Notes under the pieces: model-generated
Told to the model about the DNA's origin: nothing
Databases searched by the model: none
Seen by the model: the letters and a program-made list of their open reading frames with translations, nothing else
Translations under genes and position numbers: made by a program
Shown: piece after piece, positions 1 through 64,000 of the stretch
Layout of the letters: each line of letters starts with the position of its first letter
Numbering within the stretch: position 1 is the first letter of the stretch
Virus record (IMG/VR): IMGVR_UViG_3300042319_002138
Location: 162,304-226,303 of that record
Reading direction: 5' to 3' (one strand)
DNA length: 64,000 nt

Positions 1-315
1 GATGGTTCTGGTTTAATTGGTGTTAGTGGTTCTTTTACTGGTGGTACTGTAACAGGACCTACTGAGTTTACAAGTGGTTTATCAGCTGACACAATTTACG
101 CCAATTATTTTATTGGGGACGGTTCTCAGTTAGCTGGGGTAGTTGGTCTTACTTATACCGATTTAGGGTTTACAGTAACATCACCGGCACCCTCAACTAT
201 AAATCAAAATGTAGTTTTACCTTATAATTCAACAGTAACTTATCCAACACCTTTAACAGTTGACCCAGGTTTTTCTGTTACAGTACCATCTGGAACAACA
301 TTATCAGTAATCTAA
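1..315 (+). CDS. C-terminal end of Gly/Thr/Ser-rich tail fibre-like protein (partial)
   Basis: Frame 1 is open from base 1 to TAA at 313-315; contains the 'YFIGDGSQLAG' motif, also seen as 'YYGDGSGLSN' in ORF 1131. Confidence 0.6.
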   Translation, partial: DGSGLIGVSGSFTGGTVTGPTEFTSGLSADTIYANYFIGDGSQLAGVVGLTYTDLGFTVTSPAPSTINQNVVLPYNSTVTYPTPLTVDPGFSVTVPSGTTLSVI

Positions 316-360
316 TATATAAAATAATAATAAAATAATAATAAAATAAAAAAAAACAAA

Positions 361-1107
361 ATGAGTCAAATTAATGTAAATACAATAAATTCAGCTGGAG
401 ACCCAAGTATATCAATAAGTGTTCCGTTTAGATATTCATCATCAGTAGCTACAGGTGGTAGTTCTTCAGCTATAGGAAGTTCTGTTACAGCAACAGGTTC
501 TGGTTCACATGCTGAAGGATGGCAAACTTTAGCTTCAGGAAATTTTGGTTCACATGCTGAGGGGTATCAAACTTCAGCAACAACACAATCATCACACACT
601 GAGGGTTCACAAACTTTAGCTTCAGGAAATAACGCACACGCTGAAGGGGAACAAACTATAGCTTCTGGTGCTTCTTCACACGCTGAAGGGGAGGATAGTG
701 TAGCTTCAGGTACTTCTTCACACGCTGAAGGTAAAACTACAATAGCATCGGGAAATTATTCACATTCACAAGGATACCAAACAACAGCGGGAGGTGATTA
801 CTCACACGCGAGTGGTTCTGCTACTATTGCTAGTAATACATCTTCATTTATTCATTGTAATTCTGGTACTGTTGATGCTATTGCTGGAGCCGTTTTGGGT
901 GGTACAAGTAATATTTTAACTAATACAGCTACAAATAGTGCTATTATAGGTGGTAATAATATTACAGGGTCAACATCAAACACAGTTTATGTACCAGAAC
1001 TAGAAGTGACATCAGTTGGTTTTGGTATAATATTACAATCTTCTAATGGTACTAGATATAGAGTAACAGTATCGAATGGTGGTGCATTGACTGTAACAGC
1101 AGCATAA
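361..1107 (+). CDS. Tail fibre/adhesin with YadA-head-like SHAEG repeats
   Basis: About 9 tandem 14-aa repeats of the form 'SHAEGxxTxASGxx'. Confidence 0.7.
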   Translation: MSQINVNTINSAGDPSISISVPFRYSSSVATGGSSSAIGSSVTATGSGSHAEGWQTLASGNFGSHAEGYQTSATTQSSHTEGSQTLASGNNAHAEGEQTIASGASSHAEGEDSVASGTSSHAEGKTTIASGNYSHSQGYQTTAGGDYSHASGSATIASNTSSFIHCNSGTVDAIAGAVLGGTSNILTNTATNSAIIGGNNITGSTSNTVYVPELEVTSVGFGIILQSSNGTRYRVTVSNGGALTVTAA

Positions 1108-1130
1108 AATTTATTAATAAAAAGAAAATT

Positions 1131-1622
1131 ATGTCTACACAATACATTATTAATAATAACGACGGTCTATTATCTGGACAAACAATTAGTGGAGATTTAA
1201 CGGTAACTAATTCTTTATCAGCCACAACATATTATGGTGATGGTTCTGGTTTAAGTAACATAGGAGTTAGCCAACCTTATAAAGTTTATACGGCTTTATT
1301 AAATCAGGGTGGTGTTGGTATTGCTCCGACAGCTAGGGTATTAGAGAATACTTTAGGTGTTATAACTTGGGAGTATATCGATGCAGGTATATATTATGGG
1401 ACATTAACTAGTGCTTTTACACCTTCTAGTAGTGCTTTTACTTATGACAAAACAGTTGTGTTTGTACAAAGGTATCTATCTCTTTCTGCCGCAGGAGGTG
1501 GTAAAGATGTTGTTGCGTATAGGGGCAGTGATGAGAGTATTACTGTTGTAACAATGGACAATGTTGATTACATTAATAATGTTTTATATGAACAAGGAAT
1601 AGAAATAAGGTTGTATGATTAA
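1131..1622 (+). CDS. Tail fibre-associated protein
   Basis: 'SATTYYGDGSGLSNI' fibre motif; co-transcribed with fibre genes. Confidence 0.5.
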   Translation: MSTQYIINNNDGLLSGQTISGDLTVTNSLSATTYYGDGSGLSNIGVSQPYKVYTALLNQGGVGIAPTARVLENTLGVITWEYIDAGIYYGTLTSAFTPSSSAFTYDKTVVFVQRYLSLSAAGGGKDVVAYRGSDESITVVTMDNVDYINNVLYEQGIEIRLYD

Positions 1623-1627
1623 AATAT

Positions 1628-1660
1628 AAAAAAACCACAATTAATGTTGTGGTTTTTTTT
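1628..1660. terminator. Bidirectional intrinsic terminator
   Basis: AAAAAACCACAA-ttaatg-TTGTGGTTTTTTTT between convergent genes. Confidence 0.8.
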
Positions 1661-1661
1661 A

Positions 1662-2057
1662 TTATGGAACAAATATTTGTAATTGTCCAGCACTTACAGT
1701 AAAATCAGGTTTTTTCATCACGGTGATTGTGACCAGATTCCAATGATTTGTTTCTAATTTTTCAGGATTAATAATAACATTTAAATTATCACCACCTTCT
1801 CTTGAAACTATAAATCTTCTATTAGGTCTTATTTCATTATCTATAATACTATAAATTATTTCATCTTTAGCATCCTCAAGTAGGTTAATAATGTCATAAT
1901 CATATATTTTTTCACCACTCCCGTGTCTCCATTTTCTTTGTGCTGTATGACCACCTGTATCATGATATAAGTCAAAAGTAAAAGTAATTTCACTACTTAA
2001 CTCATGAAATTTTTCTTCCCTTAAGATAGTTTCTTTTATTAAAGATTTAATATTCAT
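1662..2057 (-). CDS. Hypothetical protein with IKSLIKE...LREE N-terminal tag
   Basis: ORF; ATATTTATA motif upstream on the minus strand. Confidence 0.65.
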   Translation of the reverse strand: MNIKSLIKETILREEKFHELSSEITFTFDLYHDTGGHTAQRKWRHGSGEKIYDYDIINLLEDAKDEIIYSIIDNEIRPNRRFIVSREGGDNLNVIINPEKLETNHWNLVTITVMKKPDFTVSAGQLQIFVP

Positions 2058-2134
2058 ATTTTATAAATATTTATATAAGTATTAAACGATATACTTTTAA
2101 AATAAAATTAATTAAAATTAAAAATAAAAAGGCT

Positions 2135-2464
2135 ATGAAAAAAATTATTGAGTTTGTAAAAAAATATAAAATCTACATTTTATCGGGATTATTATTTATC
2201 TTCTTTTTCCGTTCTTGTATTAAATCAGGTGAGGTAAGAAAGTTGGATAAAATTAAAACTAAAAATGAAAGAGTTATTGATAGTTTAACTTCTGTTGTTA
2301 ACGGACAAAAAGACACTATTAATAATATTTCTGAAGTAATTAGAATGGAAAAAATTAGAGTCCATAGAAATTATGATAATTATATTTCTTCTAAAGACAG
2401 GGGTGACCAATTAATGGAACTCCATATGGTTGTGAAAAAAAATATTAAAGAACTAGAAAAATGA
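2135..2464 (+). CDS. Membrane-anchored coiled-coil protein (possible lipoprotein/spanin-like)
   Basis: N-terminal hydrophobic stretch followed by 'FRSC'. Confidence 0.45.
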   Translation: MKKIIEFVKKYKIYILSGLLFIFFFRSCIKSGEVRKLDKIKTKNERVIDSLTSVVNGQKDTINNISEVIRMEKIRVHRNYDNYISSKDRGDQLMELHMVVKKNIKELEK

Positions 2465-3420
2465 GAAAAATAATTAATTGGGTTAAGGACAACCCAAACA
2501 GAAGTATGTTCTTGTTACCTATTATATTGGTAGCAGGAATTTCTATTTCACACGTTGTTTCTTGGTATGATATTACTAACCCATTTAGTTGGGCAGTTTA
2601 CTTATCAGTCGCTATTGAAATAGGTGCTATGACAGCTTTGGTCGCAGCAACAAATAAAATGAAAGGTGGGGTTTGGTTTATGTTTGGATTGATTACACTA
2701 ATCCAAATGATTGGTAACATATTCTTCTCATTTAAAGAAATTGACGCAAACGGTTCTTTATTTAAATCTTGGGTTGAACTTACGGGTCCACTTTGGGATA
2801 TGATTGGTTCAGATTCTACCGATGTTGTTTCCATGAAAAGATGGTTGGCATTTTTAGAGGGTGGATTACTACCTATTATATCACTAACCTCACTACATTT
2901 CTTTGTTAAGTATGAAAAATCTAATTCCCCAAAAAAGGAAGAGATTTCTCCAAATGAAGAGGTAATTACTGTAAATCAAGTACAAATTGAAGAAACCAAT
3001 TCCCCAAAAGAAGATGAAAACTTGTTTCAAGAAGAGGTTTATTTACCTACAAAGGAAGAGGCTTTAATCGAAATAAATGAGACTCTTAATAAAGAGGTTA
3101 AAAAAGTTTGGGCAAAAGTTGAGGAATTAAGAGAAGAAAGTAAATTACCTGAAACAACAGAAGAGGATGATTCATCTGAACCTACCACTTTAGCTAATTC
3201 TGAATATAGACTAGAAGAAATTAATGAGGAGGATGATGAACAACCATTGTTAGTTGAAGAAGAAAATCCTGAAGATGAAATAATTATTCCCATGACAGGA
3301 GACACTAGAGTAGTTGAAGTTGGAACAGATATTAAAGCTGGAAAAACTTTGGGTGATGAATTAACTAAAAGTTGGAATAGAATAATCAAAAAAAATAACA
3401 CTATCGATAGATTAGGTTAA
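2461..3420 (+). CDS. Multi-pass membrane protein with acidic C-terminal tail
   Basis: 4 hydrophobic segments, then a Glu-rich region. Confidence 0.65.
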   Translation: MRKIINWVKDNPNRSMFLLPIILVAGISISHVVSWYDITNPFSWAVYLSVAIEIGAMTALVAATNKMKGGVWFMFGLITLIQMIGNIFFSFKEIDANGSLFKSWVELTGPLWDMIGSDSTDVVSMKRWLAFLEGGLLPIISLTSLHFFVKYEKSNSPKKEEISPNEEVITVNQVQIEETNSPKEDENLFQEEVYLPTKEEALIEINETLNKEVKKVWAKVEELREESKLPETTEEDDSSEPTTLANSEYRLEEINEEDDEQPLLVEEENPEDEIIIPMTGDTRVVEVGTDIKAGKTLGDELTKSWNRIIKKNNTIDRLG

Positions 3421-4004
3421 TGATTAACGAAATATCATATCTTTTAGGTGAAAATAATTACTACAAACAAACCTACGAAAAAACTCAAATAGTAGTTGGT
3501 CATAATAGTAGAAAAGATATGCGTCACTACCATTCATGGATTAATAGGAGAAATGGTGGTTATAAAAAAACAGCCACCTTCTCAATAGATAAGGATGGTT
3601 CTATTTATAAACATTACGACCCAAAATACTATTCAGATTTTTTAGGTTGTGAACAAGATAAATGTAATATATCAATAGTATTAGTTAACGAAGGTTGGGT
3701 AAAATTAAACGATATGAACGTGTTTGTTGACTGGTTAGGGCATACTTATAGTAAAAATAGTGATTTATTAGAAAAGAATTGGAGGAACTATAAATATTGG
3801 ATAAAATACACCGAAAAACAGTTTGATTCCCTTAATTATTTAATAAATCATTTATGTGAAAACTATAATATTAAAAATAAATTTATTGGTCATAATGTTT
3901 ATGATGAAAATATAGATTTATTTAAAGGAATAACTTTTAGGAGTAATTACTTTAAGGATATAACGGATGTAAGTCCGGCTTTTGAATTTGAAAAAATAAA
4001 ATAA
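3420..4004 (+). CDS. N-acetylmuramoyl-L-alanine amidase-like protein
   Basis: Amidase_2-like layout: 'IVVGHNS', 'FSIDKDGSIY', 'NISIVL', 'IGHNVY...DVSPAF'. Confidence 0.65.
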   Translation: MINEISYLLGENNYYKQTYEKTQIVVGHNSRKDMRHYHSWINRRNGGYKKTATFSIDKDGSIYKHYDPKYYSDFLGCEQDKCNISIVLVNEGWVKLNDMNVFVDWLGHTYSKNSDLLEKNWRNYKYWIKYTEKQFDSLNYLINHLCENYNIKNKFIGHNVYDENIDLFKGITFRSNYFKDITDVSPAFEFEKIK

Positions 4005-4005
4005 A

Positions 4006-4557
4006 ATGGATGATAGAAAATTTTTAGACAAAATTAGAAAATTACAAGAAAGTGGTCAAAAAATTGGTCTAACAGAATCTACTGTAGGTAAATCTACATT
4101 AAAAGACTCTAGTTTTAGAAGACTTTTAAAAGAGTACGAGGAAAATACTAATATACAAACAGTTGAACCTGACGAACAAAGAGACGAAGAAAATAAGTTT
4201 AAAGATACTGTATCTAAATTGGTTAAATTTAACCCAATTAAGGTACATAAAGAAAACGTTGAGTGGTCAGGAAATCTTGTAAGAGAAAAGATTCAATGGA
4301 ACTACTCACTAGATGAAAAAATTGGTTGTTATATTCAATCAATGACAGATGGAGGTACTTCAGCACCAATTCAATTAACGGATGATACTTTAGAAGTTAT
4401 TAAAAAACTTAGAGGTTATTATGATGTATGGAGTGATGAATGGTCAGCAAGATTAACGGGTGGTTCAGCAGAAGAAACAACCGAAGAAACACCAGTAGAA
4501 ACTGCACCCACAGAAGCAGGTACAGAAGGTAAAGAAACAGGAGGATTTGGATTTTAA
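4006..4557 (+). CDS. Hypothetical protein
   Basis: ORF in operon with phage-like composition. Confidence 0.65.
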   Translation: MDDRKFLDKIRKLQESGQKIGLTESTVGKSTLKDSSFRRLLKEYEENTNIQTVEPDEQRDEENKFKDTVSKLVKFNPIKVHKENVEWSGNLVREKIQWNYSLDEKIGCYIQSMTDGGTSAPIQLTDDTLEVIKKLRGYYDVWSDEWSARLTGGSAEETTEETPVETAPTEAGTEGKETGGFGF

Positions 4558-4559
4558 TT

Positions 4560-5366
4560 ATGAAAGGTATTAATTTAAAAGACACCATTTTATTTGGTGG
4601 TATTATGTTTTTAATCATTTTACTTATGATGAGTAGATGTGAAAAAACTAAAATGGAAAAAGACTTGTATGAACAAGTTAGAGCAACAAATAAAGAAATT
4701 GTTAAAAACAGTAAACTAATAAAAGAAAAAGACGGGCAATACTCTAAGTTTGTCAATAATTTCAACGACCAAAAAGATTTACTTAAACAATTAAAGGAAG
4801 AAAATAAAGATTTATATAAAACAATCAAAAAAAGTGATGAAAAACTTTTAATGATTAATAATACATTGATTACACTAGAAGGACAAGTTTCGGAAGGTTT
4901 TGGTAAAATTAATCCTAGTGATAGTAATTTAATTGATTTAAAATTAAAATACCCTAACGACAAAGATTGGTTTATTTCTTGGGATGGTACAGTACATAAG
5001 AAGACAGCTTTCTATAAAGGTGACTGGACTTTTGGTAAATTACCTTTACAGATTATTTTAACTGAAACAGATAAAGGTATATGGAATAGTAGATTAATTG
5101 GACCAGAATGGTTAAAGGTTGATAAAATGGAGGTTAATGCTATTAAACCTGAAGACATTACATCACCATATGTACCACAACCACGTAATTTTGGACTTAT
5201 GTTAGGTGGTGGTTATGTAAAAGGATTTGCTAATCCAACAACTAACGCACTTTCAATAGGTATAGGTGGGTTCTTTAAAAATCATTCAGTAATAGTTAAT
5301 GGAACAACTAATAGTACGATAGGCTTTAATTATTATTACAGATTTGTTACTTTTAAGAAAAAATAA
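4560..5366 (+). CDS. Membrane-anchored coiled-coil protein with beta-rich C-terminus
   Basis: N-terminal TM 'ILFGGIMFLIILLMM' plus 'SRC'. Confidence 0.55.
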   Translation: MKGINLKDTILFGGIMFLIILLMMSRCEKTKMEKDLYEQVRATNKEIVKNSKLIKEKDGQYSKFVNNFNDQKDLLKQLKEENKDLYKTIKKSDEKLLMINNTLITLEGQVSEGFGKINPSDSNLIDLKLKYPNDKDWFISWDGTVHKKTAFYKGDWTFGKLPLQIILTETDKGIWNSRLIGPEWLKVDKMEVNAIKPEDITSPYVPQPRNFGLMLGGGYVKGFANPTTNALSIGIGGFFKNHSVIVNGTTNSTIGFNYYYRFVTFKKK

Positions 5367-5371
5367 TTGTC

Positions 5372-5698
5372 ATGAGTAGTAATTTACAGGTTAAAAGATT
5401 AATAGAAGAAATACAAGAAAACAGTCACAAAAAAGTTATTGTTTACGCATTAGATGGTTGTCCAGCGTGTGAAGAGTTTAAAAGTAAGATTGATAAAATA
5501 GGTCTTGTTTTTGAAAATATCGGTATGGATGGTAACGACGTTATGTGGAAAATGTTAAGTGAAAAAGGTGGTAGTGACTTTGTTCCACAAGTTGAAGTGG
5601 AGGGTTATTTGATTAAAGAGGAAGAATATGAAACTGTTAATGAGTTGGTTAGTAAGACCTTATCGAGACTCTTAGAACGAAAAATTATAATTAAATAA
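5372..5698 (+). CDS. Glutaredoxin-like protein
   Basis: CPAC active site and 'FVPQV' cis-Pro motif. Confidence 0.85.
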   Translation: MSSNLQVKRLIEEIQENSHKKVIVYALDGCPACEEFKSKIDKIGLVFENIGMDGNDVMWKMLSEKGGSDFVPQVEVEGYLIKEEEYETVNELVSKTLSRLLERKIIIK

Positions 5699-5793
5699 TT
5701 AAAAAATTAAAACCACTTAAAATTTAGGTGGTTTTTTTATGCTCAGAAGATATTTATCTAATAAATAATAATCGATTATTAAAAAAACACAAA

Positions 5794-5958
5794 ATGGCAA
5801 AGGTATTAAGATACAATGAAGAAGAATTCGTAACTCTATTAGAGAACATCGTAAAAAGAGTTAAAAAAGAACAAATGTTAGAAGAGGCTAGAAAAAATAG
5901 AAAAGCTAACCTATCTGAAAATTTCAATAGACTTAGAGAAAGAAGAAGTCGTAATTAA
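5794..5958 (+). CDS. Small helical protein (MAKVLRYNEEEF...)
   Basis: ATG at 5794 downstream of GATATTTAT motif. Confidence 0.55.
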   Translation: MAKVLRYNEEEFVTLLENIVKRVKKEQMLEEARKNRKANLSENFNRLRERRSRN

Positions 5959-5960
5959 TA

Positions 5961-6230
5961 ATGAAAAGTCTTATTAAACAAGTCCTTAAGGAAGAACTAA
6001 CTCGTGCCGATAAAGCTGAAATTAAAAAAATAGCAAGGACCGAGTTTGAAGACATGCTTAAAAGTTCCAACATCAAATCAAAGATAGAGGATATTGTTAA
6101 AAAACAACTTAAAAACGATAAAGCAACCCAAAAAGAAGTTGCTGATATCACACAAAAAGTATTAGTACAATTCTATAAAACCCTTTGGACTAGAAGAAGT
6201 TTTTGGGCTAATAAATTAGATAACATATAA
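5961..6230 (+). CDS. Hypothetical protein with MKSLIKQVLKEE tag
   Basis: ORF with the shared N-terminal motif. Confidence 0.65.
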   Translation: MKSLIKQVLKEELTRADKAEIKKIARTEFEDMLKSSNIKSKIEDIVKKQLKNDKATQKEVADITQKVLVQFYKTLWTRRSFWANKLDNI

Positions 6231-7858
6231 TGTCATATAATTTAATTAATAGAGACCCAATAGCTAAAGTAGGGATGAGAATCCGTATGGGTGAATTTGA
6301 TGCCAACAATCCATCTAAAAAAAATTCTGAATGGAAACCTGATGTAAGTGCAGTAAAAAAAGATTTAGAAGGTACTATATATAAAATAGATGACATTGGT
6401 ACCTTACATGTTAAGTGGGACAACGGGAGTACAATGGGGATTATACCTAATATAGACACTTATACGTTATTACCATCTTTAAAAGACCAGGTAGATTTTA
6501 ATGTTTTTGAGGCTGAAGATAAACCTATTTTAAATAATAGTAAGGCAACTCCAGCAGGAAAAAATCTATCAAAAAAGTTTAAAGCACCAATGAAAAAACT
6601 TGGTGTAAAATCTGAATCTGAGGAAAAAAATCTATCAAAAGAGGTTGATTGTGAAATGTGTGACCATTCTTGGGACATAGAACCAAAAGAAAAACACCCA
6701 TACTTATGTCATGATTGTGGTTACGATAACAAATCTAAAAAATATAACTACAAAGAACTTGAAAACTTTCGGAAGAAACATAAAAAAGAGGGTGAGTTAG
6801 AAGAAACTATGACAGCCGGTGGAGGAAATGGTTTAGCTGGTGCATCAGGTTATGCATTTACAGGTTCATTAGGTGGTACCAAAAAAACAAACGAAAACAA
6901 AATCATTAAAGTAAAAGATTTAATGAAAGAAGAAACTACCACAAGTGCTATTTCAGCAACGGTAGATTTTGTGGTAGCTAATTTATTGGGTTGGGGTACA
7001 AAGGAGGATATGAGTCCACCTTGGCCTTCACCTAAAAGAAAAGCTGATAATAATGAAATAGAAGATTGGTGGTGGCAAAAAATACCAACATACAATGGTG
7101 GTGTTATAACAGACCCTTATGCCAAAACAAACGAAACTTGGGACGACGACCAATTAGAGGTTCATATTGACGGTGATATGACGCAATTTCAAAAAGACGT
7201 TTATAAAAACCCTAAAAAATATAAACAATCTGTTATTACAATTGACAAGGGGTTTGACCTTAACGTTAGTCCACCAAATAATGATTGGAAAACATCATTA
7301 CAAAAAGGGGTAACTTTAAAAAACCAAAAATCAGAAGAACCCGCTGAACATTTTCGTAATAGACACTATTCAAGAACCATCAAGAAAGAAGAGGTATCTA
7401 ATTTTGTAAATGATTTACTTTCAGAATCTAAGAAAAAAGAAAAGGAAAAAGAGGATTTAGAAGAAACAACAACATTTGGTTCTGTATTTGGTGGTGGTTT
7501 CCCTGTAGGTCCTGCTTTTGCAGCTAAGAAAGGGAAATGGACACCATCTAAAAAACCTATATGGAAAGGTGGTAAAATCATCCAAAGATTAGATAATACT
7601 GGTATTCTAGGTGAAAACACTTTATTTACTGAAATAAATAAAATTAAGTTTGTCCCAAAAGGAGGTAAATTTGTTAAGATTAAAGACAAATGTGCTAAAT
7701 ATAATAACCAACCATGGTGTAGTCAGGGAGCAATAGATAAACCTTTAGAACTTAGTAATAATACCTTTGAAAGTATTAAAAAAGTCTCTAAAGAAACTGG
7801 TTTACCTTTTAATATTATCTTAGATAAAATCAAATTAAAGATACTAAACAATAAATAA
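6230..7858 (+). CDS. Multi-domain protein: DUF4314-like N-terminus, CxxC..CxxC module, repeated xEETT motifs
   Basis: 'GTIYKIDDIGTLHVKWDNGS'; 'CEMC...CHDC'; LEETMT, KEETTT, LEETTT. Confidence 0.55.
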   Translation: MSYNLINRDPIAKVGMRIRMGEFDANNPSKKNSEWKPDVSAVKKDLEGTIYKIDDIGTLHVKWDNGSTMGIIPNIDTYTLLPSLKDQVDFNVFEAEDKPILNNSKATPAGKNLSKKFKAPMKKLGVKSESEEKNLSKEVDCEMCDHSWDIEPKEKHPYLCHDCGYDNKSKKYNYKELENFRKKHKKEGELEETMTAGGGNGLAGASGYAFTGSLGGTKKTNENKIIKVKDLMKEETTTSAISATVDFVVANLLGWGTKEDMSPPWPSPKRKADNNEIEDWWWQKIPTYNGGVITDPYAKTNETWDDDQLEVHIDGDMTQFQKDVYKNPKKYKQSVITIDKGFDLNVSPPNNDWKTSLQKGVTLKNQKSEEPAEHFRNRHYSRTIKKEEVSNFVNDLLSESKKKEKEKEDLEETTTFGSVFGGGFPVGPAFAAKKGKWTPSKKPIWKGGKIIQRLDNTGILGENTLFTEINKIKFVPKGGKFVKIKDKCAKYNNQPWCSQGAIDKPLELSNNTFESIKKVSKETGLPFNIILDKIKLKILNNK

Positions 7859-7883
7859 AGATATTTATAATAAAAACATAGAC

Positions 7884-8852
7884 ATGTCAAATAAGATTAA
7901 TAAACTAGTTAAAAAGAACTTAAATACTTTACTTGAAACTAAAGGATTTGAGGATATGGAAGTTGCTTTTGGTGTTAAACACAAAAGTGATAACCTTTCT
8001 GACGCTGAAAAAGGCCAATTTGGTTCAATGGAGTCAATCCAAGACAAAGAAAGTGGTGTTGTTAAATTAGGTACTTCTACTGTACAACCAGCATTAAATA
8101 AAGTACATAAAGAAGATGTGAAAGATGCTGAAGAGTATTACAAAATGGTTTTGGATAGAATGAGAAACTTCCAAAAGACAGATACTTCTGAACCATCACA
8201 AATTGGTGAGGCTTTTAAACCTAAAAAGGTTAATAGAGAAGATGACCAAACAAAAGATTATGATGTATATGATACTGAAGCTTTAGGACCTGGTATGTTA
8301 GCACTAAAATATGATAATGAAGGAACACCTGTTCACGATGAATTCGTGAAAAGACAAGATGAGTTAAACGGTAACGACTCTACATATCTAAAATTAAGAG
8401 GTTATTCAGAAAAGTATTTAAAACACAAATACGGAACACCTGATGAATACCACTACTCACCAAAAGTTAGAACAACTGATAAACCTATTGCTGAATCAGA
8501 TAAAAAATACTCTGACGTTATTGAAGAAAATATATTCAAAACAAAAAGTAAGATAACATCAAAAGAACAGGTTATTAGATTAACAGAAAAGTTACCTTCT
8601 AGAGTTAAGATTGATGAGACAGTATTTGCTGTTACTGACGGTAATAACTATTATAGATTGATTTGGGAAGGTGAAGAAGACGGTGAAGCGGTTATTACAC
8701 ACGAAAAAAATACTAAGGTAGTTAGTGAGTCGATTGATAAAATGAAACATTTGTGGGGTTATAAAGCATCGGATTCTATTTCCACTAAAAACATTGTTAA
8801 AGAAAACGAAGAAGATAAGTTTAAAACATTATTTAGACAAATGAAAAAATAA
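7884..8852 (+). CDS. Hypothetical protein (possible head-associated)
   Basis: GATATTTATA motif upstream; several xxE motifs. Confidence 0.6.
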   Translation: MSNKINKLVKKNLNTLLETKGFEDMEVAFGVKHKSDNLSDAEKGQFGSMESIQDKESGVVKLGTSTVQPALNKVHKEDVKDAEEYYKMVLDRMRNFQKTDTSEPSQIGEAFKPKKVNREDDQTKDYDVYDTEALGPGMLALKYDNEGTPVHDEFVKRQDELNGNDSTYLKLRGYSEKYLKHKYGTPDEYHYSPKVRTTDKPIAESDKKYSDVIEENIFKTKSKITSKEQVIRLTEKLPSRVKIDETVFAVTDGNNYYRLIWEGEEDGEAVITHEKNTKVVSESIDKMKHLWGYKASDSISTKNIVKENEEDKFKTLFRQMKK

Positions 8853-8857
8853 TCACT

Positions 8858-9184
8858 ATGGCAAATGAAAAAAAAATAAACACGGAACCAACAAAAAAGA
8901 AGTGGTATTCAGTAGCAGCAGAAAAAATTAAATGGTTTTTTACTGAAGTTATGAATATGTATTCAGCTAGTGATTCTTATTTTTCTAAAAAAAGAATTGA
9001 ATCTGGTGTAGCTTTTGTTATAGCTCAATGGGGGATGATATTTTTTTTAATGGAAAAACATAGTAAACTAAGTATGGGTGAATTTCTATTATGGGCTTCA
9101 GCGGAATTTGCGGTCGCGGGATGGATGATTACTAAAATACAGAAAGAAAAAAATACAAATCATAACGAAGAAAACCCTCAGTAA
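8858..9184 (+). CDS. Small membrane protein, holin candidate
   Basis: Two hydrophobic helices, charged C-terminus, near lysozyme gene. Confidence 0.45.
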   Translation: MANEKKINTEPTKKKWYSVAAEKIKWFFTEVMNMYSASDSYFSKKRIESGVAFVIAQWGMIFFLMEKHSKLSMGEFLLWASAEFAVAGWMITKIQKEKNTNHNEENPQ

Positions 9185-9219
9185 GAGGGTTTTTTTATTT
9201 ATAATCATATTTATGTAAT

Positions 9220-9603
9220 ATGAAAAAAGTAATTAGACTTACAGAATTAGATTTAACAAGAATTGTCAAAAGAATTCTTAAAGAAGAGGCTGAAGAAAAA
9301 GTTGAGGTAACATATAGTACTTCACATGGTGATATAACTTATATTGGGCAATTAGGTAGAAACCCTAACGAAGATTTATATTATTTTAAACCAGAGGAAG
9401 GTGGGTTTGAATTTATGTCTAATAGTAGTATGAAACCTAATTGGGGTCTTGAAAAAGAATTTAATAGATTAGTCGGAAAAAAATTAACTGTTGATTATGA
9501 ATATGGTCCTTCTATTAAATTAGGTGGTCAAATAAATCATGGTAAAATGTTTATTAAAGGCCTCTTAAACGGTGAGGAGAATGTTAAAATAAAAAAAATT
9601 TAA
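9220..9603 (+). CDS. Hypothetical protein with MKKVIRLTELDLTRIVKRILKEE tag
   Basis: ORF; ATATTTAT upstream. Confidence 0.65.
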   Translation: MKKVIRLTELDLTRIVKRILKEEAEEKVEVTYSTSHGDITYIGQLGRNPNEDLYYFKPEEGGFEFMSNSSMKPNWGLEKEFNRLVGKKLTVDYEYGPSIKLGGQINHGKMFIKGLLNGEENVKIKKI

Positions 9604-9673
9604 TTTATTAAACCCCATCTTTATATAGTTAGGGTTTTTTTTATGTCTAAGAATATTTATAAATAAAAACATT

Positions 9674-10132
9674 ATGAAAATTACAAAAACAAGTGAGAAA
9701 GGTATTGATTTAATTAAATCTTTTGAAGGATTTATGTCAAAACCTTATTTATGTCCAGCTAAAATCCCAACAATTGGGTATGGAGCAACTTTTTACCCTG
9801 ACGGTAAAAAAGTAACCTTAAATGACAAAGCGATTACTGAAGCGGAAGGTGTTGCGTTATTAAAAAGTATGTTAGTAAAGTTTGAACAATACGTTGATTC
9901 TTACTGTGTGGATACAATTAATCAAGGTCAATTTGATGCATTAGTTTCTTTCGCCTATAACTTAGGTCCAGCTAACTTAAAATCTAGTACATTACTTAAA
10001 AAAGTTAATACTGACCCTAACGACCCAACTATTGAAGTTGAATTCTTAAAATGGACTAAAGCTGGTGGTAAAACACTTAAAGGTTTGGTAAGAAGAAGAG
10101 AGGCTGAAGTTAAATTATATTTTAATAAATAA
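9674..10132 (+). CDS. Lysozyme (GH24-type endolysin)
   Basis: 'IKSFEG...YLCPAKIPTIGYG', 'QFDALVSFAYNLG', 'GLVRRREAE'. Confidence 0.92.
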   Translation: MKITKTSEKGIDLIKSFEGFMSKPYLCPAKIPTIGYGATFYPDGKKVTLNDKAITEAEGVALLKSMLVKFEQYVDSYCVDTINQGQFDALVSFAYNLGPANLKSSTLLKKVNTDPNDPTIEVEFLKWTKAGGKTLKGLVRRREAEVKLYFNK

Positions 10133-10138
10133 AAAAAA

Positions 10139-10729
10139 ATGAGTTATACAAGAGAACAAATTGAAACAGCAGTTAAATCAAAAGGATACGTTTGGTTTGA
10201 AGGCACTAAAGATTACGATGTGAACATTGTAGGGGTAAGAAATTCCGCTACTGGAGATAAAGTTACTAATGTATTTGATGATACAATGACTATATCTTAT
10301 AAAGAAAATGGTGAATGGAAATTCCGCACTTGGTCATGTACAACAGACCCAGGTAAAAAAGGGGTTATGGAGTATCATAACGCAGCTGGTGTAGCTAGAT
10401 TAGTGGAAGGTCAGTACAGAGGTTCACACACAATTAGATTACACCAAGGTAAGTATGAGGCGTTAGGTCAAGCAAAGAATGTTAAAGTTTATCGTGATGC
10501 TAATCGTGATATGAAATATGATGAGACTAAAATTACTGAAGGTGTTTACGGTATCAATATTCATAAAGCAGGTGCTGATTCTACTTACGTAGAGAATTGG
10601 TCAGAAGGTTGTCAAGTATTTAAAAAATCAGCTGATTTTGAAGAATTTATGAAAATCTGTAGAAAAGCTAAAGATATTCATGGAAATTCATTTACCTACA
10701 CTCTTATTGAGTCAAAAGATATTGTTTAA
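10139..10729 (+). CDS. Putative peptidoglycan-acting enzyme (GINIH...WSEGCQV, L,D-transpeptidase-like His/Cys pair)
   Basis: His in 'GINIHK' and Cys in 'SEGCQV'; adjacent to lysozyme. Confidence 0.55.
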   Translation: MSYTREQIETAVKSKGYVWFEGTKDYDVNIVGVRNSATGDKVTNVFDDTMTISYKENGEWKFRTWSCTTDPGKKGVMEYHNAAGVARLVEGQYRGSHTIRLHQGKYEALGQAKNVKVYRDANRDMKYDETKITEGVYGINIHKAGADSTYVENWSEGCQVFKKSADFEEFMKICRKAKDIHGNSFTYTLIESKDIV

Positions 10730-10783
10730 CAATATTTAAACAGTAAACCTATAAATCTAAGAAATAGTCATTAATATTAATAA

Positions 10784-11263
10784 ATGGGTAAAATTAATAA
10801 GATATCAAAGACTATAGATTTTATAGAGTACATATCAAAAAATATGGAAAAAGACGATTTAATGTTGTTATATAAAATTAATAATATAACACAAGAAAAA
10901 TTAGAGTTATTTTTCGATTTTATATACTCACTAAATGAGTTAGTTTTAACTACATATATGGGTGATGATGTTACTATCGGTGAAGAAAAGAATAATCATT
11001 TTAAATGGTGTTGGTCAAAAGTGATTAGTTCCTTTAAAGAAGAGAGAATCTACTTCATCGATGTAACAGAATTATTTAATTATTTTAAAGAGTTTTATAA
11101 AGAATCTTTTTATTACGAAGAAGATAAAGATATTGATAGTACAAAAAAGATAACCGAGTTTTGGGGACAGTTGTTTGATTTTAGTAAAGGTAAAACAATG
11201 TCTGAATATGAAACTCTTTTAGAACTCTACAAAATATTTAATAAAAGTTTTGTAGTAAATTAA
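10784..11263 (+). CDS. Hypothetical protein
   Basis: ORF only. Confidence 0.6.
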   Translation: MGKINKISKTIDFIEYISKNMEKDDLMLLYKINNITQEKLELFFDFIYSLNELVLTTYMGDDVTIGEEKNNHFKWCWSKVISSFKEERIYFIDVTELFNYFKEFYKESFYYEEDKDIDSTKKITEFWGQLFDFSKGKTMSEYETLLELYKIFNKSFVVN

Positions 11264-11327
11264 TATTATTTTAACCCAATACTGTTTAATTTTAAACAAA
11301 TTAGGTTAATTTAAATAAAAATGTTTT

Positions 11328-11567
11328 ATGAATTTTAAAGATTTAAATATTGTAAGTAACGAACTTATACAGGAAAAATTAAAAGCCGAATCCAATATCG
11401 AACACTTGATATTAGATAAAAATTTAAATCCAGAAGAAAAAATAAAAAGCATAATCAAGGAATTAGGTAGACTAAAAGACGCGTCATTAATGATTACGTA
11501 TTGGGAGTCTTTTATATCTAATAATTTAATAACCCCTAAAAACGAAGGGGAAAATAATAATGAATAA
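11328..11567 (+). CDS. Hypothetical protein
   Basis: ORF only. Confidence 0.55.
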   Translation: MNFKDLNIVSNELIQEKLKAESNIEHLILDKNLNPEEKIKSIIKELGRLKDASLMITYWESFISNNLITPKNEGENNNE

Positions 11568-11579
11568 AAAATAATTAAA

Positions 11580-11765
11580 ATGGAAAAAATTATTGAACTA
11601 GAAAATCTTGTAAAATCTTTTAGAGATGATTACGAAAAATTTATTGAAAAAGGTAATAAAACTGCTGGTACTAGAGCAAGAAAAACTTTACAAGACATTC
11701 GTAATGTGGCTAAAGACACTAGAGATGAAATTAGTAACACTAAAAAACAAATGGTAACACCGTAA
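11580..11765 (+). CDS. Histone H1-like (Hc1-family) small DNA-binding protein
   Basis: 'KGNKTAGTRARKTLQDIRNVAKDTRDEI' motif. Confidence 0.75.
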   Translation: MEKIIELENLVKSFRDDYEKFIEKGNKTAGTRARKTLQDIRNVAKDTRDEISNTKKQMVTP

Positions 11766-11968
11766 TGGGAGAATTTTTTTTAAATAAAGTTTTATTAGTT
11801 ATATTCATAATGGGTGTCTTTAATGTACTTAAACACTCTTGGAATATAATAAATGGGTTGAGGTCGGAAGTACCCACTAAATACGAAATCTCTACTTGGG
11901 ACAGGTTTTTATTGGGTCTTTCTATCTCATACATTATCACAGCATTACTCACAGGAATTCAATTATAA
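11765..11968 (+). CDS. Small two-TM membrane protein
   Basis: Two hydrophobic segments. Confidence 0.55.
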   Translation: MGEFFLNKVLLVIFIMGVFNVLKHSWNIINGLRSEVPTKYEISTWDRFLLGLSISYIITALLTGIQL

Positions 11969-12417
11969 TGATACAAAAAAGAATAGACAAACTACAACCT
12001 TTTTTTAAGGGGTTAAAAGTTGCTGAAGGTTATAGAATAGTTGAGGTTAACTTAAGAAAGACTTGGGAAATAGAGGAAACAGATGAAATTCAGGTTTCAC
12101 AAAAAGAAACCAAAGAACAAGGTTCTCTTTATAATATGTTTTATTCAGATACAAAAAGTTTTGATGAAATTTTAGATTATATTGAAGAAAAGGTAATTAA
12201 CTATAATCTAGAAATTGAGGAAAAAGAAAGATTACTTAAAGCTAAGGTTGAGGAACTTAAAAGAGTTTTTGAAACAAAAAGTTTAGATGAACTTAATCAC
12301 CTTAAATTCACTACAGAAGAGAATAATCTAAAGTTGAACGCAAAAAACATTATCGCTAATGTTACTACAACAAACGAACAACAAGATAATAACAAAACAA
12401 CAGAAAAAATTTCTTAA
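11968..12417 (+). CDS. Hypothetical coiled-coil protein
   Basis: ATG at 11968 overlaps the upstream stop. Confidence 0.6.
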   Translation: MIQKRIDKLQPFFKGLKVAEGYRIVEVNLRKTWEIEETDEIQVSQKETKEQGSLYNMFYSDTKSFDEILDYIEEKVINYNLEIEEKERLLKAKVEELKRVFETKSLDELNHLKFTTEENNLKLNAKNIIANVTTTNEQQDNNKTTEKIS

Positions 12418-12418
12418 A

Positions 12419-12817
12419 ATGGGGGTTCCTAAAAATTTTCACCAAACAGTTAATCTACCTAAAATGGCTGAGGCTTTAAATGAACTAAGTTTTTATGATT
12501 TTGAGTATTCAGTGGTTTTAACCGAAAATTATAATAAACAATTACGTGAAGCCGAAATCCTAGGTCACATCATTGAAACCGATTTAAATGTTATTGGTAG
12601 AGGTGGTGATTTAGAATTTAGATGTACAAAAAGTTTTAGTGCTTTAGATGACGAAACCGCTAATAATAAAATTACAGAATGGTTAGACACTAAAGTAGAT
12701 AAGGGTGAGATATCACACTACGAAATAAATGGGATGAATTCTAACACTTTTTATGAAGAACTAGAAGAAAGACATTTGGATAAATTATTTGTTAAAGAAG
12801 AAAAAGGGACTAATTAA
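12419..12817 (+). CDS. Hypothetical protein
   Basis: ATG at 12419; terminator at 12802-12829. Confidence 0.55.
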   Translation: MGVPKNFHQTVNLPKMAEALNELSFYDFEYSVVLTENYNKQLREAEILGHIIETDLNVIGRGGDLEFRCTKSFSALDDETANNKITEWLDTKVDKGEISHYEINGMNSNTFYEELEERHLDKLFVKEEKGTN

Positions 12818-12827
12818 GTCCCTTTTT

Positions 12828-13172
12828 TTATTCCTCATTAAAGGCTCTTTCAGCCATTTCCTGAAATGTATGGATTAACCAAGTAGTACCTGAGGCTAAC
12901 ATACCGTCAAAAAATACGGAAGTAACTTCATTAGGTATTGTAAAAAATCCAAGATTTAAATCTCCTAAACCATAGTACAAACTAGGTGAGAAAAATGTTA
13001 ATGAAAGGAAGAATCCTGCCCATGTAGGAAAACACATCATACAAGAAACTAGTTTACCCCAAAAATTAGGGCTCTTCTTAGTCAAAAACTCTCTCATACT
13101 GCCAAATATTGTTCCATAAACAATGATATTTGACAATCCATAACAAACTAAAATAAATAATAATGTATTCAT
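12828..13172 (-). CDS. Membrane protein, DUF1360-like
   Basis: Hydrophobic helices with 'LVSCMMCFPTW' CxxC motif. Confidence 0.6.
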   Translation of the reverse strand: MNTLLFILVCYGLSNIIVYGTIFGSMREFLTKKSPNFWGKLVSCMMCFPTWAGFFLSLTFFSPSLYYGLGDLNLGFFTIPNEVTSVFFDGMLASGTTWLIHTFQEMAERAFNEE

Positions 13173-13218
13173 ACTGTATTGTTTTTATATTTATAAGTAT
13201 AATGAATTTATATATATA

Positions 13219-13653
13219 ATGAAAGAGTCTGTAGGAATTTTAATAATAGCAAGAGATACAAATAACTTTCTTTTGTTACATAGGTCTGATAGGCCAATAG
13301 TATGGTCCATTTTAACGGGTACTATGGATGTTGAAGGTGAGACACCATTAGATTGTGTTAAAAGAGAGATTGAAGAGGAAATAAGGGTAGATTCTAGTCA
13401 AATACAAAACATTAAGTTATTAGATACAATAACAAATGATTACGGTCTTTTTCATGTCTTTGTTGGGTTTGTTGATGAAGAATTTAAACCTAATCTAAAA
13501 TTAGATGAAAATGATGATTATATGTGGTCTAATGAAAATAATTTACCAAAACCAATACATAAAGGTTGGAATAAAACTTTCCAATTAGTAGAACCCATAT
13601 TAAATTTAAGAGAATCAATTAACAGAAAATTAAACAAATTGTTATATGAATAG
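13219..13653 (+). CDS. NUDIX hydrolase
   Basis: Nudix box 'GTMDVEGETPLDCVKREIEEEI'. Confidence 0.88.
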   Translation: MKESVGILIIARDTNNFLLLHRSDRPIVWSILTGTMDVEGETPLDCVKREIEEEIRVDSSQIQNIKLLDTITNDYGLFHVFVGFVDEEFKPNLKLDENDDYMWSNENNLPKPIHKGWNKTFQLVEPILNLRESINRKLNKLLYE

Positions 13654-13843
13654 AGAAGAATGGGAAATAGAACAAGAAAGAAGAAAAATTGTACAAGACC
13701 AATTAGTAACTGAACATAAAAAAAATAAGTTCATTAATGAGATAATGGGTGGTTTGGGTGAAATCATTAAAAAAGAACCAAATACAGTTCAAAAAAAACT
13801 CACTAAATGGGAAAAATTTAAAAAATTAATAGGATGGAATTAA
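13646..13843 (+). CDS. Hypothetical protein
   Basis: ORF in operon. Confidence 0.55.
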   Translation: MNREEWEIEQERRKIVQDQLVTEHKKNKFINEIMGGLGEIIKKEPNTVQKKLTKWEKFKKLIGWN

Positions 13844-14070
13844 AAAGTTTTGTTGATTTTGCTTACTCCATGGTCAATATGGATGAAGTAAAAGCAGGTA
13901 AATTCCTTTTACCAAAAGAAATAGTATATGATTTACGTGATGATTTACATAGAGAAATCCATAGAGAAATCCAAAGAGAAATTAAAAAAGATAACAACAC
14001 TAATTTAGACCAAGAGTTTGAGGTAGAAATTTATAACATAAATTTTAAATTCTTAAAAAACACTATATAA
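13834..14070 (+). CDS. Hypothetical protein
   Basis: ORF in operon. Confidence 0.55.
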   Translation: MELKSFVDFAYSMVNMDEVKAGKFLLPKEIVYDLRDDLHREIHREIQREIKKDNNTNLDQEFEVEIYNINFKFLKNTI

Positions 14071-14672
14071 TGGGTTTAAAATCATATTTACACACAGATT
14101 TAGTAGAATGTGGTGTTGATGAGGTCGGTAGAGGTTCGTTAGCTGGACCTGTTTTTGCGGCAGCAGTAATCCTACCCAAATATTTTACATCTGAACAAAT
14201 TAAAGACTCAAAAAAACTAACAGAAAAAGGTAGACAAAGAGCTCTTAAAGAAATTGAAGAAAATGCGATAGCTATTTCAGTTGAGATGGTTGATGTGGAA
14301 GGTATCGACACCTACAACATCCAAAACGCAACATTTGGTGCAATGAATAAAGCTATTACTTCTTTATCAGTTAAACCTGAACATATCTTGGTTGATGGTA
14401 ATATTTTTGATTCTTTTGAAGAGATACCTTATACTTGTGTTATTAAAGGTGATAATGAATATCTTTCTATTGCTGCTGCTTCAATTGTAGCTAAAGTTTA
14501 TCGTGATGAATACATGAACTTTCTCCACGAAAAATTTCCTTCATATAAGTGGGATAAAAATAAGGGGTATGGAAGTAGTCACCACATTCAAACTATAAAA
14601 GAAGAAGGTATAACTAGTCACCATAGAAAAAGTTTTTTAAAGAAAATTTTAACGACTACTACTTCTATATAG
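14070..14672 (+). CDS. rnhB: Ribonuclease HII
   Basis: 'GVDEVGRGSLAGPV', 'DSKKL', 'VIKGD...SIAAASIVAKVYRD', 'KGYG'. Confidence 0.95.
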   Translation: MGLKSYLHTDLVECGVDEVGRGSLAGPVFAAAVILPKYFTSEQIKDSKKLTEKGRQRALKEIEENAIAISVEMVDVEGIDTYNIQNATFGAMNKAITSLSVKPEHILVDGNIFDSFEEIPYTCVIKGDNEYLSIAAASIVAKVYRDEYMNFLHEKFPSYKWDKNKGYGSSHHIQTIKEEGITSHHRKSFLKKILTTTTSI

Positions 14673-15290
14673 TCTATTGTAACCTACACCAGTTACTGAA
14701 TTCAATTTTTTGTACCATTCTTTTTTATTTTCTTTAGGTACAGAACCAAAGAAAATAATGTGTTTAACTCTGTTGTCATAGCAATGGATACGTAATCTAT
14801 TGTACAATCTAGTGGCCTCACTAACATCCTTACAAGTAACCATATTTAAAGCTAAACCTTCTATAACAATTTTATTATTTAAAATAACAACCTGTTTAGG
14901 GTTTTTATCACTTAATTTACTCAACAAAACGTAACTAATAATCTCTTGGGTGTTTAATTTTCTATTTGCACCCGTTACCGAAAATTGTTCCTCTATTTGA
15001 TATTCAGAACGGCCTAAAACAACCCAATCAGGGTCCTCCATAAATGATTCTAATAATTTACCATATTTATCCCGTAGAATAATACTTTTATCACCCTCAC
15101 CTCTTTTCTTTAAGAGTAAGACATGATAAACTACCTCCGTTAAAACTTTGTTTTTATAAACTTGTTTTTTCGGATATTGTATTTGTTTATTACTTACGTT
15201 TGTAAAACGATAAAGAGCATCATATTCCCGACTATATTTGTATAGTGTTTTGACTTTCTTATCATTTTCTGTTAATATTATTTCGTACAT
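14649..15290 (-). CDS. Hypothetical basic protein
   Basis: 213-aa ORF. Confidence 0.6.
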   Translation of the reverse strand: MYEIILTENDKKVKTLYKYSREYDALYRFTNVSNKQIQYPKKQVYKNKVLTEVVYHVLLLKKRGEGDKSIILRDKYGKLLESFMEDPDWVVLGRSEYQIEEQFSVTGANRKLNTQEIISYVLLSKLSDKNPKQVVILNNKIVIEGLALNMVTCKDVSEATRLYNRLRIHCYDNRVKHIIFFGSVPKENKKEWYKKLNSVTGVGYNRLYRSSSR

Positions 15291-15348
15291 ATTACTTTTT
15301 AATATTACATACGTTTACAAAAAATGTCCACACTATTATTATTAACAA

Positions 15349-16281
15349 ATGAAAGAATATTATGATATTTTAGGTTTAAATGAAGGAGCTAAAGAAGAAG
15401 ATATAAAAAAGGCATATAGAAAAATGTCTAAAAAATATCACCCAGATTTAAACCCAAACAACAAAGAGGCTGAAGAAAACTTTAAAAAGGTTGTTGAAGC
15501 TTACGAAATATTAACAGGGAAACAAAAACCAAAAAACCAAGGAAATCCTTTTGGTGGTTTTAACCCTTTCCAAGGAGGTCCACAAAAAGCTAGACCTTTA
15601 AAATTAGTTATAGAATTAACCCTTGAGGAATCTTATTATGGTTGTGATAAGATTATTAATTTCCATTCTACCGAAGCTTGTGACAAATGTCATGGGGAAG
15701 GAGGTTTTGAACCACAACAGTGTAACCAATGTGGTGGGAATGGTCATATACAACAAGGCCCATTTTTATTTATGTGTAATAATTGTGGTGGTAACGGTAA
15801 ATTATTTAAATCTGTTTGTTATCACTGTAATGGTAATGGTGCTGTTAAAACGATTAGAAGTGTTGAGGTTAAAGTACCTAGTGGAACAGTTGATGATTCT
15901 TTCTTTACCTACCCTGGTTTAGGTGATTGGGTTAAGAATGCCCAAAGGGGGGATTTGTATTTTATTACCAAGTTAAAACCACATGATGTTTATACTTTAG
16001 AAGGTTTAAATCTTAAAAGAAAATTAGACATTCCAATCCTAGACATTTTATTAGGTATTGAAAGTGAGTTTAGTACTTTAGATGGTAGTGTTAAAGTAAA
16101 GATACCTAAGTTATCTGAGACAAATAAAACGTTTAGATTACGTGGTAAGGGTTTTGTGGATGGTTCTACTGGTATAACCGGTGATTTATACGTTACATTA
16201 AACCCAATAATACCAAAAGAATTATCTGATATTGAAGAATATAAGATAAGGGAGTTAAAAAATATGCCCAACTTTAGTTAA
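15349..16281 (+). CDS. dnaJ: DnaJ chaperone
   Basis: J domain with HPD, four CxxCxGxG repeats, C-terminal domain. Confidence 0.93.
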   Translation: MKEYYDILGLNEGAKEEDIKKAYRKMSKKYHPDLNPNNKEAEENFKKVVEAYEILTGKQKPKNQGNPFGGFNPFQGGPQKARPLKLVIELTLEESYYGCDKIINFHSTEACDKCHGEGGFEPQQCNQCGGNGHIQQGPFLFMCNNCGGNGKLFKSVCYHCNGNGAVKTIRSVEVKVPSGTVDDSFFTYPGLGDWVKNAQRGDLYFITKLKPHDVYTLEGLNLKRKLDIPILDILLGIESEFSTLDGSVKVKIPKLSETNKTFRLRGKGFVDGSTGITGDLYVTLNPIIPKELSDIEEYKIRELKNMPNFS

Positions 16282-16304
16282 AGGATATTTATAATAAAAC
16301 TTTA

Positions 16305-17504
16305 ATGAAAAAAGTAGAATTACTTAACGAGATAATGGGTGTCCCTAAAGATTTGGACCCATGGGTTGAATCTTTAACAAAATTACTATTGGATGAGATT
16401 AAATCTGAAATAAGAGGTGGTTGGGCCGAAGAAGGTAGATTTAACTACACAGACCCAAACACAGGAGAAGAAATAGAAGATTTTGCTAATAAATCAAATG
16501 ATGTTGAAATATCTGGTGGTGAGGTAATGGATTTTGTTATGAAAGACAATGGTTTTAGTGATATGAAAGATTTCCTAAATTCAAAAATGTTTCAATCATT
16601 GCCAATATGGAAACCTAGGATAACTTTTAATGTTGTAGGAATACCTTCGATAGTGTTAAAACAAGAGGATGGGACAATACAAGCCTCTGTAGGTGGTGAG
16701 ATAACCCAAAAACTAAGTAAACTAGGTAAACATATGGTTTTATCAAAACTATACCTAGATTTTAATGTAATTATTGAAAAAGAAGGTATGTCTACTAAAG
16801 ATGTTAATGAATTAAGAGAAACTATAGCTCACGAACTTTTACACGTTTATCAAAAATGTAAACAATTAAAGGCTGGTAAAGATGTACATTTTGGTAAAGA
16901 AACCGCTCTAAATGCTGTGGCTAATAACCATTATTTTAGGGAAATAGGTATTGATTGGTGGCGTGATTTTCTTAATTTAGTATACCTACACTTATCTTTT
17001 GAGATTAACGCTAGAATTGAACAGTTATATTATAAATTAAAAAATAAGGACATTAAAACAACTGATGATTTTGTAAGAGAATTACATAAATCAGAGGTTT
17101 GGCGTCAAATGAAGATGTTGGAAGATTTTAACGCTGAAGAATATTTAAAAAGTTTCCAATTACCGTCAGCTGGTAGTAAACGTAATCCATTATATATGTT
17201 ACATAAATTAATGAGAGATACACAACTTAAGTCTATGGGAGTAGACACAAGTTCCAAGGATAGTGCTATAAAATCTTTAATAAACCTTTGGGATACTGTA
17301 TTAGAGAACGGTGTAAAAGGAATTCAATCTGTTGGGGTAAATATTAGTATGGATAAAGTTCCACAAAAAGCTAAAGAAGACCCTTACGTATTTTTTAAAT
17401 TCTTTGAAAAACGTTTTCATAAAAAAGCTGAAACATGGAAGAAAAAAATGTACCGAGTTGGTGCATTAATTTTACAAGAAAACAATGAAGGTACTTTACA
17501 ATAA
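16305..17504 (+). CDS. Putative zinc metallopeptidase-like protein
   Basis: 'TIAHELLHVYQ' HExxH plus downstream 'EINAR'; GATATTTATA upstream. Confidence 0.55.
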   Translation: MKKVELLNEIMGVPKDLDPWVESLTKLLLDEIKSEIRGGWAEEGRFNYTDPNTGEEIEDFANKSNDVEISGGEVMDFVMKDNGFSDMKDFLNSKMFQSLPIWKPRITFNVVGIPSIVLKQEDGTIQASVGGEITQKLSKLGKHMVLSKLYLDFNVIIEKEGMSTKDVNELRETIAHELLHVYQKCKQLKAGKDVHFGKETALNAVANNHYFREIGIDWWRDFLNLVYLHLSFEINARIEQLYYKLKNKDIKTTDDFVRELHKSEVWRQMKMLEDFNAEEYLKSFQLPSAGSKRNPLYMLHKLMRDTQLKSMGVDTSSKDSAIKSLINLWDTVLENGVKGIQSVGVNISMDKVPQKAKEDPYVFFKFFEKRFHKKAETWKKKMYRVGALILQENNEGTLQ

Positions 17505-17554
17505 GTTTTTTTAATAGTAGATTTAATATATAATAAAAATAAAATATTGTTAAA

Positions 17555-17968
17555 ATGATTAAAGAAGGAAGTAAAGTAAAAGTACATTACACAGGTAAAT
17601 TTGAAGATAATAATGTTTTCGATTCATCTACAGGTAAAGACCCAATCGAATTCGTTGTTGGTGAGGGTAATTTGATTCTTGGTTTTGAACAAGGTGTTAT
17701 GGGGTTGTCGGCAGGTGATAAAAAAACTGTTGAATTAGAACCAGAGCAAGCTTATGGACCATATAACGAAGAACTAGTTAACCAAGTACCTCTTGATAGA
17801 GTACCTGAAGGAGTACAAGCAGGTCAAATGTTGGAAGCACAAACAGAAGCGGGGCCAATTCCTGTTGTTGTTACTGATGTAAACGAAGAAACTGTTACCA
17901 TCGATGCTAATCACCCATTGGCTGGTAGAAAATTGATTTTTGAATTGGAAATTGTTGAAGTAGCGTAA
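17555..17968 (+). CDS. FKBP-type peptidyl-prolyl isomerase (SlyD/FkpB-like)
   Basis: 'VKVHYTGK...FDSS', 'PEQAYG', 'IDANHPLAG'. Confidence 0.93.
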   Translation: MIKEGSKVKVHYTGKFEDNNVFDSSTGKDPIEFVVGEGNLILGFEQGVMGLSAGDKKTVELEPEQAYGPYNEELVNQVPLDRVPEGVQAGQMLEAQTEAGPIPVVVTDVNEETVTIDANHPLAGRKLIFELEIVEVA

Positions 17969-18038
17969 TTTTTAAAAAAATCATAAAAAAAATAATCCTA
18001 TATGTTAATCATGTGGGATTTTTTTTTATCTTTGTGTT

Positions 18039-18212
18039 ATGAAAAAACCCTGTAAAGAATGTCCTCACTTTATCCGTAATCGTCATAATGATATGATTGT
18101 GGAGTTCGGTGAAAAAACGGGAAAGAAACACAATTGTCACATGACGGAAGGAAAAAAAGATTTGTGGAATGTGACGGATAAAAAACTTGAATGTTATGGA
18201 AGTAAAAACTAA
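18039..18212 (+). CDS. Small Cys/His (putative Zn-binding) protein, not in the ORF track
   Basis: 57 aa MKKPCKECPHF...HNCHM...LECYGSKN; TATCTTTG promoter directly upstream. Confidence 0.6.
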   Translation: MKKPCKECPHFIRNRHNDMIVEFGEKTGKKHNCHMTEGKKDLWNVTDKKLECYGSKN

Positions 18213-18525
18213 ATTTGGAACATATATAGAAATGGAAACAGAAACTAGTACAAAAATAAGTACAGATAAACTCGGAGTGTTTGTTGAACGACTTAAAAAA
18301 ATAGGAATTGATGTAAAACTATCAGGAAATTTTCCTTGGGTTTATCTTGGTAAAATCAATGGTGTTAGAGTTACTGAAACATTTTATGCTAATCACGGGT
18401 TTACTGTGATGTTTCTTCCTAGTAGAATGGATAGTCCACCATCCGAGTTTACAGACATTACGGAGATTTTTAAATTAATTAGAAAATATACAAAAAAACC
18501 TATTGACAAATCAGAAAATAAATAG
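18187..18525 (+). CDS. Hypothetical protein
   Basis: ORF; probable ATG at 18196. Confidence 0.55.
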   Translation: MNVMEVKTKFGTYIEMETETSTKISTDKLGVFVERLKKIGIDVKLSGNFPWVYLGKINGVRVTETFYANHGFTVMFLPSRMDSPPSEFTDITEIFKLIRKYTKKPIDKSENK

Positions 18526-18573
18526 TATAATTTATAACTGTTTTAAAGAAACCTAATTAAAAAAATAGAAATT

Positions 18574-20016
18574 ATGTCAAGATTAACTGAAGCATTACAA
18601 ACTGAAAACACAACCACTAAGAACGGGATGGAAACTAATTCATCTTCTCTTAATGAGTGTGTTAACCTTTTCTTCTCCATTGGAGCAATGAGAGGTAAAA
18701 GTTCTGAGAGTGTTGTAAAACTTTTCTCAAAGGCTTTCAGTGAAGAACCAACTACAGCATTAAGAATCCTTTTTTGGGCAAGAGATGTTAGAGGTGGTGC
18801 TGGTGAGAGAAAAATCTTTAGAGATATTTTATCTTACCTAGTTGATAACTACTCAAAAGTAGTTAAAGTTAATCTTAACTTAATTCCTGAATACGGGAGA
18901 TGGGATGACGTTCATATCCTTTTCGGAACTGAATTGGAAAATGACGCCATCACACTTCTTGTAGAAGGTTTAAAAAGTGGTAATGGTTTATGTGCTAAAT
19001 GGATGCCCCGTAAAGGTTTGGTATTTAATAAAGTACGTAAAGCACTTAAGTTGGACCCAAAATCCCTTAGAAAATTACTTGTGTCTTTGTCAAACACGGT
19101 AGAACAAAAAATGTGTTCGAAAAGTTGGGCAGAGATTGAGTATTCAAAGACACCATCTTTGGCTATGTCAAGGTATACAAAAGCTTTTGGCAGAAACGAC
19201 CAAGAAAGATTTGGTCAATTTATTGAAGCCCTTCAAAAAGGTGAAACTAAAGTTAACGCCGGAGCTTTGTATCCTTACGATGTTACCAAGAATCTTAGAT
19301 TCGGTAATAAAGATTTGGCTAATGAACAATGGAAAGCCCTACCAAATTATATGGAAGGTTCAACAGAACTTGTCCTACCTTTGGTTGACGTTTCAGGTTC
19401 AATGGATTGTTCGGTAGGAGGTAATCCAAACCTTACATGTATGGAGGTGGCTATTTCTTTGGGTATGTACATCTCTGAAAGAAATGAGGGAGCATTTAAA
19501 GATATGTTTATGACATTTTCTTCAAATCCCGAAATTCAAAAATTGATGGGTCCACTTAGTGACCGTTACAATCAATTAGCTAGAGCTAAATGGGGTATGT
19601 CAACTAATTTAGAAGCAGCGTTCAAGACTATCTTGAATCAAGCAGTTAAATTTGGTGTTCCACAGGAAGAGATGCCAACAAAGATTCTTATCCTATCCGA
19701 TATGGAGTTTGATTCCGCTACTAGTAGTGGTTGGGGAAATGAATCTGATTGGAATCCCTCGGCTATGTCGATGATTGATGAAATGTACACTAACGCTGGT
19801 TATGTAAAACCTGGAATTATTTTCTGGAACCTACATTCCAACGGGGGTAATTTCCCAGCAAGATTTGATGAGGTTGGAACTGCTTTAATTAGTGGTTTCA
19901 GTCCATCAATCTTGAAATCGGTTCTGAATAATCCTAACAGTTTAACACCTGTTAATATTATGAATGAAACCGTACATTCAGAAAGATATGAACCTGTAAA
20001 GGTTTGGATTCTTTAA
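18574..20016 (+). CDS. DUF2828-type Ro60/TROVE-like protein with vWA domain
   Basis: 'FWARDVRGGAGER', 'PEYGRWDD', 'AKWMPR', MIDAS 'DVSGSM', 'ILSDMEFD', 'IIFWNL'. Confidence 0.8.
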   Translation: MSRLTEALQTENTTTKNGMETNSSSLNECVNLFFSIGAMRGKSSESVVKLFSKAFSEEPTTALRILFWARDVRGGAGERKIFRDILSYLVDNYSKVVKVNLNLIPEYGRWDDVHILFGTELENDAITLLVEGLKSGNGLCAKWMPRKGLVFNKVRKALKLDPKSLRKLLVSLSNTVEQKMCSKSWAEIEYSKTPSLAMSRYTKAFGRNDQERFGQFIEALQKGETKVNAGALYPYDVTKNLRFGNKDLANEQWKALPNYMEGSTELVLPLVDVSGSMDCSVGGNPNLTCMEVAISLGMYISERNEGAFKDMFMTFSSNPEIQKLMGPLSDRYNQLARAKWGMSTNLEAAFKTILNQAVKFGVPQEEMPTKILILSDMEFDSATSSGWGNESDWNPSAMSMIDEMYTNAGYVKPGIIFWNLHSNGGNFPARFDEVGTALISGFSPSILKSVLNNPNSLTPVNIMNETVHSERYEPVKVWIL

Positions 20017-20020
20017 AATA

Positions 20021-20178
20021 TTGTGGTATTGAGGAATAATTGCAGCAAAATTAAAATCTTAAATTTATAGCTACATAAGAGAGGGCTTTGATAACCCGTC
20101 TAACCACAAGGGTGTAAAGGTGAAAGCCGGGGACCACTCAGAGTTAGACAAAAGAGTCAAACGATTCTGTTACCACAA
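20021..20178 (+). ncRNA. Candidate structured RNA A downstream of the Ro-like gene
   Basis: Terminal stem TTGTGGTA/TTACCACAA and inner GAAT..GCAGCAA ... ATTCTG. Confidence 0.6.
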
Positions 20179-20189
20179 AATTATTAAAA

Positions 20190-20512
20190 AGGTGTAATGG
20201 GTACGTCAAACGAGACTATAAGACCCAATAAACGAATGGTTTCTGCAAATTCTTCTAGAAACTTGTAAGAACGACGAGGGGTTTTACCGATTTACCCCAA
20301 ATTAAATTATAAATTGGCGACCATAGGAGAGTTTAAACGTGGGAAAATCTCACACTTGAGGTCGTAAAACATACCTCTTGATTATCACAAGTAAAAATGG
20401 TAGTTGGATTTGTCTCAATCAAATAAAAGACACCCGAACCAAAATGGGTTAATAATATTGGGGTGGTTACTCAGCCACCGAAAATAACAAAAGGACCACC
20501 ATTCCGACACCT
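20190..20512 (+). ncRNA. Candidate structured RNA B downstream of the Ro-like gene
   Basis: Terminal stem AGGTGT/ACACCT and inner GAATGGT..CTGCAA ... ACCATTCCG; followed by terminator at 20521-20545. Confidence 0.6.
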
Positions 20513-20600
20513 AATTTTTTAAAGGGAGCTTGTCTCCCTTTTTTTATTTTACTATACTTAATAATTAACGGTTTTATTATATTTATTTAATATTAAATTA

Positions 20601-20825
20601 TTGGAAATGACTAGAATAGAAGAGATATTTTTTGAGGCTTTTGAATTGGGTATTCAAAATAAAATGTACGACACAGTATCTAAAATGGTTGGTAGTGGCG
20701 ATTATAAATACGTGGAACTCCGCCAAATTTATGAAATTGCTTTTGAAAAAGAAAAAAAGGTTTTAATTAATAATAATTTATATGAACAAACAAACAGTTC
20801 AGAAGTTTATCAACCGAGAGCTTAA
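20601..20825 (+). CDS. Hypothetical protein
   Basis: ORF. Confidence 0.5.
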   Translation: MEMTRIEEIFFEAFELGIQNKMYDTVSKMVGSGDYKYVELRQIYEIAFEKEKKVLINNNLYEQTNSSEVYQPRA

Positions 20826-21513
20826 GGCTAAAGATATTTTCTATTTAAAAGAAGTTACCAAAAAAGAGGCTTACGATTTTGTTAAAACTTATCACTACTT
20901 GGGTGAAGCTAAATTTTTTGCTAAATTTTCTTATGCTGTAATTGATAGGGAGACTGAAGATATCATTGGTGTTGCTACTTTCTCTAATCCACAAGGTAAT
21001 GTAGCTTTAAAGGGTTGGTTTGGTTTATCCAATGATAACCAAACGGTTTTAGAACTTAGTAGACTTTGTGTTTTACCTGAATTAAATGGTACAAACCTAA
21101 CTTCATACCTATTAGGTGGTAGTATTAGATTACTAAAAAAAGAAGGTGTTAAGGCAGTTATAACATTAGCGGATGATAGTAGACATAGCGGTAGTATATA
21201 TCAGGTCTGTAACTTCACCTATTACGGCTTAACAGATAAGAAATCAGATTTTTTTAGATGGGATGGTAAGGTTAACCCTAGAGGTTCAACAAAAGAAGTC
21301 CAAGGTGTTTGGATTCCTAGAACAAGGAAACATAGATATGCTTATATTATTGATAAATCTTTAAAGTGCTTATATATTGAAGAAATGAGACCACAAAAAG
21401 GTGATACAAATGAATATGATTGTTGTGCCGGTAAAAAACAAATTTACGACAATAGATTTAAAAAATGGTATTCTTGCCCCAAATGTGATGAAATAACTGA
21501 ATTAGCTTTTTAA
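20782..21513 (+). CDS. Mom-like (GNAT-fold) DNA modification protein
   Basis: 'VKTYHYL', 'LELSRLCV', 'ADDSRHSGSIYQVCNFTYYG', 'KHRYAY'. Confidence 0.7.
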   Translation: MNKQTVQKFINRELKAKDIFYLKEVTKKEAYDFVKTYHYLGEAKFFAKFSYAVIDRETEDIIGVATFSNPQGNVALKGWFGLSNDNQTVLELSRLCVLPELNGTNLTSYLLGGSIRLLKKEGVKAVITLADDSRHSGSIYQVCNFTYYGLTDKKSDFFRWDGKVNPRGSTKEVQGVWIPRTRKHRYAYIIDKSLKCLYIEEMRPQKGDTNEYDCCAGKKQIYDNRFKKWYSCPKCDEITELAF

Positions 21514-21514
21514 A

Positions 21515-22309
21515 ATGAAATATTTTTTTGAAATTAAAGAGATAGATAAAACTCTTGCTATAGAATTTGTACAAGAAAGACACTATTCAAAAGTAATGCC
21601 TAAATTAACCAAACATTGGTTAGGTTGTTTTTTAAACAATGAGTTAGTTGGTGTTGTTACATTGGGGTGGGGGACACAACCCTTACAAACAATTAAAAAG
21701 TTATTCCCGAACTTAAAATCAGAGGATTATTACGAAATTGGTAAGATGTGTATGGATGATTCTATGCCTAGAAATTCAGAGTCACAGATGTTAGCTCAAG
21801 TAGTTAGATGGATGAAAACTAATTTACCTGAAAAGAAATTTCTTTATACATGGGCAGATGGAATTGTGGGTAAAGTTGGGTATGTGTACCAAGGGTCTAA
21901 TTTTTATTATGGTAATTTTATTTGGACCGATATCTACATATCACCTTTAGGGGAGAAAATACACCCAAGAAGTTCAAAAGCTTTATTGAAAGAAAATGCT
22001 GAATTTTCGGGTAAAGAAAAATTATTTTGGATGACCCCTGATTTTATAAAAATAAAAGGTATTCGTAGAATTAGAGGAAAACAATTTAGATATATATACC
22101 CCCTGAATAAAAAATCAAAAGAACTTTTAAGAAGAGAATCTACGGTAGTATGGAACAAAATATACCCAAAAGAAGTTGACCTGTTATGGAAAGAACAAAA
22201 AGGTAAAGGTGATTATGTTTTATTAACGAGTAAACCTGAAATGAATTTAAGTGTTGTTGAATATAATCAAAACAATGTTAATGCACATAAAAAGTTAAAG
22301 AAATCTTAG
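21515..22309 (+). CDS. Second Mom-like (GNAT-fold) DNA modification protein
   Basis: 'VQERHYS', 'YEIGKMC', 'WADGIVGKVGYVYQGSNFYYG', 'KQFRYIY'. Confidence 0.7.
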   Translation: MKYFFEIKEIDKTLAIEFVQERHYSKVMPKLTKHWLGCFLNNELVGVVTLGWGTQPLQTIKKLFPNLKSEDYYEIGKMCMDDSMPRNSESQMLAQVVRWMKTNLPEKKFLYTWADGIVGKVGYVYQGSNFYYGNFIWTDIYISPLGEKIHPRSSKALLKENAEFSGKEKLFWMTPDFIKIKGIRRIRGKQFRYIYPLNKKSKELLRRESTVVWNKIYPKEVDLLWKEQKGKGDYVLLTSKPEMNLSVVEYNQNNVNAHKKLKKS

Positions 22310-22320
22310 GATATTTATTA

Positions 22321-23226
22321 TTGATGAAAAAAACTATTAGAAAAGTATTAAGAGAAGAACAATTATCATTGTTCGATGATTACGAAGACACCAGTTATAA
22401 AATATGTTCCCATTTTAAAGATGAGGACCAGCAGAACCTATGTTCAAATTTAAATTCTCTTGGTAAATTTTTATATTCAGAGGATGGTTTAGGTTTACAA
22501 AGAATCATTGATTTTAAAACCAACCAAATGAAAAAACTTGTTGATTTAAACAATCAATACCAAGAACCACTAGCTATTTTATGGGAAACAGGTAAATACA
22601 ATCAATCAGGTAGATATGATTATATCTCAAAAGAAAATGACTACTATCAAAATGAGGCCATGAAATCTGTTAATAGAGTTTATGATGATAATGGTAAATG
22701 GGATTCTATTAATAAATTAAACACAAATTATTCTGATTTAGCTGAACTATTAACAGAATTATTTATCAGAGGTAATATGGTAGGTACCCTAAAAGATAAA
22801 AACGCTTTAGGATTAAGGAAGTATCTTATATCTATTAAAGATAAGTTAGAAAGAGTTATAGATAAGTATATAAAATTAGATGAGTTTAAATCTTTCGTAA
22901 GAAATACAAAACACTTATCAAAAATAGGTGAAAAAGCTGAAAACGATGTTAAAAACATTTTAACAAAGGCTCAAATAGATACAGTGTATCAGGGGGGTGA
23001 TGGGGACTTTGTTGATATGATTTTTGGTGTAGACCTTATAGTGAATTCTGGTGGTGAGGTTTATACGATACAAGTTAAGAGTAATGAGATTCAGGCAAAA
23101 GAATCTAGAGGATTAAAAAAATATGGAAAGATTGACTTTACTGCTTCACCTACCGATTATGGTATTATTATGTTTGATATAGATAATAACGAATTAAAAT
23201 TCGATAAAAATGGTGATGAAATCTAA
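22321..23226 (+). CDS. PD-(D/E)xK nuclease-like protein with MKKTIRKVLREE tag
   Basis: 'GEKAE...DMIFGVDLIV...YTIQVK'. Confidence 0.55.
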   Translation: MMKKTIRKVLREEQLSLFDDYEDTSYKICSHFKDEDQQNLCSNLNSLGKFLYSEDGLGLQRIIDFKTNQMKKLVDLNNQYQEPLAILWETGKYNQSGRYDYISKENDYYQNEAMKSVNRVYDDNGKWDSINKLNTNYSDLAELLTELFIRGNMVGTLKDKNALGLRKYLISIKDKLERVIDKYIKLDEFKSFVRNTKHLSKIGEKAENDVKNILTKAQIDTVYQGGDGDFVDMIFGVDLIVNSGGEVYTIQVKSNEIQAKESRGLKKYGKIDFTASPTDYGIIMFDIDNNELKFDKNGDEI

Positions 23227-23229
23227 TAA

Positions 23230-23466
23230 ATGGAACCAAAAAAACTTTTAAAAATACATAGTTTTTTATATGGTATAAATGAAATCTTAGGATATAAGGG
23301 TAATACTATTATAGAGACTGATTATATCTACGCACCATATTTACCTATGTTTATAGAAGAAGATTTTAGACCTAGGCAAGGGATTGCTTCAAGGTATGCA
23401 CGAAAAATCGTGAATAACAATTTTTATGGGAGAGTTACACTTGGAGCCGATACGCAAAATACCTAA
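23230..23466 (+). CDS. Short protein matching the C-terminal segment of a T4 gp23-like major capsid protein
   Basis: 'YIYAPYLPM...FRPRQGIASRYA...FYGRV'. Confidence 0.7.
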   Translation: MEPKKLLKIHSFLYGINEILGYKGNTIIETDYIYAPYLPMFIEEDFRPRQGIASRYARKIVNNNFYGRVTLGADTQNT

Positions 23467-23851
23467 ATTTAATTTTGACAATTCAATAAATTTTAATTTT
23501 AATTCTTACACTGTTAATGCGGGTGCAAGAACAATACGTGCAACATGGTCACCCGAATTAGCACAAGATTTACAAGCATACCACGGGATAGACGCTGAGG
23601 CTGAATTAACGAGGTTATTATCTGAGGAATGGGCTAGAAGTATTGATAGAGAAATTATTAATACTCTTCTTGCTCAAGATTTAATAACCGTACAACCATT
23701 AGGCCGACCAATCGGTCATCTTTTTTATTTCGATTCCCAATACGAAACATTCGAACCTAAAGTTTATGACGATGGTTCTTGGAGTCTAAAAAATATTTTT
23801 GAAAGTTCCATTGGTTTTAAAATAGAAATATCCCCACATAAGTTTATTTAA
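23426..23851 (+). CDS. Short protein matching middle then N-terminal segments of a gp23-like capsid protein
   Basis: 'VNAGARTIRATWSPELAQDLQAYHGIDAEAELTRLLSEE...IDREII' followed by 'LITVQPLGRPIGHLFYFD'. Confidence 0.75.
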   Translation: MGELHLEPIRKIPKFNFDNSINFNFNSYTVNAGARTIRATWSPELAQDLQAYHGIDAEAELTRLLSEEWARSIDREIINTLLAQDLITVQPLGRPIGHLFYFDSQYETFEPKVYDDGSWSLKNIFESSIGFKIEISPHKFI

Positions 23852-23870
23852 TTAATTTTGCCGATATTTA

Positions 23871-24209
23871 TTGTTAAATGAATTTAACGTGCAAAATAAC
23901 CTTTTCAATAGATTTTTATTGTTATTGGGATTTTTTAAATTTAAAAAAACTGAATCAAAAGATGAGGCTTTTAATAGATTAAAAAAATTAGTTCTTTCTG
24001 TTAAAAATAGGGAGGATTTAATTAATGCTGTTAAACTAATAAACCACTTTAATAAAACTTATGAAATAAATCCTGAATCAGCGGAATTTATTTATTTTAA
24101 CAAAATAGTTAATTTAATGAGATTGATTATTCGTAAAAAACATAAGAAAAGTGGTGACAAAAATGACGAGGGTCAGTGGAAATGCGAAATAGAATTAGAA
24201 AGATATTAA
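23871..24209 (+). CDS. Hypothetical protein
   Basis: ORF; start uncertain. Confidence 0.5.
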   Translation: MLNEFNVQNNLFNRFLLLLGFFKFKKTESKDEAFNRLKKLVLSVKNREDLINAVKLINHFNKTYEINPESAEFIYFNKIVNLMRLIIRKKHKKSGDKNDEGQWKCEIELERY

Positions 24210-25552
24210 AAGAAAATTCTGATGAGTTAGGTAATTGGTTTAATGAAATCGAACCGACCTTTAAAAATTGGAATTTTGAGTTTGATGGTAAACACGAATA
24301 TTGGGTCGATTTAACTAAAATGACTAAAGATGAAATTAGTGTTGTTGCTGATTACATTTTAAAATGTTTACCAAACATTAGTGGGTTACGAAAAACTAAG
24401 TTTAAAAATTTAGGAGATTATGATGGTGTTGTCATTCATTGCGGTAGTGAAGATAATGATTATTATCCCACAGAAAATTATGTATGTTTTATGGAGTTTT
24501 CTTTTGATGATGACGAAGAAAAAAATAATAGTATTTATATTGACGGTAGAGAAGTGTATGAGTACATCAAAATCAAAGAAGAACAAAATTTAAAAGAAAG
24601 TTTAAATTGGTCTGATAAAGACACAATTAATTGGGATAAAGACCCTAATTGGGGTACTGATAACTATTATGGCCCTGACACTAACAATTGGACAACCGAT
24701 ACAGCAAAAAGCCAATGGGTACAAGGTGATGGAGGTGGTGTCTCAAAATCATCAGAAGATACAATGTCAGAAGAAGATGAAATAGAATTTGGTGACGATT
24801 TTGATTGGGCTAAAAATACTGGGGTACAACCAAATTATAATGGACATCCACAAGGTGTGGTTTATCTTCGTGACCATGATGAAATTGATGAATTTTGTGA
24901 TATTATAGAAACTTATAATGGTGGTGAATTACCTAGAGGTAATGTAAGAGAAAATTTACATAGTGGTTTAGAAAATAGTAGGGATGAATTAGAGGGTAGT
25001 GACTATAACCCTTCTAATGCTGTAATATCAGTCTCATTTTTTGTAGAAAAAAACAAACCCAGTTTATTGTCCGTTGGTTATTGGGGTTATGATGTAGCTG
25101 ACAGGTCAATTTTTGAATGGTTAGAAGATGGTGACACATTTAACAATGAATATGAATTATATACCAATTTAAATCAAGTTAAAAAGGTTTTTGAAGATTA
25201 TCAAAATCCTGAATTAGTGAAAGAATCTACTGACCCAGAATGGGAGTGGCTAAATGATGTACCTGTTACAATCCCATTTGAAATGGTTGAATTACATAAA
25301 AAATATAAAATAGAAGTAAAAGAAGATTTACGAGACGCTATTGAGTCATGTGGTGATAATTCAAGAATATTTGTACAAGGGTATTACGGTGTTGTCACCA
25401 AAACTGATACAATATCTTATAATCGAATACATTGTGATTCAGAAATAGAAGATGAAGTTTTTACTTTACAATTATATTTTTATGATATAGATGATAATAA
25501 AATTAGTTACTTTTGGGTATCCTCTAATATGGTAGATTTTTACGAAATATAA
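24182..25552 (+). CDS. Acidic multi-module protein with MRNRIRKILKE tag and internal LKES/VKES repeats
   Basis: Internal 'NLKESLNW' and 'LVKESTDPEWEWL'. Confidence 0.65.
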   Translation: MRNRIRKILKENSDELGNWFNEIEPTFKNWNFEFDGKHEYWVDLTKMTKDEISVVADYILKCLPNISGLRKTKFKNLGDYDGVVIHCGSEDNDYYPTENYVCFMEFSFDDDEEKNNSIYIDGREVYEYIKIKEEQNLKESLNWSDKDTINWDKDPNWGTDNYYGPDTNNWTTDTAKSQWVQGDGGGVSKSSEDTMSEEDEIEFGDDFDWAKNTGVQPNYNGHPQGVVYLRDHDEIDEFCDIIETYNGGELPRGNVRENLHSGLENSRDELEGSDYNPSNAVISVSFFVEKNKPSLLSVGYWGYDVADRSIFEWLEDGDTFNNEYELYTNLNQVKKVFEDYQNPELVKESTDPEWEWLNDVPVTIPFEMVELHKKYKIEVKEDLRDAIESCGDNSRIFVQGYYGVVTKTDTISYNRIHCDSEIEDEVFTLQLYFYDIDDNKISYFWVSSNMVDFYEI

Positions 25553-25980
25553 TGAGAAATTTAATTAAAAAAATATTAAAAGAATCTACTGACCCAGATT
25601 GGGCATGGCTAGATGAGATACCACCAATTATAGATGGTTGGGATTTATATCATAACAAATTAAAAGGTGAATCTTTTACAATAAATCTTAAATCTGAAGT
25701 TATGACTGATGATTGTGTTGATGAATACTTCCCAGATGATGTTGATTATGAATCTGAAGTAAAAGTAATATTAGTAGAAGTGGTACCAAAAATGAGGGTA
25801 AAAACAAATGGTTGTTATACTAAAGAGGTAGAAGTATTATTATTAAAATTTTATGAAAGTACTAATGGACATGATGGGATTAGTGACAATTTTAGTGGTG
25901 AAAAAAATGGGGAGATTGCTAATATGTGTGATAATAGATGTTGGTGGGTTTACCCTGGGTTAATAAACGTAAATTATTAA
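25552..25980 (+). CDS. Acidic protein with MRNLIKKILKESTDPDW tag
   Basis: N-terminus repeats the internal 'KESTDPEWEWL' of the upstream gene. Confidence 0.65.
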   Translation: MRNLIKKILKESTDPDWAWLDEIPPIIDGWDLYHNKLKGESFTINLKSEVMTDDCVDEYFPDDVDYESEVKVILVEVVPKMRVKTNGCYTKEVEVLLLKFYESTNGHDGISDNFSGEKNGEIANMCDNRCWWVYPGLINVNY

Positions 25981-26154
25981 AGATTTCTTAACATTAGATA
26001 TTTGTCCTTTTTACTTTTATGACCTATATATTGTTATATGAAAATAATATTATTAACACTAATAATAACAACAATCACATTTTTATTACTGACAGTCTCA
26101 AAAGACAGAAAAGAGTATTTTGATTATTACGGAAAAAAGTAATATCTTTGTCTT

Positions 26155-26364
26155 ATGGAAATAATTGATTATACTTGGTTCACAACATCCCAAACAGTTG
26201 GTATTGTTTTAGTTAAAGACCCCTATGATGGGTATAAAGCATATATTGGTGTGGCGAAGGGTGGTAACGAACTTGACGATGTTACCCATATTACAAAATG
26301 GGGGAGTAGTTTCCCTATCGAAGCGGCAAAAAAATTATTTACACACATAAATTTTACAAATTAA
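26155..26364 (+). CDS. Hypothetical protein
   Basis: TATCTTTG promoter upstream. Confidence 0.6.
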   Translation: MEIIDYTWFTTSQTVGIVLVKDPYDGYKAYIGVAKGGNELDDVTHITKWGSSFPIEAAKKLFTHINFTN

Positions 26365-26394
26365 TTGACAATTTAAAAACTTTTATTATCTTTG
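26365..26394 (+). promoter_or_regulatory. Bacteroidota-type promoter for leader 1 / tRNA cluster 1
   Basis: TTGACA at 26365 and -7 element TATCTTTG at 26387. Confidence 0.75.
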
Positions 26395-26423
26395 TAACAT
26401 ATTTAATTAATAAGAATAAAAAA

Positions 26424-26534
26424 ATGATAACAAATAACATACATATCAGCAATCGTAATCAGTGGTATCAGCCGTGTTTTATTAACAATGGTAAGGGTAT
26501 GTTATGTGTAAATGGAAGTGAGGAAATAATTTAA
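26424..26534 (+). CDS. Leader peptide 1 (36 aa, MITNNIHISNRNQWYQPCFINNGKGMLCVNGSEEII)
   Basis: Short ORF between promoter and terminator; codons mirror tRNA cluster 1. Confidence 0.8.
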   Translation: MITNNIHISNRNQWYQPCFINNGKGMLCVNGSEEII

Positions 26535-26560
26535 TCACAGAAGTAAATAAAAATATAACA

Positions 26561-26590
26561 AACCCAATTCCAAAAGAGTTGGGTTTTTTG
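26561..26590 (+). terminator. Attenuator terminator of tRNA cluster 1
   Basis: AACCCAATTC-caaaa-GAGTTGGGTT plus T-tract; competing pairing 26495-26505 with 26555-26565. Confidence 0.8.
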
Positions 26591-26604
26591 TTTATAAAAA
26601 AAAA

Positions 26605-26678
26605 CGATGTGTATATCAGTTGGTTAGATAGACACTCTGATAAGGTGTAGGTCGGAGGTTCGAGCCCTCCCACATCGA
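26605..26678 (+). tRNA. tRNA-Ile(GAU)
   Basis: Cloverleaf; anticodon loop CTGATAA. Confidence 0.93.
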
Positions 26679-26718
26679 CAAAAAAGAAAAAGTTCTTTGA
26701 TGTATTGGTATTAGTAAT

Positions 26719-26791
26719 GACTCAGTAGCTCAATTGGTAGAGCTCCACACTGTTAATGTGGCCGTTACAGGTTCAAGTCCTGTCTGAGTCG
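26719..26791 (+). tRNA. tRNA-Asn(GUU)
   Basis: Cloverleaf; loop CTGTTAA. Confidence 0.93.
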
Positions 26792-26794
26792 CTG

Positions 26795-26915
26795 AGGTTG
26801 ATTGGGGAATGATATAACGTTAACGTGTCAGTAGTCGTGGTTATATCGGAGTTGTAACTGTCCGAGTAAAGCCAATCGTAAAAGGGGATGTCCACACAAC
26901 CATCTTCCCCTTTCC
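26795..26915 (+). ncRNA. Candidate structured RNA between tRNA-Asn and tRNA-Tyr
   Basis: GATTGG/CCAATC, GATATAAC/GTTATATC and GGGGATG/CATCTTCC stems. Confidence 0.5.
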
Positions 26916-26921
26916 TAACTT

Positions 26922-27002
26922 GGGAACTGAAAGTCGTTTGGATACGGCAGCGAAACTGTAAATTTCGTCCTCGCGGGAGTGGTTCGAGTCCACCAGGTCC
27001 CA
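26922..27002 (+). tRNA. tRNA-Tyr(GUA), atypical D arm
   Basis: Loop CTGTAAA, T arm GGTTCGAGTCC, acceptor GGGAACT/AGGTCCC. Confidence 0.75.
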
Positions 27003-27070
27003 CAAAAAAAAATAAATGTAATATAAGTGGATTTTAACTCTGTTTGTTATATTTATAATAAAAGAATATT

Positions 27071-27520
27071 ATGAAACAGAGAGAAGTTAAAATTACTGAT
27101 GAAGAAATAAAGTTGGCATATGACAAATACGACACACTACATCAGGCATCCGCAGAATTAAAAATGACTACTGTGTCATTATGGAGAAGGGCAAAAAAAA
27201 TTGGTTTAGCCTGGAAAGATAAAAACTTTAAACCTGAACAACAAAAAATACCTTTAAACGAGATTATAGAAGGTAAACATCCGTACTACCAAACCTTAAA
27301 ATTAAAAAAAAGGTTATTGAAAGAAGGGGTTAAAGAAAATAAGTGTGATATTTGCGGTATAATAGATTGGAATAATATAGAGTTATCAATGCAATTAGAC
27401 CATATTGATGGTGACTCACACAACCACAAATTGGATAATTTAAGGATGGTTTGCCCTAACTGCCATTCACAAACAAACACTTATTGTGGTAAAAATAAAA
27501 AAATCAAAGCGGAAATTTGA
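27071..27520 (+). CDS. HNH homing endonuclease inside tRNA cluster 1
   Basis: 'KCDICG...QLDHIDGDSHNHKLDNLRMVCPNCH'. Confidence 0.9.
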   Translation: MKQREVKITDEEIKLAYDKYDTLHQASAELKMTTVSLWRRAKKIGLAWKDKNFKPEQQKIPLNEIIEGKHPYYQTLKLKKRLLKEGVKENKCDICGIIDWNNIELSMQLDHIDGDSHNHKLDNLRMVCPNCHSQTNTYCGKNKKIKAEI

Positions 27521-27550
27521 AAACAACATGTCTTCCTGTATATTTTATAC

Positions 27551-27622
27551 GCGTCTTTGGTGTAATTGGTAGCACGGCTGGTTCCAACCCAGTCGGTCAG
27601 GGTTCGAGGCCTTGGGGATGTG
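27551..27622 (+). tRNA. tRNA-Trp(CCA)
   Basis: Loop TTCCAAC; G-U-rich acceptor. Confidence 0.8.
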
Positions 27623-27627
27623 CAAAT

Positions 27628-27703
27628 GGTGATGTAGCTCAGTTGGTAGAGCAAAGGACTGAAAATCCTTGTGTCGAAGGTTCAATTCCTTCCATCACCA
27701 CCA
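27628..27703 (+). tRNA. tRNA-Phe(GAA)
   Basis: Loop CTGAAAA; encoded CCA. Confidence 0.95.
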
Positions 27704-27707
27704 TTAT

Positions 27708-27782
27708 AGGGTAATGGACTAATTGGCAAGTCACCACGTTTGGGACGTGGGCATCGTGAGAGTTCGAGTCTCTCTTACCCTA
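27708..27782 (+). tRNA. tRNA-Pro(UGG)
   Basis: Loop TTTGGGA. Confidence 0.9.
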
Positions 27783-27790
27783 CTATACAA

Positions 27791-27863
27791 TGTCCTATGG
27801 TGTAATTGGCAACACGTCGGTTTTTGGTACCGAAGAGTCGAGGTTCGAACCCTTGTGGGACAA
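27791..27863 (+). tRNA. tRNA-Gln(UUG)
   Basis: Loop TTTTGGT. Confidence 0.9.
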
Positions 27864-27869
27864 CAATAT

Positions 27870-27943
27870 GGTGTTTGAAGCATTAAGGTGATGTACTAGT
27901 TTGTGGGACTAGGAAAGACGGGTCGGTACCGTCCTTACACCCA
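27870..27943 (+). tRNA. tRNA-His(GUG), non-canonical T loop
   Basis: Loop TTGTGGG; G-1 extended acceptor; T loop GTCGGTA. Confidence 0.75.
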
Positions 27944-27947
27944 AAAA

Positions 27948-28037
27948 GGAAAGGTGGGTGAGTGGCTAAAACCAACAATCTGCTAAGTTGTCGTACCTGT
28001 AAGGGTACCGAGGGTTCGAATCCCTCCCTTTCCTCCA
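27948..28037 (+). tRNA. tRNA-Ser(GCU)
   Basis: Loop CTGCTAA, long variable arm, CCA. Confidence 0.93.
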
Positions 28038-28040
28038 TAT

Positions 28041-28112
28041 GTGGATGTGATGTAACGGTTAACATGAGACTCTTATACAGTCTTCTCGGTGGTTCAACTC
28101 CACCCATCCATA
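28041..28112 (+). tRNA. tRNA-Ile(UAU)
   Basis: Anticodon arm AGACT-CTTATAC-AGTCT. Confidence 0.8.
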
Positions 28113-28117
28113 CTATT

Positions 28118-28191
28118 ACACTCTTAGCTCAATGGATTAGAGCACAACGTTACGGACGTTGGGGTTGGTGGTTCGAGTCCATCAGAGTGTA
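28118..28191 (+). tRNA. tRNA-Arg(ACG)
   Basis: Loop TTACGGA. Confidence 0.9.
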
Positions 28192-28200
28192 CAATAATAA

Positions 28201-28271
28201 GGCACCATGCCCGAGTGGTTAGGGGTCGGTCTGCAAAACCGCTTACATTGGTTCGAACCCAATTGGTGCCT
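28201..28271 (+). tRNA. tRNA-Cys(GCA)
   Basis: Loop CTGCAAA. Confidence 0.92.
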
Positions 28272-28354
28272 CTATCTTTAATTTCTTTTATATTCAATAT
28301 AGGCCCAAACACCAACAAATATTGGGGTTAGTATAGCAATAACTATTTCTGTAT

Positions 28355-30562
28355 TCATCGCATAATTGTTAAATGTCCTGTTATCATTTTACGTGAGTCA
28401 TCATACTCAGACCCATACATTATTCTCCAAACATAAATCCCATCAAAACACATTTTATTATTATAAGTACCATCCCAACCAACGGTATGATTGTATGATT
28501 CAAAAATTGTTTCACCCCATCTATTGAATACCAATAAATTATAATCATAGACATCAAACCCATCAGTAAATATTGGTAACCAAATATTGTTGAAAGCATC
28601 ACCATCGGGGGTAAATGTATTAGGTATATAAATTAATTCTTGTGGACATTCTTGTATTGCTATATTAGCTTGTTCTTCATTAGAAACACAACCATTAACC
28701 GTTTGGGAAACGCTAATTGTATAAAAACCAACATTATTCCAAACATAAGGTAAACTATTATCTTGTATTGTATCACCTTCAACAACCCAATCAAACAACC
28801 CAGATAAAGATGAATAAGCTGTATAGATTCTAAAAATACTATCACCTTCACAAAGTTGGTTAAATTCATATGAAGGTGTTACAGATGTTATGATTGGTTG
28901 TGGGTTTACAATAACGTTGATTGTTGTATCAAATGGGCAATTACTTTGTGTATATGTATAAGTTACATCATTGTTTGTTATGATACCTTGTTGTGGGCAA
29001 AATTCATCAGTCTGAACCCCATTGACTAAGAAAGTACCATTTAAAGGTGAACCCACTAAATCTACACAACCATCATAATCACAAAAAGGACCAATAGGGT
29101 CTATTGTAGGGTTTATGTTTAAAATAAATGTAGTGAAGTAAGAGGTATCACTATTACAACCAATAGGACTAGTAGAATAAACACTTATAGAGTCTTGATA
29201 TAAACCACTAGGTTCTAATGACCAATCCGTTGTTATATTATCAGTACCTTGACCATTTATTATTTGTGGTGTTGTAGACCATATGTAGTTGTAACCAACA
29301 CCCATAGAAGGTACACTATAACTTTCTGATGTTGATAAATAACATACCGTATCAGGACCACTAATAGGTGTCATTATTATTTGTGCTGGGTTAGTGAGTG
29401 TTGCATTACCTGTTACGGTACAACCTATACCGTCTGTAATTAAAAAACTATAATTACCATAACAAAGGTTAGTGGGGTTAAAAGTTGTTTGTAGAGTATT
29501 CCAAGAAATAGTAGTGACACCATTGGTTCCGTTAGGGATTACATTAATACTACCATCACAATAGTTATAACAAGTTGGGTCAATAAAAGTAATTGTAGGT
29601 TGTGGTAAGTTAGGTGGACCAGGTTGTACAAACACCGTATCAGGTCCTGGACCGGCAATACTATTACAAGTATTCCATCCAACATTACAAGAAGGATATA
29701 CTAGTTGACAAGTATAATTAGCTCCTTGTACAGGTGGTGTAACCGTAATGGACGCACCAACCCCAATTGGATTTGGGTTACCTACAATATACCATGTTGG
29801 TACAGGTAAAACAGTTGGTCCACTTGGAGTGTATCGGTACGCATCATTATTTGCTGTCCATTGTGTGGAATTCCTACCTGGTACAGTTATCGCCACGGTT
29901 CCTGTGGTATTATGTAATCCTTGAACCGCGGTACCTCCCGCCCAAGCTAGACAGTTTGGTTTTGATTGAATATAATTTTCTATTACGTTTGTTGATTCAT
30001 AAATCACTGTATGAAATGTCCCCAGTAAATTTGTACATGAAAACATAGGGACACCAACCCAACTAACAACTAATTTTCTACAAGGTGCTGTACCTTGAAC
30101 TTGGTACCTAATTTGCCCACCTAAACCTGGGTGCCAATCTTGCCAAGGACCCATGACACAATTTTTTGGTACTGTACCCGCACCATTAGGTATTGTTGCT
30201 GAAGTAAATGTTGTTGGTTGTGCCGGTGAAAAAGAAATCCAACCGTTAGAACCAACCCAAAATTGATTGTATGTTTGTCCAAAGAAACAAAATGTAAACC
30301 CAATATTAAAAGGACCTTGTTGTGAATCATCCGACATAAATAATTGTGTACCAGTATTTGTTTGTGTTACATAAGGAATATTTGTAACACCGTAGTTTGT
30401 TGTTTGATTTGGATTTGAACCTGGTCCACATTGACTAAAATCGGCAGTTAATGTTGTTGACCCAACACCACAAGGTAGTATTTGGTCTGGTCCTAAATAA
30501 GGACAGTATTGTGAATAGGTCACAAAAGAAATTAGTATAAAAAGGTATTTAATTAAGTTCAT
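28355..30562 (-). CDS. Secreted adhesin-like protein with T9SS type B (gliding motility-associated, CHU_C) C-terminal domain
   Basis: Signal peptide ending YSQ; C-terminal 'YIPNTFTPDGDAFN...VFNRWGE...GWDGTYN...GIYVW'. Confidence 0.88.
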   Translation of the reverse strand: MNLIKYLFILISFVTYSQYCPYLGPDQILPCGVGSTTLTADFSQCGPGSNPNQTTNYGVTNIPYVTQTNTGTQLFMSDDSQQGPFNIGFTFCFFGQTYNQFWVGSNGWISFSPAQPTTFTSATIPNGAGTVPKNCVMGPWQDWHPGLGGQIRYQVQGTAPCRKLVVSWVGVPMFSCTNLLGTFHTVIYESTNVIENYIQSKPNCLAWAGGTAVQGLHNTTGTVAITVPGRNSTQWTANNDAYRYTPSGPTVLPVPTWYIVGNPNPIGVGASITVTPPVQGANYTCQLVYPSCNVGWNTCNSIAGPGPDTVFVQPGPPNLPQPTITFIDPTCYNYCDGSINVIPNGTNGVTTISWNTLQTTFNPTNLCYGNYSFLITDGIGCTVTGNATLTNPAQIIMTPISGPDTVCYLSTSESYSVPSMGVGYNYIWSTTPQIINGQGTDNITTDWSLEPSGLYQDSISVYSTSPIGCNSDTSYFTTFILNINPTIDPIGPFCDYDGCVDLVGSPLNGTFLVNGVQTDEFCPQQGIITNNDVTYTYTQSNCPFDTTINVIVNPQPIITSVTPSYEFNQLCEGDSIFRIYTAYSSLSGLFDWVVEGDTIQDNSLPYVWNNVGFYTISVSQTVNGCVSNEEQANIAIQECPQELIYIPNTFTPDGDAFNNIWLPIFTDGFDVYDYNLLVFNRWGETIFESYNHTVGWDGTYNNKMCFDGIYVWRIMYGSEYDDSRKMITGHLTIMR

Positions 30563-30705
30563 TTTTTTTTTATTTATAAATATAATATTAAGACGTATTT
30601 AAATGTAAATAGAAGGAACACTTATCCCAAAAGGTGGGATTGGAGAATATCTAGTACTTTTGGCTTATTTTTTAAATTTACGATTAAATAGAATATTTAT
30701 ATTAT

Positions 30706-31455
30706 ATGAAGTTAATTAGAGAATTCGATGATTTTAGTTGGACTAATATGGGTACACTTAATCCGTTTATGAGTGATGACCCACTTGTTGTTGTATGGTT
30801 AGATAAATCTGCCACTGAATCAGAGATTAATAAATTATATGATATGCTTTTGGAAGTTAATATAGAAATTAGTACATCAAAGTCAGATTTTGTAAAAAGT
30901 TTATTAACATATTCTAGAAATGGGTCTGCATATGTTAAATCTTACATAGCTCAAAATGGTGAAAAAAGAGCTGGGTATGGTGATACAAAAGCTTTATTTG
31001 ATGAACATAAATATTGGAAAGCTATGGAAGATTTAGACGGTAAACCATATATAGAATATAAATTAGGTGATATCTTTAAAGATAGATTAAATGAGTCTGA
31101 AGAGTTAAATTGGATTATAGAAAGTAACCCATCATTTAGAAACAAGATAATTATTTTTGAACCACTGATTATTGAGGATGAGTATAATATTGTTATAGAT
31201 GGTTTATTAGAATTTGATGAGGACCTTTATACCTATAGTGGTAATTTAGAAGAATTAAGACCTTTCACTTCTTATGATTATTTACACCATTTAGTTATAG
31301 GTTTAAATGGTGTAGTAGCTTATGGTGGGGCCAATGAACATAACAACGAAGACTGGGGTGGTTTTATGGATAACGTAGAAAATTACATAGGTAATTATTA
31401 TAAAAATTTTAACAACCCAGAAGTTATTGATGGAAGAAAATATTTTAATCTTTAA
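30706..31455 (+). CDS. Acidic two-module protein (MKLIREFDDFSW; internal RLNESEELNWI)
   Basis: ATATTTATA upstream; shared motif family. Confidence 0.6.
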   Translation: MKLIREFDDFSWTNMGTLNPFMSDDPLVVVWLDKSATESEINKLYDMLLEVNIEISTSKSDFVKSLLTYSRNGSAYVKSYIAQNGEKRAGYGDTKALFDEHKYWKAMEDLDGKPYIEYKLGDIFKDRLNESEELNWIIESNPSFRNKIIIFEPLIIEDEYNIVIDGLLEFDEDLYTYSGNLEELRPFTSYDYLHHLVIGLNGVVAYGGANEHNNEDWGGFMDNVENYIGNYYKNFNNPEVIDGRKYFNL

Positions 31456-31479
31456 TAACTCCAATTAATACTTATTGAT

Positions 31480-33405
31480 ATGGATAAAAATTTTTACATT
31501 AATAAATTAAATAAAACTTTAATTTCACAAACACATAACCCTCTTTTTTATAAAGGGGATATAGTAGAAGGTTCTAAAATTCTAACTAAAGAAGTTGTAG
31601 ACTCAATTAATGTTGATAGATGTTCTATATGGTTATACAACAAAAATAAAACATCTATTGTTTGCCAACAATTATATGTTAAATCTGAAAATATGTGGTA
31701 TGATGGTTTAGAAATCTTTGAAAAGGATTTTGGACCGTATTTCGAAGAATTAATAAAGAACCCAATAATAATAGCTAATGATGCTGAAAAACATCCAGCA
31801 ACATCTTGTTTTACTGATGGTTATTTAAAACCACTGGGTATTAAATCTATGTTAGATGTACCTATCATTTATTTTGGGGAAACTATTGGTGTTATATGTA
31901 TTGAAAGTTTTACATTACGTGAATGGGATTCTTTTGAGGTTGATTTTACTCAATTATTATCTTCTTTATACACTTTTGCTTATTCAATAAAAGAAACAAA
32001 CAATTTAAATAAAAAAATAGAAGAAACAGAAAAATTTATTGACGTATCGACAATTATATCTACTGCTGATAAAAGAGGTAAAATTACATATGTTAATAAA
32101 AAATTTGAGGATGTTTCTGGGTGGTCTTTGGATGAGGTAGTTGGTAAAGACCATGTTATTGTTAATTCGGGATTACAACCTGATGGATATTGGGGTAAAA
32201 TGTATGAAACGGTAATGAAAGGTGATGTATGGAATGACGTTGTTACCAATAAAGGAAAATCAGGAGAATTATATTACGTTGATACTTTTATTAGAGCAAT
32301 TTTTGATACCGATGGTAAATTGGATGGATTTGCTTCAATAAGACAAGATGTTACAGAACTTAAAAAAAAGGAAGTTGAAATTCGCAATAGAATGAACGCG
32401 ATAAATAAATCTAACGCAGTTATTGAGTTTGATTTAGAAGGAAACATCATTTTTGCTAATAATTTGTTTTTAGAAACTATGGGATATTCTTTACAGGATG
32501 AAGTAGTTGGAAAACACCATAGAATTTTTATAGATGAGGAATACTCAAAAAGTGAAGAATACTCTCTTTTTTGGGAAAAATTAAATGAAGGGGTGTTATT
32601 TACCGGTGAAATTACTAGAATTAAAAAAGACGGTTCTTTAGTGTATCTACAAGCAACATACAATCCAGTTATCGGTTTAGATGGTAAGGTTTATCGTGTT
32701 ATGAAAATCGCGACAGATATCACCAATTCCTACGAACAAAAGAAAGAAATTGAAAAGAAAAACACTTACCTAGAACATGCGGCTAAAATATTAAGACACG
32801 ATATGCATTCAGGTATTAATACTTATATGCCAAGAGGATTAAGTTCTTTAGAAAGAAGATTAACCCCCGAAGATATTAAAACTTTAAAAATTGAGGCCCC
32901 AATTAAAATGATTAAAGAGGGTTTAAAACATTCCCAAAAAGTATATAAAGGGGTTTACGAATTTACAAATCTTGTAAAGAAAGATGTTGTTTTAAATAAA
33001 ACGGAATGTAATTTAAAAGATATACTTGAGGATTATTTATCAGCGACAGCATATAGTAGTCAAGTTATTATTGATGAGTTACCAACGATAGAAGTTAATG
33101 AACCATTATTCTGTACCGCAGTCGATAATTTAATTCGTAATGGGTTAAAGTATAATGATAGTAATACAAAATTTGTTAAAATATATATGGAAGATGGTAA
33201 TCTAATTATACAAGACAACGGTAGAGGGATTACACAAAAAGATTTTATTCATTTATCCCAACCATATACCAGAAAAGAAGGCCAAAAAGAATCTGGAACT
33301 GGTCTAGGGCTTAATATATGTGTAGCTATTTTAGAAGAACATAAATTTAATATTTCGTGTGAGAAAAATGACATAGGGACAAAAATGAAAATTGAACTAA
33401 AATGA
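31480..33405 (+). CDS. Cytoplasmic sensor histidine kinase (GAF-PAS-PAS-HisKA-HATPase)
   Basis: GAF 'MLDVPII..GVICIE'; two PAS/PAC; H box 'RHDMHSG'; N box 'DNLIRNGLKY'; 'DNGRG'; 'GTGLGL'. Confidence 0.93.
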   Translation: MDKNFYINKLNKTLISQTHNPLFYKGDIVEGSKILTKEVVDSINVDRCSIWLYNKNKTSIVCQQLYVKSENMWYDGLEIFEKDFGPYFEELIKNPIIIANDAEKHPATSCFTDGYLKPLGIKSMLDVPIIYFGETIGVICIESFTLREWDSFEVDFTQLLSSLYTFAYSIKETNNLNKKIEETEKFIDVSTIISTADKRGKITYVNKKFEDVSGWSLDEVVGKDHVIVNSGLQPDGYWGKMYETVMKGDVWNDVVTNKGKSGELYYVDTFIRAIFDTDGKLDGFASIRQDVTELKKKEVEIRNRMNAINKSNAVIEFDLEGNIIFANNLFLETMGYSLQDEVVGKHHRIFIDEEYSKSEEYSLFWEKLNEGVLFTGEITRIKKDGSLVYLQATYNPVIGLDGKVYRVMKIATDITNSYEQKKEIEKKNTYLEHAAKILRHDMHSGINTYMPRGLSSLERRLTPEDIKTLKIEAPIKMIKEGLKHSQKVYKGVYEFTNLVKKDVVLNKTECNLKDILEDYLSATAYSSQVIIDELPTIEVNEPLFCTAVDNLIRNGLKYNDSNTKFVKIYMEDGNLIIQDNGRGITQKDFIHLSQPYTRKEGQKESGTGLGLNICVAILEEHKFNISCEKNDIGTKMKIELK

Positions 33406-34016
33406 TAAAACTAAAAAATTTATTAACCATATTTTTCATAAGTATGGTAAGTATAGTGTATTCACAACCAACCTACCCTATCCAGACACAATTAAAAGGT
33501 GATTCTGTGGTTATTCTTACAAAAAAACAATCTGATGATATTAATTCACTAATTGAGAATCAAAAAATTAGAATACAAAAATATAAAACAGAAATAAAAT
33601 TAGTTAATGATACTAACACGTTATTAAATAACGATATTAAAATAAAAGATAGTGTTATTAACCAATTGGATAGTTTGTTAACCGTCCAAAACAATTATTA
33701 CGATAGTTTAATTTCTAAAATAGATACGTTAGAGAATTGGATTTTATCGTCGTCGATAGATAATGGGTACCTATATTATTCTTGGCAAGACTCAACAGTT
33801 AAAGTTATTGATTTAAGTTTGTATATGTTAGTATCGCATAGAGGAAGTGGTAATTATAGTTTAATTACAAGAGGTGATGTTACTAATATATATTATTGGA
33901 AACAAATAAATCTACTTAAAGAAGAAAGTCCTGAGATTGGTTGGGAATTAAATATATCCCCAAAATATAAACCAAGAATAGTATTATTCCCATATAAATT
34001 AACCCCAAAATTATGA
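33402..34016 (+). CDS. Secreted coiled-coil protein in two-component locus
   Basis: Signal peptide ending YSQ. Confidence 0.6.
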   Translation: MIKLKNLLTIFFISMVSIVYSQPTYPIQTQLKGDSVVILTKKQSDDINSLIENQKIRIQKYKTEIKLVNDTNTLLNNDIKIKDSVINQLDSLLTVQNNYYDSLISKIDTLENWILSSSIDNGYLYYSWQDSTVKVIDLSLYMLVSHRGSGNYSLITRGDVTNIYYWKQINLLKEESPEIGWELNISPKYKPRIVLFPYKLTPKL

Positions 34017-35416
34017 TAAAAAATATTTTAATAACAATAATGTTTTTGGGTTTTTTTACTTCTTTAAATGTAAATTCACAGACTGATAATAACCCCAAAA
34101 AAACAGAGATTGAACCTACATGTCCTAGTGATAGTCGTATAACTAGTTTAATTAAAAAATTAAATTACGAACCAAATAAAAAATTAACTAAATACCAATC
34201 AAGCTTATGTCAAGAAATTGGTATCTCTTTTTATAATAAAGGTATGTATGATGAGTCAGATTGGTATTTAGATAAGGTTAGTACCTATATTGATGTTGTT
34301 GATTTAAAACCTGAAAAAGTTTTTGACACACCTAAAGAAGAACCCGTACAAGAGTTAAGTGACTCAGAATTATCTAGTATTAAAGCCGACCAAAAATTTT
34401 TAGATGACCTACCAAAATCATACGATAATTTATCTAAAAAAGATATAAAAAAAATTGCTGATGAGATAGAGTCAAAACTCCAAAAACTATTAAAAGAAAA
34501 AAAAGAATTATTAAAAAATAAAGCTAGTCAAGAAGTTATCAGTTCTAAAACAAGTACTATACAAATATTAGGTAAAGAAAAAAATATCATTAATCTTAGT
34601 GTTAAAAATGATGATTTAGTTACCGATAAAAAAACCTTAAAAAAATATTTATGGTGGTCCACAATTGTTCTTTCTGTTTTGGTTTTAGGTATTATTGTTT
34701 TATTACAAAGAAAAACAATTAAAGTCCAAGACATAGAAATCGAAAACCAATTAAAAGACATTAACAAGAAAAACACTTACCTTGAATATGCGGCTAGAAT
34801 AATTAGACACGACATGCATTCAGGTATTAACACCTATATACCAAGAGGGTTATCGTCATTAGAAAAAAGAATTTCAATTGAGGAAATGAATAACTTAAAA
34901 ATTACACCCTCAATTAAAATGATAAAAGATGGTTTGGCACACACACAAAAAGTATATAAAAGTGTTTATGAGTTTACAAACCTTGTGAAAAATACTGTAG
35001 TTTTAGATAGAAATATGGTTGATATAAAAGAATCTTTATTAAAATACTTAACAAATACATCATATAAAAATCAGGTAGAAATTAGTGAATTAGTTACACT
35101 AAATGTAAATGAAACTCTTTTTTGGAACGCTATTGATAATTTAATTAAAAATGGGTTAAAATATAATAGTAGTGAAAATAAAGAAATTAAAATTTACATG
35201 GATAATAATGATTTAATTATTGAAGATAATGGTGTTGGATTTTCACAAAAAGAGTTCGAAAGAACAACAGGTGAATATTTAAATAAAAAGAGTAATTCCG
35301 AAGTTGGTTTAGGTTTAGGTATAACCAAAACAATTTTAGAAGAACATGGTTTTAGTATGATGTGTGAAAAAATTAACACTGGTACAAAAATAACGGTTAA
35401 ATTAAATAAAAATTAA
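34013..35416 (+). CDS. Membrane sensor histidine kinase
   Basis: Signal peptide, periplasmic domain, one TM, H box 'RHDMHSG', 'DNLIKNGLKY', 'DNGVG', 'GLGLG'. Confidence 0.9.
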   Translation: MIKNILITIMFLGFFTSLNVNSQTDNNPKKTEIEPTCPSDSRITSLIKKLNYEPNKKLTKYQSSLCQEIGISFYNKGMYDESDWYLDKVSTYIDVVDLKPEKVFDTPKEEPVQELSDSELSSIKADQKFLDDLPKSYDNLSKKDIKKIADEIESKLQKLLKEKKELLKNKASQEVISSKTSTIQILGKEKNIINLSVKNDDLVTDKKTLKKYLWWSTIVLSVLVLGIIVLLQRKTIKVQDIEIENQLKDINKKNTYLEYAARIIRHDMHSGINTYIPRGLSSLEKRISIEEMNNLKITPSIKMIKDGLAHTQKVYKSVYEFTNLVKNTVVLDRNMVDIKESLLKYLTNTSYKNQVEISELVTLNVNETLFWNAIDNLIKNGLKYNSSENKEIKIYMDNNDLIIEDNGVGFSQKEFERTTGEYLNKKSNSEVGLGLGITKTILEEHGFSMMCEKINTGTKITVKLNKN

Positions 35417-35423
35417 AAAAAAA

Positions 35424-35861
35424 ATGATTGATTCTATATTATTAGTTGATGACGAGGATTTATTCCATTTAGTATTTGAGGATGCGTGTTCCTTATTAGA
35501 TATAAGTTTGTCTTTAAACGCGTTAAACAGTTCTGACGAAGCAGCAAAACTATTCCAAAAATGGTTCCAAAGTGGTAATGAAGACAATAAACCAGAATGT
35601 GTTTTTGTTGACTTAAATATTATTGGTAGTTCTTTTGATGGTATTGAGTTAATTAGAAAAATAAACTTTGAATATGGTAACCATGTGGTTATTGGTATAA
35701 TTTCATCGTCTAATGAACCAGATGAACAAGCTAAAGCATTACAAGCTGGAGCACAGTTTTGGATTATTAAATCAGACGATATAGAACCAAGACTAGAAGA
35801 ATTTAGAAAAGATTACGAAGGTTATAAAAATAGAACCGCACCATTTAAAGTTTACAAATGA
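35424..35861 (+). CDS. Stand-alone response regulator (receiver domain)
   Basis: 'ILLVDD', phosphoacceptor 'FVDLN', 'ISSS', 'WIIKS'. Confidence 0.92.
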   Translation: MIDSILLVDDEDLFHLVFEDACSLLDISLSLNALNSSDEAAKLFQKWFQSGNEDNKPECVFVDLNIIGSSFDGIELIRKINFEYGNHVVIGIISSSNEPDEQAKALQAGAQFWIIKSDDIEPRLEEFRKDYEGYKNRTAPFKVYK

Positions 35862-36535
35862 TTAAAATAGAAAGTTTTACTAAAAAAAGTTTAATAGATT
35901 TATATAAAGAAAAAAATGTAGGTCTTGAGGGTAATATCACAAAATTAATTGATTCTGAGGATGATGAAGAATTTAAAGATTATTTAAAAGATTGTGAATT
36001 AAGAGATACCGAAAAAAGGAAGAAGCGTCTTGATATGACAAAAAAAATACAAAAACAAAATCAAGAACTATCTAATTTAAATAATGAAAACGAAAGAATT
36101 CTAGAAGAATTACAGGAAACTTTAAAAGACGTTGAGGATTCCAAGTTGACGTATGAGGTTCAGAATAAGGAACTTAATGAGTGGAAAGAAGATAACCTTA
36201 GATTAACTGAAGAGTTAAAAAATGAAATGGCTAAATCTGAAAAGGCTAGAATAGATGCGGAAAAAGCTAAAGATATGGCCGAAAACGATTTAGATTTATT
36301 ACAAAAAAGAACTCAAAATGAACTAATCTCCACCATTGTTAGAGTTGCTCTATGGATAATCATGGGTGTGGGTTTTGTAACAACTGGTGTTTATGTCTTC
36401 ACATTATTAATGGGCAAAGACACTCAAGTTATTAGTGCTACTTGGTCTAACATATTTGGTATTCTATTAACAAATGCATTTTCTATTGTAGGTACCATTA
36501 TGGGTATAAAATACGCAACAGAAAAAAAAGAATAA
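35858..36535 (+). CDS. Coiled-coil protein with two C-terminal TM helices
   Basis: Long E/K heptads, then two hydrophobic segments. Confidence 0.65.
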   Translation: MIKIESFTKKSLIDLYKEKNVGLEGNITKLIDSEDDEEFKDYLKDCELRDTEKRKKRLDMTKKIQKQNQELSNLNNENERILEELQETLKDVEDSKLTYEVQNKELNEWKEDNLRLTEELKNEMAKSEKARIDAEKAKDMAENDLDLLQKRTQNELISTIVRVALWIIMGVGFVTTGVYVFTLLMGKDTQVISATWSNIFGILLTNAFSIVGTIMGIKYATEKKE

Positions 36536-36541
36536 AAATAG

Positions 36542-36572
36542 TTTGACAATTAATAAACTTTTACTATATTTG
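36542..36572 (+). promoter_or_regulatory. Bacteroidota-type promoter for leader 2 / tRNA cluster 2
   Basis: TTTGACA and TATATTTG; flanking sequence closely resembles the leader-1 promoter. Confidence 0.75.
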
Positions 36573-36614
36573 TACCATATTTAATTAATACGAACAAAAA
36601 TTTTTATAAATTCA

Positions 36615-36716
36615 ATGAAAACAACAATGACATACAAACAAGGGACCGTTAAAACGGTTGATGGGAAAGTGGATTCACTTTTCTACGGACATGGGTTGTC
36701 ATACTGGAGTTGTTGA
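36615..36716 (+). CDS. Leader peptide 2 (33 aa, MKTTMTYKQGTVKTVDGKVDSLFYGHGLSYWSC)
   Basis: Short ORF between promoter and terminator; codons mirror tRNA cluster 2. Confidence 0.8.
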   Translation: MKTTMTYKQGTVKTVDGKVDSLFYGHGLSYWSC

Positions 36717-36741
36717 TTTGAATTTACTCTATATATAGAAT

Positions 36742-36773
36742 AACCCTGGGTCCAAAAGATTCAGGGTTTTTTG
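36742..36773 (+). terminator. Attenuator terminator of tRNA cluster 2
   Basis: AACCCTGGGTC-caaaa-GATTCAGGGTT plus T-tract. Confidence 0.8.
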
Positions 36774-36799
36774 TTCTTTGATATATCGGTTTAAAAAAA

Positions 36800-36889
36800 G
36801 GAAGGGTGGCAGAGTTGGTCTATTGCATCTGATTTGAAATCAGAAGTACCTTTGAAAGGGTACCGTGGGTTCGAATCCTACCTCTTCCT
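36800..36889 (+). tRNA. tRNA-Ser(UGA)
   Basis: Loop TTTGAAA, long variable arm. Confidence 0.93.
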
Positions 36890-36896
36890 CATAAAT

Positions 36897-36968
36897 GGTC
36901 CATTGGTGTAGTGGCCAACATACATCCCTGTCACGGATGTGCCGCGAGTTCGATTCTCGCATGGACCG
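36897..36968 (+). tRNA. tRNA-Asp(GUC)
   Basis: Loop CTGTCAC. Confidence 0.92.
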
Positions 36969-37009
36969 CAACTAACCATAAATCCTAGTAACCCCTAGGT
37001 TGGTTAAAC

Positions 37010-37082
37010 AGTTCCTTAGCTCAGCTGGGAGAGCAACTCGCTTACATCGAGAAGGTCACAGGTTCGAACCCTGTAGGAACTA
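37010..37082 (+). tRNA. tRNA-Val(UAC)
   Basis: Loop CTTACAT. Confidence 0.92.
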
Positions 37083-37091
37083 CAATAAATT

Positions 37092-37166
37092 GCCTCATTA
37101 GCTCAGCTGGCTTAGAGCGTCTGATTTGTACTCAGAAGGCCGTGGGTTCGATTCCTACATGAGGCT
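37092..37166 (+). tRNA. tRNA-Thr(UGU)
   Basis: Loop TTTGTAC. Confidence 0.92.
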
Positions 37167-37228
37167 CAATTAATAACAAACAAATAAAAACGTCAGATTA
37201 TGGAAAGTGGCAAGTATGGCAAACACAA

Positions 37229-37300
37229 TCCCTCGTAGCAAACAAGTGTAGGCAACGGACTTTTAATCCGTGGGGCTGGGAGCGTTACCCGGCGGGGGAA
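37229..37300 (+). tRNA. tRNA-Lys(UUU), non-canonical T loop
   Basis: ACGGA-CTTTTAA-TCCGT; T arm CTGGG-AGCGTTA-CCCGG; 7-bp acceptor. Confidence 0.75.
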
Positions 37301-37308
37301 CAAAACAC

Positions 37309-37378
37309 ACCGAGGCTTAGTGGTAAAGAACTATCTCTCATAAGGATGGTCAAGTGGGTTCAATTCCCATACTCGGTA
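37309..37378 (+). tRNA. tRNA with CAU anticodon (Met or Ile2), short D arm
   Basis: Loop CTCATAA; T arm GTGGG-TTCAATT-CCCAT. Confidence 0.7.
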
Positions 37379-37386
37379 CATTATAT

Positions 37387-37457
37387 TGCGGCAAGGTGTA
37401 ATTGGTTGCATGGGAGTCTCATAAACTTCAGGGGTGGTTCGAGTCCACAGCACGCTA
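37387..37457 (+). tRNA. tRNA with CAU anticodon, imperfect acceptor stem
   Basis: GGAGT-CTCATAA-ACTTC; bulged acceptor. Confidence 0.6.
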
Positions 37458-37462
37458 CTAAT

Positions 37463-37537
37463 GGGGATATAGTTTAATTGGCTAAAACATCTGATTTGCA
37501 TTCAGAAGATGTCTCGGTTCGATTCCGAGTATCTCCA
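37463..37537 (+). tRNA. tRNA-Ala(UGC)
   Basis: Loop TTTGCAT; G3-U70. Confidence 0.92.
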
Positions 37538-37570
37538 CAATAAAATAACAAAAGAAAAAGAAAGAAATTA

Positions 37571-37690
37571 ATGAAGATAGTGTTAACAGGTAAATTAGAA
37601 TCACATAGAGAAATTTTTAGAGGAGAAAGAGAAAAAAATAAATTGATTAAAAGAATAAAAAAATTTATTTTTAAAAGAAAAAACGCTTAA
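37571..37690 (+). CDS. Small basic ORF inside tRNA cluster 2 (39 aa)
   Basis: ATG 37571 to TAA 37690; not in the ORF track. Confidence 0.35.
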   Translation: MKIVLTGKLESHREIFRGEREKNKLIKRIKKFIFKRKNA

Positions 37691-37734
37691 TAGAACAAAG
37701 TACAAGTTCAGGGTGGGGTGCGGTTCCCACAAAT

Positions 37735-37811
37735 GCGGGTGTAGCTCAATTGACTAGAGTACTAGCCTTCCAAGCTGGGAGTTGCGGGTTTGAATCCCGC
37801 CACCCGCTCCA
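37735..37811 (+). tRNA. tRNA-Gly(UCC)
   Basis: Loop CTTCCAA; CCA. Confidence 0.92.
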
Positions 37812-37812
37812 T

Positions 37813-37895
37813 ACGTCAGTGGCGGAATTGGTAGACGCGTTGGTTTTAGGAACCAATATCGTTAAGATGTGGGGGTTCGACTCCCCCCTGACGTA
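37813..37895 (+). tRNA. tRNA-Leu(UAG)
   Basis: Loop TTTAGGA, long variable arm. Confidence 0.93.
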
Positions 37896-37938
37896 CTTTT
37901 ATTTTGCCAATTAAACAATAACCCTTATATTTGTAATT

Positions 37939-38634
37939 ATGAAAAAATTAACCTTTATTAGTGACACACACACCAAACACGAGAAACTTAACGGTTTTCT
38001 TCCTGGTGGTGATATGTTAATCTGTGCTGGTGATATCACTAGTAGAGGTTATAAAACTGAAATTGAAAATTTTCTTAAGTGGTTTGATAAAATTGATAAC
38101 TATGACCACAAAATTTTCATAGCAGGTAATCACGACTTTGGTTTCCAAGACCAACCTAATGAAACTAAAGGTTTGTTAACTGGTTATAAAACAGTTGAAT
38201 ATTTACAAGACGAACTTTTATTGGTTGGTGATGAGGATTATGACGATATGGTTAAAGTTTGGGGTACTCCTTGGCAACCTGAATTTCATAATTGGGCATT
38301 TAACTTACCAAGAGGACAAGCTTTAAAAGAGAAGTGGGATATGATAACAGTTGGTACTGACATTCTTATCACTCACGGACCACCATTTGGCAAATTGGAT
38401 TACGTAAAATACCCAAATCAAAATGTTGGTTGTGAAGAACTAATGAAACGAGTTGAAGTAATCAAACCAAAAATTCACGTATTTGGACACATCCACGAAG
38501 GTTATGGTTATGTGTTTGATGGAAATACTCACTACATTAACGCAGCTGTGTTAAATGGACGATATGAGTTCCGCAATAAACCTGTGAATGTTTTATGGGA
38601 TAAAAACACAAATCATTTGGAATTTGTTGATTAA
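37939..38634 (+). CDS. Calcineurin-like metallophosphoesterase
   Basis: 'SDTH', 'AGD', 'AGNHD', 'THGPP', 'FGHIH'. Confidence 0.92.
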   Translation: MKKLTFISDTHTKHEKLNGFLPGGDMLICAGDITSRGYKTEIENFLKWFDKIDNYDHKIFIAGNHDFGFQDQPNETKGLLTGYKTVEYLQDELLLVGDEDYDDMVKVWGTPWQPEFHNWAFNLPRGQALKEKWDMITVGTDILITHGPPFGKLDYVKYPNQNVGCEELMKRVEVIKPKIHVFGHIHEGYGYVFDGNTHYINAAVLNGRYEFRNKPVNVLWDKNTNHLEFVD

Positions 38635-38651
38635 TAGGTTATCTTTGTGGT

Positions 38652-39113
38652 ATGAATAAAGTAAAAATATATTTGGATGACATAAGAACTCCTAATGACA
38701 AAGATTGGTTGGTTGTTAGGAGTTTTTATGAATTTGTAGACTTAATAAATAAAGTTGGTTTGAATAACATCGAATTAATTTCATTAGACCATGACTTGGG
38801 TGATACTGCTATGAATGAGTATTATAACAATGTTTCACCTAACTACAAATTAGATTATGAGAACATAGAAGAAAAAACTGGTTACGACGCGGTTAAATGG
38901 TTAGTTAATTTGTTTTATTCTTTGAATGAACATAGAATCAACATGAGTAGGTCTGAGAAAAAAAGGGATAAAAATTTTTATTTCCCTAAAGTTGTGGTTC
39001 ATTCAGCTAACCCAATAGGTTCAGCTAATATCATGGGTTATATCAATAACTTTTTAATGAATGAAGGTAAATCACAAGATTGTATAAGAGTTAAAATTGA
39101 GTATTATGTATGA
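38652..39113 (+). CDS. Cyclic-phosphate processing receiver-like domain protein
   Basis: 'IYLDDIRTP', 'ISLDHDLG', 'TGYD', 'VHSANPIG'. Confidence 0.8.
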   Translation: MNKVKIYLDDIRTPNDKDWLVVRSFYEFVDLINKVGLNNIELISLDHDLGDTAMNEYYNNVSPNYKLDYENIEEKTGYDAVKWLVNLFYSLNEHRINMSRSEKKRDKNFYFPKVVVHSANPIGSANIMGYINNFLMNEGKSQDCIRVKIEYYV

Positions 39114-39233
39114 TACTGAGGGACCAGAATTAACAAAACAACAAAAAAAAGATATTAAAAAAGTTGTTGACCGTTATCTTAGAATTAGATTCAAGAGAAG
39201 GGTTAGATTATTAATAGGATTAAAATTAAAATA

Positions 39234-39623
39234 ATGAAAGTTTCATTTGATTTTGATGGTACGCTTTCTCTTAAGAGTGTCCAAGAATACGCCAAAGATT
39301 TGGTGAGTAGGGGTTTAGATGTCCACATTGTTACTAGTAGACATAGTGATAAAGCAGCCAAAGAAGCTGGTTGGTGGTGGATATTGGACCAAAATAAAAA
39401 TCTATTTAATGTTGCTCAAGAATGTGGTATTGATGAAAAAAATATTACCTTCACAAACGGAAGGGACAAGATAGAATATTTGAAAGGTAAAGACTTCAAA
39501 TTTCATTTGGACGATGACGAAATTGAATTAATGTTAATTTTTGAATCTGATGAAAAGTGTATGCCTTTGAACGTTGGTCATAGTGATTGGCGTGATAATT
39601 GTGAAACAGAAATTAAAAGTTAA
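39234..39623 (+). CDS. HAD-superfamily phosphatase
   Basis: 'SFDFDGTL', 'VTSR', 'K...HLDDD'. Confidence 0.8.
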   Translation: MKVSFDFDGTLSLKSVQEYAKDLVSRGLDVHIVTSRHSDKAAKEAGWWWILDQNKNLFNVAQECGIDEKNITFTNGRDKIEYLKGKDFKFHLDDDEIELMLIFESDEKCMPLNVGHSDWRDNCETEIKS

Positions 39624-39624
39624 T

Positions 39625-40200
39625 ATGAAAGTAATTTTTCTTGATAATGATGGTGTAATCTGTTTGGCAGATAATTGGGGTAGTAGAATGAAAAAATTTA
39701 AAAAATATCATTCTAAAAATCCTGATGTTAAATTTGATGATAGACCAATTGATTGTAGATTAGATAACTTTGATGTGAAAGCAATTAAAGTTTTAAATAC
39801 CATCCTTGAACAAACAGGAGCTGAGATTGTGGTATCTTCTGATTGGAGATACCAAGCTTCTCTTGAGGAACTTGGGGACTACTATCAAAGTCAAGGAATT
39901 ATCAAAAGACCTATTGGGGTTACTGACATGTTTAAAGATATCTACCCAAGAGAATGGCAAAGATTGAGAAACTACGCCAAACTTGAGTATGAGAGACAAG
40001 CAGAAATCAAACATTGGTTATCGCAACATCCTGAAGTAACTCATTGGGTTGCAGTTGATGATTTAGATATGTCAGAAAAGTTTGGGTCAATCTCTGGTAA
40101 TCCTAATAGTGGGTTAACTAACTTTGTCCTAACACCAAAATCAACACAGGGAATTAAACAATCAGGGATTAAAGAAAAAATCTTAAAATTTTTAATGTAA
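39625..40200 (+). CDS. HAD domain protein (RNA-repair Swiss-army-knife type)
   Basis: 'IFLDNDGV', 'IVVSSDWR', 'WVAVDD'. Confidence 0.8.
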   Translation: MKVIFLDNDGVICLADNWGSRMKKFKKYHSKNPDVKFDDRPIDCRLDNFDVKAIKVLNTILEQTGAEIVVSSDWRYQASLEELGDYYQSQGIIKRPIGVTDMFKDIYPREWQRLRNYAKLEYERQAEIKHWLSQHPEVTHWVAVDDLDMSEKFGSISGNPNSGLTNFVLTPKSTQGIKQSGIKEKILKFLM

Positions 40201-40201
40201 T

Positions 40202-40489
40202 ATGGCTAGATTAAGTAGAGAAGAAAAAATGAACAAAGCTGTTGTCGACATTATTAATGAAATGTTTAAGATAGCAGGTCATGAGGTAACTTATGACGAT
40301 ATCAAGGACCGTAAGGATAATTGGTACGCCCAATGGACCATGACTGAAGCTCAATACGACGAATGGAAAAAATGGGGTAAAAAATATCTCCAAAAGAACC
40401 TTCGTATGTATGCAAAACAAGCAGAAAAAGAAATGTTATGGGTAGGTATGATGTGGGGATTAAAATTTTCTGACCTACAACTTGGTTAA
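40202..40489 (+). CDS. Hypothetical protein
   Basis: ORF. Confidence 0.6.
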   Translation: MARLSREEKMNKAVVDIINEMFKIAGHEVTYDDIKDRKDNWYAQWTMTEAQYDEWKKWGKKYLQKNLRMYAKQAEKEMLWVGMMWGLKFSDLQLG

Positions 40490-40542
40490 TTAGTGTTTTT
40501 ATTTCTTTTATAGGATATTTATAATTAACAAATTAATTAGTT

Positions 40543-41163
40543 ATGAGTAGAAATATTAATAGAAGTACTTCAGCTATTGTTGATGAAATTCTTAGAAAGA
40601 GTAGAATTCGTGAACAAGAAGAGGAAGAAGAAAACAAAGATACTGAAGAAAAGAAAACTGAAACAAAAGGTGAACCTGAACTTTATAAATTAAGTAGTAA
40701 GGTTATAGAAATTCTTAATAATAGAATTAAAGATGAGTATACAGCTCATTACTATTATAGAGCGGCTACTAACTGGTGTCAGGATATGAATTATAAGAAA
40801 GCTGCTGAGTTCTTTAAAAATGAGGCTGACGATGAGTTAGAACACGCTCAAAAACTACAAGAGTATATGACAGGTTTTAATATTTTACCTGAAATAGAAA
40901 AAACAGAAACAAAACACACTTTTGGTAATTTACTTGATGTTGTTTATGGAGCTTACACTATGGAGTTGGCTTTAATGAAAGATTATAATAAAGATTCTCA
41001 GGATGTTTTTTCTGATGATATCACAACATTTGATTTTTTAACTGAATTTAGAGAAATCCAAAAAGGAGCTGTAATTGAATACAATGATTTGATTAACGCA
41101 TCCAATTTGATTGATAAAGGGGATAAATTCCAAATACTTTATTTTGAACAAACTTATTTTTAA
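40543..41163 (+). CDS. Ferritin-like protein with N-terminal extension
   Basis: 'LNNRIKDEYTAHYYY', 'EADDELEHAQK', 'EIQKGAVIE'. Confidence 0.82.
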   Translation: MSRNINRSTSAIVDEILRKSRIREQEEEEENKDTEEKKTETKGEPELYKLSSKVIEILNNRIKDEYTAHYYYRAATNWCQDMNYKKAAEFFKNEADDELEHAQKLQEYMTGFNILPEIEKTETKHTFGNLLDVVYGAYTMELALMKDYNKDSQDVFSDDITTFDFLTEFREIQKGAVIEYNDLINASNLIDKGDKFQILYFEQTYF

Positions 41164-41258
41164 GTAATTGTATCATCGAATAAGGACCCCTTTCAGAAAT
41201 GTTAGGGGTTTTTTGTTTTTATATTGTTTAATTAAAAAAATAACTATATATTTGTGTT

Positions 41259-41450
41259 ATGGAATATTTTAAATTGTTTTTAATGTGGTTAGCATTTATT
41301 GTTATCACAACTTATTACGGGGATTACCTTGTAAGTAGAGAAGTAAACGGGTTCATCCAACTTTTAGGTTTCGTTGGAATGGTTGCACTCGTAGGATTAG
41401 TAGGAAACGAAACCATCAAAGTTTTAAATAATAAAAAAGAAGAAAAATGA
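41259..41450 (+). CDS. Small two-TM protein
   Basis: Hydrophobic helices; TATATTTG promoter. Confidence 0.6.
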   Translation: MEYFKLFLMWLAFIVITTYYGDYLVSREVNGFIQLLGFVGMVALVGLVGNETIKVLNNKKEEK

Positions 41451-42397
41451 TTAGTACAGTAATTTTTGTAGTATGTTTAATTGCGGTTATCCTTACCGTT
41501 CTAAAAACAAGAGGTAGTATGTTTACGGTAACCCAAAACCATTACGGTCATGATAGTAAACGATTCAACCCATCTTGGCTCATTAAACCGATTGGTATTT
41601 TTGTTGTAGGTATCGTTATTTCAATGACCCAACCGTTTGCGATTGAAAAAGTTGACGCAGGTCACAAAGGATTAAAGATTAATTTGGTCGGAGACCAACG
41701 AGGTGTATCAAGTTATCAGTATAAAACTGGTTGGGTACTTTATAACACTTGGACAGAACAAGTATTGGAGTTTCCAACATACCAACAACACATTGAGTAT
41801 GAAGACCAAGGTGTAATCCTTAAAGGTGGATTCTCAGCAACCATTAAACCAACATTTAACTATTCTCTACGTGAGGATGCTATTGGTGATATGTTTGTTA
41901 ATTTAAGATTATCTATTAGTGAAATTGAAAAGGGTTGGTTGAAAAACGCTATTATTGGGGCAGTAAATGACGTAGCTAACACATGGGAGGTAGATAGTAT
42001 TTTTAATCACCGACAAGCATTTGAATCAGCAATTGTTGCAGAATGTAATGTTAGGTTATCTAAATGGTTTAACGTATCTCAGTTGAGAACTAATATCACA
42101 CCACCTGAGGCATTACAAGAGTCAATTATCGCTAAAACAAAGGCTATCCAACAAGCTGAAGCCTCTGAACAACAAGCTATCGCAGCAATCTCTGAAGGAA
42201 GACGTAAAGTAGCCGTAGCAAGAGCGGATTCTGCTGAAACTATAATCAACGCAAATGCGTCAGCACTTTCAATTAAGATTAAACAAACTCAATTAACACC
42301 TATGTATATTGAGTACTTAAAGGCGTCTGCTTGGGATGGAAAATTACCAACAACGGTAGCAGGTGGTTCAGGATTGTTTTTAAACCTAAACAAATAA
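41447..42397 (+). CDS. SPFH/band-7 (prohibitin-like) membrane protein
   Basis: TM anchor, 'VDAGHKG', 'NITPPEALQESIIAK', 'WDGKLP'. Confidence 0.88.
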   Translation: MISTVIFVVCLIAVILTVLKTRGSMFTVTQNHYGHDSKRFNPSWLIKPIGIFVVGIVISMTQPFAIEKVDAGHKGLKINLVGDQRGVSSYQYKTGWVLYNTWTEQVLEFPTYQQHIEYEDQGVILKGGFSATIKPTFNYSLREDAIGDMFVNLRLSISEIEKGWLKNAIIGAVNDVANTWEVDSIFNHRQAFESAIVAECNVRLSKWFNVSQLRTNITPPEALQESIIAKTKAIQQAEASEQQAIAAISEGRRKVAVARADSAETIINANASALSIKIKQTQLTPMYIEYLKASAWDGKLPTTVAGGSGLFLNLNK

Positions 42398-42666
42398 TGA
42401 AGAATGGATTTATTGGGATGGTGACAGTACTTGTTACCATCCTATTTCTAACAGGATGTGGTTGTAGTGACGAAGAATATTACAAACAAAAGTTTAAATT
42501 CAAAAACGGTGATTTTGTAACACATAAGGTTAGTGGTAGTAAAATTTTAATTATTGATACACTAAGATTTAATAATGATTGTGGGTGTGAAGTTGAGTTA
42601 GAATATCTTGGAGTAAACTCAAAAGAACTTAATGAACGTTATAAAGAAATTGAATTAACTAAATAA
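42397..42666 (+). CDS. Putative lipoprotein
   Basis: Lipobox-like 'LFLTGC'. Confidence 0.55.
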   Translation: MKNGFIGMVTVLVTILFLTGCGCSDEEYYKQKFKFKNGDFVTHKVSGSKILIIDTLRFNNDCGCEVELEYLGVNSKELNERYKEIELTK

Positions 42667-42684
42667 ATTTATTATATTTGTGTT

Positions 42685-42924
42685 ATGGAAAAAAGAAGCA
42701 CACATTACGGAGACGTATCAAAATGGATTGAAAAGGTAATTGATTCTTGCGAGACATACCAACAGACATTTACTGTTAAAAAATTGATTAGTAATTTTGC
42801 AAAACAATTAAGAAATAGTGCCCCTGATAAATATTGGAACAGTTATCAATACACAGTTATTTGGCCACTTGAACATAAATTAAAATATAAAAGACAATCA
42901 TTCATAGATAAGATTGGGGAATAA
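42685..42924 (+). CDS. Hypothetical protein
   Basis: TATATTTG promoter upstream. Confidence 0.6.
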   Translation: MEKRSTHYGDVSKWIEKVIDSCETYQQTFTVKKLISNFAKQLRNSAPDKYWNSYQYTVIWPLEHKLKYKRQSFIDKIGE

Positions 42925-43082
42925 TGGGGAATAATGAAATTGAACTAGAAAAAAATTATCTACCCGAATTTATTGACCAATTTGGTGATGGTCCTCTCGG
43001 TGAATTAGACCCTGAAGAATGGGGAGCATTAGAGTTTCTCAGATGGTTAGAAATTAATAATTATAAAATTATAAAAAAATAA
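42924..43082 (+). CDS. Small hypothetical protein (52 aa)
   Basis: ATG overlaps upstream stop; not in the ORF track. Confidence 0.5.
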   Translation: MGNNEIELEKNYLPEFIDQFGDGPLGELDPEEWGALEFLRWLEINNYKIIKK

Positions 43083-43089
43083 TAAATTT

Positions 43090-43236
43090 ATGGAAAATAT
43101 GAAAAGAGTTGATTGGTTTTTGTTAATAATATTTGTAGCAAACTTATGTGCTAGCATTCCATTAGGGTCTTTACCAAACATTCTTGGTTGGTCTTGTGCG
43201 GCAATGGTACAATTAAGAATTTGTTTAACCAAATAA
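43090..43236 (+). CDS. Small membrane protein (48 aa)
   Basis: MENMKRVDWFLLIIFVANLC...; not in the ORF track. Confidence 0.45.
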   Translation: MENMKRVDWFLLIIFVANLCASIPLGSLPNILGWSCAAMVQLRICLTK

Positions 43237-43306
43237 TATAAAAGGTAATAATTGTTAATTACAAAATTTGACTTTTTAAGAAATACAACTATATTTATAA
43301 TATAAA

Positions 43307-43375
43307 ATGAAAAATACGAACATCATATCATTATTAGAAAGATTAGAGAGATTTAGTCTAATGGAGATGGTATGA
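43307..43375 (+). CDS. Leader peptide 3 (22 aa, MKNTNIISLLERLERFSLMEMV)
   Basis: Core codons TTA TTA GAA AGA TTA GAG AGA match downstream Leu(UAA), Glu(UUC) and Arg(UCU). Confidence 0.78.
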   Translation: MKNTNIISLLERLERFSLMEMV

Positions 43376-43396
43376 TTATTTTTTAAATAATATTTT

Positions 43397-43432
43397 AAAA
43401 CCCGTCTCTTAAAACAGATGGGTTTTTTTTTT
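43397..43432 (+). terminator. Attenuator terminator of tRNA cluster 3
   Basis: AAAACCCGTCT-cttaaaac-AGATGGGTTTT plus T-tract. Confidence 0.8.
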
Positions 43433-43486
43433 GAAAAAGATTTGGTAGATTAAAAAAGATTACTTACATTTGTAAGACAAACAACG

Positions 43487-43915
43487 GGGGTAGGAAGTTA
43501 GAGATGAGTGTCCTACTCCCGTGACAAAAAGAAAAAGTTCTTTGACATATTAAAACGGGGACAAGGTAACCACAAACCCACTGGTAATAGGCAGTTCTTG
43601 AGATGGAATGCAAGACAGAACGTAACCCCTACCTTGTTCTTTTTTAAAATATATTGTGGTGGTAAGAAAAGGTGAACTCGTTAAGTTCATAGGCCTGTTG
43701 ACAAAAGATGGTGAAACGAGTGTGGTTGTCGACTACTGCATCACATATATAATACATTGTGTTGTTCCCTTGAGAAAGGAATCAAGAATAAGAGTGGACA
43801 GACTTTAAGCACTACAACACAGAGGACTCAACCTCAAAGAACCTGTACCCTTGAAAAACTCGTTTAAGTAAAGCAGGTTTGCTCCGAAATAAAAGGGTAT
43901 GAGAATAAGGAGTAT
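43487..43915 (+). ncRNA. Tandem array of candidate structured small RNAs
   Basis: Consecutive closed stems: GGGGGTAGGA/TCCTACTCCC, ACAAGGTA/TACCTTGT, TGTGGTG/CATCACA, TGTGTTGT/ACAACACA, and a pseudoknot-like AACCTG/CAGGTT with TACCCTT/AAGGGTA. Confidence 0.55.
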
Positions 43916-43917
43916 TT

Positions 43918-44000
43918 GCTCGGGTGGTGAAATAGGTATACACGTTTGACTTAAAATCAAATTCCCATTGGGAGTGAGGGTTCAAGTCCCTCTCCGAGTA
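43918..44000 (+). tRNA. tRNA-Leu(UAA)
   Basis: TTTGA-CTTAAAA-TCAAA, long variable arm. Confidence 0.92.
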
Positions 44001-44061
44001 CTGTGAAATGAACAACGTCACCACAAGAGTTGTACCTTTATGGTTTTATAATGTGGTATTT

Positions 44062-44133
44062 GGTCCTATCGACTATCGGTTAGGTCGTCAGGTTTTCATC
44101 CTGGAAAGCGGGGTTCGATTCCCCGTAGGACTA
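44062..44133 (+). tRNA. tRNA-Glu(UUC)
   Basis: Loop TTTTCAT. Confidence 0.92.
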
Positions 44134-44216
44134 CAAAAGAGGTGGATACTTTGTACGTAGATAATTTAGTAATATCTTGTCGTAGTGCACCGTTGACGAA
44201 ACCTCTTTTATTTTTG

Positions 44217-44289
44217 GGTCCCGTAGTGTAATGGATTAACATAAGGAGCTTCTACCTCTTTGATTCAGGTTCGAATCCTGACGGGACTA
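44217..44289 (+). tRNA. tRNA-Arg(UCU)
   Basis: Loop CTTCTAC. Confidence 0.9.
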
Positions 44290-44356
44290 CTAAAAAAATA
44301 TTAACTACTAGGTTCGATTTTTAATAAACCTTAAATATTTATTAATAAAATATATT

Positions 44357-44962
44357 ATGAATTTTGAGGAAAAATATAATAAAGAAGAACTTGAGAAGTT
44401 AATTTTTGTTGAGAGTAAGAGTTATCGTGAAATTGGTAAAATTTATGGTGTTAGTGACGCATACATAAAAAAAGTGTGTGGCAGATTAGGGATTAAACTT
44501 AGAAAAAGAAAAAATTTTCCTGAAAATTTTATACCACACAATAAAGGTATGGGTAAAAAAGTTATATGTAAAAATTGTGGTAAAGAAACAAAAAGTTCAC
44601 ACGATAAACAAATATATTGTTCATTTGATTGTAATGTGGAACATAAAAATAAAAATAAATACAAAGATTACTTAGACAATCAAGAAAAATATTGTAATAC
44701 CACATCAGGTTTGCGATGGTTAAAAAAATATTTTTTAATAGACCAAGATAATAAGTGTAATATTTGTGGAATAGATAATTTTTGGAACGGTAAACCATTA
44801 GTTTTTGTTATGGACCATATAAACGGTGATGCTAGTAATAACAAAAGAGATAATCTAAGATTAATATGTCATAATTGTGATTCACAGTTAGACACATACA
44901 AATCTAAAAATAAGAATTCAGCAAGGAAAGAAAGATATTTGTTAAACTACAAAAATATTTAA
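44357..44962 (+). CDS. HNH homing endonuclease inside tRNA cluster 3
   Basis: 'KCNICG...VMDHINGDASNNKRDNLRLICHNCD'; N-terminal CxxC module. Confidence 0.9.
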   Translation: MNFEEKYNKEELEKLIFVESKSYREIGKIYGVSDAYIKKVCGRLGIKLRKRKNFPENFIPHNKGMGKKVICKNCGKETKSSHDKQIYCSFDCNVEHKNKNKYKDYLDNQEKYCNTTSGLRWLKKYFLIDQDNKCNICGIDNFWNGKPLVFVMDHINGDASNNKRDNLRLICHNCDSQLDTYKSKNKNSARKERYLLNYKNI

Positions 44963-45177
44963 AATAAACGAGAAAGAGATACTCGTAGGGTTTTTAAGTA
45001 TCCCTCAAAACTTAACGGAGCTGGTACCACCACGTCAAGGGGTACTCGTTGGGAATCGGAAGGAAGACTCTCCTATCCCCCAAGTAAGAGTTGACTTTTA
45101 AGTGGTAAGACACGTTGGGTTTTGAAATAGAAAAACTGTGAATATCTACTCACCATTAATCTCAGGTGGGGAAACAT

Positions 45178-45283
45178 AGTCAGGTGGCGGAATTGGTTAG
45201 ACGCTAAATTAACGAGTGGATAGTGTGCCATTGGGGAAGGGCCAAGAAAGTTACACATACAGGTTCAAGTCCTGTCCTGACTA
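45178..45283 (+). ncRNA. tRNA-like RNA (Leu-type D arm, T arm, acceptor AGTCAGG/CCTGACT) lacking a canonical anticodon arm
   Basis: TGGCGGAATTGGTTAGACGC ... ACAGGTTCAAGTCCTGT; the middle does not form a 5-bp stem with 7-nt loop. Confidence 0.7.
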
Positions 45284-45300
45284 CAAAAAAATAAAAAATT

Positions 45301-45549
45301 ATGGAAAATAAAGAAACATACCAAATGGTGAATTATGATGGTGATAGTTACGACAGTAAGATCCCTGTGGAATTAGTTGAGTCGTTCCTTAAAATGAAAG
45401 AACTAATGGAACAGGTGTCTAATGGGAAATATTATTGTACACCAAGTATGTATTATACAGATGAATTGGAAGGTGTTTCAGTAGGTATAGTTGAGGTTAA
45501 TGGTGACGGGACACATATTAAAACACCATTTAGTTTAATTATCAAATAA
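45301..45549 (+). CDS. Hypothetical protein
   Basis: ORF between the two tRNA-like RNAs. Confidence 0.55.
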   Translation: MENKETYQMVNYDGDSYDSKIPVELVESFLKMKELMEQVSNGKYYCTPSMYYTDELEGVSVGIVEVNGDGTHIKTPFSLIIK

Positions 45550-45554
45550 AAAAT

Positions 45555-45635
45555 AGTCAGGTGGCGAAATGGTGACGCCTAAATGAGACCCGTGGGGCGA
45601 AAAGACTCTCGTAGGTTCAAATCCTGTCCTGACTA
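45555..45635 (+). ncRNA. Second tRNA-like RNA with identical acceptor AGTCAGG/CCTGACT and no anticodon arm
   Basis: TGGCGAAATGGTGACGC ... GTAGGTTCAAATCCTGT. Confidence 0.7.
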
Positions 45636-45640
45636 ATTTA

Positions 45641-45714
45641 GGTCCTTTAGCTCAGTCGGTTAGAGCAACAGACTCATAATCTGTGGGTCCACGGTTCGAG
45701 CCCGTGAAGGACCA
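45641..45714 (+). tRNA. tRNA(CAU), probably Ile2 (lysidine type)
   Basis: ACAGA-CTCATAA-TCTGT; body resembles bacterial Ile2. Confidence 0.8.
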
Positions 45715-45797
45715 CAATCCCTTTGTATTGACAAGGGGATTTTTATTTTGATATTTAAAAATAATTCCTTATCTTTGTAGAAATAAAATAAGGGACT

Positions 45798-46199
45798 ATG
45801 ATTTTTGAGTATACACAACCAAAGGGAATTGAGGATATCAGATGTAATAAAGACTGTATGGTCAGGGCTGTAGCAAATATCACAAAAGAAAATTATTCTA
45901 AGGTTCATAAACTTATGTATGGTCATGGTTGGAGAGCCTCTAGAAAATCATCTAAAGGTAATTGGGAAGACCAAGTAACAAAGACTTTGGACGACTTGGG
46001 TGTTAAGTGGGAAAGAATTTCGTTCCCTGGAGTTAAGGGTCAAAAAAGAATGACAGCTAAGGAATTGGTGGAAATGGACCCTAACGGTAAATATATCATC
46101 AGAATTACCAAACATGTTGCCGCATTGGATGGTGGTAAGTTATTGGATACTTGGGATTGTTCTGATAAGTGTGTTTATTTTGTATGGAAAATTAAATAA
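45798..46199 (+). CDS. Hypothetical phage protein
   Basis: 'DCMVRAVA' and 'HVAALDGG..DTWDC' motifs; TATCTTTG promoter. Confidence 0.65.
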   Translation: MIFEYTQPKGIEDIRCNKDCMVRAVANITKENYSKVHKLMYGHGWRASRKSSKGNWEDQVTKTLDDLGVKWERISFPGVKGQKRMTAKELVEMDPNGKYIIRITKHVAALDGGKLLDTWDCSDKCVYFVWKIK

Positions 46200-46202
46200 G
46201 GT

Positions 46203-46478
46203 ATGTATTATAGAATTGGTACTAAGGTTAGAATTGAGAAGGGTAAAAGAAGTTCCGTTTGGGATGGTATGACTGGCACTTTTGCTCATATATCGATGCC
46301 TGATAGATTTGGTTTTTGGATGTACGGTATTGATTTGGATGAACCTGATGTTAATGGGAAAACAAAGGTTATTATGGTTTCTACTAAACCAAATGAGGCA
46401 CATAAAAGATTAACCAAATTGGATACCTCTGAACTACACCCAAAATTTATTAACTATAAAAAATTTAAATTTAAATAA
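46203..46478 (+). CDS. Hypothetical protein (KOW/SH3-like beta pattern)
   Basis: 'IGTKVRI...GMTGT...YGIDLD'. Confidence 0.55.
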   Translation: MYYRIGTKVRIEKGKRSSVWDGMTGTFAHISMPDRFGFWMYGIDLDEPDVNGKTKVIMVSTKPNEAHKRLTKLDTSELHPKFINYKKFKFK

Positions 46479-46479
46479 A

Positions 46480-47268
46480 ATGAAAAACATACATTTAATA
46501 CCAACGGATAAGGAACAACATTCCATTGTTCAAAAACATACAGGATTACTTTTAATTCAAACGCCACGTAAAGAGTATAGTGGAACAAAATTAAACATCT
46601 ACATCACTTCTAACGAAGAAATTAAAGAAGGAGATTGGTTTTATTCTGTAAGAGAATTAATTGAAAAAGCAATAATTAATTATCCTAAAGGAGAAAATTT
46701 TGGTAAAATAATCCTAACAACAGACCAATTTTTAATAGATAACGGTGTTCAAGCTATTGATGATGAGTTCTTAGAATGGTTTGTTAAGAATCCAAGTTGT
46801 GAGAGTGTTGATATTGACTATAAAATAAAGTCATTTATTGAAATTAGTCATCCATCTGATAAAAAATCAACTCAATATATAGAAAAACTACATAAAATCA
46901 TCGTTCCACAAGAAGAACCTAAAACGAATTTAGAAAAGCATTTAGACACTTTACCTGATTCACATTTCATTAGAAGAAGTGCTGTCATTCCACAAGAAGA
47001 ACCTAAACAAGAATGTACTTGTGGTGTATGTGATAACTGTGAAGAAAAAGAATCTATTCAAATTCTAAAGGAAGCAAAAGAAAATGCTTTAAAACAAGAA
47101 ACACTAGAAGAAGCGGCAACTAAAGTATTAGATAGGAAATACCCTTACCATCGACCATCAGATGCAGGTTATTGGAAAGATATGTTTATATCAGGAGCTA
47201 AATGGATGGAAGAAGAGATGGAGAAGTTAAAAGATTTTGATACTTGGAAAGAATGGAAAAATAAATAG
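46480..47268 (+). CDS. Hypothetical mosaic protein
   Basis: Duplicated 'PQEEPK' and 'KQETLEEAA' module. Confidence 0.6.
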   Translation: MKNIHLIPTDKEQHSIVQKHTGLLLIQTPRKEYSGTKLNIYITSNEEIKEGDWFYSVRELIEKAIINYPKGENFGKIILTTDQFLIDNGVQAIDDEFLEWFVKNPSCESVDIDYKIKSFIEISHPSDKKSTQYIEKLHKIIVPQEEPKTNLEKHLDTLPDSHFIRRSAVIPQEEPKQECTCGVCDNCEEKESIQILKEAKENALKQETLEEAATKVLDRKYPYHRPSDAGYWKDMFISGAKWMEEEMEKLKDFDTWKEWKNK

Positions 47269-47286
47269 TTATAAATAAAAGGCCTT

Positions 47287-47796
47287 ATGAAAGTGTTAGT
47301 ATTAAACATGGACTACAGCCCAATAAACATTACCACACTACAAAAGGGTTTTAAATTAGTGTTTAAAGGTAAGGCTGAAGTCGTGACTCACGAGTCAGAA
47401 AACCCAATTGTGACAGATAAAAAAGATTATATTAGACCAACGGTAATTCGGTTACTGAAGTATATTGTTTTGCCTTTTAAGAAAGTTCATCTATCTAGAC
47501 AGAATATTTTTAAAAGAGATGATAATGAATGTATTTATTGTGGTGCTACAACTGATTTAACCATTGACCATGTTATCCCTAGGTCTAAAGGTGGTTCTAA
47601 TACTTGGGAAAATTTGGTTACTTGTTGTGGTATTTGTAATGTTAGAAAGTGTAGTAAGGATGTTGATGAGTTTTTATCAGAGTATAATTTAACCATGAGA
47701 CATAAACCTTTCAGACCTTCTTATTTATATTTTGTTGAAAAAATAAATAGAATTAGTAATGATTGGAAACAATATTTAGGATTTAAAAATGGATAA
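47287..47796 (+). CDS. HNH endonuclease (McrA-like)
   Basis: 'IFKRDDNECIYCG...TIDHVIPRSKGG...ENLVTCCGICN'. Confidence 0.92.
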   Translation: MKVLVLNMDYSPINITTLQKGFKLVFKGKAEVVTHESENPIVTDKKDYIRPTVIRLLKYIVLPFKKVHLSRQNIFKRDDNECIYCGATTDLTIDHVIPRSKGGSNTWENLVTCCGICNVRKCSKDVDEFLSEYNLTMRHKPFRPSYLYFVEKINRISNDWKQYLGFKNG

Positions 47797-47980
47797 AGAT
47801 TTTATATTTGAAGAAGGTAAGGATTATTACCTAGAGAATGGGGCTATTGTTTTAACTGAACGATACCATAAAAAACGTGGTACTTGTTGTGGCAGCGGTT
47901 GTAGACACTGTTGTTTTGACCCAATACACCAAAAGGGTAATAAAAATCTTAAAGAATATCTGAAGACTAAAGAAAAGTAA
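47789..47980 (+). CDS. DUF5522-like Cys-rich protein
   Basis: 'LTERYHKKRGTCCGSGCRHC'. Confidence 0.8.
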   Translation: MDKDFIFEEGKDYYLENGAIVLTERYHKKRGTCCGSGCRHCCFDPIHQKGNKNLKEYLKTKEK

Positions 47981-47991
47981 GATATTTATTA

Positions 47992-48456
47992 TTGATGAAA
48001 CGATTGATTAAGAAAATTTTAAAAGAGTCTTTTTTGGATGATTTTGGTATGTCATCCAATTATAAATATGATCCTTTAAATTGGGAACAAGATGCTCAAG
48101 ATGTGGGTGGTGCTAAAAAATTAGCAGATGAAATTTATGGTGGTGACTATAATAATTTCTTAGATAGAATTCCACAATTAGAAGAGGAACAACTTAAAAC
48201 TGATACTATAAAGGTAATGACTGTTAACGGTAAAAGCGTTGAGAGGGATTATAGATATGTAATGTATAAAGATGGTGAAAGAGATATTATGGCTTACGAC
48301 CATGACACTAACCAAATGTTTGTAGATGATTCTATTTGGACGTTTTTGAGACAGGGATTTGATCTGAATTCTTCAGAAATATCAGATATATTCCGAGATT
48401 GGATAAAAGAAAATTATGGATTAGACGTTCCTTATATCCATTCACAAAAACTTTAA
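47992..48456 (+). CDS. Hypothetical protein with MKRLIKKILKES tag
   Basis: GATATTTAT upstream. Confidence 0.65.
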   Translation: MMKRLIKKILKESFLDDFGMSSNYKYDPLNWEQDAQDVGGAKKLADEIYGGDYNNFLDRIPQLEEEQLKTDTIKVMTVNGKSVERDYRYVMYKDGERDIMAYDHDTNQMFVDDSIWTFLRQGFDLNSSEISDIFRDWIKENYGLDVPYIHSQKL

Positions 48457-48460
48457 TTAT

Positions 48461-49249
48461 ATGAAATTAGTTGAGGTATATAATGATTTAATGGTTGAAA
48501 AGGCCTGGAAAAAATTAGATGAGATATTATTAAATGCTGATATTTTACAAGAAGCTGACCCAACTAAATTAAATGACCTATTAAAAAAATCAAAGGTATT
48601 AATATTTGATGCATTTGGTATTAATCCTTCTCAACGTGAATACTTTATCGCTGGTTCTGCTAGATTATTTAAAAATCCCATGTTATTGAAGGCTTTAAAC
48701 CAAATGGATAGTAGAACTTGGTCCATGGATATTGGTGATTTGGATATTGTTGTACCTGATGAAAGTAATTGGAAAACATTATATACAAATTATACCACTG
48801 ATTCAGAGTTTTTAAAAAAAATAGGTAATGTTATAGGTGAAGAAAACGTACCAAAGATTGTTGAACGTTTTAAAAAACAATGGGAAGATTTTGGTGGTAA
48901 GGTTTACAGACCAGGTTTAGGTAAAAATGGTTTAGGTCTTATTAAAGAAGATATGGAAGCTTTTACTACATGGGACCCCAAAAGGGCTAAAGTTCAAGGA
49001 GCAAATGATTTTGATGTTAGGGACGAACAATCAATATTAAAAGATTCTGTTAACATGGGTGGTTTTTATTTTATGAGTATCTATGATGTTATGGATTATA
49101 AATCAAAATTAAACAGAGAAAAAGAAACAGAATTAGTTAAGTTTGTTAACCAATTTATAGAACAGGGTGAGACACCACAAGCTAAAGAAGTACTATTCAA
49201 AAACATATACACACTTTTTAAAGCTGAACAACAACAAAAATCAAAATAA
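48461..49249 (+). CDS. Putative nucleotidyltransferase-fold protein
   Basis: 'FIAGSARL' plus 'DIGDLDIVV' (GS...DxD). Confidence 0.55.
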   Translation: MKLVEVYNDLMVEKAWKKLDEILLNADILQEADPTKLNDLLKKSKVLIFDAFGINPSQREYFIAGSARLFKNPMLLKALNQMDSRTWSMDIGDLDIVVPDESNWKTLYTNYTTDSEFLKKIGNVIGEENVPKIVERFKKQWEDFGGKVYRPGLGKNGLGLIKEDMEAFTTWDPKRAKVQGANDFDVRDEQSILKDSVNMGGFYFMSIYDVMDYKSKLNREKETELVKFVNQFIEQGETPQAKEVLFKNIYTLFKAEQQQKSK

Positions 49250-49267
49250 TTTTATTATATTTGCCTT

Positions 49268-49546
49268 ATGAAAGGTAAAGACTACTTTAATTGGTTGAAT
49301 GAGGAAGAACAATCCAAATGGATTGCCAATTTTAACTCATTGAATAAATTTAACTATTCTGTAGAGGAATTTTTAGATTTAGAATTTATCAGCTGGATGG
49401 GGTTTATTGGTGTTTCTTTTGAATTTAGAAAAACACTCGAAGGTGTTAATTATTGGGCTGACGTTTATTCTAAATACAGAAAGTATGATAATCTAAAAGT
49501 TAAACCAGGTTTTAATAATTTTAAAACACCACCTAAAATTTTGTAA
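49268..49546 (+). CDS. Hypothetical protein
   Basis: TATATTTG promoter. Confidence 0.55.
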   Translation: MKGKDYFNWLNEEEQSKWIANFNSLNKFNYSVEEFLDLEFISWMGFIGVSFEFRKTLEGVNYWADVYSKYRKYDNLKVKPGFNNFKTPPKIL

Positions 49547-49577
49547 AAAATTGTTATATTTGTAAAAAATAAAAATT

Positions 49578-49742
49578 ATGGAAAGATTTTCGATGAAACA
49601 GGTTATTGCCAACAAGTATGGTGAAACAGAGAAGAACACAAAAACAGCAAAGTCCACAAAACGTTCCCAAGGTAAAACAAAGGACCAAGGGAAATATATG
49701 GTTAAGATTGTTGATGGGGTAAAATACATGGTCTTAAAATAA
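49578..49742 (+). CDS. Small basic protein (54 aa)
   Basis: TATATTTG promoter; not in the ORF track. Confidence 0.5.
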   Translation: MERFSMKQVIANKYGETEKNTKTAKSTKRSQGKTKDQGKYMVKIVDGVKYMVLK

Positions 49743-49804
49743 TTAAAAAAAAAATTGACAGATTAAAAAAAAGTTATTATCTTTGTTAAACAAATAAAAA
49801 ACAT

Positions 49805-49913
49805 ACACAAGTGGTGAAATTGGTAAACACGGGGTGTAACAACTCTGACCGAAAATAATCTACCTTCGGGTCGATAAAAGTAGGTTTTGGAGGTTCGAAT
49901 CCTTCTTTGTGTA
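49805..49913 (+). ncRNA. tRNA-like RNA with aberrant anticodon arm and expanded variable region
   Basis: Acceptor ACACAAG/TTTGTGT, D arm TGGTGAAATTGGTAAACAC, T arm GGAGGTTCGAATCCTTC. Confidence 0.65.
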
Positions 49914-50002
49914 CACTAATCACATAGTATCACTATCATTATCTAGTGAGTAAATAGTAGAGTAAATCTACAGCTATGTGATAAAGTTCTTTGAAATAAT
50001 AC

Positions 50003-50292
50003 ATATAAGTGGCGGAATTGGTAGACGCTTACGTTTGAAAAGAGAGTAAGGTTAGATTGGGAGTTCTGTAAAAGCCTAAAAGACCTTAGATTTAGCTAAT
50101 CTTGGTGGTCTATAATCAGACTGGTCAAGAGGTTTGGTTACGGTACTCTTTAAAAACCAACTGTAACAAGTTATATAGATAGATTTAATAATATGATAGA
50201 ATTAAATCCTTAGACTCTTGTAAAATGTATGGACTGAAAGAAACCTAGTTTTGAATAAGTTCGTGGAGGTTCGAATCCTCCCTTATATACCA
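50003..50292 (+). ncRNA. 290-nt RNA with tRNA ends (acceptor, D arm, T arm, CCA) and an insert of about 235 nt
   Basis: ATATAAG-TGGCGGAATTGGTAGACGC ... GGAGGTTCGAATCCTCC-CTTATAT-ACCA. Confidence 0.75.
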
Positions 50293-50297
50293 TATAT

Positions 50298-50370
50298 TGT
50301 GGGATGGAGAAGTTGGTATCTCAGCAGGCTCATAACCTGAAGGCCGCTGGTTCGAGTCCAGCTCCCGCTA
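50298..50370 (+). tRNA. tRNA-Met(CAU), initiator-like
   Basis: Loop CTCATAA; mismatched 1:72 pair. Confidence 0.85.
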
Positions 50371-50376
50371 CTAATA

Positions 50377-50419
50377 GTACCTATCACGCTACCCATAAGA
50401 ACAGCGTCCCAGGATAGGT
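50377..50419 (+). ncRNA. Small structured RNA after tRNA-Met
   Basis: ACCTATC/GATAGGT enclosing ACGCT/AGCGT. Confidence 0.45.
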
Positions 50420-50563
50420 CTTTTAACCCCACCGTTGGAAACAACGGGACCCTCTAGTTCTCAGGTTCTAGAGTTTTACGCCCCACACCGATTTCGAATA
50501 AGTGTGGGGTTTTTTATTGACAAAATTTAAATCTGTATTATATTTATAATAAAAAAATAAAAT

Positions 50564-51043
50564 ATGAGTGATTTTGGATTTAATGGTATGAGTGATGAAG
50601 AGTTTAATAAAGAATTTTTAAGATTTTTGAATATGTATCAGTCAGGTCTTGAAAGTTTTATGAAAAAAAATTTAGGTTCACAAAATAATAGTTTTTTTGG
50701 TTCACATCCAATGAACATAGAGCCTTTTGATATGGATTCTTTAAGAAAAATATTATCACAACTTAATGATGATATGGGACTTGAAAAGGGTAATGATGAA
50801 AACGGTGAATGGGAAAAAAGAAATTGGTTGTCACCCGATGGTTCTACTAGTTTTAGTTCTTTTAGTAGAAACCAATATTTCAATCCATTTGAAGGTAGAG
50901 TATCTAAATATAGAAAAGAACCTGAGATTGATACAATAAAACTTTTAACTAAAAAACTAAATCAGGCAATTTCTGATGAAAAATACGAAGAAGCGGCAAA
51001 AATTAGAGATTTAATTAAATCTTTAGGAGATGATAATAAATAA
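50564..51043 (+). CDS. UVR (UvrB/UvrC motif) domain protein
   Basis: C-terminal 'LNQAISDEKYEEAAKIRDLI'. Confidence 0.75.
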   Translation: MSDFGFNGMSDEEFNKEFLRFLNMYQSGLESFMKKNLGSQNNSFFGSHPMNIEPFDMDSLRKILSQLNDDMGLEKGNDENGEWEKRNWLSPDGSTSFSSFSRNQYFNPFEGRVSKYRKEPEIDTIKLLTKKLNQAISDEKYEEAAKIRDLIKSLGDDNK

Positions 51044-51141
51044 AAAAAACCCACTACTAAGTGGGTTTTTTATTTTACAAAGATTGGTCAGGGTGCCAAT
51101 CATAGTCATCTAGCAAATCTTCCATGATTATTAATTTAAAA

Positions 51142-51735
51142 CTATTGGGTTATTAAAAATTTTTTATAGTCTGTTGTTAGTGGTTTTTCATTTTTAAAAT
51201 AATAAGTTTCTTTCTTACCATCATAATTTATTATTTTATAAAATCCGTCTGGTATTGTAGCTCCCGAAGGTAGTACAACAGATTTTTTTGAAAATACACA
51301 TCTTATTTCAACAGTTACTTCATATTTTAAAGCCAAAGTCCTTTCATGTTCTTCTAATAATCTCCATGTAGTTCTATTTAAATCTTGATTTTGTAAAACA
51401 CAATTTAAATAACTAAAAGTCATTTTTAACATTTCTTTGGTACAATTAAAATCGGCTGCTGGAGCCATATGACCTTTATCCCAAATGTTGTTAATATAAT
51501 CTTGATTGTCTGATGTCTTAATTGAATCATTACTATAAAAATCCATACCCTTTCTTGAGGCATTTCCTGTAGGGCATTCTACAACATATTCAATCCATTT
51601 TGGTTGTTCTAATTTCTCTGAATAAACCAAAGTAAAAATTTGGGTTTCTATATAGATACTATCACGAAGTTTACTTTGTGAAAACGTTTTAAGTATTATA
51701 AATAAAAACAGTGTGATGGTTAATATTTTTCTCAT
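51142..51735 (-). CDS. Secreted DNA/RNA non-specific endonuclease (NucA-like)
   Basis: Minus strand (track label wrong); signal peptide ending FSQ; 'WDKGHMAPAADF', 'LQNQDLNRTTWRLLE'. Confidence 0.9.
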   Translation of the reverse strand: MRKILTITLFLFIILKTFSQSKLRDSIYIETQIFTLVYSEKLEQPKWIEYVVECPTGNASRKGMDFYSNDSIKTSDNQDYINNIWDKGHMAPAADFNCTKEMLKMTFSYLNCVLQNQDLNRTTWRLLEEHERTLALKYEVTVEIRCVFSKKSVVLPSGATIPDGFYKIINYDGKKETYYFKNEKPLTTDYKKFLITQ

Positions 51736-51785
51736 TAATATATAAATATGATTTATTTTAATAAAAAACCAATTAGGTTTATTAA

Positions 51786-52295
51786 ATGGAACCAAAAAAG
51801 AAATTAAAAAAATTTAACGAATTTAAAGCCAAAAAAAAGAGTGAATTTGTATCACTTGGTATTAATTACGTTGCTTATGAACCGATGAGACAAAATAGGT
51901 ATCTGATGGAATTTCCTCTTGGTGACACTATGTTTAATTGTCTTGTTAATTGTGAATTGCCATCAGTTTCTATAACAAGAGGACACCGAGAATTTGATAT
52001 GTACCGACCACAATGGCAACCCGTACAGGTTGTGATTAGAGATGTTATTGGTGATGAAACTCATAGAAATTTATTTTACAGTAGAATTCGTGATTGGTTT
52101 AATGATTATAATATTACTGGAAGAAAAATTAATTCAACCATATCAAGGTTAGACCCAACAGGTGTTGTTATTAGTAGATGGGATTTAAGAGGTTGTTTTT
52201 GTAGTTCTTTACACTATAGTAATACTTACTTAGATTTTGAGCAACCCGAATTAGAAATAACTTTACATTACGATTATTGTACTATTGTTATGTAG
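51786..52295 (+). CDS. T4 gp19-like tail tube protein homolog
   Basis: 'EPMRQNRYLMEF', 'WQPVQVVIRD', 'LDPTGVVISRWDLRGCF', 'ITLHYDYC'. Confidence 0.7.
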   Translation: MEPKKKLKKFNEFKAKKKSEFVSLGINYVAYEPMRQNRYLMEFPLGDTMFNCLVNCELPSVSITRGHREFDMYRPQWQPVQVVIRDVIGDETHRNLFYSRIRDWFNDYNITGRKINSTISRLDPTGVVISRWDLRGCFCSSLHYSNTYLDFEQPELEITLHYDYCTIVM

Positions 52296-52330
52296 ATTAA
52301 TTATTTATTATTACTTTTGTAAAAAAAAAT

Positions 52331-53092
52331 ATGCCAGAATTAGCTGAGGTAAAAATAATGTCTGAATATATAAATTATGTTTCAGATAAAAGAACTTTCA
52401 ACAAAGTTAAAAAATCACCACAAAACAAAAATCCTGAATTAATAATTGGGGGTGAGTTCAAAATAAAGGCTCACAACCGTGGTAAAGAATTGATATTACA
52501 AATTAATAATAAAAAGTTATTGTGTAATATGGGGATGTCGGGTAATTGGGTTTTTGTTAAAACAGGAGAAGAACCCAAACACGCTCATCTAATGTTTGAT
52601 ACCACAGATGGTTATACACTTGCCTTAGTTGATTTTAGGCGTTTTTCTAGATGGAAATGGGTCGAAGGTTGGTCTGATAACCGTGGTCCTTGTATGTTAA
52701 CCGAATGGGATGATTTTGTTACCAATCTAAAAAACAATTCACACAAAAAAATATTCGATAAATCAATCTATGAATTGATGTTAGACCAAAAATATTTTAA
52801 CGGTTTGGGCAACTATCTACGTGCCGAAATATTAGACCGCTCTAACCAAAACCCTTTTGTATCTTCTAGGGAGTCAATCAACAACCAATTAATGTTAGAA
52901 CTTTGTAGAGATATTGTAATGGAGGCATACCAATTAGGCGGTGGACAACTTTTACAATGGACTAACCCTTACTTTGATGACAAGGTTACTTTTAGAGAAT
53001 GGTTACAATGTTATGGGAAAAAAGAAAAAATTGTTGATTCAAAAGGACGTACATTTTGGTTTGATAGAAAATATAAAACCTCTCTTACTTAA
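52331..53092 (+). CDS. Fpg/Nei DNA glycosylase, zincless-finger type
   Basis: N-terminal PELAE, 'GKEL', 'MGMSG', H2TH 'LDQKYFNGLGNYLRAEIL', C-terminal 'GRTFW' with no Cys4 finger. Confidence 0.9.
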   Translation: MPELAEVKIMSEYINYVSDKRTFNKVKKSPQNKNPELIIGGEFKIKAHNRGKELILQINNKKLLCNMGMSGNWVFVKTGEEPKHAHLMFDTTDGYTLALVDFRRFSRWKWVEGWSDNRGPCMLTEWDDFVTNLKNNSHKKIFDKSIYELMLDQKYFNGLGNYLRAEILDRSNQNPFVSSRESINNQLMLELCRDIVMEAYQLGGGQLLQWTNPYFDDKVTFREWLQCYGKKEKIVDSKGRTFWFDRKYKTSLT

Positions 53093-53176
53093 AAAAATTA
53101 AAATAATCAAACCTTTTTTAAAAAAAATATTAACAAAATATTGATTATTTAAAAATTTAACATATCTTTGTATTAA

Positions 53177-53299
53177 AGTGAGTGGTGGAGAGCATACACG
53201 GTCCCATGACGGTGGGATTGGTTTCCCTAAATAAGGTTGTCGGATGAAAAACCGAAACACGAAAAGATTCATCGGAGGGTTTAATTCCCTCCCTCACTG
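53177..53299 (+). ncRNA. tRNA-like RNA with multi-hairpin insert
   Basis: AGTGAG/CTCACT acceptor, D-like TGGTGGAGAGCATACAC, T-like GAGGG-TTTAATT-CCCTC; own TATCTTTG promoter and terminator. Confidence 0.55.
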
Positions 53300-53308
53300 T
53301 TCAAAAAC

Positions 53309-53337
53309 AAAAAAGGGACCTTCGGGTCCCCTTTTTT
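53309..53337. terminator. Bidirectional terminator
   Basis: AAAAGGGACC-ttcg-GGTCCCCTTTT. Confidence 0.85.
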
Positions 53338-55231
53338 ATATTCTACTATAAAGGTCTTCTAAAAAATATTCTTTCATATCTGAATTGGTGGCGTAATCAC
53401 TGTAATGTGGGCTTAAATCTTCATTTTCTTCGTCCAAGACATCAGCATAGAAATCATTAAAATAAGACCAATGACCAAATGGTTCATCTATACATTCTTC
53501 ACAAAAACTTTCAAAAGCTTCTATTTCATCTGCATGTTCTGTAGTGTCATAATGTCTTTCAGGGTCATAATATTTTTTACAACTGTCCCAACATCCAGAT
53601 ATTTTGTTTTTTATTACATCTAAAATTAAATCTGTAGATTCAAAAACAAGATTATTATTTTCCCATATAGGTTGACCTAATAAATCTTTAATACTATCTA
53701 CAGCTGTAGTGTAAATACCACTAGATACAGCATTGTTATATGAACTTGCATAAGCCCAACCTAATTCCATTTTTAAATCATCAAACATTTCGTCTTCATT
53801 TATCAGGTCACCCATTAAATCATCATCTAATAACATGTCTTCCCTAAATGGTTCACCGTTTTCCAATTCTCCGTCTATAAAACCACCTTTCCTAATATAT
53901 TTTTTTATATACTCTAAAGCTTTTTGGTCATCTGTAACCAAATCCCACACATTACTTTTCCATTCACGACCAATAAGGTCACTGGCTGAGTAAGGTTCCC
54001 AATAATCTTCATCACAAAAAACAGCTTTGGCTAGATACCTATTCATATAACTGTAACCACCATCATTATCTTCAAATAATCGTATAAGGTCACACCAATC
54101 ACCAGCAATAAAATATAATTTACCACTTCGATATTCTATATCTATAAATTGACCAGCAATATAAGGACCAACTATTTCTATAGGGAATGTTTGGTATCTA
54201 TTATAAATTTGTGCCGGAGTTAAATCAGTTTTTACTTCAATTTCTTTAGCCCAACCCCAATCATCTTCTTCAGATTCATTTAATTTATTTCCTTGGCTGA
54301 CAACTATTAAATCCTCCCAACTGTAACTATTTGTACGACCAATCCATTTAACTTGTATGGGTAAACTATCACCAAAAGTCGTGTAAACGTCATTAATGAT
54401 ACCCACTTCTTCTATTGGATTATCTTCATCGTCGGCATTATAAAATCTTGAATTTTCAGATATTCTAACGTTAAAACCAAGAACATCTGTCAATTCATAA
54501 CCTAAATCTTTAAAATCTTTAAGTGGTGTTTCAATATCACCCCTCATCCAATCAATGTCATCTAATTCTTTAGATTCATTCATTGTTTTTGGTTCTAATG
54601 GTGGACTTAATAAGAACTTTTGATTAATCCAATTTCTCAATTCATTCTCAACAAAATATTCTGGAACTGGTTCTGAATCTGGTTTTGATGCTGCTAATTC
54701 AGATATATATCTAGCAAATTTAATTTTGAATTTTCTATCCATCATATGTAACAAACCATCTGAGATAAAAAATATTTTTGATATGGGGTCTTCGTGAGGG
54801 ATATCACCCTCAACAGCATCCATAACATGAATTAAAGTTCTACCCCACCATTTTTTATAACCTCTAGTATCTTCTAATCCTGGTTTTATTATTTTATTGA
54901 AAGCCCTAATAGAACTACCAACAAAACCGGCCACAGCTATTTGTGGAAAAAACCACGGTATCAATCTTATTAAGGCTTTATAAACCCCCTCACCGATATC
55001 GTATGTTAAATTTTTATTTTGAGCAGTTTCAACTAAAGTTCTTAATTGACCAAAAGTGATTGGGCCCTGTTTTTTACAAAACTGTTCTTTTTCACAAACA
55101 TCTGAAATAACTTTTTGAGATGGAGCAACAACACCCTTAGATGGTTCAGTATGTTTTGGTAAATCTATTAGGTTTGAGTTGTCTAACTCTTCCTCAGTTT
55201 CCTTTAATATTTTTCTAATGATTTCTTTCAT
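53336..55231 (-). CDS. Acidic multi-module protein with MKEIIRKILKE tag and internal NES repeats
   Basis: 'MNESKELDDIDW' and 'KLNESEEDDWGW'. Confidence 0.65.
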   Translation of the reverse strand: MKEIIRKILKETEEELDNSNLIDLPKHTEPSKGVVAPSQKVISDVCEKEQFCKKQGPITFGQLRTLVETAQNKNLTYDIGEGVYKALIRLIPWFFPQIAVAGFVGSSIRAFNKIIKPGLEDTRGYKKWWGRTLIHVMDAVEGDIPHEDPISKIFFISDGLLHMMDRKFKIKFARYISELAASKPDSEPVPEYFVENELRNWINQKFLLSPPLEPKTMNESKELDDIDWMRGDIETPLKDFKDLGYELTDVLGFNVRISENSRFYNADDEDNPIEEVGIINDVYTTFGDSLPIQVKWIGRTNSYSWEDLIVVSQGNKLNESEEDDWGWAKEIEVKTDLTPAQIYNRYQTFPIEIVGPYIAGQFIDIEYRSGKLYFIAGDWCDLIRLFEDNDGGYSYMNRYLAKAVFCDEDYWEPYSASDLIGREWKSNVWDLVTDDQKALEYIKKYIRKGGFIDGELENGEPFREDMLLDDDLMGDLINEDEMFDDLKMELGWAYASSYNNAVSSGIYTTAVDSIKDLLGQPIWENNNLVFESTDLILDVIKNKISGCWDSCKKYYDPERHYDTTEHADEIEAFESFCEECIDEPFGHWSYFNDFYADVLDEENEDLSPHYSDYATNSDMKEYFLEDLYSRI

Positions 55232-55291
55232 TCTTATATAAATATTTTGCCAAACAAAAAAGTATGCTTATATTTGTATAAATAATAAGTT

Positions 55292-55750
55292 ATGGTAAAG
55301 AATTTTATATATTTCATCGTTTTTGTTTTTACTTTTGTCCTTACTTCATGTAAGAAAGAACCTAATAACCACAAAATAAAGTATGAGATTGAGTTTATTG
55401 AGGGTTGTCAATCAGGTAGTTCAAATGCTATTGATGTAAACTGTACACCACATTATAATGATGTACCATCAGATTTACCTTATATTAATAAAACTCAAAT
55501 ACAACATGGGTTTATATGGAAGTATGAGTATTGGCAATTGCATGATGGTGACAAAGTATTTTTCAATGTTATGCCACAACAAGGATATCATTTTATTATG
55601 AGAGTTTATGTAGATGGTACATTGGTCTCGTATCGAGAAATATTAACAAGTTATGGTTCTTATTATGTTACCACTACTTTAGATATTTGGGGTATCAATA
55701 ACAAAGCTGATGTTGATAGTGGTGTTATAGAATTTATTTATTCAGAATAA
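55292..55750 (+). CDS. Putative lipoprotein
   Basis: Lipobox 'VLTSC' followed by KKE. Confidence 0.65.
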   Translation: MVKNFIYFIVFVFTFVLTSCKKEPNNHKIKYEIEFIEGCQSGSSNAIDVNCTPHYNDVPSDLPYINKTQIQHGFIWKYEYWQLHDGDKVFFNVMPQQGYHFIMRVYVDGTLVSYREILTSYGSYYVTTTLDIWGINNKADVDSGVIEFIYSE

Positions 55751-55840
55751 CTTTTACTGTTTTAGTATATATTTAATAATGTTGACAACGTAATTTCGCC
55801 CCTCGTTAGTTTATTTAGATGGTAAGAGGTTGTTGGTGAC

Positions 55841-55873
55841 AAAAAAGGGGACTTAATGTCCCCCTTTTTTTTT
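55841..55873. terminator. Bidirectional terminator
   Basis: AAAAAAGGGGAC-ttaat-GTCCCC-T-tract. Confidence 0.8.
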
Positions 55874-55875
55874 TA

Positions 55876-57300
55876 TTAAATTTTTGTTGATTTTTCTTTT
55901 ATAGTTTCTAAAACAGAAGTAGGTATATCTGATGTAGATTTACCAATGTAATCATCAAGGAAACCAGATTCAGTTTTAATACCATACATTGAAGTATCAG
56001 GTTGTACTTGTTTTCTTAGTTTCATCATGTTGATTGTTCTATATGATTCTGGGTCTAATGGGTCAACTTTAACTATCTTCTCAACTAAGTCTTCTGGATT
56101 AGATAAGAATACATAGAAAGAAGTTTGACCGTGTTTTGCTCTTTCTTCAGCACTCATAGACCATTTTCTAAACAATACTTTACTATCTGTATTGTTTATT
56201 TGTTTTGCGTCAACTACTTTAGATAATTCATATTTTTGGTCATCTGTCAATTCCTTATTCAAGTCATTCATAACATCAATATTATTAAGAATAGATGGAT
56301 TGAATTTAACTAAAGTCATTTTTTGTAACTCTGTTAAATGTTCTTGCATTTGTTTATAATCATTAGCGTTAACTGTACCTTTGACGTAGTTAGTGATAAA
56401 GTCCATTTTTTGTTTATCATTAAGGTCAGACGCTAAAATACTAAAAGCTTTAGAGTTAAGTCCACCTTTTTTAATAATTTTACTAATCACGTTAGTTTTT
56501 TGTTCAGGTGTAATATAATCTTTAAATTTAGCGTACTCATCAAATTTAGGGTCATCAAGGAAAGAAGCTATTTTTATAGCTAATTTTTTCTTAGTGTGTG
56601 AAGGATTAAAAGCTTCCACAACCGCCATCATATCAGGAGTCACCCAATAAGGTGCGTTACTGTGTGAATCATCTCGTGCATCCCACCAAGTTAAATCTCT
56701 ACCATTACCATCAAATCTCCATTGTAAAGCGTATTTGTAATGTGTACTATCACTATTAACTAAATTATTGTTAATAAAAAAGTAGAAATTTGAGTGTTCA
56801 CTATAGGAGTCAAAATAAGTATTTAAATTATTATCACCACTTTTACCAGCTATACACCACTTAGACCCAGCACCATATTTACATGAAGCTTCAACTGTGA
56901 ATGGTACGTAAATCACAACACCATCTTTGTCATAAATTTTTGTCGCTTCTTTAGAAATTCTTTTGTCTTTTTCATCTTTTAAAGCTTGAGCAACAACATC
57001 ATTTAATTCAGATAAAGATTTATAAGTATTAATATCTTTTTGTTTAATTCTAGGTAATAGTCTATGATAGTCCACTACAGCTTTAGCTATTTGGTCAGCC
57101 ATTGGTATACTGTCATCTTGATTTTTACCTAAAGCGGTTTTAATCATCCAGTCAAGATATTTGTTATTTCCTGATGGGTCAACCTCAACAAACATATCAA
57201 CAAGTTCGGTATGGTCTTCACCATATTTTTTAATTACATCTTCTCTTCTACCTTCTAATAATATAGTAGATTCTAAAATTTGAGATAAGTTAAATTTCAT
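55876..57300 (-). CDS. 'YGAGSKWC' family protein (PcfJ-like) with helical repeats
   Basis: 'DPSGNNKYLDW', 'ASCKYGAGSKWCI'. Confidence 0.6.
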   Translation of the reverse strand: MKFNLSQILESTILLEGRREDVIKKYGEDHTELVDMFVEVDPSGNNKYLDWMIKTALGKNQDDSIPMADQIAKAVVDYHRLLPRIKQKDINTYKSLSELNDVVAQALKDEKDKRISKEATKIYDKDGVVIYVPFTVEASCKYGAGSKWCIAGKSGDNNLNTYFDSYSEHSNFYFFINNNLVNSDSTHYKYALQWRFDGNGRDLTWWDARDDSHSNAPYWVTPDMMAVVEAFNPSHTKKKLAIKIASFLDDPKFDEYAKFKDYITPEQKTNVISKIIKKGGLNSKAFSILASDLNDKQKMDFITNYVKGTVNANDYKQMQEHLTELQKMTLVKFNPSILNNIDVMNDLNKELTDDQKYELSKVVDAKQINNTDSKVLFRKWSMSAEERAKHGQTSFYVFLSNPEDLVEKIVKVDPLDPESYRTINMMKLRKQVQPDTSMYGIKTESGFLDDYIGKSTSDIPTSVLETIKEKSTKI

Positions 57301-57301
57301 T

Positions 57302-57712
57302 TTATTTCTTTTTTTTATAAATATCACCTTTCCGCTTAAATTTCCTTAAAACTTTATGTGATTCTTCAGTTATTTTATATCCTTTCCTTATGTTATCCTC
57401 TGAAGGTATAAATCTTAGGTTAGAAATACCCCCTATTTTTTCGGGTGGGATGTTATTATTGTAACCGTAAATTATTGGTACCGTGTGGTCCAAATGATAA
57501 CAGGAAGGTCCCCTAAAACACCGTTTGTCATAGTTTATTAATTTAAAAAGTGGTTGTGATTCAGTTATAACCCATACTTTTATATAATAAAGTCTTTTTT
57601 CTAAATCTTTTATAGCATTTAATTTACGTTTTTTGAGGTGTGGGTTTTTTCTAACCAAGACTCTACATTCCTGAATTAACTCAAGGTCCTTTTTACTTTT
57701 AGGTATAGCCAT
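57302..57712 (-). CDS. HNH-like nuclease
   Basis: 'YHLDHTVPI...ISNLRFIPSEDNIRKG'. Confidence 0.6.
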   Translation of the reverse strand: MAIPKSKKDLELIQECRVLVRKNPHLKKRKLNAIKDLEKRLYYIKVWVITESQPLFKLINYDKRCFRGPSCYHLDHTVPIIYGYNNNIPPEKIGGISNLRFIPSEDNIRKGYKITEESHKVLRKFKRKGDIYKKKK

Positions 57713-57749
57713 TTACTTATTTTAATGTATACATATAATTATATAAAAA

Positions 57750-57944
57750 TTGTATATTATGAATAATGAACAAAAGGCAAAAATTTACGACCAAATACTT
57801 AGAGAACATGATGAAATGGCTAGACAAGTATCGGCTATAAAAAATAAATTTGATTTAACTAGAGAAGATGAAAAACAAATGGAATCTTTAAAAAAAGAAA
57901 TGGATTTATTACAAAGAAAAGCAATGTCTTTAGGTAGTCTTTAA
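57750..57944 (+). CDS. Small coiled-coil protein
   Basis: ORF. Confidence 0.5.
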   Translation: MYIMNNEQKAKIYDQILREHDEMARQVSAIKNKFDLTREDEKQMESLKKEMDLLQRKAMSLGSL

Positions 57945-57995
57945 TTTGATTATTTAATATTTATTCTTATATTTGTAAGAGTTCTTTGAATTATT

Positions 57996-58388
57996 GGGGG
58001 TGTTTTTGGATTTGACTGGTTAACGATTGGTAATGGGTAAGCATGTCGTGAAATAATACTATCACGTTAATACACGTATTGAAACTTCAAACGGCGACGT
58101 ATTCGCAAACGCAACTGTAGGTCACTTTGTGACTGAAGGTGCAACAGTAGCTGCCTAATCATATTAGGTGTTACTACGGGGTCGGCAGACATATAACCTA
58201 GCAACAGAAGTCGTAGTTGTGGTGGATTATCATTGAACCCAAAATCGAATGATACCCATTGTTTGTTGATTTACAATGGTAAATAATAAATCAAATATTT
58301 TGTCCATTTAGATTAAAATGGAATAAGCATGTAGAAGACGTTAGTAATGTAACGCAGGACGAGGGTTCGAAACCCTCCACCTCCACCA
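57996..58388 (+). ncRNA. ssrA: tmRNA
   Basis: GGGGGTG/CACCTCC-ACCA acceptor with G3-U70, T arm GAGGGTTCGAAACCCTC, tag ORF 58093-58158 GDVFANATVGHFVTEGATVAA*. Confidence 0.92.
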
Positions 58389-58484
58389 AAATTAATCCTC
58401 AGTAAAATGGGGGTTTTTTATTTTAAATAAATTTATTACACTTGAAAAATGATAATTAAATAATTATATTTAAATAAAAGTGGG

Positions 58485-58600
58485 ATAACTTGTGTAGGTG
58501 CCACAGAGTTCTGCAGACTCACTACACTCTAACTGTTTCCTTGTTTAGAAAAACAAGGTGGTGGAATCCGAAAGATATTATATCCATTCGGCCCTATTAA
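58485..58600 (+). ncRNA. Candidate structured RNA downstream of tmRNA
   Basis: GC-enriched non-coding block with CCTTGTTT/AAACAAGG and CCGAA/TTCGG stems, closed by a terminator. Confidence 0.4.
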
Positions 58601-58648
58601 GACTCACAGAAATGTGGGTCTTTTTTTTTGTACAGTATATTTATTAAT

Positions 58649-59824
58649 ATGAATATTAAAAAAATTATTTTAGAAGAAATTAAACGTTCACTTTTTGAGG
58701 GTATTGAACATATACAAAATCTTTATAAATCTTGGGCTAATAAGAAAAGTGGTAACCCTGAGGCTGCCATGAAAATAATGGATGATGTAATTGATAATAG
58801 AAGAAGTCTACCAAAAAAAGATTTTGCTAATTACAATTCTTATGAAGAATTATTAAAAGATTTAAATCAAATTAAAAAGGCTAAAGCCCCTGATGATGTT
58901 ACTAAGTTTTATGAAGATAAAGACTTGTTGGTAGTGGCAGCTAATACGTGGGAAGCGTCTTGTAAATATGGTGCGGGTTCTAAATGGTGTACAACTGCTA
59001 AAGATACTAGTTCATACTGGGATAGACATAATACTACTGGAACTGAATTCTTTTGGATTTTTAAAAACAAACCACAGGACGACCCAAATCATAAATTTTC
59101 TTACCATATTAAAGCAGGGGGTGGAACCGATTGGTGTAATGCAGTTAATAATTGTAAAACAAATCCTCAAATTATAATTCATCTACATCCAAAATACGAA
59201 CAAATTATTGAAAAATTAATGGAGTACCACAACTCAAGAAAAATGACGGCATCACCAGAACAAATTGGTCGTATTAATTATAACTATATTAATGATTGGT
59301 TAACTAATAATGGACATGATTTTATTACAACATTTGAGGATTTAATAAATTTTAAGAGTTTTATTGAAAGTCACTCATATTTTATAATAAATAATGAAGT
59401 TATGGATGGATTATTTGACTCACCTGGTTTTGATCTGGAAGAGTTATTACACCTCGGTATGGATAAGGAAGAGTTATATGATATGTTATTACAAGATTTG
59501 AATAATTCACCATTTAATGATTATTATATTGATAGAGATATGTTATTACGAGAATTAACCTATACGGTTAAATTAATATTAGGACAGAAGTATAATATTA
59601 ACCCAGACCTACCCATTGGGGAAGAAATAGAGAGAGTGTTTGGCAGACCTTTAGAAATCTCAGATGTTTTAACTGAAGAAATAGTTGATGAATATGAAGA
59701 AGAATTTAATGAAATATTAGATGAAGTAGTAGGGTTTGAAATGAGTAACCATTATTATAAAGAAGCAGAATTATTTATTGGAGATTATTTAGAAGAATAC
59801 AAAATAAAAAATAATCTTGATTAA
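58649..59824 (+). CDS. 'YGAGSKWC' family protein with acidic C-terminus
   Basis: 'ASCKYGAGSKWCTT'; MNIKKIILEE tag. Confidence 0.6.
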   Translation: MNIKKIILEEIKRSLFEGIEHIQNLYKSWANKKSGNPEAAMKIMDDVIDNRRSLPKKDFANYNSYEELLKDLNQIKKAKAPDDVTKFYEDKDLLVVAANTWEASCKYGAGSKWCTTAKDTSSYWDRHNTTGTEFFWIFKNKPQDDPNHKFSYHIKAGGGTDWCNAVNNCKTNPQIIIHLHPKYEQIIEKLMEYHNSRKMTASPEQIGRINYNYINDWLTNNGHDFITTFEDLINFKSFIESHSYFIINNEVMDGLFDSPGFDLEELLHLGMDKEELYDMLLQDLNNSPFNDYYIDRDMLLRELTYTVKLILGQKYNINPDLPIGEEIERVFGRPLEISDVLTEEIVDEYEEEFNEILDEVVGFEMSNHYYKEAELFIGDYLEEYKIKNNLD

Positions 59825-59849
59825 TTAAAAAAAAGATATTATATTTGTA

Positions 59850-59985
59850 CTGTTGAGTGATTAAACGGTCTCCCCAGGGTAACTAAAATGGGTTGAAGAT
59901 AGTAGTAGAATTAGTTACATCCACTTTTCACCACAAAGTAGCTACGACCCCCTTGATGATAGTACGTAATCATGGGGGTTTTTTT
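59850..59985 (+). ncRNA. Candidate small RNA
   Basis: TATATTTG promoter immediately upstream; GTAACTAA/TTAGTTAC stem; terminator hairpin; no ORF. Confidence 0.4.
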
Positions 59986-60011
59986 ATGCCTATTATATAT
60001 TTATAATAAAA

Positions 60012-60548
60012 ATGAAAAATATAATTAAAAAAATATTAAAGGAATCTGATTTAGATTGGATTAAAGATATTTCTGATGAAGTACCTTCTTGGAGTAATAG
60101 AGTTAAATTACCTATCGAAGATTTAGTGTTTGATTACATGTTAGAAAATACTAATTTATTCAACGAATTATACAGAGAAGGGTATTATTCACCAACGGAA
60201 GAGTATAAATTAAGATTTACACCTGAAGAATGGGATGACTATGGGTTTGACCAATGGGAAAGTGGTGATTGGAAAGAAAATGGTGAATGGGATAATACAC
60301 CTAACCTTACTGATTGGAGTATAATGGAACCACTTTTAAAGGATTGTTCTAAATGGGAACATATGTCACAAGAAAATGTAGATTGGGATTTAGATGCCCA
60401 ATCTTTTACAGATAGACTTATTTGGCAAAGAAAAAGTGATGGTAGATATTTTGGTGCAACTATTTATGGTACATCTTACGATGGTTGGGAAGGTAATGAC
60501 GAATTTTTGAGGGAGATATTCCAAAAGAAAGTAACAATTTTTGTATAG
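60012..60548 (+). CDS. Acidic Trp-rich protein with MKNIIKKILKESDLDWI tag
   Basis: ATATTTATA upstream. Confidence 0.65.
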   Translation: MKNIIKKILKESDLDWIKDISDEVPSWSNRVKLPIEDLVFDYMLENTNLFNELYREGYYSPTEEYKLRFTPEEWDDYGFDQWESGDWKENGEWDNTPNLTDWSIMEPLLKDCSKWEHMSQENVDWDLDAQSFTDRLIWQRKSDGRYFGATIYGTSYDGWEGNDEFLREIFQKKVTIFV

Positions 60549-60552
60549 TATT

Positions 60553-60975
60553 ATGGATAAATTTTTAAGAAAAATAATCAAAGAAGAACTTGACGATTCA
60601 ATGGATTGGATTAAACAACATGCTTTCCATTTGGATTTAATGTCACAAAATAAAAGAAAGATAGAATCATTATCAGAAGTTAAAAAAATATTATTTAATC
60701 CGGCTGTACAAACATTTAGTGAAAAGTTTAAGACTGTGGCATATTATTTAGAGGACATGAATTACATGCCTGAAAATCTTATCTTTGATGAATATCTTTC
60801 TTATATAGAAATAAAAAGACACCCACAAGGTAAAGGTCTTTTTATTAAAAAGGGTAGATATTTTGTTGGACCAACAGTAAGTGATGATGAACTTATTGAA
60901 ATGAGTAAAGAAGTAGGTTCTTTTTGGTTTGAGGAATTTGTTGGCAGTTTTTTACCAAATAGATTATATAGGTAA
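60553..60975 (+). CDS. Protein with MDKFLRKIIKEELDDSMDWI tag
   Basis: Shared N-terminal motif. Confidence 0.6.
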   Translation: MDKFLRKIIKEELDDSMDWIKQHAFHLDLMSQNKRKIESLSEVKKILFNPAVQTFSEKFKTVAYYLEDMNYMPENLIFDEYLSYIEIKRHPQGKGLFIKKGRYFVGPTVSDDELIEMSKEVGSFWFEEFVGSFLPNRLYR

Positions 60976-61278
60976 TTTATTTTCACGAATCATTTTTTGA
61001 ATGTAAGTTTTTAAATTACCGACTATTTCTTTGTAGTTAACTTCAGGAAATTCATTAGGGTATCTCTCGTTTAACGTTTCTTGTTCCCTTATATCATTAC
61101 AACTATTATAGATATCACGAATCATTTCTAGATAAATTAATTCTTTATCATATACGTCTTCAACTTTTCTTTCCAATACTTGTCCTTCAAGTTCTTGACA
61201 ATACTCAATTAGTTCTTCAACAGGCCCAAAACCCGTTAGATGTTCATTACCTTTGAATATTTGTCTTATATTTTTCAT
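60964..61278 (-). CDS. Hypothetical protein
   Basis: ORF. Confidence 0.6.
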   Translation of the reverse strand: MKNIRQIFKGNEHLTGFGPVEELIEYCQELEGQVLERKVEDVYDKELIYLEMIRDIYNSCNDIREQETLNERYPNEFPEVNYKEIVGNLKTYIQKMIRENKLPI

Positions 61279-61357
61279 CCTAAATAATTTTTATTGATTT
61301 TATACTACAAATATACAAAAATTTATTATATTTGTAAGAACAATAAAAACAAAAGAT

Positions 61358-61834
61358 ATGGACTTCGTAAAAATACCTACAACATCAAAACCAACATTTC
61401 AATTTGTACCTGAAGCACAACTACGTGGACAACAACTACGTGATTTTGTTTTCGCTGGTAACGCCCTATTCACTATCTTAAATAAAGACAGTGGTAACTA
61501 CTTTACTTACAAGGTTAAAAAACATAAGGAGGATGATGTTTGGTTTGTACAGGTACTTAGTGGTCATGATTATGTTTTTATTGGGACTTGTTTTGAGGAC
61601 AAAAAATTTAAGTACAGTGAAAAATCTGTATTAGGTTTGGACAATCAAAAAGTTAAAACATTTGATTGGTTCTTGGAAAAATTCTTTAATGACCAAAACA
61701 AATTTTCACAAGTAGAGGTTTATCATCATGGTCGTTGTGGGCATTGTTATAAAACCTTGACAACACCTGAGTCAATCAAGACAGGTATTGGACCTGTATG
61801 TAGTGGTAAAAAGTATAAGAAAGTGACTAGATAG
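61358..61834 (+). CDS. DUF6011-like protein
   Basis: 'GRCGHCYKTLTTPESIKTGIGPVC'. Confidence 0.75.
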   Translation: MDFVKIPTTSKPTFQFVPEAQLRGQQLRDFVFAGNALFTILNKDSGNYFTYKVKKHKEDDVWFVQVLSGHDYVFIGTCFEDKKFKYSEKSVLGLDNQKVKTFDWFLEKFFNDQNKFSQVEVYHHGRCGHCYKTLTTPESIKTGIGPVCSGKKYKKVTR

Positions 61835-61899
61835 TCACTTTTTTTGTTTATTTAAAAAATTATACCTATATTTGTACCGTAATTTAAAAATAAAAGGTC

Positions 61900-62727
61900 A
61901 TGTCTAGGAAATTAGAAGAATTAAAAACTAAATACGGTGTATCTGAAAGGTCTGTTGCGTTAATTGGTAGAATGGACCCAACCACTAACCAAAAATATAT
62001 TGAATGGTTATTCAAAGTTAGATATATTAGTCTTACTAATGGTAAGTATAGACTTAACCCTGATTTTCCAGCATCATTGGAAAACCCTGTTAAAGAATCT
62101 TTAATTTGGTTTGAAAGAAACTTAAATGGCAAAATCCCAACTGATTTTAGAGATATAAACAAATTTAAAACTGTCAATGAATTTCTTTTAAAGGTACAAG
62201 AATTAAATATACCTTCTAGGTCTGAGGTTAAGAATGATGTAAGAGTTGTTTTTGAAGATGATAATTGGAAAATTCTTGTTCCACTTAGTTTCGATTCTTC
62301 TAAACTATATGGTATGGGTACTAAGTGGTGTACAACTCAAAAAGGTTATTACGATAGCTATATGAGGGAAGGTTTCTTATACTACATCATAGATAAAAGA
62401 ATTAATAGAAAGTTTGGAGTTCCTATTAATAGCAATAAAGGTTTAACTGTTAATGTTAATAGTTTTACATTTTATAACAATGAAGATGCTGGTTTAAATC
62501 TAGGTCAAATTAAACTTATCTATGGTGACAATTTTAACTTTGCCGCAGAAAAAGTTAAAGACGACTTTGTTCAACAACTTAAGTTGAAGTTAAAAACAAG
62601 ATTCATGACAGAATCAAAAGTATCTGTACAACGTGCAGTAGAAACTTTAAGGTCTGTAGACTTAACTAACGATGAGGTTAATGAAGTATTAACCTCTGTA
62701 TTAAAAACAATGGGTGTTATCAAATAA
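61900..62727 (+). CDS. Third 'YGxGxKWC' family protein
   Basis: 'DPTTNQKYIEW', 'SKLYGMGTKWCTT'; TATATTTG promoter. Confidence 0.6.
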   Translation: MSRKLEELKTKYGVSERSVALIGRMDPTTNQKYIEWLFKVRYISLTNGKYRLNPDFPASLENPVKESLIWFERNLNGKIPTDFRDINKFKTVNEFLLKVQELNIPSRSEVKNDVRVVFEDDNWKILVPLSFDSSKLYGMGTKWCTTQKGYYDSYMREGFLYYIIDKRINRKFGVPINSNKGLTVNVNSFTFYNNEDAGLNLGQIKLIYGDNFNFAAEKVKDDFVQQLKLKLKTRFMTESKVSVQRAVETLRSVDLTNDEVNEVLTSVLKTMGVIK

Positions 62728-62757
62728 AAAAAAGGTGGGATATCCCACCTTTTTTTT
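62726..62757. terminator. Bidirectional terminator
   Basis: AAAAAAAGGTGGGA-TA-TCCCACCTTTTTTT. Confidence 0.85.
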
Positions 62758-63835
62758 ATCTATAAATCTTCTTATTTGTTCCATCAGAGTACACCTCAAA
62801 AAAGAACCCTCGGTAATCTTTATCTACCACTTGACCTAACAAATTAACGTATTTAATAACCACTTTCTTTGTTGTTCTGTTATCGATTGATATTGGTCCA
62901 TATATTTTATATTCACCATTAAAATCTACTTGGGTGATTCTATAGTAATTTATTGTTTCTCTAAAATTGTTATCTAAAAAACTATACTCCATTACTTGGT
63001 TACTATTACCAGCTGCGGTTTTATTACCTATAACCGTACTTTCATTAAACTCACCTGTGGTAGAACATTCAATTAAATAATAATCTGAATTATGTTCGGA
63101 AGCGGTTTTCCATACTAGTAGGTTACCCTCCTCATGGTTTGTACCTTCAAAAGAAATCATTTCTACTGGTAGTGGGAATATTTCTATCAATTCAATATTA
63201 TCAATCCACCATTCCTCACCAGCTGAATTTACTCTACAAAAAATATCGATTGCTATTTGAGAAATTCCAGATGGGAGATTCAAAGTAACCGTAGACGGTC
63301 CCGTTGTAGTTGAACCTGCAGGAGCTTGATATATGTCACCTGTTGGAGCCAAAGAATTTGTATATGAACCATTTGCATTATGACTGATTACACCTGTTGC
63401 AGTGTATGGCCAAATTGCATTTGCATTTCCTGTAATTCTAAGCTCAGAAACATATGCGCCTCCATTTCTTGAAACTTGAACTTCAACTAAATCTGTAGCA
63501 TCCAATCCACGTGTTAATGCCGTTGGACCTGTAAATGTTTGTGACGCTAAACGGAATTTTAATTGGTATGGATGTGATGTATTTAACCCTGTAATATTTG
63601 GTAATACATACCAAGCTTGTTCAACTCCAGAAGTTCCACTTCCAGCTCCATATATTACAGCACTCTGAGTAGGAGAAACTGATATATTTGTTGCCCACGT
63701 TGCTGTTGGTGCTCCAAACCAACCAGAAGTTGCGTAACCTGTTGACCATGTTTCCATGTAGTCATATTGAATAACAGTTTGACCATATGACAATGTACTT
63801 AATAATAAAAATAACGATAATAATAATTTTTTCAT
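62756..63835 (-). CDS. Secreted protein with Bacteroidota T9SS-like C-terminal region
   Basis: Signal peptide ending YGQ; 'PLPVEMISFEG...W.TASE.N..Y...YYRI.QVDFNG' and 'VNLLGQ...EVYSDGT'. Confidence 0.75.
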   Translation of the reverse strand: MKKLLLSLFLLLSTLSYGQTVIQYDYMETWSTGYATSGWFGAPTATWATNISVSPTQSAVIYGAGSGTSGVEQAWYVLPNITGLNTSHPYQLKFRLASQTFTGPTALTRGLDATDLVEVQVSRNGGAYVSELRITGNANAIWPYTATGVISHNANGSYTNSLAPTGDIYQAPAGSTTTGPSTVTLNLPSGISQIAIDIFCRVNSAGEEWWIDNIELIEIFPLPVEMISFEGTNHEEGNLLVWKTASEHNSDYYLIECSTTGEFNESTVIGNKTAAGNSNQVMEYSFLDNNFRETINYYRITQVDFNGEYKIYGPISIDNRTTKKVVIKYVNLLGQVVDKDYRGFFFEVYSDGTNKKIYR

Positions 63836-64000
63836 AATGTATTTATTTATAATTATCTTAATATAAGAATTGCGTTTATTATTGTACATAAATTTTTAAT
63901 AAAAAATAAATGATGAATGCTTTTTTAATTAGAAATAAGTTATTATATTTGTATCATTAATCATTTAAAAAACAAAAAACATTATGGCAAAATCAGGAGG

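Follow-up and report, generated by a model that had tools for sequence, protein, structure and literature searches.

Many otherwise unrelated phage proteins share a short N-terminal peptide with the consensus M-[KR]-x-φ-φ-[KR]-[KR]-φ-φ-x-E (MKxLIKKILKE, 11 residues). Comparative sequence analysis leads us to consider it rather probable that this tag is a capsid-targeting and protease-processing peptide of the T4 type, in a new sequence form and with a far larger cargo set.

Tagged ORFs in the window

The window is a stretch of 64,000 nucleotides from an IMG/VR virus record, in which an earlier note had listed 11 ORFs that start with such a peptide. The sharing proved real: the strict core is confined to N-termini, and the cargo parts have no BLASTP similarity to one another except in the N-terminal ~30 residues. 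Eight of the 11 ORFs carry the strict core and 24182 deviates at one position, but 1662(-), with the N-terminus MNIKSLIKETILREE, and 58649 are weak variants (Table 1). A six-frame scan of the window with a loose 8-residue pattern gave eight matches, none of them beyond residue 22 of an ORF (5961, 9220, 22324, 25552, 47995, 55231(-), 60012, and 60553). When the 109 called gene products were searched for the core φφ[KR..]xφφx[ED], eight occurrences were found within the N-terminal 30 residues and none in 15,956 residues of internal sequence; in residue-shuffled proteins the mean was 0.11, and no shuffle exceeded 2. The motif scan that had been proposed as a check used a degenerate DNA version of M[KR]xφI[KR]KI[L/F]KE; it gave four matches in the window against none in 100 shuffles and at least 152 viral contig matches in IMG/VR. 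Just past the end of the window, the phage contig bears at least nine further tagged genes; there are ~20 or more in ~110 kb of this genome.

Table 1. Tagged ORFs and weaker variants in the window (↓, predicted cleavage position)
Position	Strand	Length (aa)	N-terminus	ATATTTAT	Remarks
5961..6230	+	89	MKSLIKQVLKE↓E		strict core; basic cargo
9220..9603	+	127	MKKVIRLTELDLTRIVKRILKE↓E	9207-9214	extended tag, core at residues 15-22; ATG 5 nt past motif
22324..23226	+	300	MKKTIRKVLRE↓E	22311-22318
24182..25552	+	456	MRNRIRKILKE↓N		one-position deviation; very acidic, multi-domain
25552..25980	+	142	MRNLIKKILKE↓STDPDWAW		strict core
30706..31455	+	249	MKLIRE↓FDDFSW	30693-30700	probable short-form member, added to the earlier list; ATG 5 nt past motif
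47995..48456	+	153	MKRLIKKILKE↓S	47982-47989
53336..55231	-	631	MKEIIRKILKE↓T	55238-55245
60012..60548	+	178	MKNIIKKILKE↓SDLDW	59997-60004
60553..60975	+	140	MDKFLRKIIKE↓ELDDSMDW		operon, directly after 60012
1662..2057	-	131	MNIKSLIKETILRE↓E	2063-2070	weak variant, fails strict core
58649..59824	+	391	MNIKKIILE↓E	58637-58644	weak variant
55876..57300	-		MKFNLSQILE↓S		KWC-family paralogue, weak N-terminal φφxE only

The tag also has an extended form (consensus MKKVIRLTExDLxRIVKRILKE), which ORF 9220 carries as MKKVIRLTELDLTRIVKRILKEE and which recurs in orthologues retrieved via cargo similarity; among orthologues, the distance of the core from the Met is either 3 or ~14 residues. Relatives of two window ORFs carry strict tags, namely the homologues L013 and L103 of ORF 22324, whose C-terminal part resembles restriction-endonuclease-like (PD-(D/E)XK) families, and L112, a relative in another phage of ORF 58649, which belongs to the 'KWC' paralogue family (PcfJ-like lead).

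Selection on the peptide

The earlier note had tied the tagged genes to the upstream motif ATATTTATA. A motif does precede most tagged genes, but it is not specific to them: ATATTTAT has 31 copies in the window, ~22 of which are located just 5' of gene starts, and most of these genes are untagged, including a lysozyme gene, a fibre-like operon and a T9SS-domain protein. The sole difference is the spacing between ATATTTAT and the ATG, which is 4-7 nt in tagged genes vs. 12-24 nt otherwise. Thus, ATATTTAT is a general promoter-like motif that is not confined to tagged genes.

Synonymous codons of the tag vary and are used near background frequencies at most positions, with Leu encoded by TTA, CTA, CTT, TTG, CTG, and CTC and with K and R interchangeable. 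The codons for K7-I8-L9 are skewed to AAA-ATA-TTA, which leaves room for some constraint at the nucleotide level or for a recent spread. On the evidence of codon usage and of the two core spacings, selection acts on the peptide. A mobile regulatory cassette acting at the nucleotide level was rejected on the strength of the near-background synonymous variation, the bias being limited to codons 7-9. Mobile cassettes carrying promoters are known in T4-type phages, where they shuffle genes, and a related proposal would make the unit a promoter joined to an A/T-rich, near-leaderless 5' coding cassette that serves translation start or provides homology for shuffling, with the peptide as a by-product. 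The short distance between ATATTTAT and the ATG in most tagged genes, the almost uniformly A/T-rich tag codons and the K7-I8-L9 bias would fit such a unit. Nevertheless, we regard it as very unlikely, given that background-frequency synonymous codons include two-base Leu changes, that K/R and I/L/V swaps keep the chemistry, that the distance between start codon and core takes two values, that tagged genes inside operons lack a promoter (25552 and 60553; L044 and L105 elsewhere), and that internal junctions (see below) retain φxE only.

Distribution and cargo

The tag had been described as modular, a view that the wider survey bears out. The IMG/VR matches listed include 127 distinct tagged ORFs, which fall into at least 54 clusters of unrelated cargo; moreover, residues 324-631 of the 631-aa protein 53336..55231(-) correspond to a separate protein of L031 that itself bears a tag. 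In 596 Gb of cellular genomes, the pattern was detected in 13 stretches, mostly chance matches or short ORFs, and the ~3 ORFs in which the tag looks real are all on phage-like or tiny contigs. On these searches, the tag is virus-specific. It is K/R-rich and amphipathic and has no hydrophobic stretch; a host secretion or sorting signal (Sec, Tat, or lipoprotein) was rejected on this ground and on the scarcity of the pattern in these cellular genomes.

Most cargos are strongly acidic (median pI 4.7, with 81% under pI 6), down to a net charge of -62 in the window, and they are highly variable from phage to phage. Leads to their nature include a restriction endonuclease-like nuclease, LRR, SOD, and PcfJ-like proteins, along with weak matches to Acb1/2H phosphoesterase and DHH.

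The terminal glutamate and predicted cleavage sites

Because the strict-tag set was gathered by searching for the tag, the invariance within it is built in. The RYMFFSNLEQ cargo family offers a set found without using the tag: its orthologues, retrieved by cargo similarity from ~18 head loci, all display φφxxφφxE, in which the Glu never changes and P2 varies. Across many phages, orthologues keep the tag at cargo identities down to ~45-55%. In the head loci at large, Glu occupies the tag-Glu position in 38% of N-termini vs. 12% internally, compared with 3% vs. 5% for Asp. We find it hardly credible that the shared N-terminus is functionless today and a mere leftover from common descent or repeated illegitimate recombination. 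Tandem arrays of tagged genes (L044, L105, and L241 10381-12600) would fit such a leftover, but retention of the tag at these identities, its spread over so many unrelated cargo families and its strictly N-terminal position speak against it.

The end of the tag resembles predicted and known maturation sites of head proteins. P3 before the tag Glu is L/I/V/M throughout. The predicted capsid maturation site of the clade reads [LI][LIM]xE↓A/S/T in 58 of 59 distinct sequences (the exception being LITE↓N), and its form LINE↓A aligns with FLTE65↓A of T4 gp23 (E65↓A66). The scaffolds of the clade retain a predicted site, LVKE↓SL, and the N-termini of T4 gp24 (MAKINELLRE↓S) and gp22 (MLKEQLIAE↓A) both have φφxE-type ends. 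P1' after the tag Glu is itself Glu in 61% of strict tags; in the predicted capsid sites it is A/S/T. Within multi-domain tagged proteins, most internal junctions are preceded by [LIVM]-x-E and read [LIVM]-x-E↓S/Q/D-acidic-DFxW. Examples are LKE↓SLNW (24572-24610) and VKE↓STDPEW (25217-25243) in ORF 24182, the second of which repeats the junction between tag and cargo in the following gene, 25552; LNE↓SEELNW at residue 128 of ORF 30706; and MNE↓SKELDDIDW (54548-54583) and LNE↓SEEDDW (54257-54283) in ORF 53336..55231(-). AF2 predicts a helix for residues 2-16, with a mean pLDDT of ~45-54 compared with ~85-95 in well-modelled cargo parts; in the model of ORF 47995 the tag is a low-confidence helix, with confidence far below that of the cargo domain.

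The tag could be a peptide signal of a different kind, one that recruits DnaK/DnaJ-type chaperones, directs proteins transiently to a membrane or assembly site, or acts as a degron, with the terminal Glu left uncleaved. DnaK sites are classically hydrophobic cores flanked by basic residues, as would suit the tag, a basic amphipathic helix; DnaJ and FKBP are encoded by the phage itself, and ClpB-like ATPases are found in some tag loci. We nonetheless consider such a signal unlikely: it does not account for an invariant Glu next to a free P2, the depletion of Asp, the [LIVM]-x-E ahead of internal junctions, the match to the capsid, scaffold and T4 gp24 sites, and the clustering near head genes, and host proteins, as far as the cellular genomes searched show, do not use the tag.

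Carrier phages and head genes

By gene content, the tagged relatives are jumbo phages of the T4 type that encode an S77 (gp21) prohead protease together with an acidic scaffold and a gp23-type capsid protein. In the Pfam census of tag loci (25 of 44 families listed), Portal_T4, Gp23, and T4-type Terminase_6N were present, and no other capsid or portal family was found. S77 homologues were identified in 101 of 137 related head loci. Among relatives, tagged genes often adjoin or lie within head modules; in L093, a strict-tag gene immediately follows a gp23-type capsid gene and an acidic scaffold, and in L192, genes for Peptidase_S77, scaffold and capsid are followed by two tagged genes. The phage from which the window derives is tied to this clade only by gp23-derived mini-ORFs and shared genes; contig walking, locus scans and protein searches did not reach its own protease, scaffold and capsid genes, and the phage collection contained no cultured relative. 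The window also encodes DnaJ (15349-16281) and FKBP (17555-17968), and ClpB-like ATPases are encoded in some of the tag loci.

The earlier note had drawn an analogy with the T4 capsid-targeting sequence. The φ-x-E end, the S77-bearing T4-type carriers among relatives and the head-module neighbors lend it partial support; the nature of the cargo, which is mostly acidic rather than basic, does not.

Proposed function

Under the capsid-targeting reading, the basic amphipathic helix would carry its cargo into the core of the assembling prohead, probably through binding to the highly acidic scaffold, and a gp21-type (S77) prohead protease would cut after the terminal Glu. The same protease may also cut the junctions between domains. 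The released, mostly acidic cargo would remain in the head and enter the cell with the DNA. The φφxxφφxE spacing of the tag also occurs in KSIIEEALLE, the acidic helix at the scaffold N-terminus. A more specific and distinctly tentative scheme is that the tag is a portable, zipper-like basic element which pairs with this acidic helix and loads dozens of mostly acidic proteins per genome into the head, and that some of these are polyproteins which the prohead protease cuts at LxE↓S-acidic-DFxW, yielding a large and rapidly evolving arsenal of ready-made proteins that arrive with the DNA. Furthermore, small ORFs that mimic the capsid protein propeptide could represent a second entry route.

Alternatively, the tagged proteins might be accessory core or scaffold components that are targeted to the prohead and then degraded, expelled, or kept as packing, and not injected effectors. 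The cargos are very acidic, resembling scaffolds (25-32% D+E), and several tagged families are conserved in head modules (among them RYMFF, the GSYxxP family, and a ~260-aa protein 5' of the protease); furthermore, T4 gp22, gp67, and gp68 are cut and then exit the head (PMC9026906). This alternative appears improbable to us in view of the many cargos that look enzymatic or ligand-binding and of the great differences in cargo among phages, as expected of arms-race genes.

If the capsid-targeting reading holds, the T4 principle would reach beyond a few coliphage internal proteins to jumbo phages that form a widespread clade in the environment, in which one short tag would label at least 54 cargo families. 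Candidate virion-delivered proteins, such as the nuclease-like, LRR, PcfJ-like, and weak Acb1-like 2H phosphoesterase cargos, could then be listed in metagenomes from sequence only, and tagged cargos would be natural counter-defense candidates. The tag would also provide a compact packaging signal with a defined release site for engineering these phages. Even without injected effectors, it offers a testable handle on head assembly in uncultured phages.

Comparison with known systems

A close parallel is the T4 capsid-targeting sequence (CTS), a 10-residue peptide on diverse cargo from which gp21 cleaves after L/I-X-E (PMC9026906; PMC5694885; PMC3012670). In IPI, IPII, and IPIII the targeting sequence is MKTYQEFIAE (PMC8442874), and propeptides of 10-20 residues in gp24 and the internal proteins (IPs) are likewise termed CTS (PMC5694885). 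As in T4, a short N-terminal peptide is carried by unrelated proteins (PMC9026906; PMC3012670). Both peptides start with MK, are hydrophobic at positions 4 and 7/8 and terminate in φ-x-E, and the cargo sets are diverse and vary between related phages. The T4 map, too, places IP genes near lysozyme and tRNA genes. Beyond the pattern of MK, φ4, and φφxE, the two tags have no sequence identity; the T4 gp24 propeptide is closer, its LLRE↓S end being identical to that of MDNLIKKLLRE↓S and MKTLIQKLLRE↓S among relatives. The tag described here has 11 residues rather than 10, is strongly basic whereas the T4 tag is net acidic, has a second, extended form and frequently precedes an acidic DFxW linker. 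T4 IPs are small, basic and DNA-associated, whereas the cargos here are mostly acidic and often large or multi-domain, and T4 has 3-4 tagged genes in place of the ~20 or more found here. Unlike the sites in gp24, gp23, and gp22, which belong to single conserved structural proteins, the tag is portable over dozens of unrelated genes.

Phages of the phiKZ/SPN3US type, jumbo phages like the carriers, have many head-internal proteins that are processed after Glu by a gp21-related protease (PMC5694885; PMC9026906). Their sites have a small P3 (S/A/G-x-E or A-x-E), in contrast to L/I/V at P3 and P4 here, and their propeptides, often longer than 100 residues, have no common sequence, whereas the tag is one short shared peptide. 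A propeptide site of this type was ruled out by the occurrence of L/I/V/M, and not S/A/G, at P3. With T4-type promoter cassettes, the tagged genes share a promoter-like motif of their own at many gene starts and a location in hyperplastic regions; in contrast to those cassettes, conservation here resides in the peptide and not in the DNA. On balance, we lean toward a capsid-targeting peptide of the T4 type, new in its sequence form and with a far larger set of cargos that it would bring into the head.

An N-terminal peptide shared by unrelated proteins

The earlier note had described a peptide of the form MKxLIKKILKE at the start of unrelated ORFs, and this is borne out by its restriction to N-termini: the core φφ[KR]xφφx[ED] (φ, hydrophobic) occurs 8 times within the first 30 residues of the 109 window gene products and not once in their 15,956 internal residues, compared with an average of 0.11 expected from shuffled proteins. 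Moreover, all eight matches to a loose eight-residue pattern in a six-frame scan lie at most 22 residues from an ORF start, and the degenerate DNA pattern of the strict tag (core φφ[KR]xφφxE) matches the window four times and its shuffles never. Among the 11 ORFs originally listed, eight are strict and 24182 (ORFs are named by window start) deviates by one residue, whereas 1662(-) and 58649 are weak. ORF 9220 carries an extended form, the final eight residues of which are the same core. An additional probable member starts at 30706 (MKLIRE↓FDDFSW; ↓, predicted cut), and at least nine further tagged genes of the same phage lie just past the window end. The protein parts behind the tags in the window, hereafter cargo, are mutually unrelated. 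Pfam and PHROGs searches of the tagged window proteins yielded nothing useful, a homologue search for the 47995 protein returned one near-identical match, and a literature search found no paper describing the tag.

An IMG/VR search with the DNA pattern recovered at least 120 stretches (at least 152 matches) on contigs of 4 to 380 kb, and the 127 distinct tagged ORFs recovered sort into 54 cargo clusters that share no similarity with one another. The tag is modular: residues 324-631 of the 631-aa protein encoded at 53336-55231(-) constitute a stand-alone protein in a tag-bearing locus, L031, with the tag placed exactly where the window protein has ...KLNE↓SEEDDWGW. By comparison, bacterial and archaeal genomes totalling 596 Gb contained 13 pattern stretches. 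Most of these fall in ORFs that are short or out of frame, and the credible ones lie on a 730-bp contig and on a 64-kb phage-like contig co-assembled with a Prochlorococcus single-cell genome. This near-absence implies that host proteins do not use the signal, and on this ground a host secretion signal was rejected.

The phage and its genomic setting

The window (G+C ~30%) spans positions 162,304-226,303 of a 226,303-bp viral contig (IMGVR_UViG_3300042319_002138), and several further metagenome contigs, one of 195,712 bp, carry the same phage. No close DNA or protein relatives were detected among 50,697 deposited phage genomes, a 35-aa tag-plus-linker query included, and the sole matches of the 631-aa protein are unannotated megaphage records. 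In addition to the genes listed in the table, the phage encodes a T4-type lysozyme. The C-terminal part of the second HATPase_c protein is paralogous to the histidine kinase (54% identity over 244 aa), and the DUF2828 protein is ~50% identical to counterparts in KVP40-type vibriophages. CHU_C domains, present in two proteins of this phage, suggest a Bacteroidota host. Homologues of the PKD-CHU_C protein and of the 62756-63889(-) protein, the latter without a hit in a Pfam search but with a C-terminal part matching genes of relatives, follow shortly after the capsid gene in relatives L215 and L219; both products may serve as head decoration or as fibre components, and they hint at a Bacteroidota host.

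The phage-like Prochlorococcus contig, L148 (QCKH01000009.1, 63,985 bp), carries two strict tags; it was deposited within the Prochlorococcus single-cell genome AG-409-L21 and is identical to IMGVR_UViG_2716884754_000003. It may represent an infecting or attached phage, and its presence in this genome indicates that tag phages may not be restricted to Bacteroidota hosts.

Coordinates of features in the window and related loci (L-numbers, fetched loci or contigs)
Feature	Position	Remarks
tRNA genes, 24	26605-28272, 36800-37896, 43918-44290, 45641-45715, 50298-50371, 57996-58388 (positions include the tmRNA gene)	three main clusters and two lone tRNA-Met
tmRNA gene	among the tRNA/tmRNA regions	encodes tag peptide ANATVGHFVTEGATVAA
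GAF/PAS histidine kinase; second HATPase_c protein; response-regulator receiver	31480-33405; 34013-35416; 35424-35861	two-component-like set
DnaJ	15349-16281	full length (J domain, zinc-finger region, C-terminal domain)
FKBP-type prolyl isomerase	17555-17968	
Ro/TROVE-like DUF2828 protein, then two adjacent Mom-family genes	18574-20016 and 20782-22309	
PKD + CHU_C protein	28355-30562(-)	type IX secretion sorting domain
Two paralogous ORFs	27071-27520, 44357-44962	52% identity over 67 aa; each adjoins a tRNA cluster and is preceded by ATATTTAT
61-aa ORF	L145 15232-15417	~5 kb beyond window end; weak ribosomal protein S21 match
'KWC' paralogue family	55876-57327(-), 58649-59824, 61900-62727; L241 3467-4885, 15899-16819	...CKYGAGSKWC... 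motif
gp23-like small ORFs	23230-23466, 23426-23851; L300 9600-10001; L006 2118-2432; L241 14162-14770; L299 17104-17604	
ATATTTAT, short spacing	9207, 22311, 47982, 59997, 55238(-)	tagged genes
ATATTTAT, long spacing	7861, 9653, 16285, 27049	untagged genes

A promoter-like motif and selection on the peptide

The association of tagged genes with the motif ATATTTAT, proposed in the earlier note, holds in that the motif precedes most tagged genes, but it is not specific to them: of its 31 window copies, ~22 lie directly upstream of gene starts, and the genes behind these copies mostly lack a tag, as do those for the lysozyme, for a CHU_C protein and in a fibre-like operon. A tag-specific promoter was rejected for this reason. 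The sole difference is the spacing to the ATG, 4-7 nt in tagged genes versus 12-24 nt in untagged ones. Since two relatives also have the motif in front of their capsid gene, and another has it in front of a head-module gene, it may be a late promoter.

The short gap implies near-leaderless mRNAs for the tagged genes, and those inspected have no evident Shine-Dalgarno-like sequence in front of them. A main rival explanation is that the tag is a nucleotide-level cassette. In a non-redundant set of 120 strict tags taken from viral contigs, with the same genes as background, codon choice equals the background at most positions, with six codons used for Leu; bias is confined to K7-I8-L9, towards AAA-ATA-TTA, and this bias counts against the capsid-targeting interpretation developed below. 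Furthermore, orthologues of one cargo family differ in their tag, some having the short form (MRNLDRIIKKILREEE...) and others the extended one (MKKVIKLSESKLTELVKRIMSEQ...), which places the core at two different distances from the ATG. The near-background synonymous variation and the two distances argue against an explanation by translation start or leaderless mRNA, and a translation or mRNA cassette was rejected; judging from codon usage, selection acts on the peptide. Another main rival holds that the tag is a functionless relic.

Head genes of the tag carriers

In one tag-bearing phage (L093), a 578-aa gp23-type capsid gene is preceded by an acidic scaffold gene and directly followed, on the same strand, by a strict-tag gene; in another (L192), the order is Peptidase_S77 (T4 gp21; 7889-8611), scaffold, capsid genes and then two tagged genes. 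With the L093 capsid protein as query, 80 head-module loci were retrieved, more being added later, and S77 homologues are encoded in 101 of 137. Among the 25 of 44 families listed for 89 large ORFs of the tag loci, the hallmark families are Portal_T4, Gp23, T4-type Terminase_6N and Baseplate_J, and several genes are common to the window phage and T4-type relatives, with up to 78% identity. By gene content, then, the tag carriers are T4-type.

Because the head loci were retrieved by capsid similarity alone, not by tag, they provide a separate test. In the RYMFFSNLEQ... cargo family, all of the ~18 orthologues have φφxxφφxE in front, with an invariant Glu and a variable preceding residue (M, R, K, N, S). 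Across the head loci, Glu occupies the last position in 38% of N-terminal matches versus 12% of internal ones, the corresponding values for Asp being 3% and 5%. Tags also precede a GSYxxPxxPG head-module family (...KKILKE↓AT) and a ~260-aa protein encoded upstream of the protease (...NVFNNILSE↓G). A main rival is that tagged proteins reach the head as assembly helpers, not as injected effectors.

The window phage's own head module was not found in the window, ~20 kb upstream or ~28 kb downstream; a search of representatives with a gp23 fragment, a homologue search and two scans of related loci based on capsid proteins of relatives likewise failed to locate it. At least six small ORFs of this phage correspond to parts of a T4-type major capsid protein, the two in the window matching Pfam Gp23. 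Three of the six mimic the N-terminal propeptide, one the middle and two the C-terminal part, and one propeptide mimic retains QLINE↓V and FPIVRRIY. Such gp23-like ORFs of 80-225 aa occur widely (at E<1e-10 there are 250 representatives, full-length capsid proteins counted in) and come after the tagged nuclease-like gene in the window phage and two other loci (L013, L103). Decoys, a second head-targeting route and homing relics are candidate roles.

Cargo and structure of the tag

Leads to cargo function include a restriction-endonuclease-like domain in 22324, PcfJ-like proteins (the atlas lead for the 'KWC' family), LRR, Fe/Mn superoxide dismutase and L5 gp82-like proteins. Acb1/2H phosphoesterase and DHH gave matches below threshold. 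'KWC' relatives in other phages (L112, L093 983-1741) occur both with and without the strict tag. In an AF2 model of the 47995 protein from a 14-sequence alignment, residues 2-16 form a helix (mean pLDDT ~45-54), compared with pLDDT ~85-95 where the cargo is well modelled; the cargo model had no Foldseek match in the PDB at E<=0.001. A peptide signal of another kind, e.g., for chaperone recruitment, is a further main rival, on which the phage-encoded DnaJ and FKBP bear.

Comparison with T4 capsid targeting

The T4 protease gp21 cleaves after L/I-X-E, and the T4 capsid targeting sequence (CTS) has 10 residues, of which 4 and 7 are needed for targeting and 8 and 10 for processing (PMC9026906); propeptides of 10-20 residues in gp24 and the internal proteins are termed CTS (PMC5694885). 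Of 59 distinct capsid protein sequences of the present clade, 58 have a predicted site [LI][LIM]xE↓A/S/T, with LINE↓A as the commonest form, and an alignment puts this site exactly on FLTE65↓A of T4 gp23. The clade scaffolds start with ...KSIIEEALLE↓A and retain LVKE↓SL near residue 45. Within multi-domain tagged proteins, [LIVM]-x-E precedes most internal acidic DFxW junctions (e.g., FLNE↓S, MNE↓S, KLNE↓S, PLKE↓D, YLKE↓S, QLDE↓Q and INE↓Q; in window proteins LKE↓S, VKE↓S, MNE↓S and LNE↓S), with the exception of DEIE↓FGDDFDW in the 24182 protein, where E-I-E lacks the hydrophobic P3. These junctions keep the cleavage-like part only, not the helix, as a design of targeting plus release predicts. 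In these respects the tag's end resembles a protease site.

The best explanation, which we consider reasonably probable on the sequence evidence, is that the tag is a T4-type capsid-targeting and processing peptide of a new sequence form. Two further observations count against it: strict tags have Glu at P1' in 61% of cases, as opposed to A/S/T at the predicted capsid sites, and the cargo is mostly very acidic (median pI 4.7), in contrast to the basic T4 internal proteins. The starts of T4 gp24 (MAKINELLRE↓S) and gp22 (MLKEQLIAE↓A) have tag-like φ-x-E ends. What would be new relative to T4 is the extended variant, the acidic linker, the junctions resembling those of a polyprotein and a much larger set of cargo.

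Follow-up and report, generated by a model that had tools for sequence, protein, structure and literature searches.

The window, the whole 64,000-nucleotide stretch of DNA analysed here, was the last 64 kb of a 226-kb contig of a T4-like jumbo phage from lake-water metagenomes (IMG/VR record IMGVR_UViG_3300042319_002138, positions 162,304 to 226,303). It contained several genes in which one conserved peptide either opened the protein as an N-terminal tag or lay inside the protein at the border between modules. The consensus of this junction was [IL]-[NKR]-E-S-acidic-[FL]-D-W-[IV]-[KR]-D and it occurred 14 times in the genome. At gene starts it formed a tag of 11 or 9 residues, such as MKNLIKKILKE/S, where the slash here and below marks the presumed cut. 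The features of the window are given below in window coordinates; P, L and G numbers are our labels for proteins of relatives, for the relatives compared and for genomes, respectively.

23871..24209 (+), an upstream 112-aa ORF (module Z), overlapping the 24182 start by 28 nt in another frame and fused to the tag in some relatives.
24182..24214 (+), N-terminal tag MRNRIRKILKE of the 456-aa modular gene (24182-25552), 11 residues, basic, a predicted helix (residues 2-21 of the model, low pLDDT), with the presumed cut after E11.
24215..24598 (+), module A, predicted as a confident alpha/beta domain at residues 28-137 of the model; it occurred without B or C in P0035 and P0036 and with other partners in P0021-P0029.
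24590..24610 (+), junction LKE/SLNW between module A and a W/D/N-rich linker module; in P0017 the same linker opened a gene as MYLKKIIRE/SLNWSDKDTINW.
24767..24817 (+), decayed junction EEDEIE/FGDDFDWAKN in front of module B (profile i-E 4e-6); relatives had GEDVNE/SDEDWSW here, and in P0014, P0016, P0034 and P0037 module B opened a gene as MKNLIKKILKE/SDFDWIK.
24788..25225 (+), module B, predicted as a confident alpha/beta domain at residues 220-342 of the model; the proteins made of A and B only (P0009-P0013, P0015) ended here.
25212..25263 (+), first copy of a 52-nt direct repeat, 83% identical to the second copy and containing the 20-nt exact run AAAGAATCTACTGACCCAGA.
25217..25252 (+), junction VKE/STDPEWEWL between modules B and C (i-E 2.7e-9); P0009 stopped at YQNPEL, one residue before this stretch.
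25226..25549 (+), module C, absent from the syntenic gene of L007-L009 and replaced by D in P0007.
25552..25980 (+), gene D, the tag MRNLIKKILKE/STDPDWAWL plus a cargo module; its ATG overlaps the stop of the previous gene (TAATG).
25571..25622 (+), second copy of the 52-nt direct repeat.
30706..31455 (+), a two-module gene with the short N-terminal tag MKLIRE/FDDFSW and an internal junction RLNE/SEELNWI at 31087-31119.
47995..48456 (+), a gene with the N-terminal tag MKRLIKKILKE/SFLDDF, which lacks the W.
53336..55231 (-), a 631-aa gene with the N-terminal tag MKEIIRKILKE/T, module M1 (residues 1-219), junction J1 (54545-54583), module M2 (residues 220-319), junction J2 (54236-54283) and module M3, predicted as a confident domain at residues 335-631.
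60012..60548 (+), a gene with the N-terminal tag MKNIIKKILKE/SDLDWIKD.
60553..60975 (+), a gene with the N-terminal tag MDKFLRKIIKE/ELDDSMDWIK.

An earlier note, made from the sequence alone, had claimed that a (K/N)ES-acidic-W junction recurs inside the genes at 24182, 30706 and 53336 and that the copy inside the first of them matches the start of the next gene. This observation held in full. NLKE/SLNW was found at 24590, LVKE/STDPEWEWL at 25217 inside the 24182-25552 gene, MRNLIKKILKE/STDPDWAWL at the start of the next gene at 25552, RLNE/SEELNWI at 31087, and TMNE/SKELDDIDW and KLNE/SEEDDWGW at 54583 and 54283, both on the minus strand in the 53336-55231 gene. The start of the first gene was most likely the ATG at 24182, as the note had it, since this start gives the common 11-residue tag. 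The note had missed the decayed fourth junction in the 24182 gene, the N-terminal tags of the genes at 30706, 47995, 53336 and 60553, and further copies elsewhere in the genome at contig positions 10357(-), 30342, 30691 and 85447.

The recurrence of the motif was more than chance. A strict pattern occurred 16 times in the 270 ORFs of the genome, while residue shuffles gave 2.9 +/- 1.7 with a maximum of 10 in 500 shuffles. A junction profile found 14 places in this genome and none in the two nearest cultured phages. In addition, the 21-nt core of the tag occurred 8 times in the window with at most 3 mismatches, against 0.23 expected. A total of 447 cluster representatives carried the junction, with up to 13 junctions in one protein. 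In 499 junctions outside the training set of the profile, E was conserved at 100%, W at 99% and S at 81%, and P3 was aliphatic in 98%. The tags reached the Glu in 11 residues (51 cases) or 9 residues (42 cases).

A map of the modules was drawn from BLAST end points and alignments of 37 relatives. Modules occurred alone, in other orders and in other combinations, and the breakpoints fell on the junction. The same syntenic locus held A-B, X-A-B-C or A-B-C plus D, and in P0007 module D was fused in frame after B. Similarly, the middle module M2 of the 631-aa gene was missing junction to junction in L023 and in 12 further relatives and opened a gene with a full tag in P0221, while M3 stood alone in P0230. 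For the 30706 gene, a scan of viral contigs found only identical copies, which offered no comparison on the separability of its modules, and a scan with P0044 found nothing. In total, 665 modules from 179 proteins fell into 167 BLAST families, 95 of them singletons, with a median junction spacing of 114 aa (interquartile range 98-137).

The DNA of the junction was also consistent with a role as a point of exchange. The two copies of the 52-nt repeat, which share rare codons, flank module C, and recombination between them would remove module C, the stop codon and the next start codon and would give A-B-D in frame, the architecture seen in P0007. No contig with the predicted 359-nt deletion of module C was found in the four runs tried, although this says little because contigs drop rare variants. 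In four lake metagenomes, many different contigs shared only positions 25551-25587, the DNA of the 11 tag codons, and diverged before the ATG and after codon E11 or S12.

The note had named single continuous predicted domains across the junctions, together with no cleavage being seen, as the outcome that would refute its reading, and such domains were not what we found. AlphaFold gave separate confident domains for A, B and M3, and the junctions were low-confidence stretches between them. The motif was predicted to lie outside three of the five modules, the other two being not confidently folded. Fold searches of both models found no convincing match: Foldseek against PDB and BFVD gave none at E <= 1e-3, and the best Z scores of a wide VIA search were 3.8 and 4.8. 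An ESM Atlas look-alike search for module M1 scored 0.80, which was uninformative. Pfam and PHROGs gave nothing useful for the modular proteins, including no matches to internal proteins and no toxin or immunity family for the window proteins, and tblastn of the two genes and of the tag against GenBank phages gave no real hit.

The link of the tags to the phage head was circumstantial. The genome encodes a T4-type S77 prohead protease (contig 23887-24654; Peptidase_S77 match at contig position 24055-24507, E 2.7e-28), as do the three other tag-rich genomes tested (G006-G008). The tag-bearing genomes were G000 and G005-G008, and G001-G004 were tag-free. T4-family proteases cut after Glu at hydrophobic-x-Glu sites (PMC5694885), a rule that the junction fits, and T4 sequences that we examined showed the same format: MKTYQEFIAE/A in IPII and IPIII, MAKINELLRE/STTT in gp24 and FLTE/A in gp23. 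The capsid protein of 80 relatives kept L[IL][NTS]E/[SAT] ahead of the conserved mature core. However, this is a candidate cleavage site by position and conservation only, since the alignment with T4 gp23 placed the LTE/A site of T4 in a gap. The scaffold kept EI..[LV]VKE/S followed by an acidic run, and the core protein kept [IL]L.E/S. The [IL]-[NK]-E/S at the module borders matched these conserved candidate sites, although the specificity of the protease itself is only inferred from sequence. A 174-aa gene between the protease and the scaffold started with MNIRKIIKEE. Multi-junction tag genes followed the capsid gene in all four tag-bearing genomes whose capsid-gene neighbourhood was read (G000, L033, G006 and G008), whereas in G007 no tag gene followed it.

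All 7 tag transcription units carried ATATTTAT 4-9 nt upstream, and the same element preceded the portal, protease, sheath and tube genes. However, it also preceded non-structural genes and is not shown to be a late promoter. The T4 late promoter TATAAATA was not enriched, with 90 copies seen against about 93 expected.

Taken together, the genes at 24182, 25552, 30706, 53336, 60012 and 60553 belong to one cassette system, and this much we consider shown by the analysis. Each cassette is a short conserved peptide followed by a small cargo domain; the domains are unrelated, mostly acidic and about 110 aa long. The peptide is an 11- or 9-residue basic predicted helix ending in [IL]-[KR]-E when it opens a gene and is [IL]-[NK]-E when it lies inside a gene, and in both cases S-acidic-[FL]-D-W-[IV]-[KR]-D follows. 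Cassettes stand alone or are strung together in one reading frame, relatives gain, lose, swap and split them exactly at the peptide, and the DNA coding the tag is similar enough between genes to serve as a recombination site. The remainder of our explanation is inferred, including packaging and cleavage. In this view, the N-terminal tag works like the capsid targeting sequence of T4 internal proteins and the S77 prohead protease cuts after the Glu of every junction. A string of cassettes would thus be loaded into the prohead as one polyprotein and released as separate small proteins, which would stay in the head and enter the host with the DNA. A role of the cargo in host takeover or counter-defence is a guess from its hypervariability.

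The interpretation in the note, namely that the modules are fused cargo units which the head protease could release and that the junction could serve for shuffling, was therefore supported only in part: separable units and exchange at the junction were borne out by the comparison with relatives, while release by the protease was not shown. We hold the full explanation with no more than moderate confidence, as several observations speak against it. The modules were strongly acidic (median pI 4.5, with 86% below 5.5), unlike the basic internal proteins of T4. The acidic run and the W after the presumed cut were conserved as strongly as the Glu, although T4-type sites are not known to need them, so the motif may serve another or a further purpose. 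The decayed junction EIE/FGDDFDW showed that not every border is kept cleavable. Moreover, relatives with about 60% capsid-protein identity had the same protease and the same predicted capsid site but no tags, and the protease alone therefore does not explain the tags.

Two alternatives appeared unlikely but survived about equally well. First, the internal copies could be fusion scars, left by recombination or by stop-codon loss between neighbouring tagged genes, with the tag working only at N-termini and the multi-module proteins acting uncut as ordinary multidomain proteins with floppy linkers. Fresh-looking fusions indeed kept the whole tag inside the protein (VYESRKKLIKKILKEGDFDW in P0021, P0022, P0026 and P0029), the TAATG overlap means that a small change would fuse the two window genes, and the junction in front of module B has decayed. 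However, the 499 junctions came from diverged families and kept their key residues, and internal copies had their own preference for N at P2 (52-55%), whereas the listed N-terminal tags carried K or R. Scars under no selection would not behave this way. Junctions also followed Gly/Ser-rich linkers with no trace of the N-terminal helix.

Second, the acidic-aromatic peptide S-D-D-[FL]-D-W-[IV]-K-D could be a short linear motif that docks each module on a common partner, such as the scaffold core, the capsid interior, a chaperone or a host protein. Strings of modules would then be multivalent, and cleavage would be absent or secondary. The conservation of the W and the acidic residues and the predicted position of the motif outside the folded domains favoured this reading, as did KESLGDW and KESLKEDW at the matching place in the scaffold of this genome and of G005. 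On the other hand, the invariant Glu with an aliphatic P3 and a small P1' is exactly the T4-family protease format and recurred in the head proteins without the W, the scaffolds of G006-G008 lacked the W although those genomes are rich in tags, and the partner remains hypothetical.

A glycosylation sequon (N-E-S) and Asn-type self-cleavage were both rejected because the Asn was only 52-55% conserved while the Glu was invariant, and a signal in the mRNA or in translation initiation was rejected as the sole explanation because internal junctions lack start codons and follow Gly/Ser linkers. A tandem repeat of one structural domain, with the junction as its first strand, was very unlikely despite the regular spacing and the 63 of 177 proteins with two modules of one family, since the modules fell into 167 families, A, B, C, D, M1, M2 and M3 shared nothing beyond the junction, and the motif lay before the fold in all three confident models.

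[quoted passage not shown] There too, a short N-terminal propeptide of about 10 residues ending in hydrophobic-x-Glu is shared by otherwise unrelated small proteins, the genome has a gp21-type (S77) prohead protease and the loci are hypervariable between relatives; the first 10 residues of IPIII suffice for capsid targeting (PMC9026906). However, MKTYQEFIAE and MKNLIKKILKE have no sequence similarity, and in our phage the motif goes on after the presumed cut (S-acidic-W-I-K-D), recurs inside genes so that up to 13 cargo units sit in one reading frame, and precedes acidic rather than basic cargo. In the giant phages phiKZ and SPN3US, a T4-related prohead protease cuts after Glu at short motifs, and several head proteins are cut at more than one site (PMC5694885). 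Their motifs are S/A/G-x-E and A-x-E, their substrates are not built of shuffled cassettes joined by one extended conserved junction, and no shared N-terminal tag family of this size is described there. Polyproteins of RNA viruses (for example, with picornavirus 3C sites) also hold several independently folding units in one reading frame, separated by a short conserved motif, which there fits the virus's own protease and here does so only by inference from candidate sites, but the host kingdom, protease fold and biology are all different, and the units found here are accessory and interchangeable rather than a fixed essential set, with their cleavage only inferred. Finally, the demarcation motifs of polymorphic toxin systems (VENN of CdiA, PxxxxDPxGL of Rhs) mark the border at which variable modules are exchanged, and in Rhs the motif is also a cleavage site. 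In our case no toxin or immunity signature was found in Pfam or PHROGs, many junctions occur per protein instead of one, and the context is a phage with a link to the head module.

In its boldest form, which we consider possible but somewhat less likely than not, a clade of freshwater T4-like jumbo phages would use true polyproteins. Strings of up to 13 small acidic cargo domains would be loaded into the prohead through an 11-residue targeting tag and cut by the prohead protease at every [IL]-[NK]-E/S junction into separate proteins that are ejected. The roughly 33-nt DNA of the tag would double as a portable recombination site, and any small gene that acquires the tag could therefore be plugged into the injected arsenal. 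This would be a cassette system for capsid cargo with more than 100 module families.

Polyprotein strategies are textbook for RNA viruses, while in full-text literature searches we found no description of one of this kind for tailed phages. If the junctions are cut, this clade shows how a phage can pack many different small proteins into its head from a few genes and how it can renew the set by recombination at a shared tag. The junction profile, which already finds 447 cluster representatives with more than 100 module families, would then be a ready sequence handle for finding candidate capsid-delivered effectors in metagenomes, and such proteins are the prime place to look for counter-defence functions. 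Even without cleavage, the system is a clear natural example of in-frame domain shuffling at a dedicated joint.

The 64-kb window formed the end of a single virus contig of 226,303 bp with 31% G+C, which was about 70% complete according to the CheckV estimate. The contig encoded a T4-type head module, namely a large terminase, a gp20-like portal, a helical core protein, an S77 (gp21-type) prohead protease, an acidic scaffold and a gp23-like capsid protein. The nearest cultured phages by capsid protein were Microcystis phage Mel-JY01 and Flavobacterium phage vB_FspM_immuto, at about 42-44% identity, and the DNA was found in many lake-water metagenomes. The window carried 24 tRNA genes in clusters and a tmRNA with the tag peptide ANATVGHFVTEGATVAA. 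As in T4, where ipI lies next to the tRNA cluster, tag genes were located next to a tRNA cluster here. Several further genes were identified on the contig, one of which hinted that the host was a member of Bacteroidota:
Window 26605-28272, 36800-37896, 43918-45715, 50298-50371 and 57996-58388: the tRNA clusters and the tmRNA.
Window 28355-30562, minus strand: a 735-aa protein with a PKD-like domain and a CHU_C type IX secretion signal domain, the basis of the Bacteroidota hint.
Window 31480-33405 and 34013-35416: two sensor-kinase-like genes that sit in a phage genome; one is GAF-PAS-PAS-HATPase and the other is a 467-aa protein with a HATPase_c domain.
Contig 101837-107014 and 6316-8799 (minus strand), outside the window: a 1,725-aa protein ending in a Hint/intein-like domain, and a separate gene encoding a ClpB-like double AAA+ protein.

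The earlier note had reported that a tag junction recurs inside several genes of the window, and this observation was confirmed, since every motif that it named was present where it had been placed. A strict pattern of the junction occurred 16 times in 270 ORFs, while residue shuffles gave 2.9 +/- 1.7 occurrences with a maximum of 10 in 500 shuffles. Moreover, a profile built from junctions of relatives found 14 places in this genome and none in the two nearest cultured phages. The note had missed a fourth, decayed junction in the first gene (EEDEIE/FGDDFDWAKN, where the slash marks the presumed cut) and several N-terminal tags at 30706, 47995, 53336 and 60553.

We next asked whether the modules between the junctions were separable. 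A word search with the 458-aa protein of the first gene gave 37 metagenomic relatives. BLAST end points and the alignment divided this protein into four parts: module A (to about residue 147), a W/D/N-rich linker, module B (208-347) and module C (350-458). Some relatives were A-B proteins that ended just before the B/C junction (the relative P0009 stopped at ...YQNPEL), and others were B-C proteins that began with MKNLIKKILKE/SDFDWIK. We also found A with other partners, as well as A and B separated by inserted modules. The relative P0017 began with the linker as MYLKKIIRE/SLNW. In another relative, P0007, the homologue of the next gene of the window (D, 25552-25980) was fused in frame after B through KLIKE/SEEDWGWIDDIKP.

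The locus was syntenic in relatives. The gene order was DUF2828/DUF7788, two Mom-like genes, a 300-aa gene, Gp23-fragment genes, a 106-aa gene, the variable gene and then a 69-71-aa gene. The variable gene was A-B in the relatives L007-L009 and X-A-B-C in the relative L010. In the window, the upstream features were the following:
Window 18574-22309: a DUF2828/DUF7788 protein followed by two Mom-family genes, a group conserved upstream of the modular locus in relatives.
Window 23230-23466 and 23426-23851: two small overlapping ORFs that match the Pfam Gp23 model at positions 304-366 and 132-195; they are permuted fragments of the major capsid protein and are conserved directly upstream of the modular gene in relatives.
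Window 23871-24209: a 112-aa ORF that overlaps the 24182 start by 28 nt in another frame, with the same arrangement in L007 and L010.
In P0008, P0018, P0019, P0021 and other relatives, the module homologous to the 112-aa ORF was fused in frame to the tag. Either the genes were separate or a frameshift joined them.

The 631-aa gene (53336-55231, minus strand) behaved the same way. The relative L023 and 12 further relatives lacked exactly the module of roughly 100 aa between its two junctions, P0221 began with that module behind a full tag, and P0230 was the last module alone. In P0250-P0254 the first module was located in the middle of proteins of about 1,000 aa with many junctions. This first module (M1, residues 1-219) was highly conserved (70-80% identity) in several hundred metagenomic proteins, some of which were about 690 aa long and had no junction at all, and one relative carried sigma-70 Pfam domains. 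AlphaFold gave only a low-confidence helical model for M1.

At the DNA level, a direct repeat of 52 nt was located at 25212-25263 and 25571-25622. The two copies were 83% identical, had a 20-nt exact run and shared rare GAC and CTA codons. Recombination between them would delete C, the stop codon and the next start codon, giving the A-B-D frame seen in P0007. The 21-nt core of the tag occurred 8 times in the window with at most 3 mismatches, against 0.23 expected. In four lake metagenomes, contig depth over 25539-25619 was 5-20 times that of the flanks. Many contigs shared only 25551-25587 and diverged before the ATG and after codon E11 or S12. A depth spike was also seen at 26101-26144, a stretch that was shared by several other contigs in the lake metagenomes and belonged to a tiny hydrophobic ORF of 34 aa (26040-26144, starting MKIILLTLIITTITFLLL...).

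The junction profile was then run against 1.84 billion cluster representatives. It found 447 proteins at E <= 1e-3 and 85 at E <= 1e-10, with up to 13 junctions in one protein of 1,489 aa. In 179 of these proteins there were 665 modules in 167 BLAST families, 95 of them singletons, and the median junction spacing was 114 aa. In 499 junctions outside the training set, P3 was I, L, M or V in 98%, P2 was N in 55%, K in 25% and R in 13%, P1 was E in 100% and P1' was S in 81%, followed by an acidic run, [FL], D, W (99%), [IV], [KR] and D. N-terminal tags were 11 or 9 residues long up to the Glu. The tags were confined to a subclade. Namely, the related genomes G006, G007 (380 kb, complete) and G008 had 15, 47 and 37 matches, while relatives with about 60% capsid identity had none, including complete genomes of 296 and 345 kb.

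AlphaFold2 models from the two alignments predicted confident separate domains: A (28-137), B (220-342) and M3 (335-631), the last module of the 631-aa gene. The tag, the linker and all junctions fell below pLDDT 50, and in each of the three cases the acidic-W motif was located before the fold. Single domains running across the junctions, the outcome that the earlier note had named as refuting its interpretation, were not observed. Fold searches matched no known fold.

The link to the head protease was inferred. T4-family prohead proteases cut after Glu at hydrophobic-x-Glu (PMC5694885), the first 10 residues of IPIII suffice for capsid targeting (PMC9026906), and T4 internal proteins are diverse apart from the capsid targeting sequence, or CTS (PMC3012670). 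The real T4 sequences read here showed MKTYQEFIAE/A, MAKINELLRE/STTT and FLTE/A. In the clade studied here, the capsid protein of 80 relatives kept L[IL][NTS]E/[SAT], followed by variable small residues and then the invariant SGSFETVVFPIVRRVF. The scaffold kept EI..[LV]VKE/S plus an acidic run near residue 45, and the core protein kept [IL]L.E/S near residue 16. A 174-aa gene between protease and scaffold started with MNIRKIIKEE in the genomes G000, L033, G006, G007 and G008, and multi-junction tag genes followed the capsid gene in all of these except G007. A second conserved N-terminal family, reading MKK[VI]IKL[NT]E.DL..[IL]VK[KR][IV]I.EE, was found at window 9220-9603 and at contig 24725-25003 and 34262-34690, and five paralogues were located between protease and scaffold in G008. 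In addition, the module size of about 110 aa matched the small size of the ejected internal proteins of T4, although this last point was our own inference.

All 7 tag transcription units carried ATATTTAT 4-9 nt before the start codon (Fisher p = 6e-6). The element, (G/A)ATATTTAT, was strand-specific: across the whole contig it occurred 70 times on the plus strand against 29 for its complement, and 50 of the 99 copies were located within 60 nt upstream of an ORF on the same strand (for example, window 30693-30700, 47982-47989 and 59997-60004). It also preceded the portal, core, protease, sheath and tube genes and can be considered a candidate promoter or initiation signal.

The earlier note had suggested that the modules were fused cargo units that the head protease could release and that the shared junction could serve as a recombination point, and this interpretation was partly supported. 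The cassette and recombination reading rested directly on the comparison of proteins and DNA and was well supported; we hold it with high confidence. In contrast, cleavage at the junctions and loading of the modules into the capsid were inferred from sequence alone, without protein-level data, and the polyprotein and capsid-cargo reading was plausible but unproven. Several points spoke against it. The modules were acidic (median pI 4.5), unlike the basic internal proteins of T4. The W and the acidic run after the presumed cut were as conserved as the Glu, and a T4-type site is not known to need them. Moreover, one junction had decayed, and tag-free relatives had the same protease. For the combined explanation we consider the chances to be about even. 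Processed head cargo bearing a CTS is already known, while full-text literature searches returned no description of the form found here. In this view, the modular proteins of this phage would be CTS-tagged, protease-processed head cargo.

What the first reader, a model, noticed from the sequence alone, without database searches (positions are those of the whole stretch)
26365..45714. Three codon-matched leader-peptide attenuators, each controlling its own phage tRNA operon
Seen in sequence: each of the three main tRNA clusters has the same layout upstream, namely promoter, 22-36 codon ORF, a segment able to pair with the 5' arm of a terminator, an intrinsic terminator, then the tRNAs. The leader codons mirror their own cluster. 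In leader 1, 20 of the first 22 residues are amino acids of cluster 1 (Ile, Asn, His, Ser, Arg, Gln, Trp, Tyr, Pro, Cys, Phe), and all 11 are present. In leader 2, 20 of the first 22 residues belong to cluster 2 (Met, Lys, Thr, Gly, Val, Asp, Ser, Leu); it has no Ile or Asn despite the AT-rich genome. Leader 3 has TTA TTA GAA AGA TTA GAG AGA ahead of Leu(UAA), Glu(UUC) and Arg(UCU). The match reaches the isoacceptor: Ser is AGC in leader 1 (Ser-GCU) but TCA in leader 2 (Ser-UGA); Arg is CGT in leader 1 (Arg-ACG) but AGA in leader 3 (Arg-UCU); Leu is CTT in leader 2 (Leu-UAG) but TTA in leader 3 (Leu-UAA). Established knowledge: trp/his/ilv-type attenuation couples ribosome stalling at hungry codons to read-through. 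Inference: the phage senses shortage of specific charged host tRNAs (starvation, or cleavage by anticodon nucleases of the PrrC/colicin/PARIS type) and induces only the operon that resupplies them. I do not know of this being described for phage tRNA arrays.
Basis: partly seen in the sequence, partly recalled or inferred. Interest (0 to 1): 0.97.

Follow-up and report, generated by a model that had tools for sequence, protein, structure and literature searches.

The report
Codon-matched attenuators ahead of phage tRNA operons
Two tRNA gene clusters of an uncultivated Bacteroidota phage each sit behind a short reading frame, spelled in the codons those tRNAs read, and a terminator, which looks like a trp-style attenuator that makes more tRNA when decoding is slow; I found no earlier description of this for tRNA genes.

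Summary
Each of the first two clusters has a strong Bacteroidota-type promoter, a 36- or 33-codon ORF and an intrinsic terminator. The first tRNA follows 13-25 nt after the terminator, which leaves no room for another promoter.

The leader codons match their own cluster far beyond chance. In a permutation test no shuffle out of 200,000 reached the observed match. Leader 1 is the only stretch in the 64 kb, in any of six frames, that covers all 11 tRNA species of cluster 1.

Nine related lineages from viral and metagenome contigs keep both modules:
- The ORFs stay open and all indels are multiples of three.
- The terminator stems show compensatory changes.
- A tail segment that pairs with the terminator's 5' arm is conserved as RNA, in one lineage in a different reading frame.
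- Glu codons occur in leader 2 only where tRNA-Glu sits in cluster 2.

Folding with a masked ribosome puts the antiterminator ON/OFF boundary exactly where the matched codons end, in all 15 modules.

Leader 3 has textbook trp-like structure but exists only in this phage. A conserved promoter lies between its terminator and the tRNAs. Sensing of anticodon nucleases remains speculation, and nothing here has been tested experimentally.

The parts
26365..26394 (+). Promoter 1: TTGACA, then a 16-nt spacer, then TATCTTTG (Bacteroidota -7 type box)
   Evidence: About 88% identical to promoter 2 over 48 nt. Conserved in all relatives.
26424..26534 (+). Leader ORF 1 (36 codons). Codons 2-22 (26427-26489) are the cluster-1-matched control codons.
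   Evidence: The ORF is open in 7 variants, all indels are multiples of three, and the other two frames hold 2-8 stops.
26434..26442 (+). Segment 1 of leader 1 (AUAACAUAC), a possible partner of segment 2
   Evidence: Duplex energy -13 to -18 kcal/mol; P against shuffles is 0.01-0.07 in most variants and 0.32 in one.
26495..26507 (+). Segment 2 of leader 1 (GGGUAUGUUAUGU), the 5' strand of the antiterminator
   Evidence: Invariant as RNA in all lineages. In lineages F and G it is read in a different frame.
26553..26565 (+). Segment 3 of leader 1 (AUAUAACAAACCC): the 5' flank and base of the terminator's 5' arm, which pairs with segment 2
   Evidence: Duplex -15 to -20 kcal/mol, z -2.9 to -4.2.
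26560..26592 (+). Intrinsic terminator 1 (stem 26560-26586 plus U tract)
   Evidence: Stem pair 4 occurs as AU, GC, UA and CG among the lineages.
26605..28272 (+). tRNA cluster 1: Ile-GAU, Asn, Tyr, an HNH-like ORF, Trp, Phe, Pro, Gln, a degenerate His homologue at 27865-27947, Ser-GCU, Ile-UAU, Arg-ACG, Cys
36543..36572 (+). Promoter 2: TTGACA, then a 16-nt spacer, then TATATTTG
36615..36716 (+). Leader ORF 2 (33 codons). Codons 2-22 (36618-36680) are the cluster-2-matched control codons.
36687..36697 (+). Segment 2 of leader 2 (GGACAUGGGUU), which pairs with the terminator's 5' arm
   Evidence: It changes together with the terminator arm in lineages G, F and H.
36742..36774 (+). Intrinsic terminator 2 (stem 36742-36768 plus U tract)
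36772..36789 (+). boxA-like motif between terminator 2 and the first tRNA
   Evidence: The same motif lies 5' of tRNA-Asn, inside the cluster-3 leader RNA and 5' of the tmRNA.
36800..37896 (+). tRNA cluster 2: Ser-UGA, Asp, Val, Thr, Lys, two weak CAU tRNA-like sequences, Ala, Gly-UCC, Leu-UAG
43268..43297 (+). Promoter-like site ahead of leader 3
43307..43375 (+). Leader ORF 3 (22 codons). Codons 9-15 are Leu-Leu-Glu-Arg-Leu-Glu-Arg. The ORF lies inside a long hairpin, and GGAGAUGG at 43363-43370 can pair with the terminator's 5' arm.
43397..43433 (+). Intrinsic terminator 3
43441..43472 (+). Second promoter (TTTG ... TACATTTG), conserved in every lineage that has cluster 3
43473..43917 (+). 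Conserved structured 5' RNA of the cluster-3 operon; function unknown
   Evidence: no Rfam match.
43918..44290 (+). tRNA cluster 3: Leu-UAA, Glu-UUC, Arg-UCU

Best explanation
Clusters 1 and 2 are each controlled by a ribosome-mediated (leader-peptide) transcription attenuator.

Proposed mechanism. A strong promoter starts a transcript whose first roughly 110 nt encode a short peptide. Codons 2 to about 22 sample nearly every tRNA species encoded in the operon behind. The ORF tail holds an RNA segment (segment 2) that pairs with the 5' arm of an intrinsic terminator placed 23-31 nt after the stop codon.
- If the ribosome is slowed at any control codon, because the matching charged tRNA is scarce, segment 2 stays free. 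It pairs with the terminator arm as that arm emerges, and RNA polymerase reads into the tRNA genes.
- If decoding is fast, the ribosome covers segment 2, the terminator forms and transcription stops.
The result is negative feedback from decoding capacity to tRNA supply, operon by operon.

Shown here: the anatomy, the codon match, conservation and covariation, and the coincidence of the structural boundary with the end of the matched codons.
Inferred: translation of the leaders, the sign of the response, and its physiological trigger.

Leader 3 may be a lineage-specific third attenuator of the classical three-hairpin type. It would add regulated read-through on top of a constitutive promoter. 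I put this at about 0.4.
For: 1. Layout. The terminator ends 13-25 nt before the first tRNA, so there is no room for a promoter.
2. Codon match. See the statistics. All amino acids of the cluster are covered in 8 of the 9 modules with an intact or nearly intact cluster.
3. Boundary. In all 15 modules the predicted antiterminator probability is 0.5-0.9 while the ribosomal A site is at or before codon 17-22. It collapses after that, exactly where the matched codons stop.
4. ORF conservation. The ORFs are open in 7 plus 8 variants, all indels are multiples of three, and the other frames hold 2-8 stops.
5. Head versus tail. The head of the ORF evolves within the cluster's amino-acid set, while the tail is conserved as RNA. 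GGGUAUGUUAU is read as KGML in most lineages and as GYVM in F and G.
6. Terminator covariation, and pairing of segments 2 and 3 stronger than shuffles and changing with the arm.
7. Spacing. The stop-to-terminator distance is 23-31 nt in every module. That is the range where a ribosome at the stop codon no longer blocks a terminator in E. coli (PMC4824070).
8. Glu. Glu codons occur in leader 2 only in lineages H, I, G and F, whose cluster 2 contains tRNA-Glu.
9. Codon choice. G-ending codons read by U34 wobble make up 7 of 17 control codons, against 16% in phage genes (P = 0.014).
Against: - There is no experimental evidence. The host, the transcription start sites and transcription-translation coupling are all unknown.
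- Lineages C and D deleted most tRNAs of clusters 1 and 2, with remnants still visible, yet kept their leaders unchanged.
- Some conserved control codons are unmatched: ACA in leader 1, TAC and CAA in leader 2, and AGA and TTR in leader 2 of lineages H, G and F.
- The window's own leader 2 lacks Ala, and its segment 2:3 duplex is weak (z = -0.7).
- Pairing of segments 1 and 2 is weak for leader 1 and not significant for leader 2. Without a ribosome the model predicts read-through for leaders 1 and 2.
- At equilibrium the terminator always wins, so the decision must be kinetic.
- The Glu association may rest on only one or two evolutionary events.
Confidence: 0.7

Rival explanations
1. The terminators are simply leaky insulators, or the ends of small independent genes. 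On this view the short ORFs encode micro-peptides or are not translated, the tRNAs are made by constitutive read-through, and the codon match has no sensing role.
For: - Read-through at equilibrium cannot be predicted.
- Lineages C and D keep their leaders although most tRNAs behind them are gone.
- The N-terminal MKTT and MKTTMTYK sequences are conserved.
Against: - The codon match and complete tRNA coverage are far beyond chance and recur across lineages.
- Peptide sequence is not conserved in the head, apart from its composition. The tail is conserved in a different reading frame.
- The structural boundary coincides with the end of the matched codons in 15 of 15 modules.
Confidence: 0.1
2. 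The sign is the opposite, a coupling-type attenuator as in pyrBI. A ribosome following the polymerase closely suppresses the terminator, so good decoding gives more tRNA and stalling gives termination.
For: The stop-to-terminator distance of 23-31 nt lies near the threshold of about 27-30 nt below which a ribosome at the stop codon represses a terminator in E. coli.
Against: - The ORF never overlaps the terminator.
- A conserved segment 2 complementary to the terminator arm would then be unexplained.
- Positive feedback on tRNA supply has no obvious logic.
- The matched codons end just before segment 2, as the trp-type model predicts.
Confidence: 0.08
3. The leader RNAs act at the RNA level, without translation. 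They might bind tRNA directly, as a T-box does, or work as trans-acting small RNAs released at the terminator.
For: - Codons 3-20 of leader 1 are identical at the nucleotide level, except for AGC/AGT, in five lineages whose flanks differ.
- Small RNAs derived from attenuators are known, for example rnTrpL (PMC6614838, listed).
Against: - No T-box or other Rfam family matches.
- Indels in multiples of three and frame-specific absence of stops point to translation.
- In lineages F and G the same region changes by synonymous codons read by the same tRNA: CAT to CAC, TGT to TGC.
- A trans-acting role could exist alongside attenuation.
Confidence: 0.07
4. This rival concerns leader 3 only. It is an independent small RNA or small gene, a promoter plus hairpin plus terminator, that happens to lie upstream of cluster 3. 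Cluster 3 is expressed from its own promoter.
For: - Leader 3 occurs only in this phage.
- At least six other genomic contexts run from the end of a protein-coding gene directly into the conserved promoter.
- The Leu-Glu-Arg run is a tandem 9-nt duplication inside a hairpin with z = -4.15, so fewer codons are independent.
- The match P is only 0.003-0.02.
Against: - Masked-ribosome folding gives a clean three-state switch. The antiterminator probability is 0.02 with no ribosome, 0.80 with the A site at codons 2-15, and 0.36 falling to 0 from codon 16 to the stop. The boundary falls exactly at the last matched codon.
- The order Leu, Glu, Arg equals the gene order.
Confidence: 0.55

Closest known systems
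Leader-peptide transcription attenuators of amino-acid operons (trp, his, leu, pheA; multivalent thr and ilvGMEDA/ilvBN)
   Same: All have a promoter, a short ORF rich in regulatory codons, mutually exclusive antiterminator and terminator hairpins, and a decision set by ribosome position. The thr and ilv leaders already sense two or three amino acids. Leader 3 has the full 1:2 / 2:3 / 3:4 hairpin scheme.
   Different: - The regulated genes here are tRNAs, not biosynthetic enzymes, so the product feeds back directly on the signal.
- The leaders sample 8-12 different amino acids, mostly once or twice each, instead of carrying runs of one codon.
- Isoacceptor-specific codons are used.
- The 1:2 hairpin is weak or absent in leaders 1 and 2.
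- The setting is a phage genome in a Bacteroidota context.
Attenuators and T-box leaders of aminoacyl-tRNA synthetase genes (pheST leader peptide; T-box riboswitches)
   Same: They regulate a component of the decoding apparatus in response to the charging state of tRNA, through a terminator/antiterminator choice.
   Different: T-boxes bind uncharged tRNA directly and have a conserved specifier loop and T-box sequence. No such match was found here. The target here is a tRNA array, not a synthetase gene.
Bacteroid-trp leader motif (a predicted leader-peptide attenuator in Bacteroidota; recalled from memory of Rfam and Weinberg et al. 2010, not checked here)
   Same: It indicates that leader-peptide attenuation is plausible in hosts that lack Shine-Dalgarno-led initiation.
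   Different: It has Trp codons only, regulates trp genes, and belongs to a cellular genome.
Phage tRNA arrays as codon compensation or as a counter to tRNA-targeting defences (PMC10264068, PMC11464382; listed)
   Same: Both concern phage-encoded tRNAs that replace scarce or cleaved host tRNAs.
   Different: Judging from their titles and abstracts, those papers concern what the tRNAs do, not demand-dependent regulation. Seven full-text searches found no report of leader-peptide control of tRNA genes.

Membership tests
Ribosome-mediated (leader-peptide) transcription attenuator | A short translatable ORF between the promoter and the first regulated gene | tested here: met
   The ORFs have 36, 33 and 22 codons with A-rich start contexts. 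They are open in all 15 related modules, all indels are multiples of three, and the other frames are full of stops. Translation itself has not been shown.
Ribosome-mediated (leader-peptide) transcription attenuator | The ORF is enriched in codons whose decoding reports the regulated pathway | tested here: met
   The own-cluster match and coverage are significant against several null models. The off-diagonal leader/cluster combinations are depleted.
Ribosome-mediated (leader-peptide) transcription attenuator | An intrinsic terminator between the ORF and the regulated genes | tested here: met
   Stems of 10-11 bp with a U tract. Compensatory changes across lineages. The first tRNA follows 13-25 nt later for clusters 1 and 2.
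Ribosome-mediated (leader-peptide) transcription attenuator | An antiterminator whose 5' strand is masked by a ribosome that has passed the control codons | tested here: met
   The boundary appears in all 15 modules and in leader 3. The duplex is significant for leader 1 (z -2.9 to -4.2). It is moderate for leader 2 (z -0.7 to -2.7), where it changes together with the terminator arm in lineages G, F and H.
Ribosome-mediated (leader-peptide) transcription attenuator | An anti-antiterminator (1:2) hairpin that gives termination when the leader is not translated | tested here: inconclusive
   Leader 3: strong (z = -4.15; antiterminator probability 0.02 without a ribosome). Leader 1: marginal (P 0.01-0.07 in most variants, 0.32 in one). 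Leader 2: not significant.
Ribosome-mediated (leader-peptide) transcription attenuator | Read-through responds to the supply of charged tRNA | not testable with these tools
   Needs reporter assays, Term-seq or Ribo-seq.
T-box riboswitch | Specifier loop, conserved T-box sequence, stem I architecture | tested here: not met
   No T-box hit, either at the Rfam gathering threshold or at E up to 1, over the leaders.
Curated Rfam leader families (Thr_leader and others) | A score at or above the family's gathering threshold | tested here: not met
   The only hit is Thr_leader at 36669-36775 with 22.8 bits, against a threshold of 55 (E = 0.16).
pyrBI-type coupling attenuator | The leader ORF runs into or through the terminator hairpin | tested here: not met
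   The stop codon lies 23-31 nt upstream of the stem in all modules.

The most novel reading that the evidence does not exclude
A group of phages of marine and other aquatic Bacteroidota runs its tRNA operons as demand-driven homeostats. Each operon is preceded by a 'sampler' peptide that contains at least one codon for nearly every tRNA it encodes. Slow decoding of any of these codons, whether from codon-usage mismatch, starvation or cleavage of host tRNAs by defence nucleases, switches on resupply of exactly that set. This would be the first case of tRNA genes under ribosome-mediated attenuation, and a natural sensor of tRNA depletion.
Probability: 0.55. Interest if true: 0.9.

Novelty: new variant of a known kind. 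Interest (0 to 1): 0.85.

Why it matters
- Why phages carry tRNAs, and when they use them, has been debated for decades. A leader that spells out the operon's own decoding set shows which shortages the phage monitors, and so makes the question testable with simple reporter fusions.
- It extends leader-peptide attenuation from biosynthetic genes to the decoding machinery itself. The result is a closed feedback loop from ribosome speed to tRNA supply.
- It stretches multivalent sensing from two or three amino acids to as many as twelve.
- It offers a compact natural part for building circuits that respond to tRNA levels.
- If tRNA-cleaving defence systems trigger it, it would be an inducible counter-defence.

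Tried and rejected
- GenBank phages. blastn of both clusters and of both leaders alone found no relative, only tRNA and HNH matches and a weak AT-rich hit in Lak phages.
- First IMG/VR pattern scan. It returned only copies of the same phage, 100% identical, so it gave no comparative information.
- Genome collection scan. It gave two chance promoter matches upstream of ordinary genes. One metagenome hit, L037, was likewise unrelated.
- Plain match counts as a statistic for leader 1. AT-rich antisense ORFs also score high on the AT-rich cluster-1 codon set, so I relied on tRNA-species coverage, pooled-codon permutation and six-frame windows instead.
- MAFFT alignments A1 and A2. They put the terminator arms of some lineages out of register, so pairs were counted from per-sequence folds rather than with the count of structure pairs.
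- Pairing of segments 1 and 2 in leader 2. It is not better than shuffles.
- My first reading of leader 3 as having no antiterminator. Ribosome masking overturned it.
- A literature check of the boxA idea by sequence string. It gave only irrelevant hits.
- Seven literature searches for prior descriptions found none.

Full report
CONTEXT
The window has about 30% G+C and carries 24 ARAGORN-called tRNAs plus a tmRNA. Several features mark it as a phage of Bacteroidota:
- It is 100% identical over the leaders to several IMG/VR viral contigs of up to 226 kb.
- It has PHROG matches, a Mom-family protein and HNH-like ORFs inside the tRNA arrays.
- It encodes a protein with a type IX secretion CHU_C domain.
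- Its promoters are of the TTG ... TAnnTTTG type. That consensus is from my memory of the Bacteroidota literature.
No GenBank phage is related at the DNA level.

THE OBSERVATION
Leader 1 is at 26424-26534, leader 2 at 36615-36716 and leader 3 at 43307-43375.
- For clusters 1 and 2 the U tract ends 13 and 25 nt before the first tRNA. Transcription of these tRNAs must therefore pass through the terminator.
- The promoters and 5' UTRs of modules 1 and 2 are about 88% identical over 48 nt, while the ORFs are unrelated. The two modules are paralogues whose ORFs have diverged.
- Cluster 3 is different. After the leader-3 terminator comes a second promoter (43441-43472) and about 450 nt of G+C-richer RNA before tRNA-Leu.
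It is the positional homologue of a properly called tRNA-His(GUG) in relatives, but has an aberrant T loop.

IS THE CODON MATCH CHANCE?
Under strict wobble rules the own-cluster matches are 24 of 35 codons for leader 1, 17 of 32 for leader 2 and 8 of 21 for leader 3. All off-diagonal leader/cluster combinations are depleted.
- After correcting for choice of prefix length, P is about 5e-6, 1-4e-4 and 6e-3 against phage codon usage. Among roughly 12,000 real gene windows the counts reaching the observed value were 0, 0-1 and 234.
- Among 381 mechanical small ORFs in six frames, the three leaders rank 2nd, 1st to 3rd, and 4th for their own cluster. This null also shows that simple counts are inflated for the AT-rich cluster-1 codon set.
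- Two composition-robust tests are therefore more telling. Redistributing the pooled 88 codons among the three leaders never reached the observed diagonal of 49 (mean 27.5; 0 of 200,000). Coverage of all 11 tRNA species of cluster 1 within 18 codons occurs only inside leader 1, among 44,603 stop-free windows.

RELATIVES
A pattern taken from the shared promoter and UTR, which is independent of the ORFs, recovered every module in IMG/VR and in JGI and TARA metagenomes. A neighbouring protein recovered some of the same lineages independently. Besides the window phage there are eight lineages, B to I. Every true hit has the same order: promoter, ORF, terminator, tRNA or tRNA remnants. The modules are absent from 185,579 species genomes.

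WHAT THE RELATIVES SHOW
1. The ORFs are maintained. There are no in-frame stops, against 2-8 stops in the other frames, and all indels are multiples of three.
2. The head of the ORF evolves within the amino-acid set of its cluster. The leader-2 variants differ at many positions, yet 15-19 of about 20 control residues stay in the set. All cluster amino acids are covered in 8 of the 9 modules with an intact or nearly intact cluster. The exception is the window's leader 2, which lacks Ala.
   - Leader 1 of lineages F and G differs by synonymous codons read by the same tRNA (CAT to CAC, TGT to TGC) and still covers 11 of 11.
3. The tail is constrained as RNA. GGGUAUGUUAU is invariant, but in F and G it is read in another frame.
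4. The terminator stems show compensatory changes. Leader-1 stem pair 4 occurs as AU, GC, UA and CG.
5. Segment 2 is complementary to the terminator's 5' arm and its flank.
   - Leader 1: -15 to -20 kcal/mol, z -2.9 to -4.2.
   - Leader 2: -11 to -16 kcal/mol, z -0.7 to -2.7.
   - In lineages G and F, segment 2, the 5' arm and the 3' arm of leader 2 have changed together. In lineage H a G-to-A change in segment 2 matches a C-to-U change in the arm.
6. The stop-to-stem distance is 23-31 nt in all modules. In E. coli a ribosome at a stop codon stops interfering with a terminator beyond about 27-30 nt (PMC4824070).
7. Glu. Leader 2 has two Glu codons in lineages H, I, G and F, whose cluster 2 holds tRNA-Glu between Val and Thr. 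It has none in the window phage or in lineages E and C, which lack tRNA-Glu there.
   - E and I are the closest pair of leaders. They differ at six control codons, and two of the differences are GGG against GAG.

MECHANISM
I masked a 30-nt ribosome footprint at each A-site position and folded the RNA available just before the terminator's 3' arm is made.
- In all 15 modules the probability that the 5' arm is already paired upstream is 0.5-0.9 while the A site is at or before codon 17-22. It collapses beyond that point.
- This boundary was derived from structure alone, and it coincides with the end of the matched codons. That explains why the match stops at about codon 22.
- At equilibrium the terminator always wins, so the choice must be kinetic, as in classical attenuators.
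- Without any ribosome, leaders 1 and 2 are predicted to read through. Their 1:2 pairing is marginal or absent. They therefore look like switches in which termination needs rapid translation of the tail.
- G-ending codons that need U34 wobble are enriched in the control regions, which fits selection for sensitive codons.

LEADER 3
It occurs only in the window phage. In at least six other genomic contexts a protein-coding gene ends directly at the conserved second promoter, so cluster 3 does not depend on leader 3.

Its structure is nevertheless textbook:
- The ORF lies in a hairpin with z = -4.15.
- The antiterminator probability is 0.02 with no ribosome, 0.80 with the A site at codons 2-15, and 0.36 falling to 0 from codon 16 to the stop.
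- The boundary falls exactly at the last codon of the Leu-Leu-Glu-Arg-Leu-Glu-Arg run.
- The Leu-Glu-Arg unit is a 9-nt tandem duplication, so its statistical weight is modest.
I rate it as a possible accessory attenuator, with probability about 0.4.

WHAT ARGUES AGAINST
- Lineages C and D have deleted most tRNAs of clusters 1 and 2, leaving visible remnants, yet retain their leaders essentially unchanged. The leader does not track content quickly, or it has a further function.
- Codons 3-20 of leader 1 are identical at the nucleotide level, except for AGC/AGT, in five lineages. That is more than codon identity alone requires.
- Some conserved control codons are unmatched.
- None of this has been tested experimentally.

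COMPARISON AND NOVELTY
The parts list is that of trp, his, thr and ilv-type attenuation. Rfam finds no curated leader family or T-box. Three things are new:
- the target: tRNA genes, so the product feeds back on the signal;
- the breadth: 8-12 amino acids sampled once or twice each, with isoacceptor-specific codons;
- the phage setting.
Seven full-text searches found no earlier description, and I recall none. I therefore class it as a new variant of a known kind. The link to anticodon nucleases is an attractive but untested idea.

Noticed in passing
window 26691-26708, 36772-36789, 43536-43553, 57980-57997 (all + strand): An 18-nt motif, AGTTCTTTGAYRTATTGG, has four copies against 0.4 expected. 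Every copy lies just 5' of a stable-RNA gene: tRNA-Asn, tRNA-Ser, the cluster-3 leader RNA and the tmRNA. At the tmRNA it sits between the promoter's -7 box and the RNA's 5' end, so it is transcribed. It follows the leader-2 terminator in nearly every relative. From memory it resembles the boxA NusB/NusE antitermination site of rRNA operons; this is untested.
   Followed up: partly
window 43473-43917: About 450 nt of G+C-richer, apparently structured RNA lies between a conserved promoter and tRNA-Leu(UAA). It is conserved, with insertions, in lineages C and D and in several other viral contigs. It has no Rfam match.
   Followed up: partly
window 26793-26921; L027 4940-5075: A 129-nt spacer between tRNA-Asn and tRNA-Tyr is conserved in a relative that has lost tRNA-Asn. 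Its function is unknown.
   Followed up: no
L020 5000-5100; L027 4900-5200; L030 (minus strand), downstream of leader 2: Lineages C and D carry deletion remnants and hybrid tRNA fragments where the window phage has whole tRNAs, so tRNA arrays are being eroded in these phages. A 228-aa endonuclease-like ORF sits in the gap in L027.
   Followed up: partly
window 27071-27520 and 44357-44962: HNH-type homing-endonuclease-like ORFs are inserted within tRNA clusters 1 and 3.
   Followed up: no
window 45178-45283, 45555-45635, 49805-49913; ORF 18574-20016: Three tRNA-like sequences with insertions score only 34-35 bits with the Rfam tRNA model, and there are weak YrlA (Y RNA-like) hits nearby. A 480-aa protein matches phrog_850 'RNA-binding protein' (E = 4.5e-149) and the domains DUF2828 and DUF7788. 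This may be an RNA-protein system related to tRNA handling.
   Followed up: no
window 57996-58388: A phage-encoded tmRNA (99 bits) with tag peptide ANATVGHFVTEGATVAA.
   Followed up: no
window 31480-33405, 34013-35416, 28355-30562 (-), 21515-22309, 15349-16281: Unusual cargo for a phage: a GAF-PAS-PAS histidine kinase, a second HATPase protein, a PKD/CHU_C type IX-secretion protein, a Mom-family protein and a full DnaJ.
   Followed up: no
window 36669-36775: A sub-threshold Rfam hit to Thr_leader (22.8 bits against a threshold of 55, E = 0.16) lies over the tail and terminator of leader 2. It probably reflects a generic leader-terminator shape.
   Followed up: no
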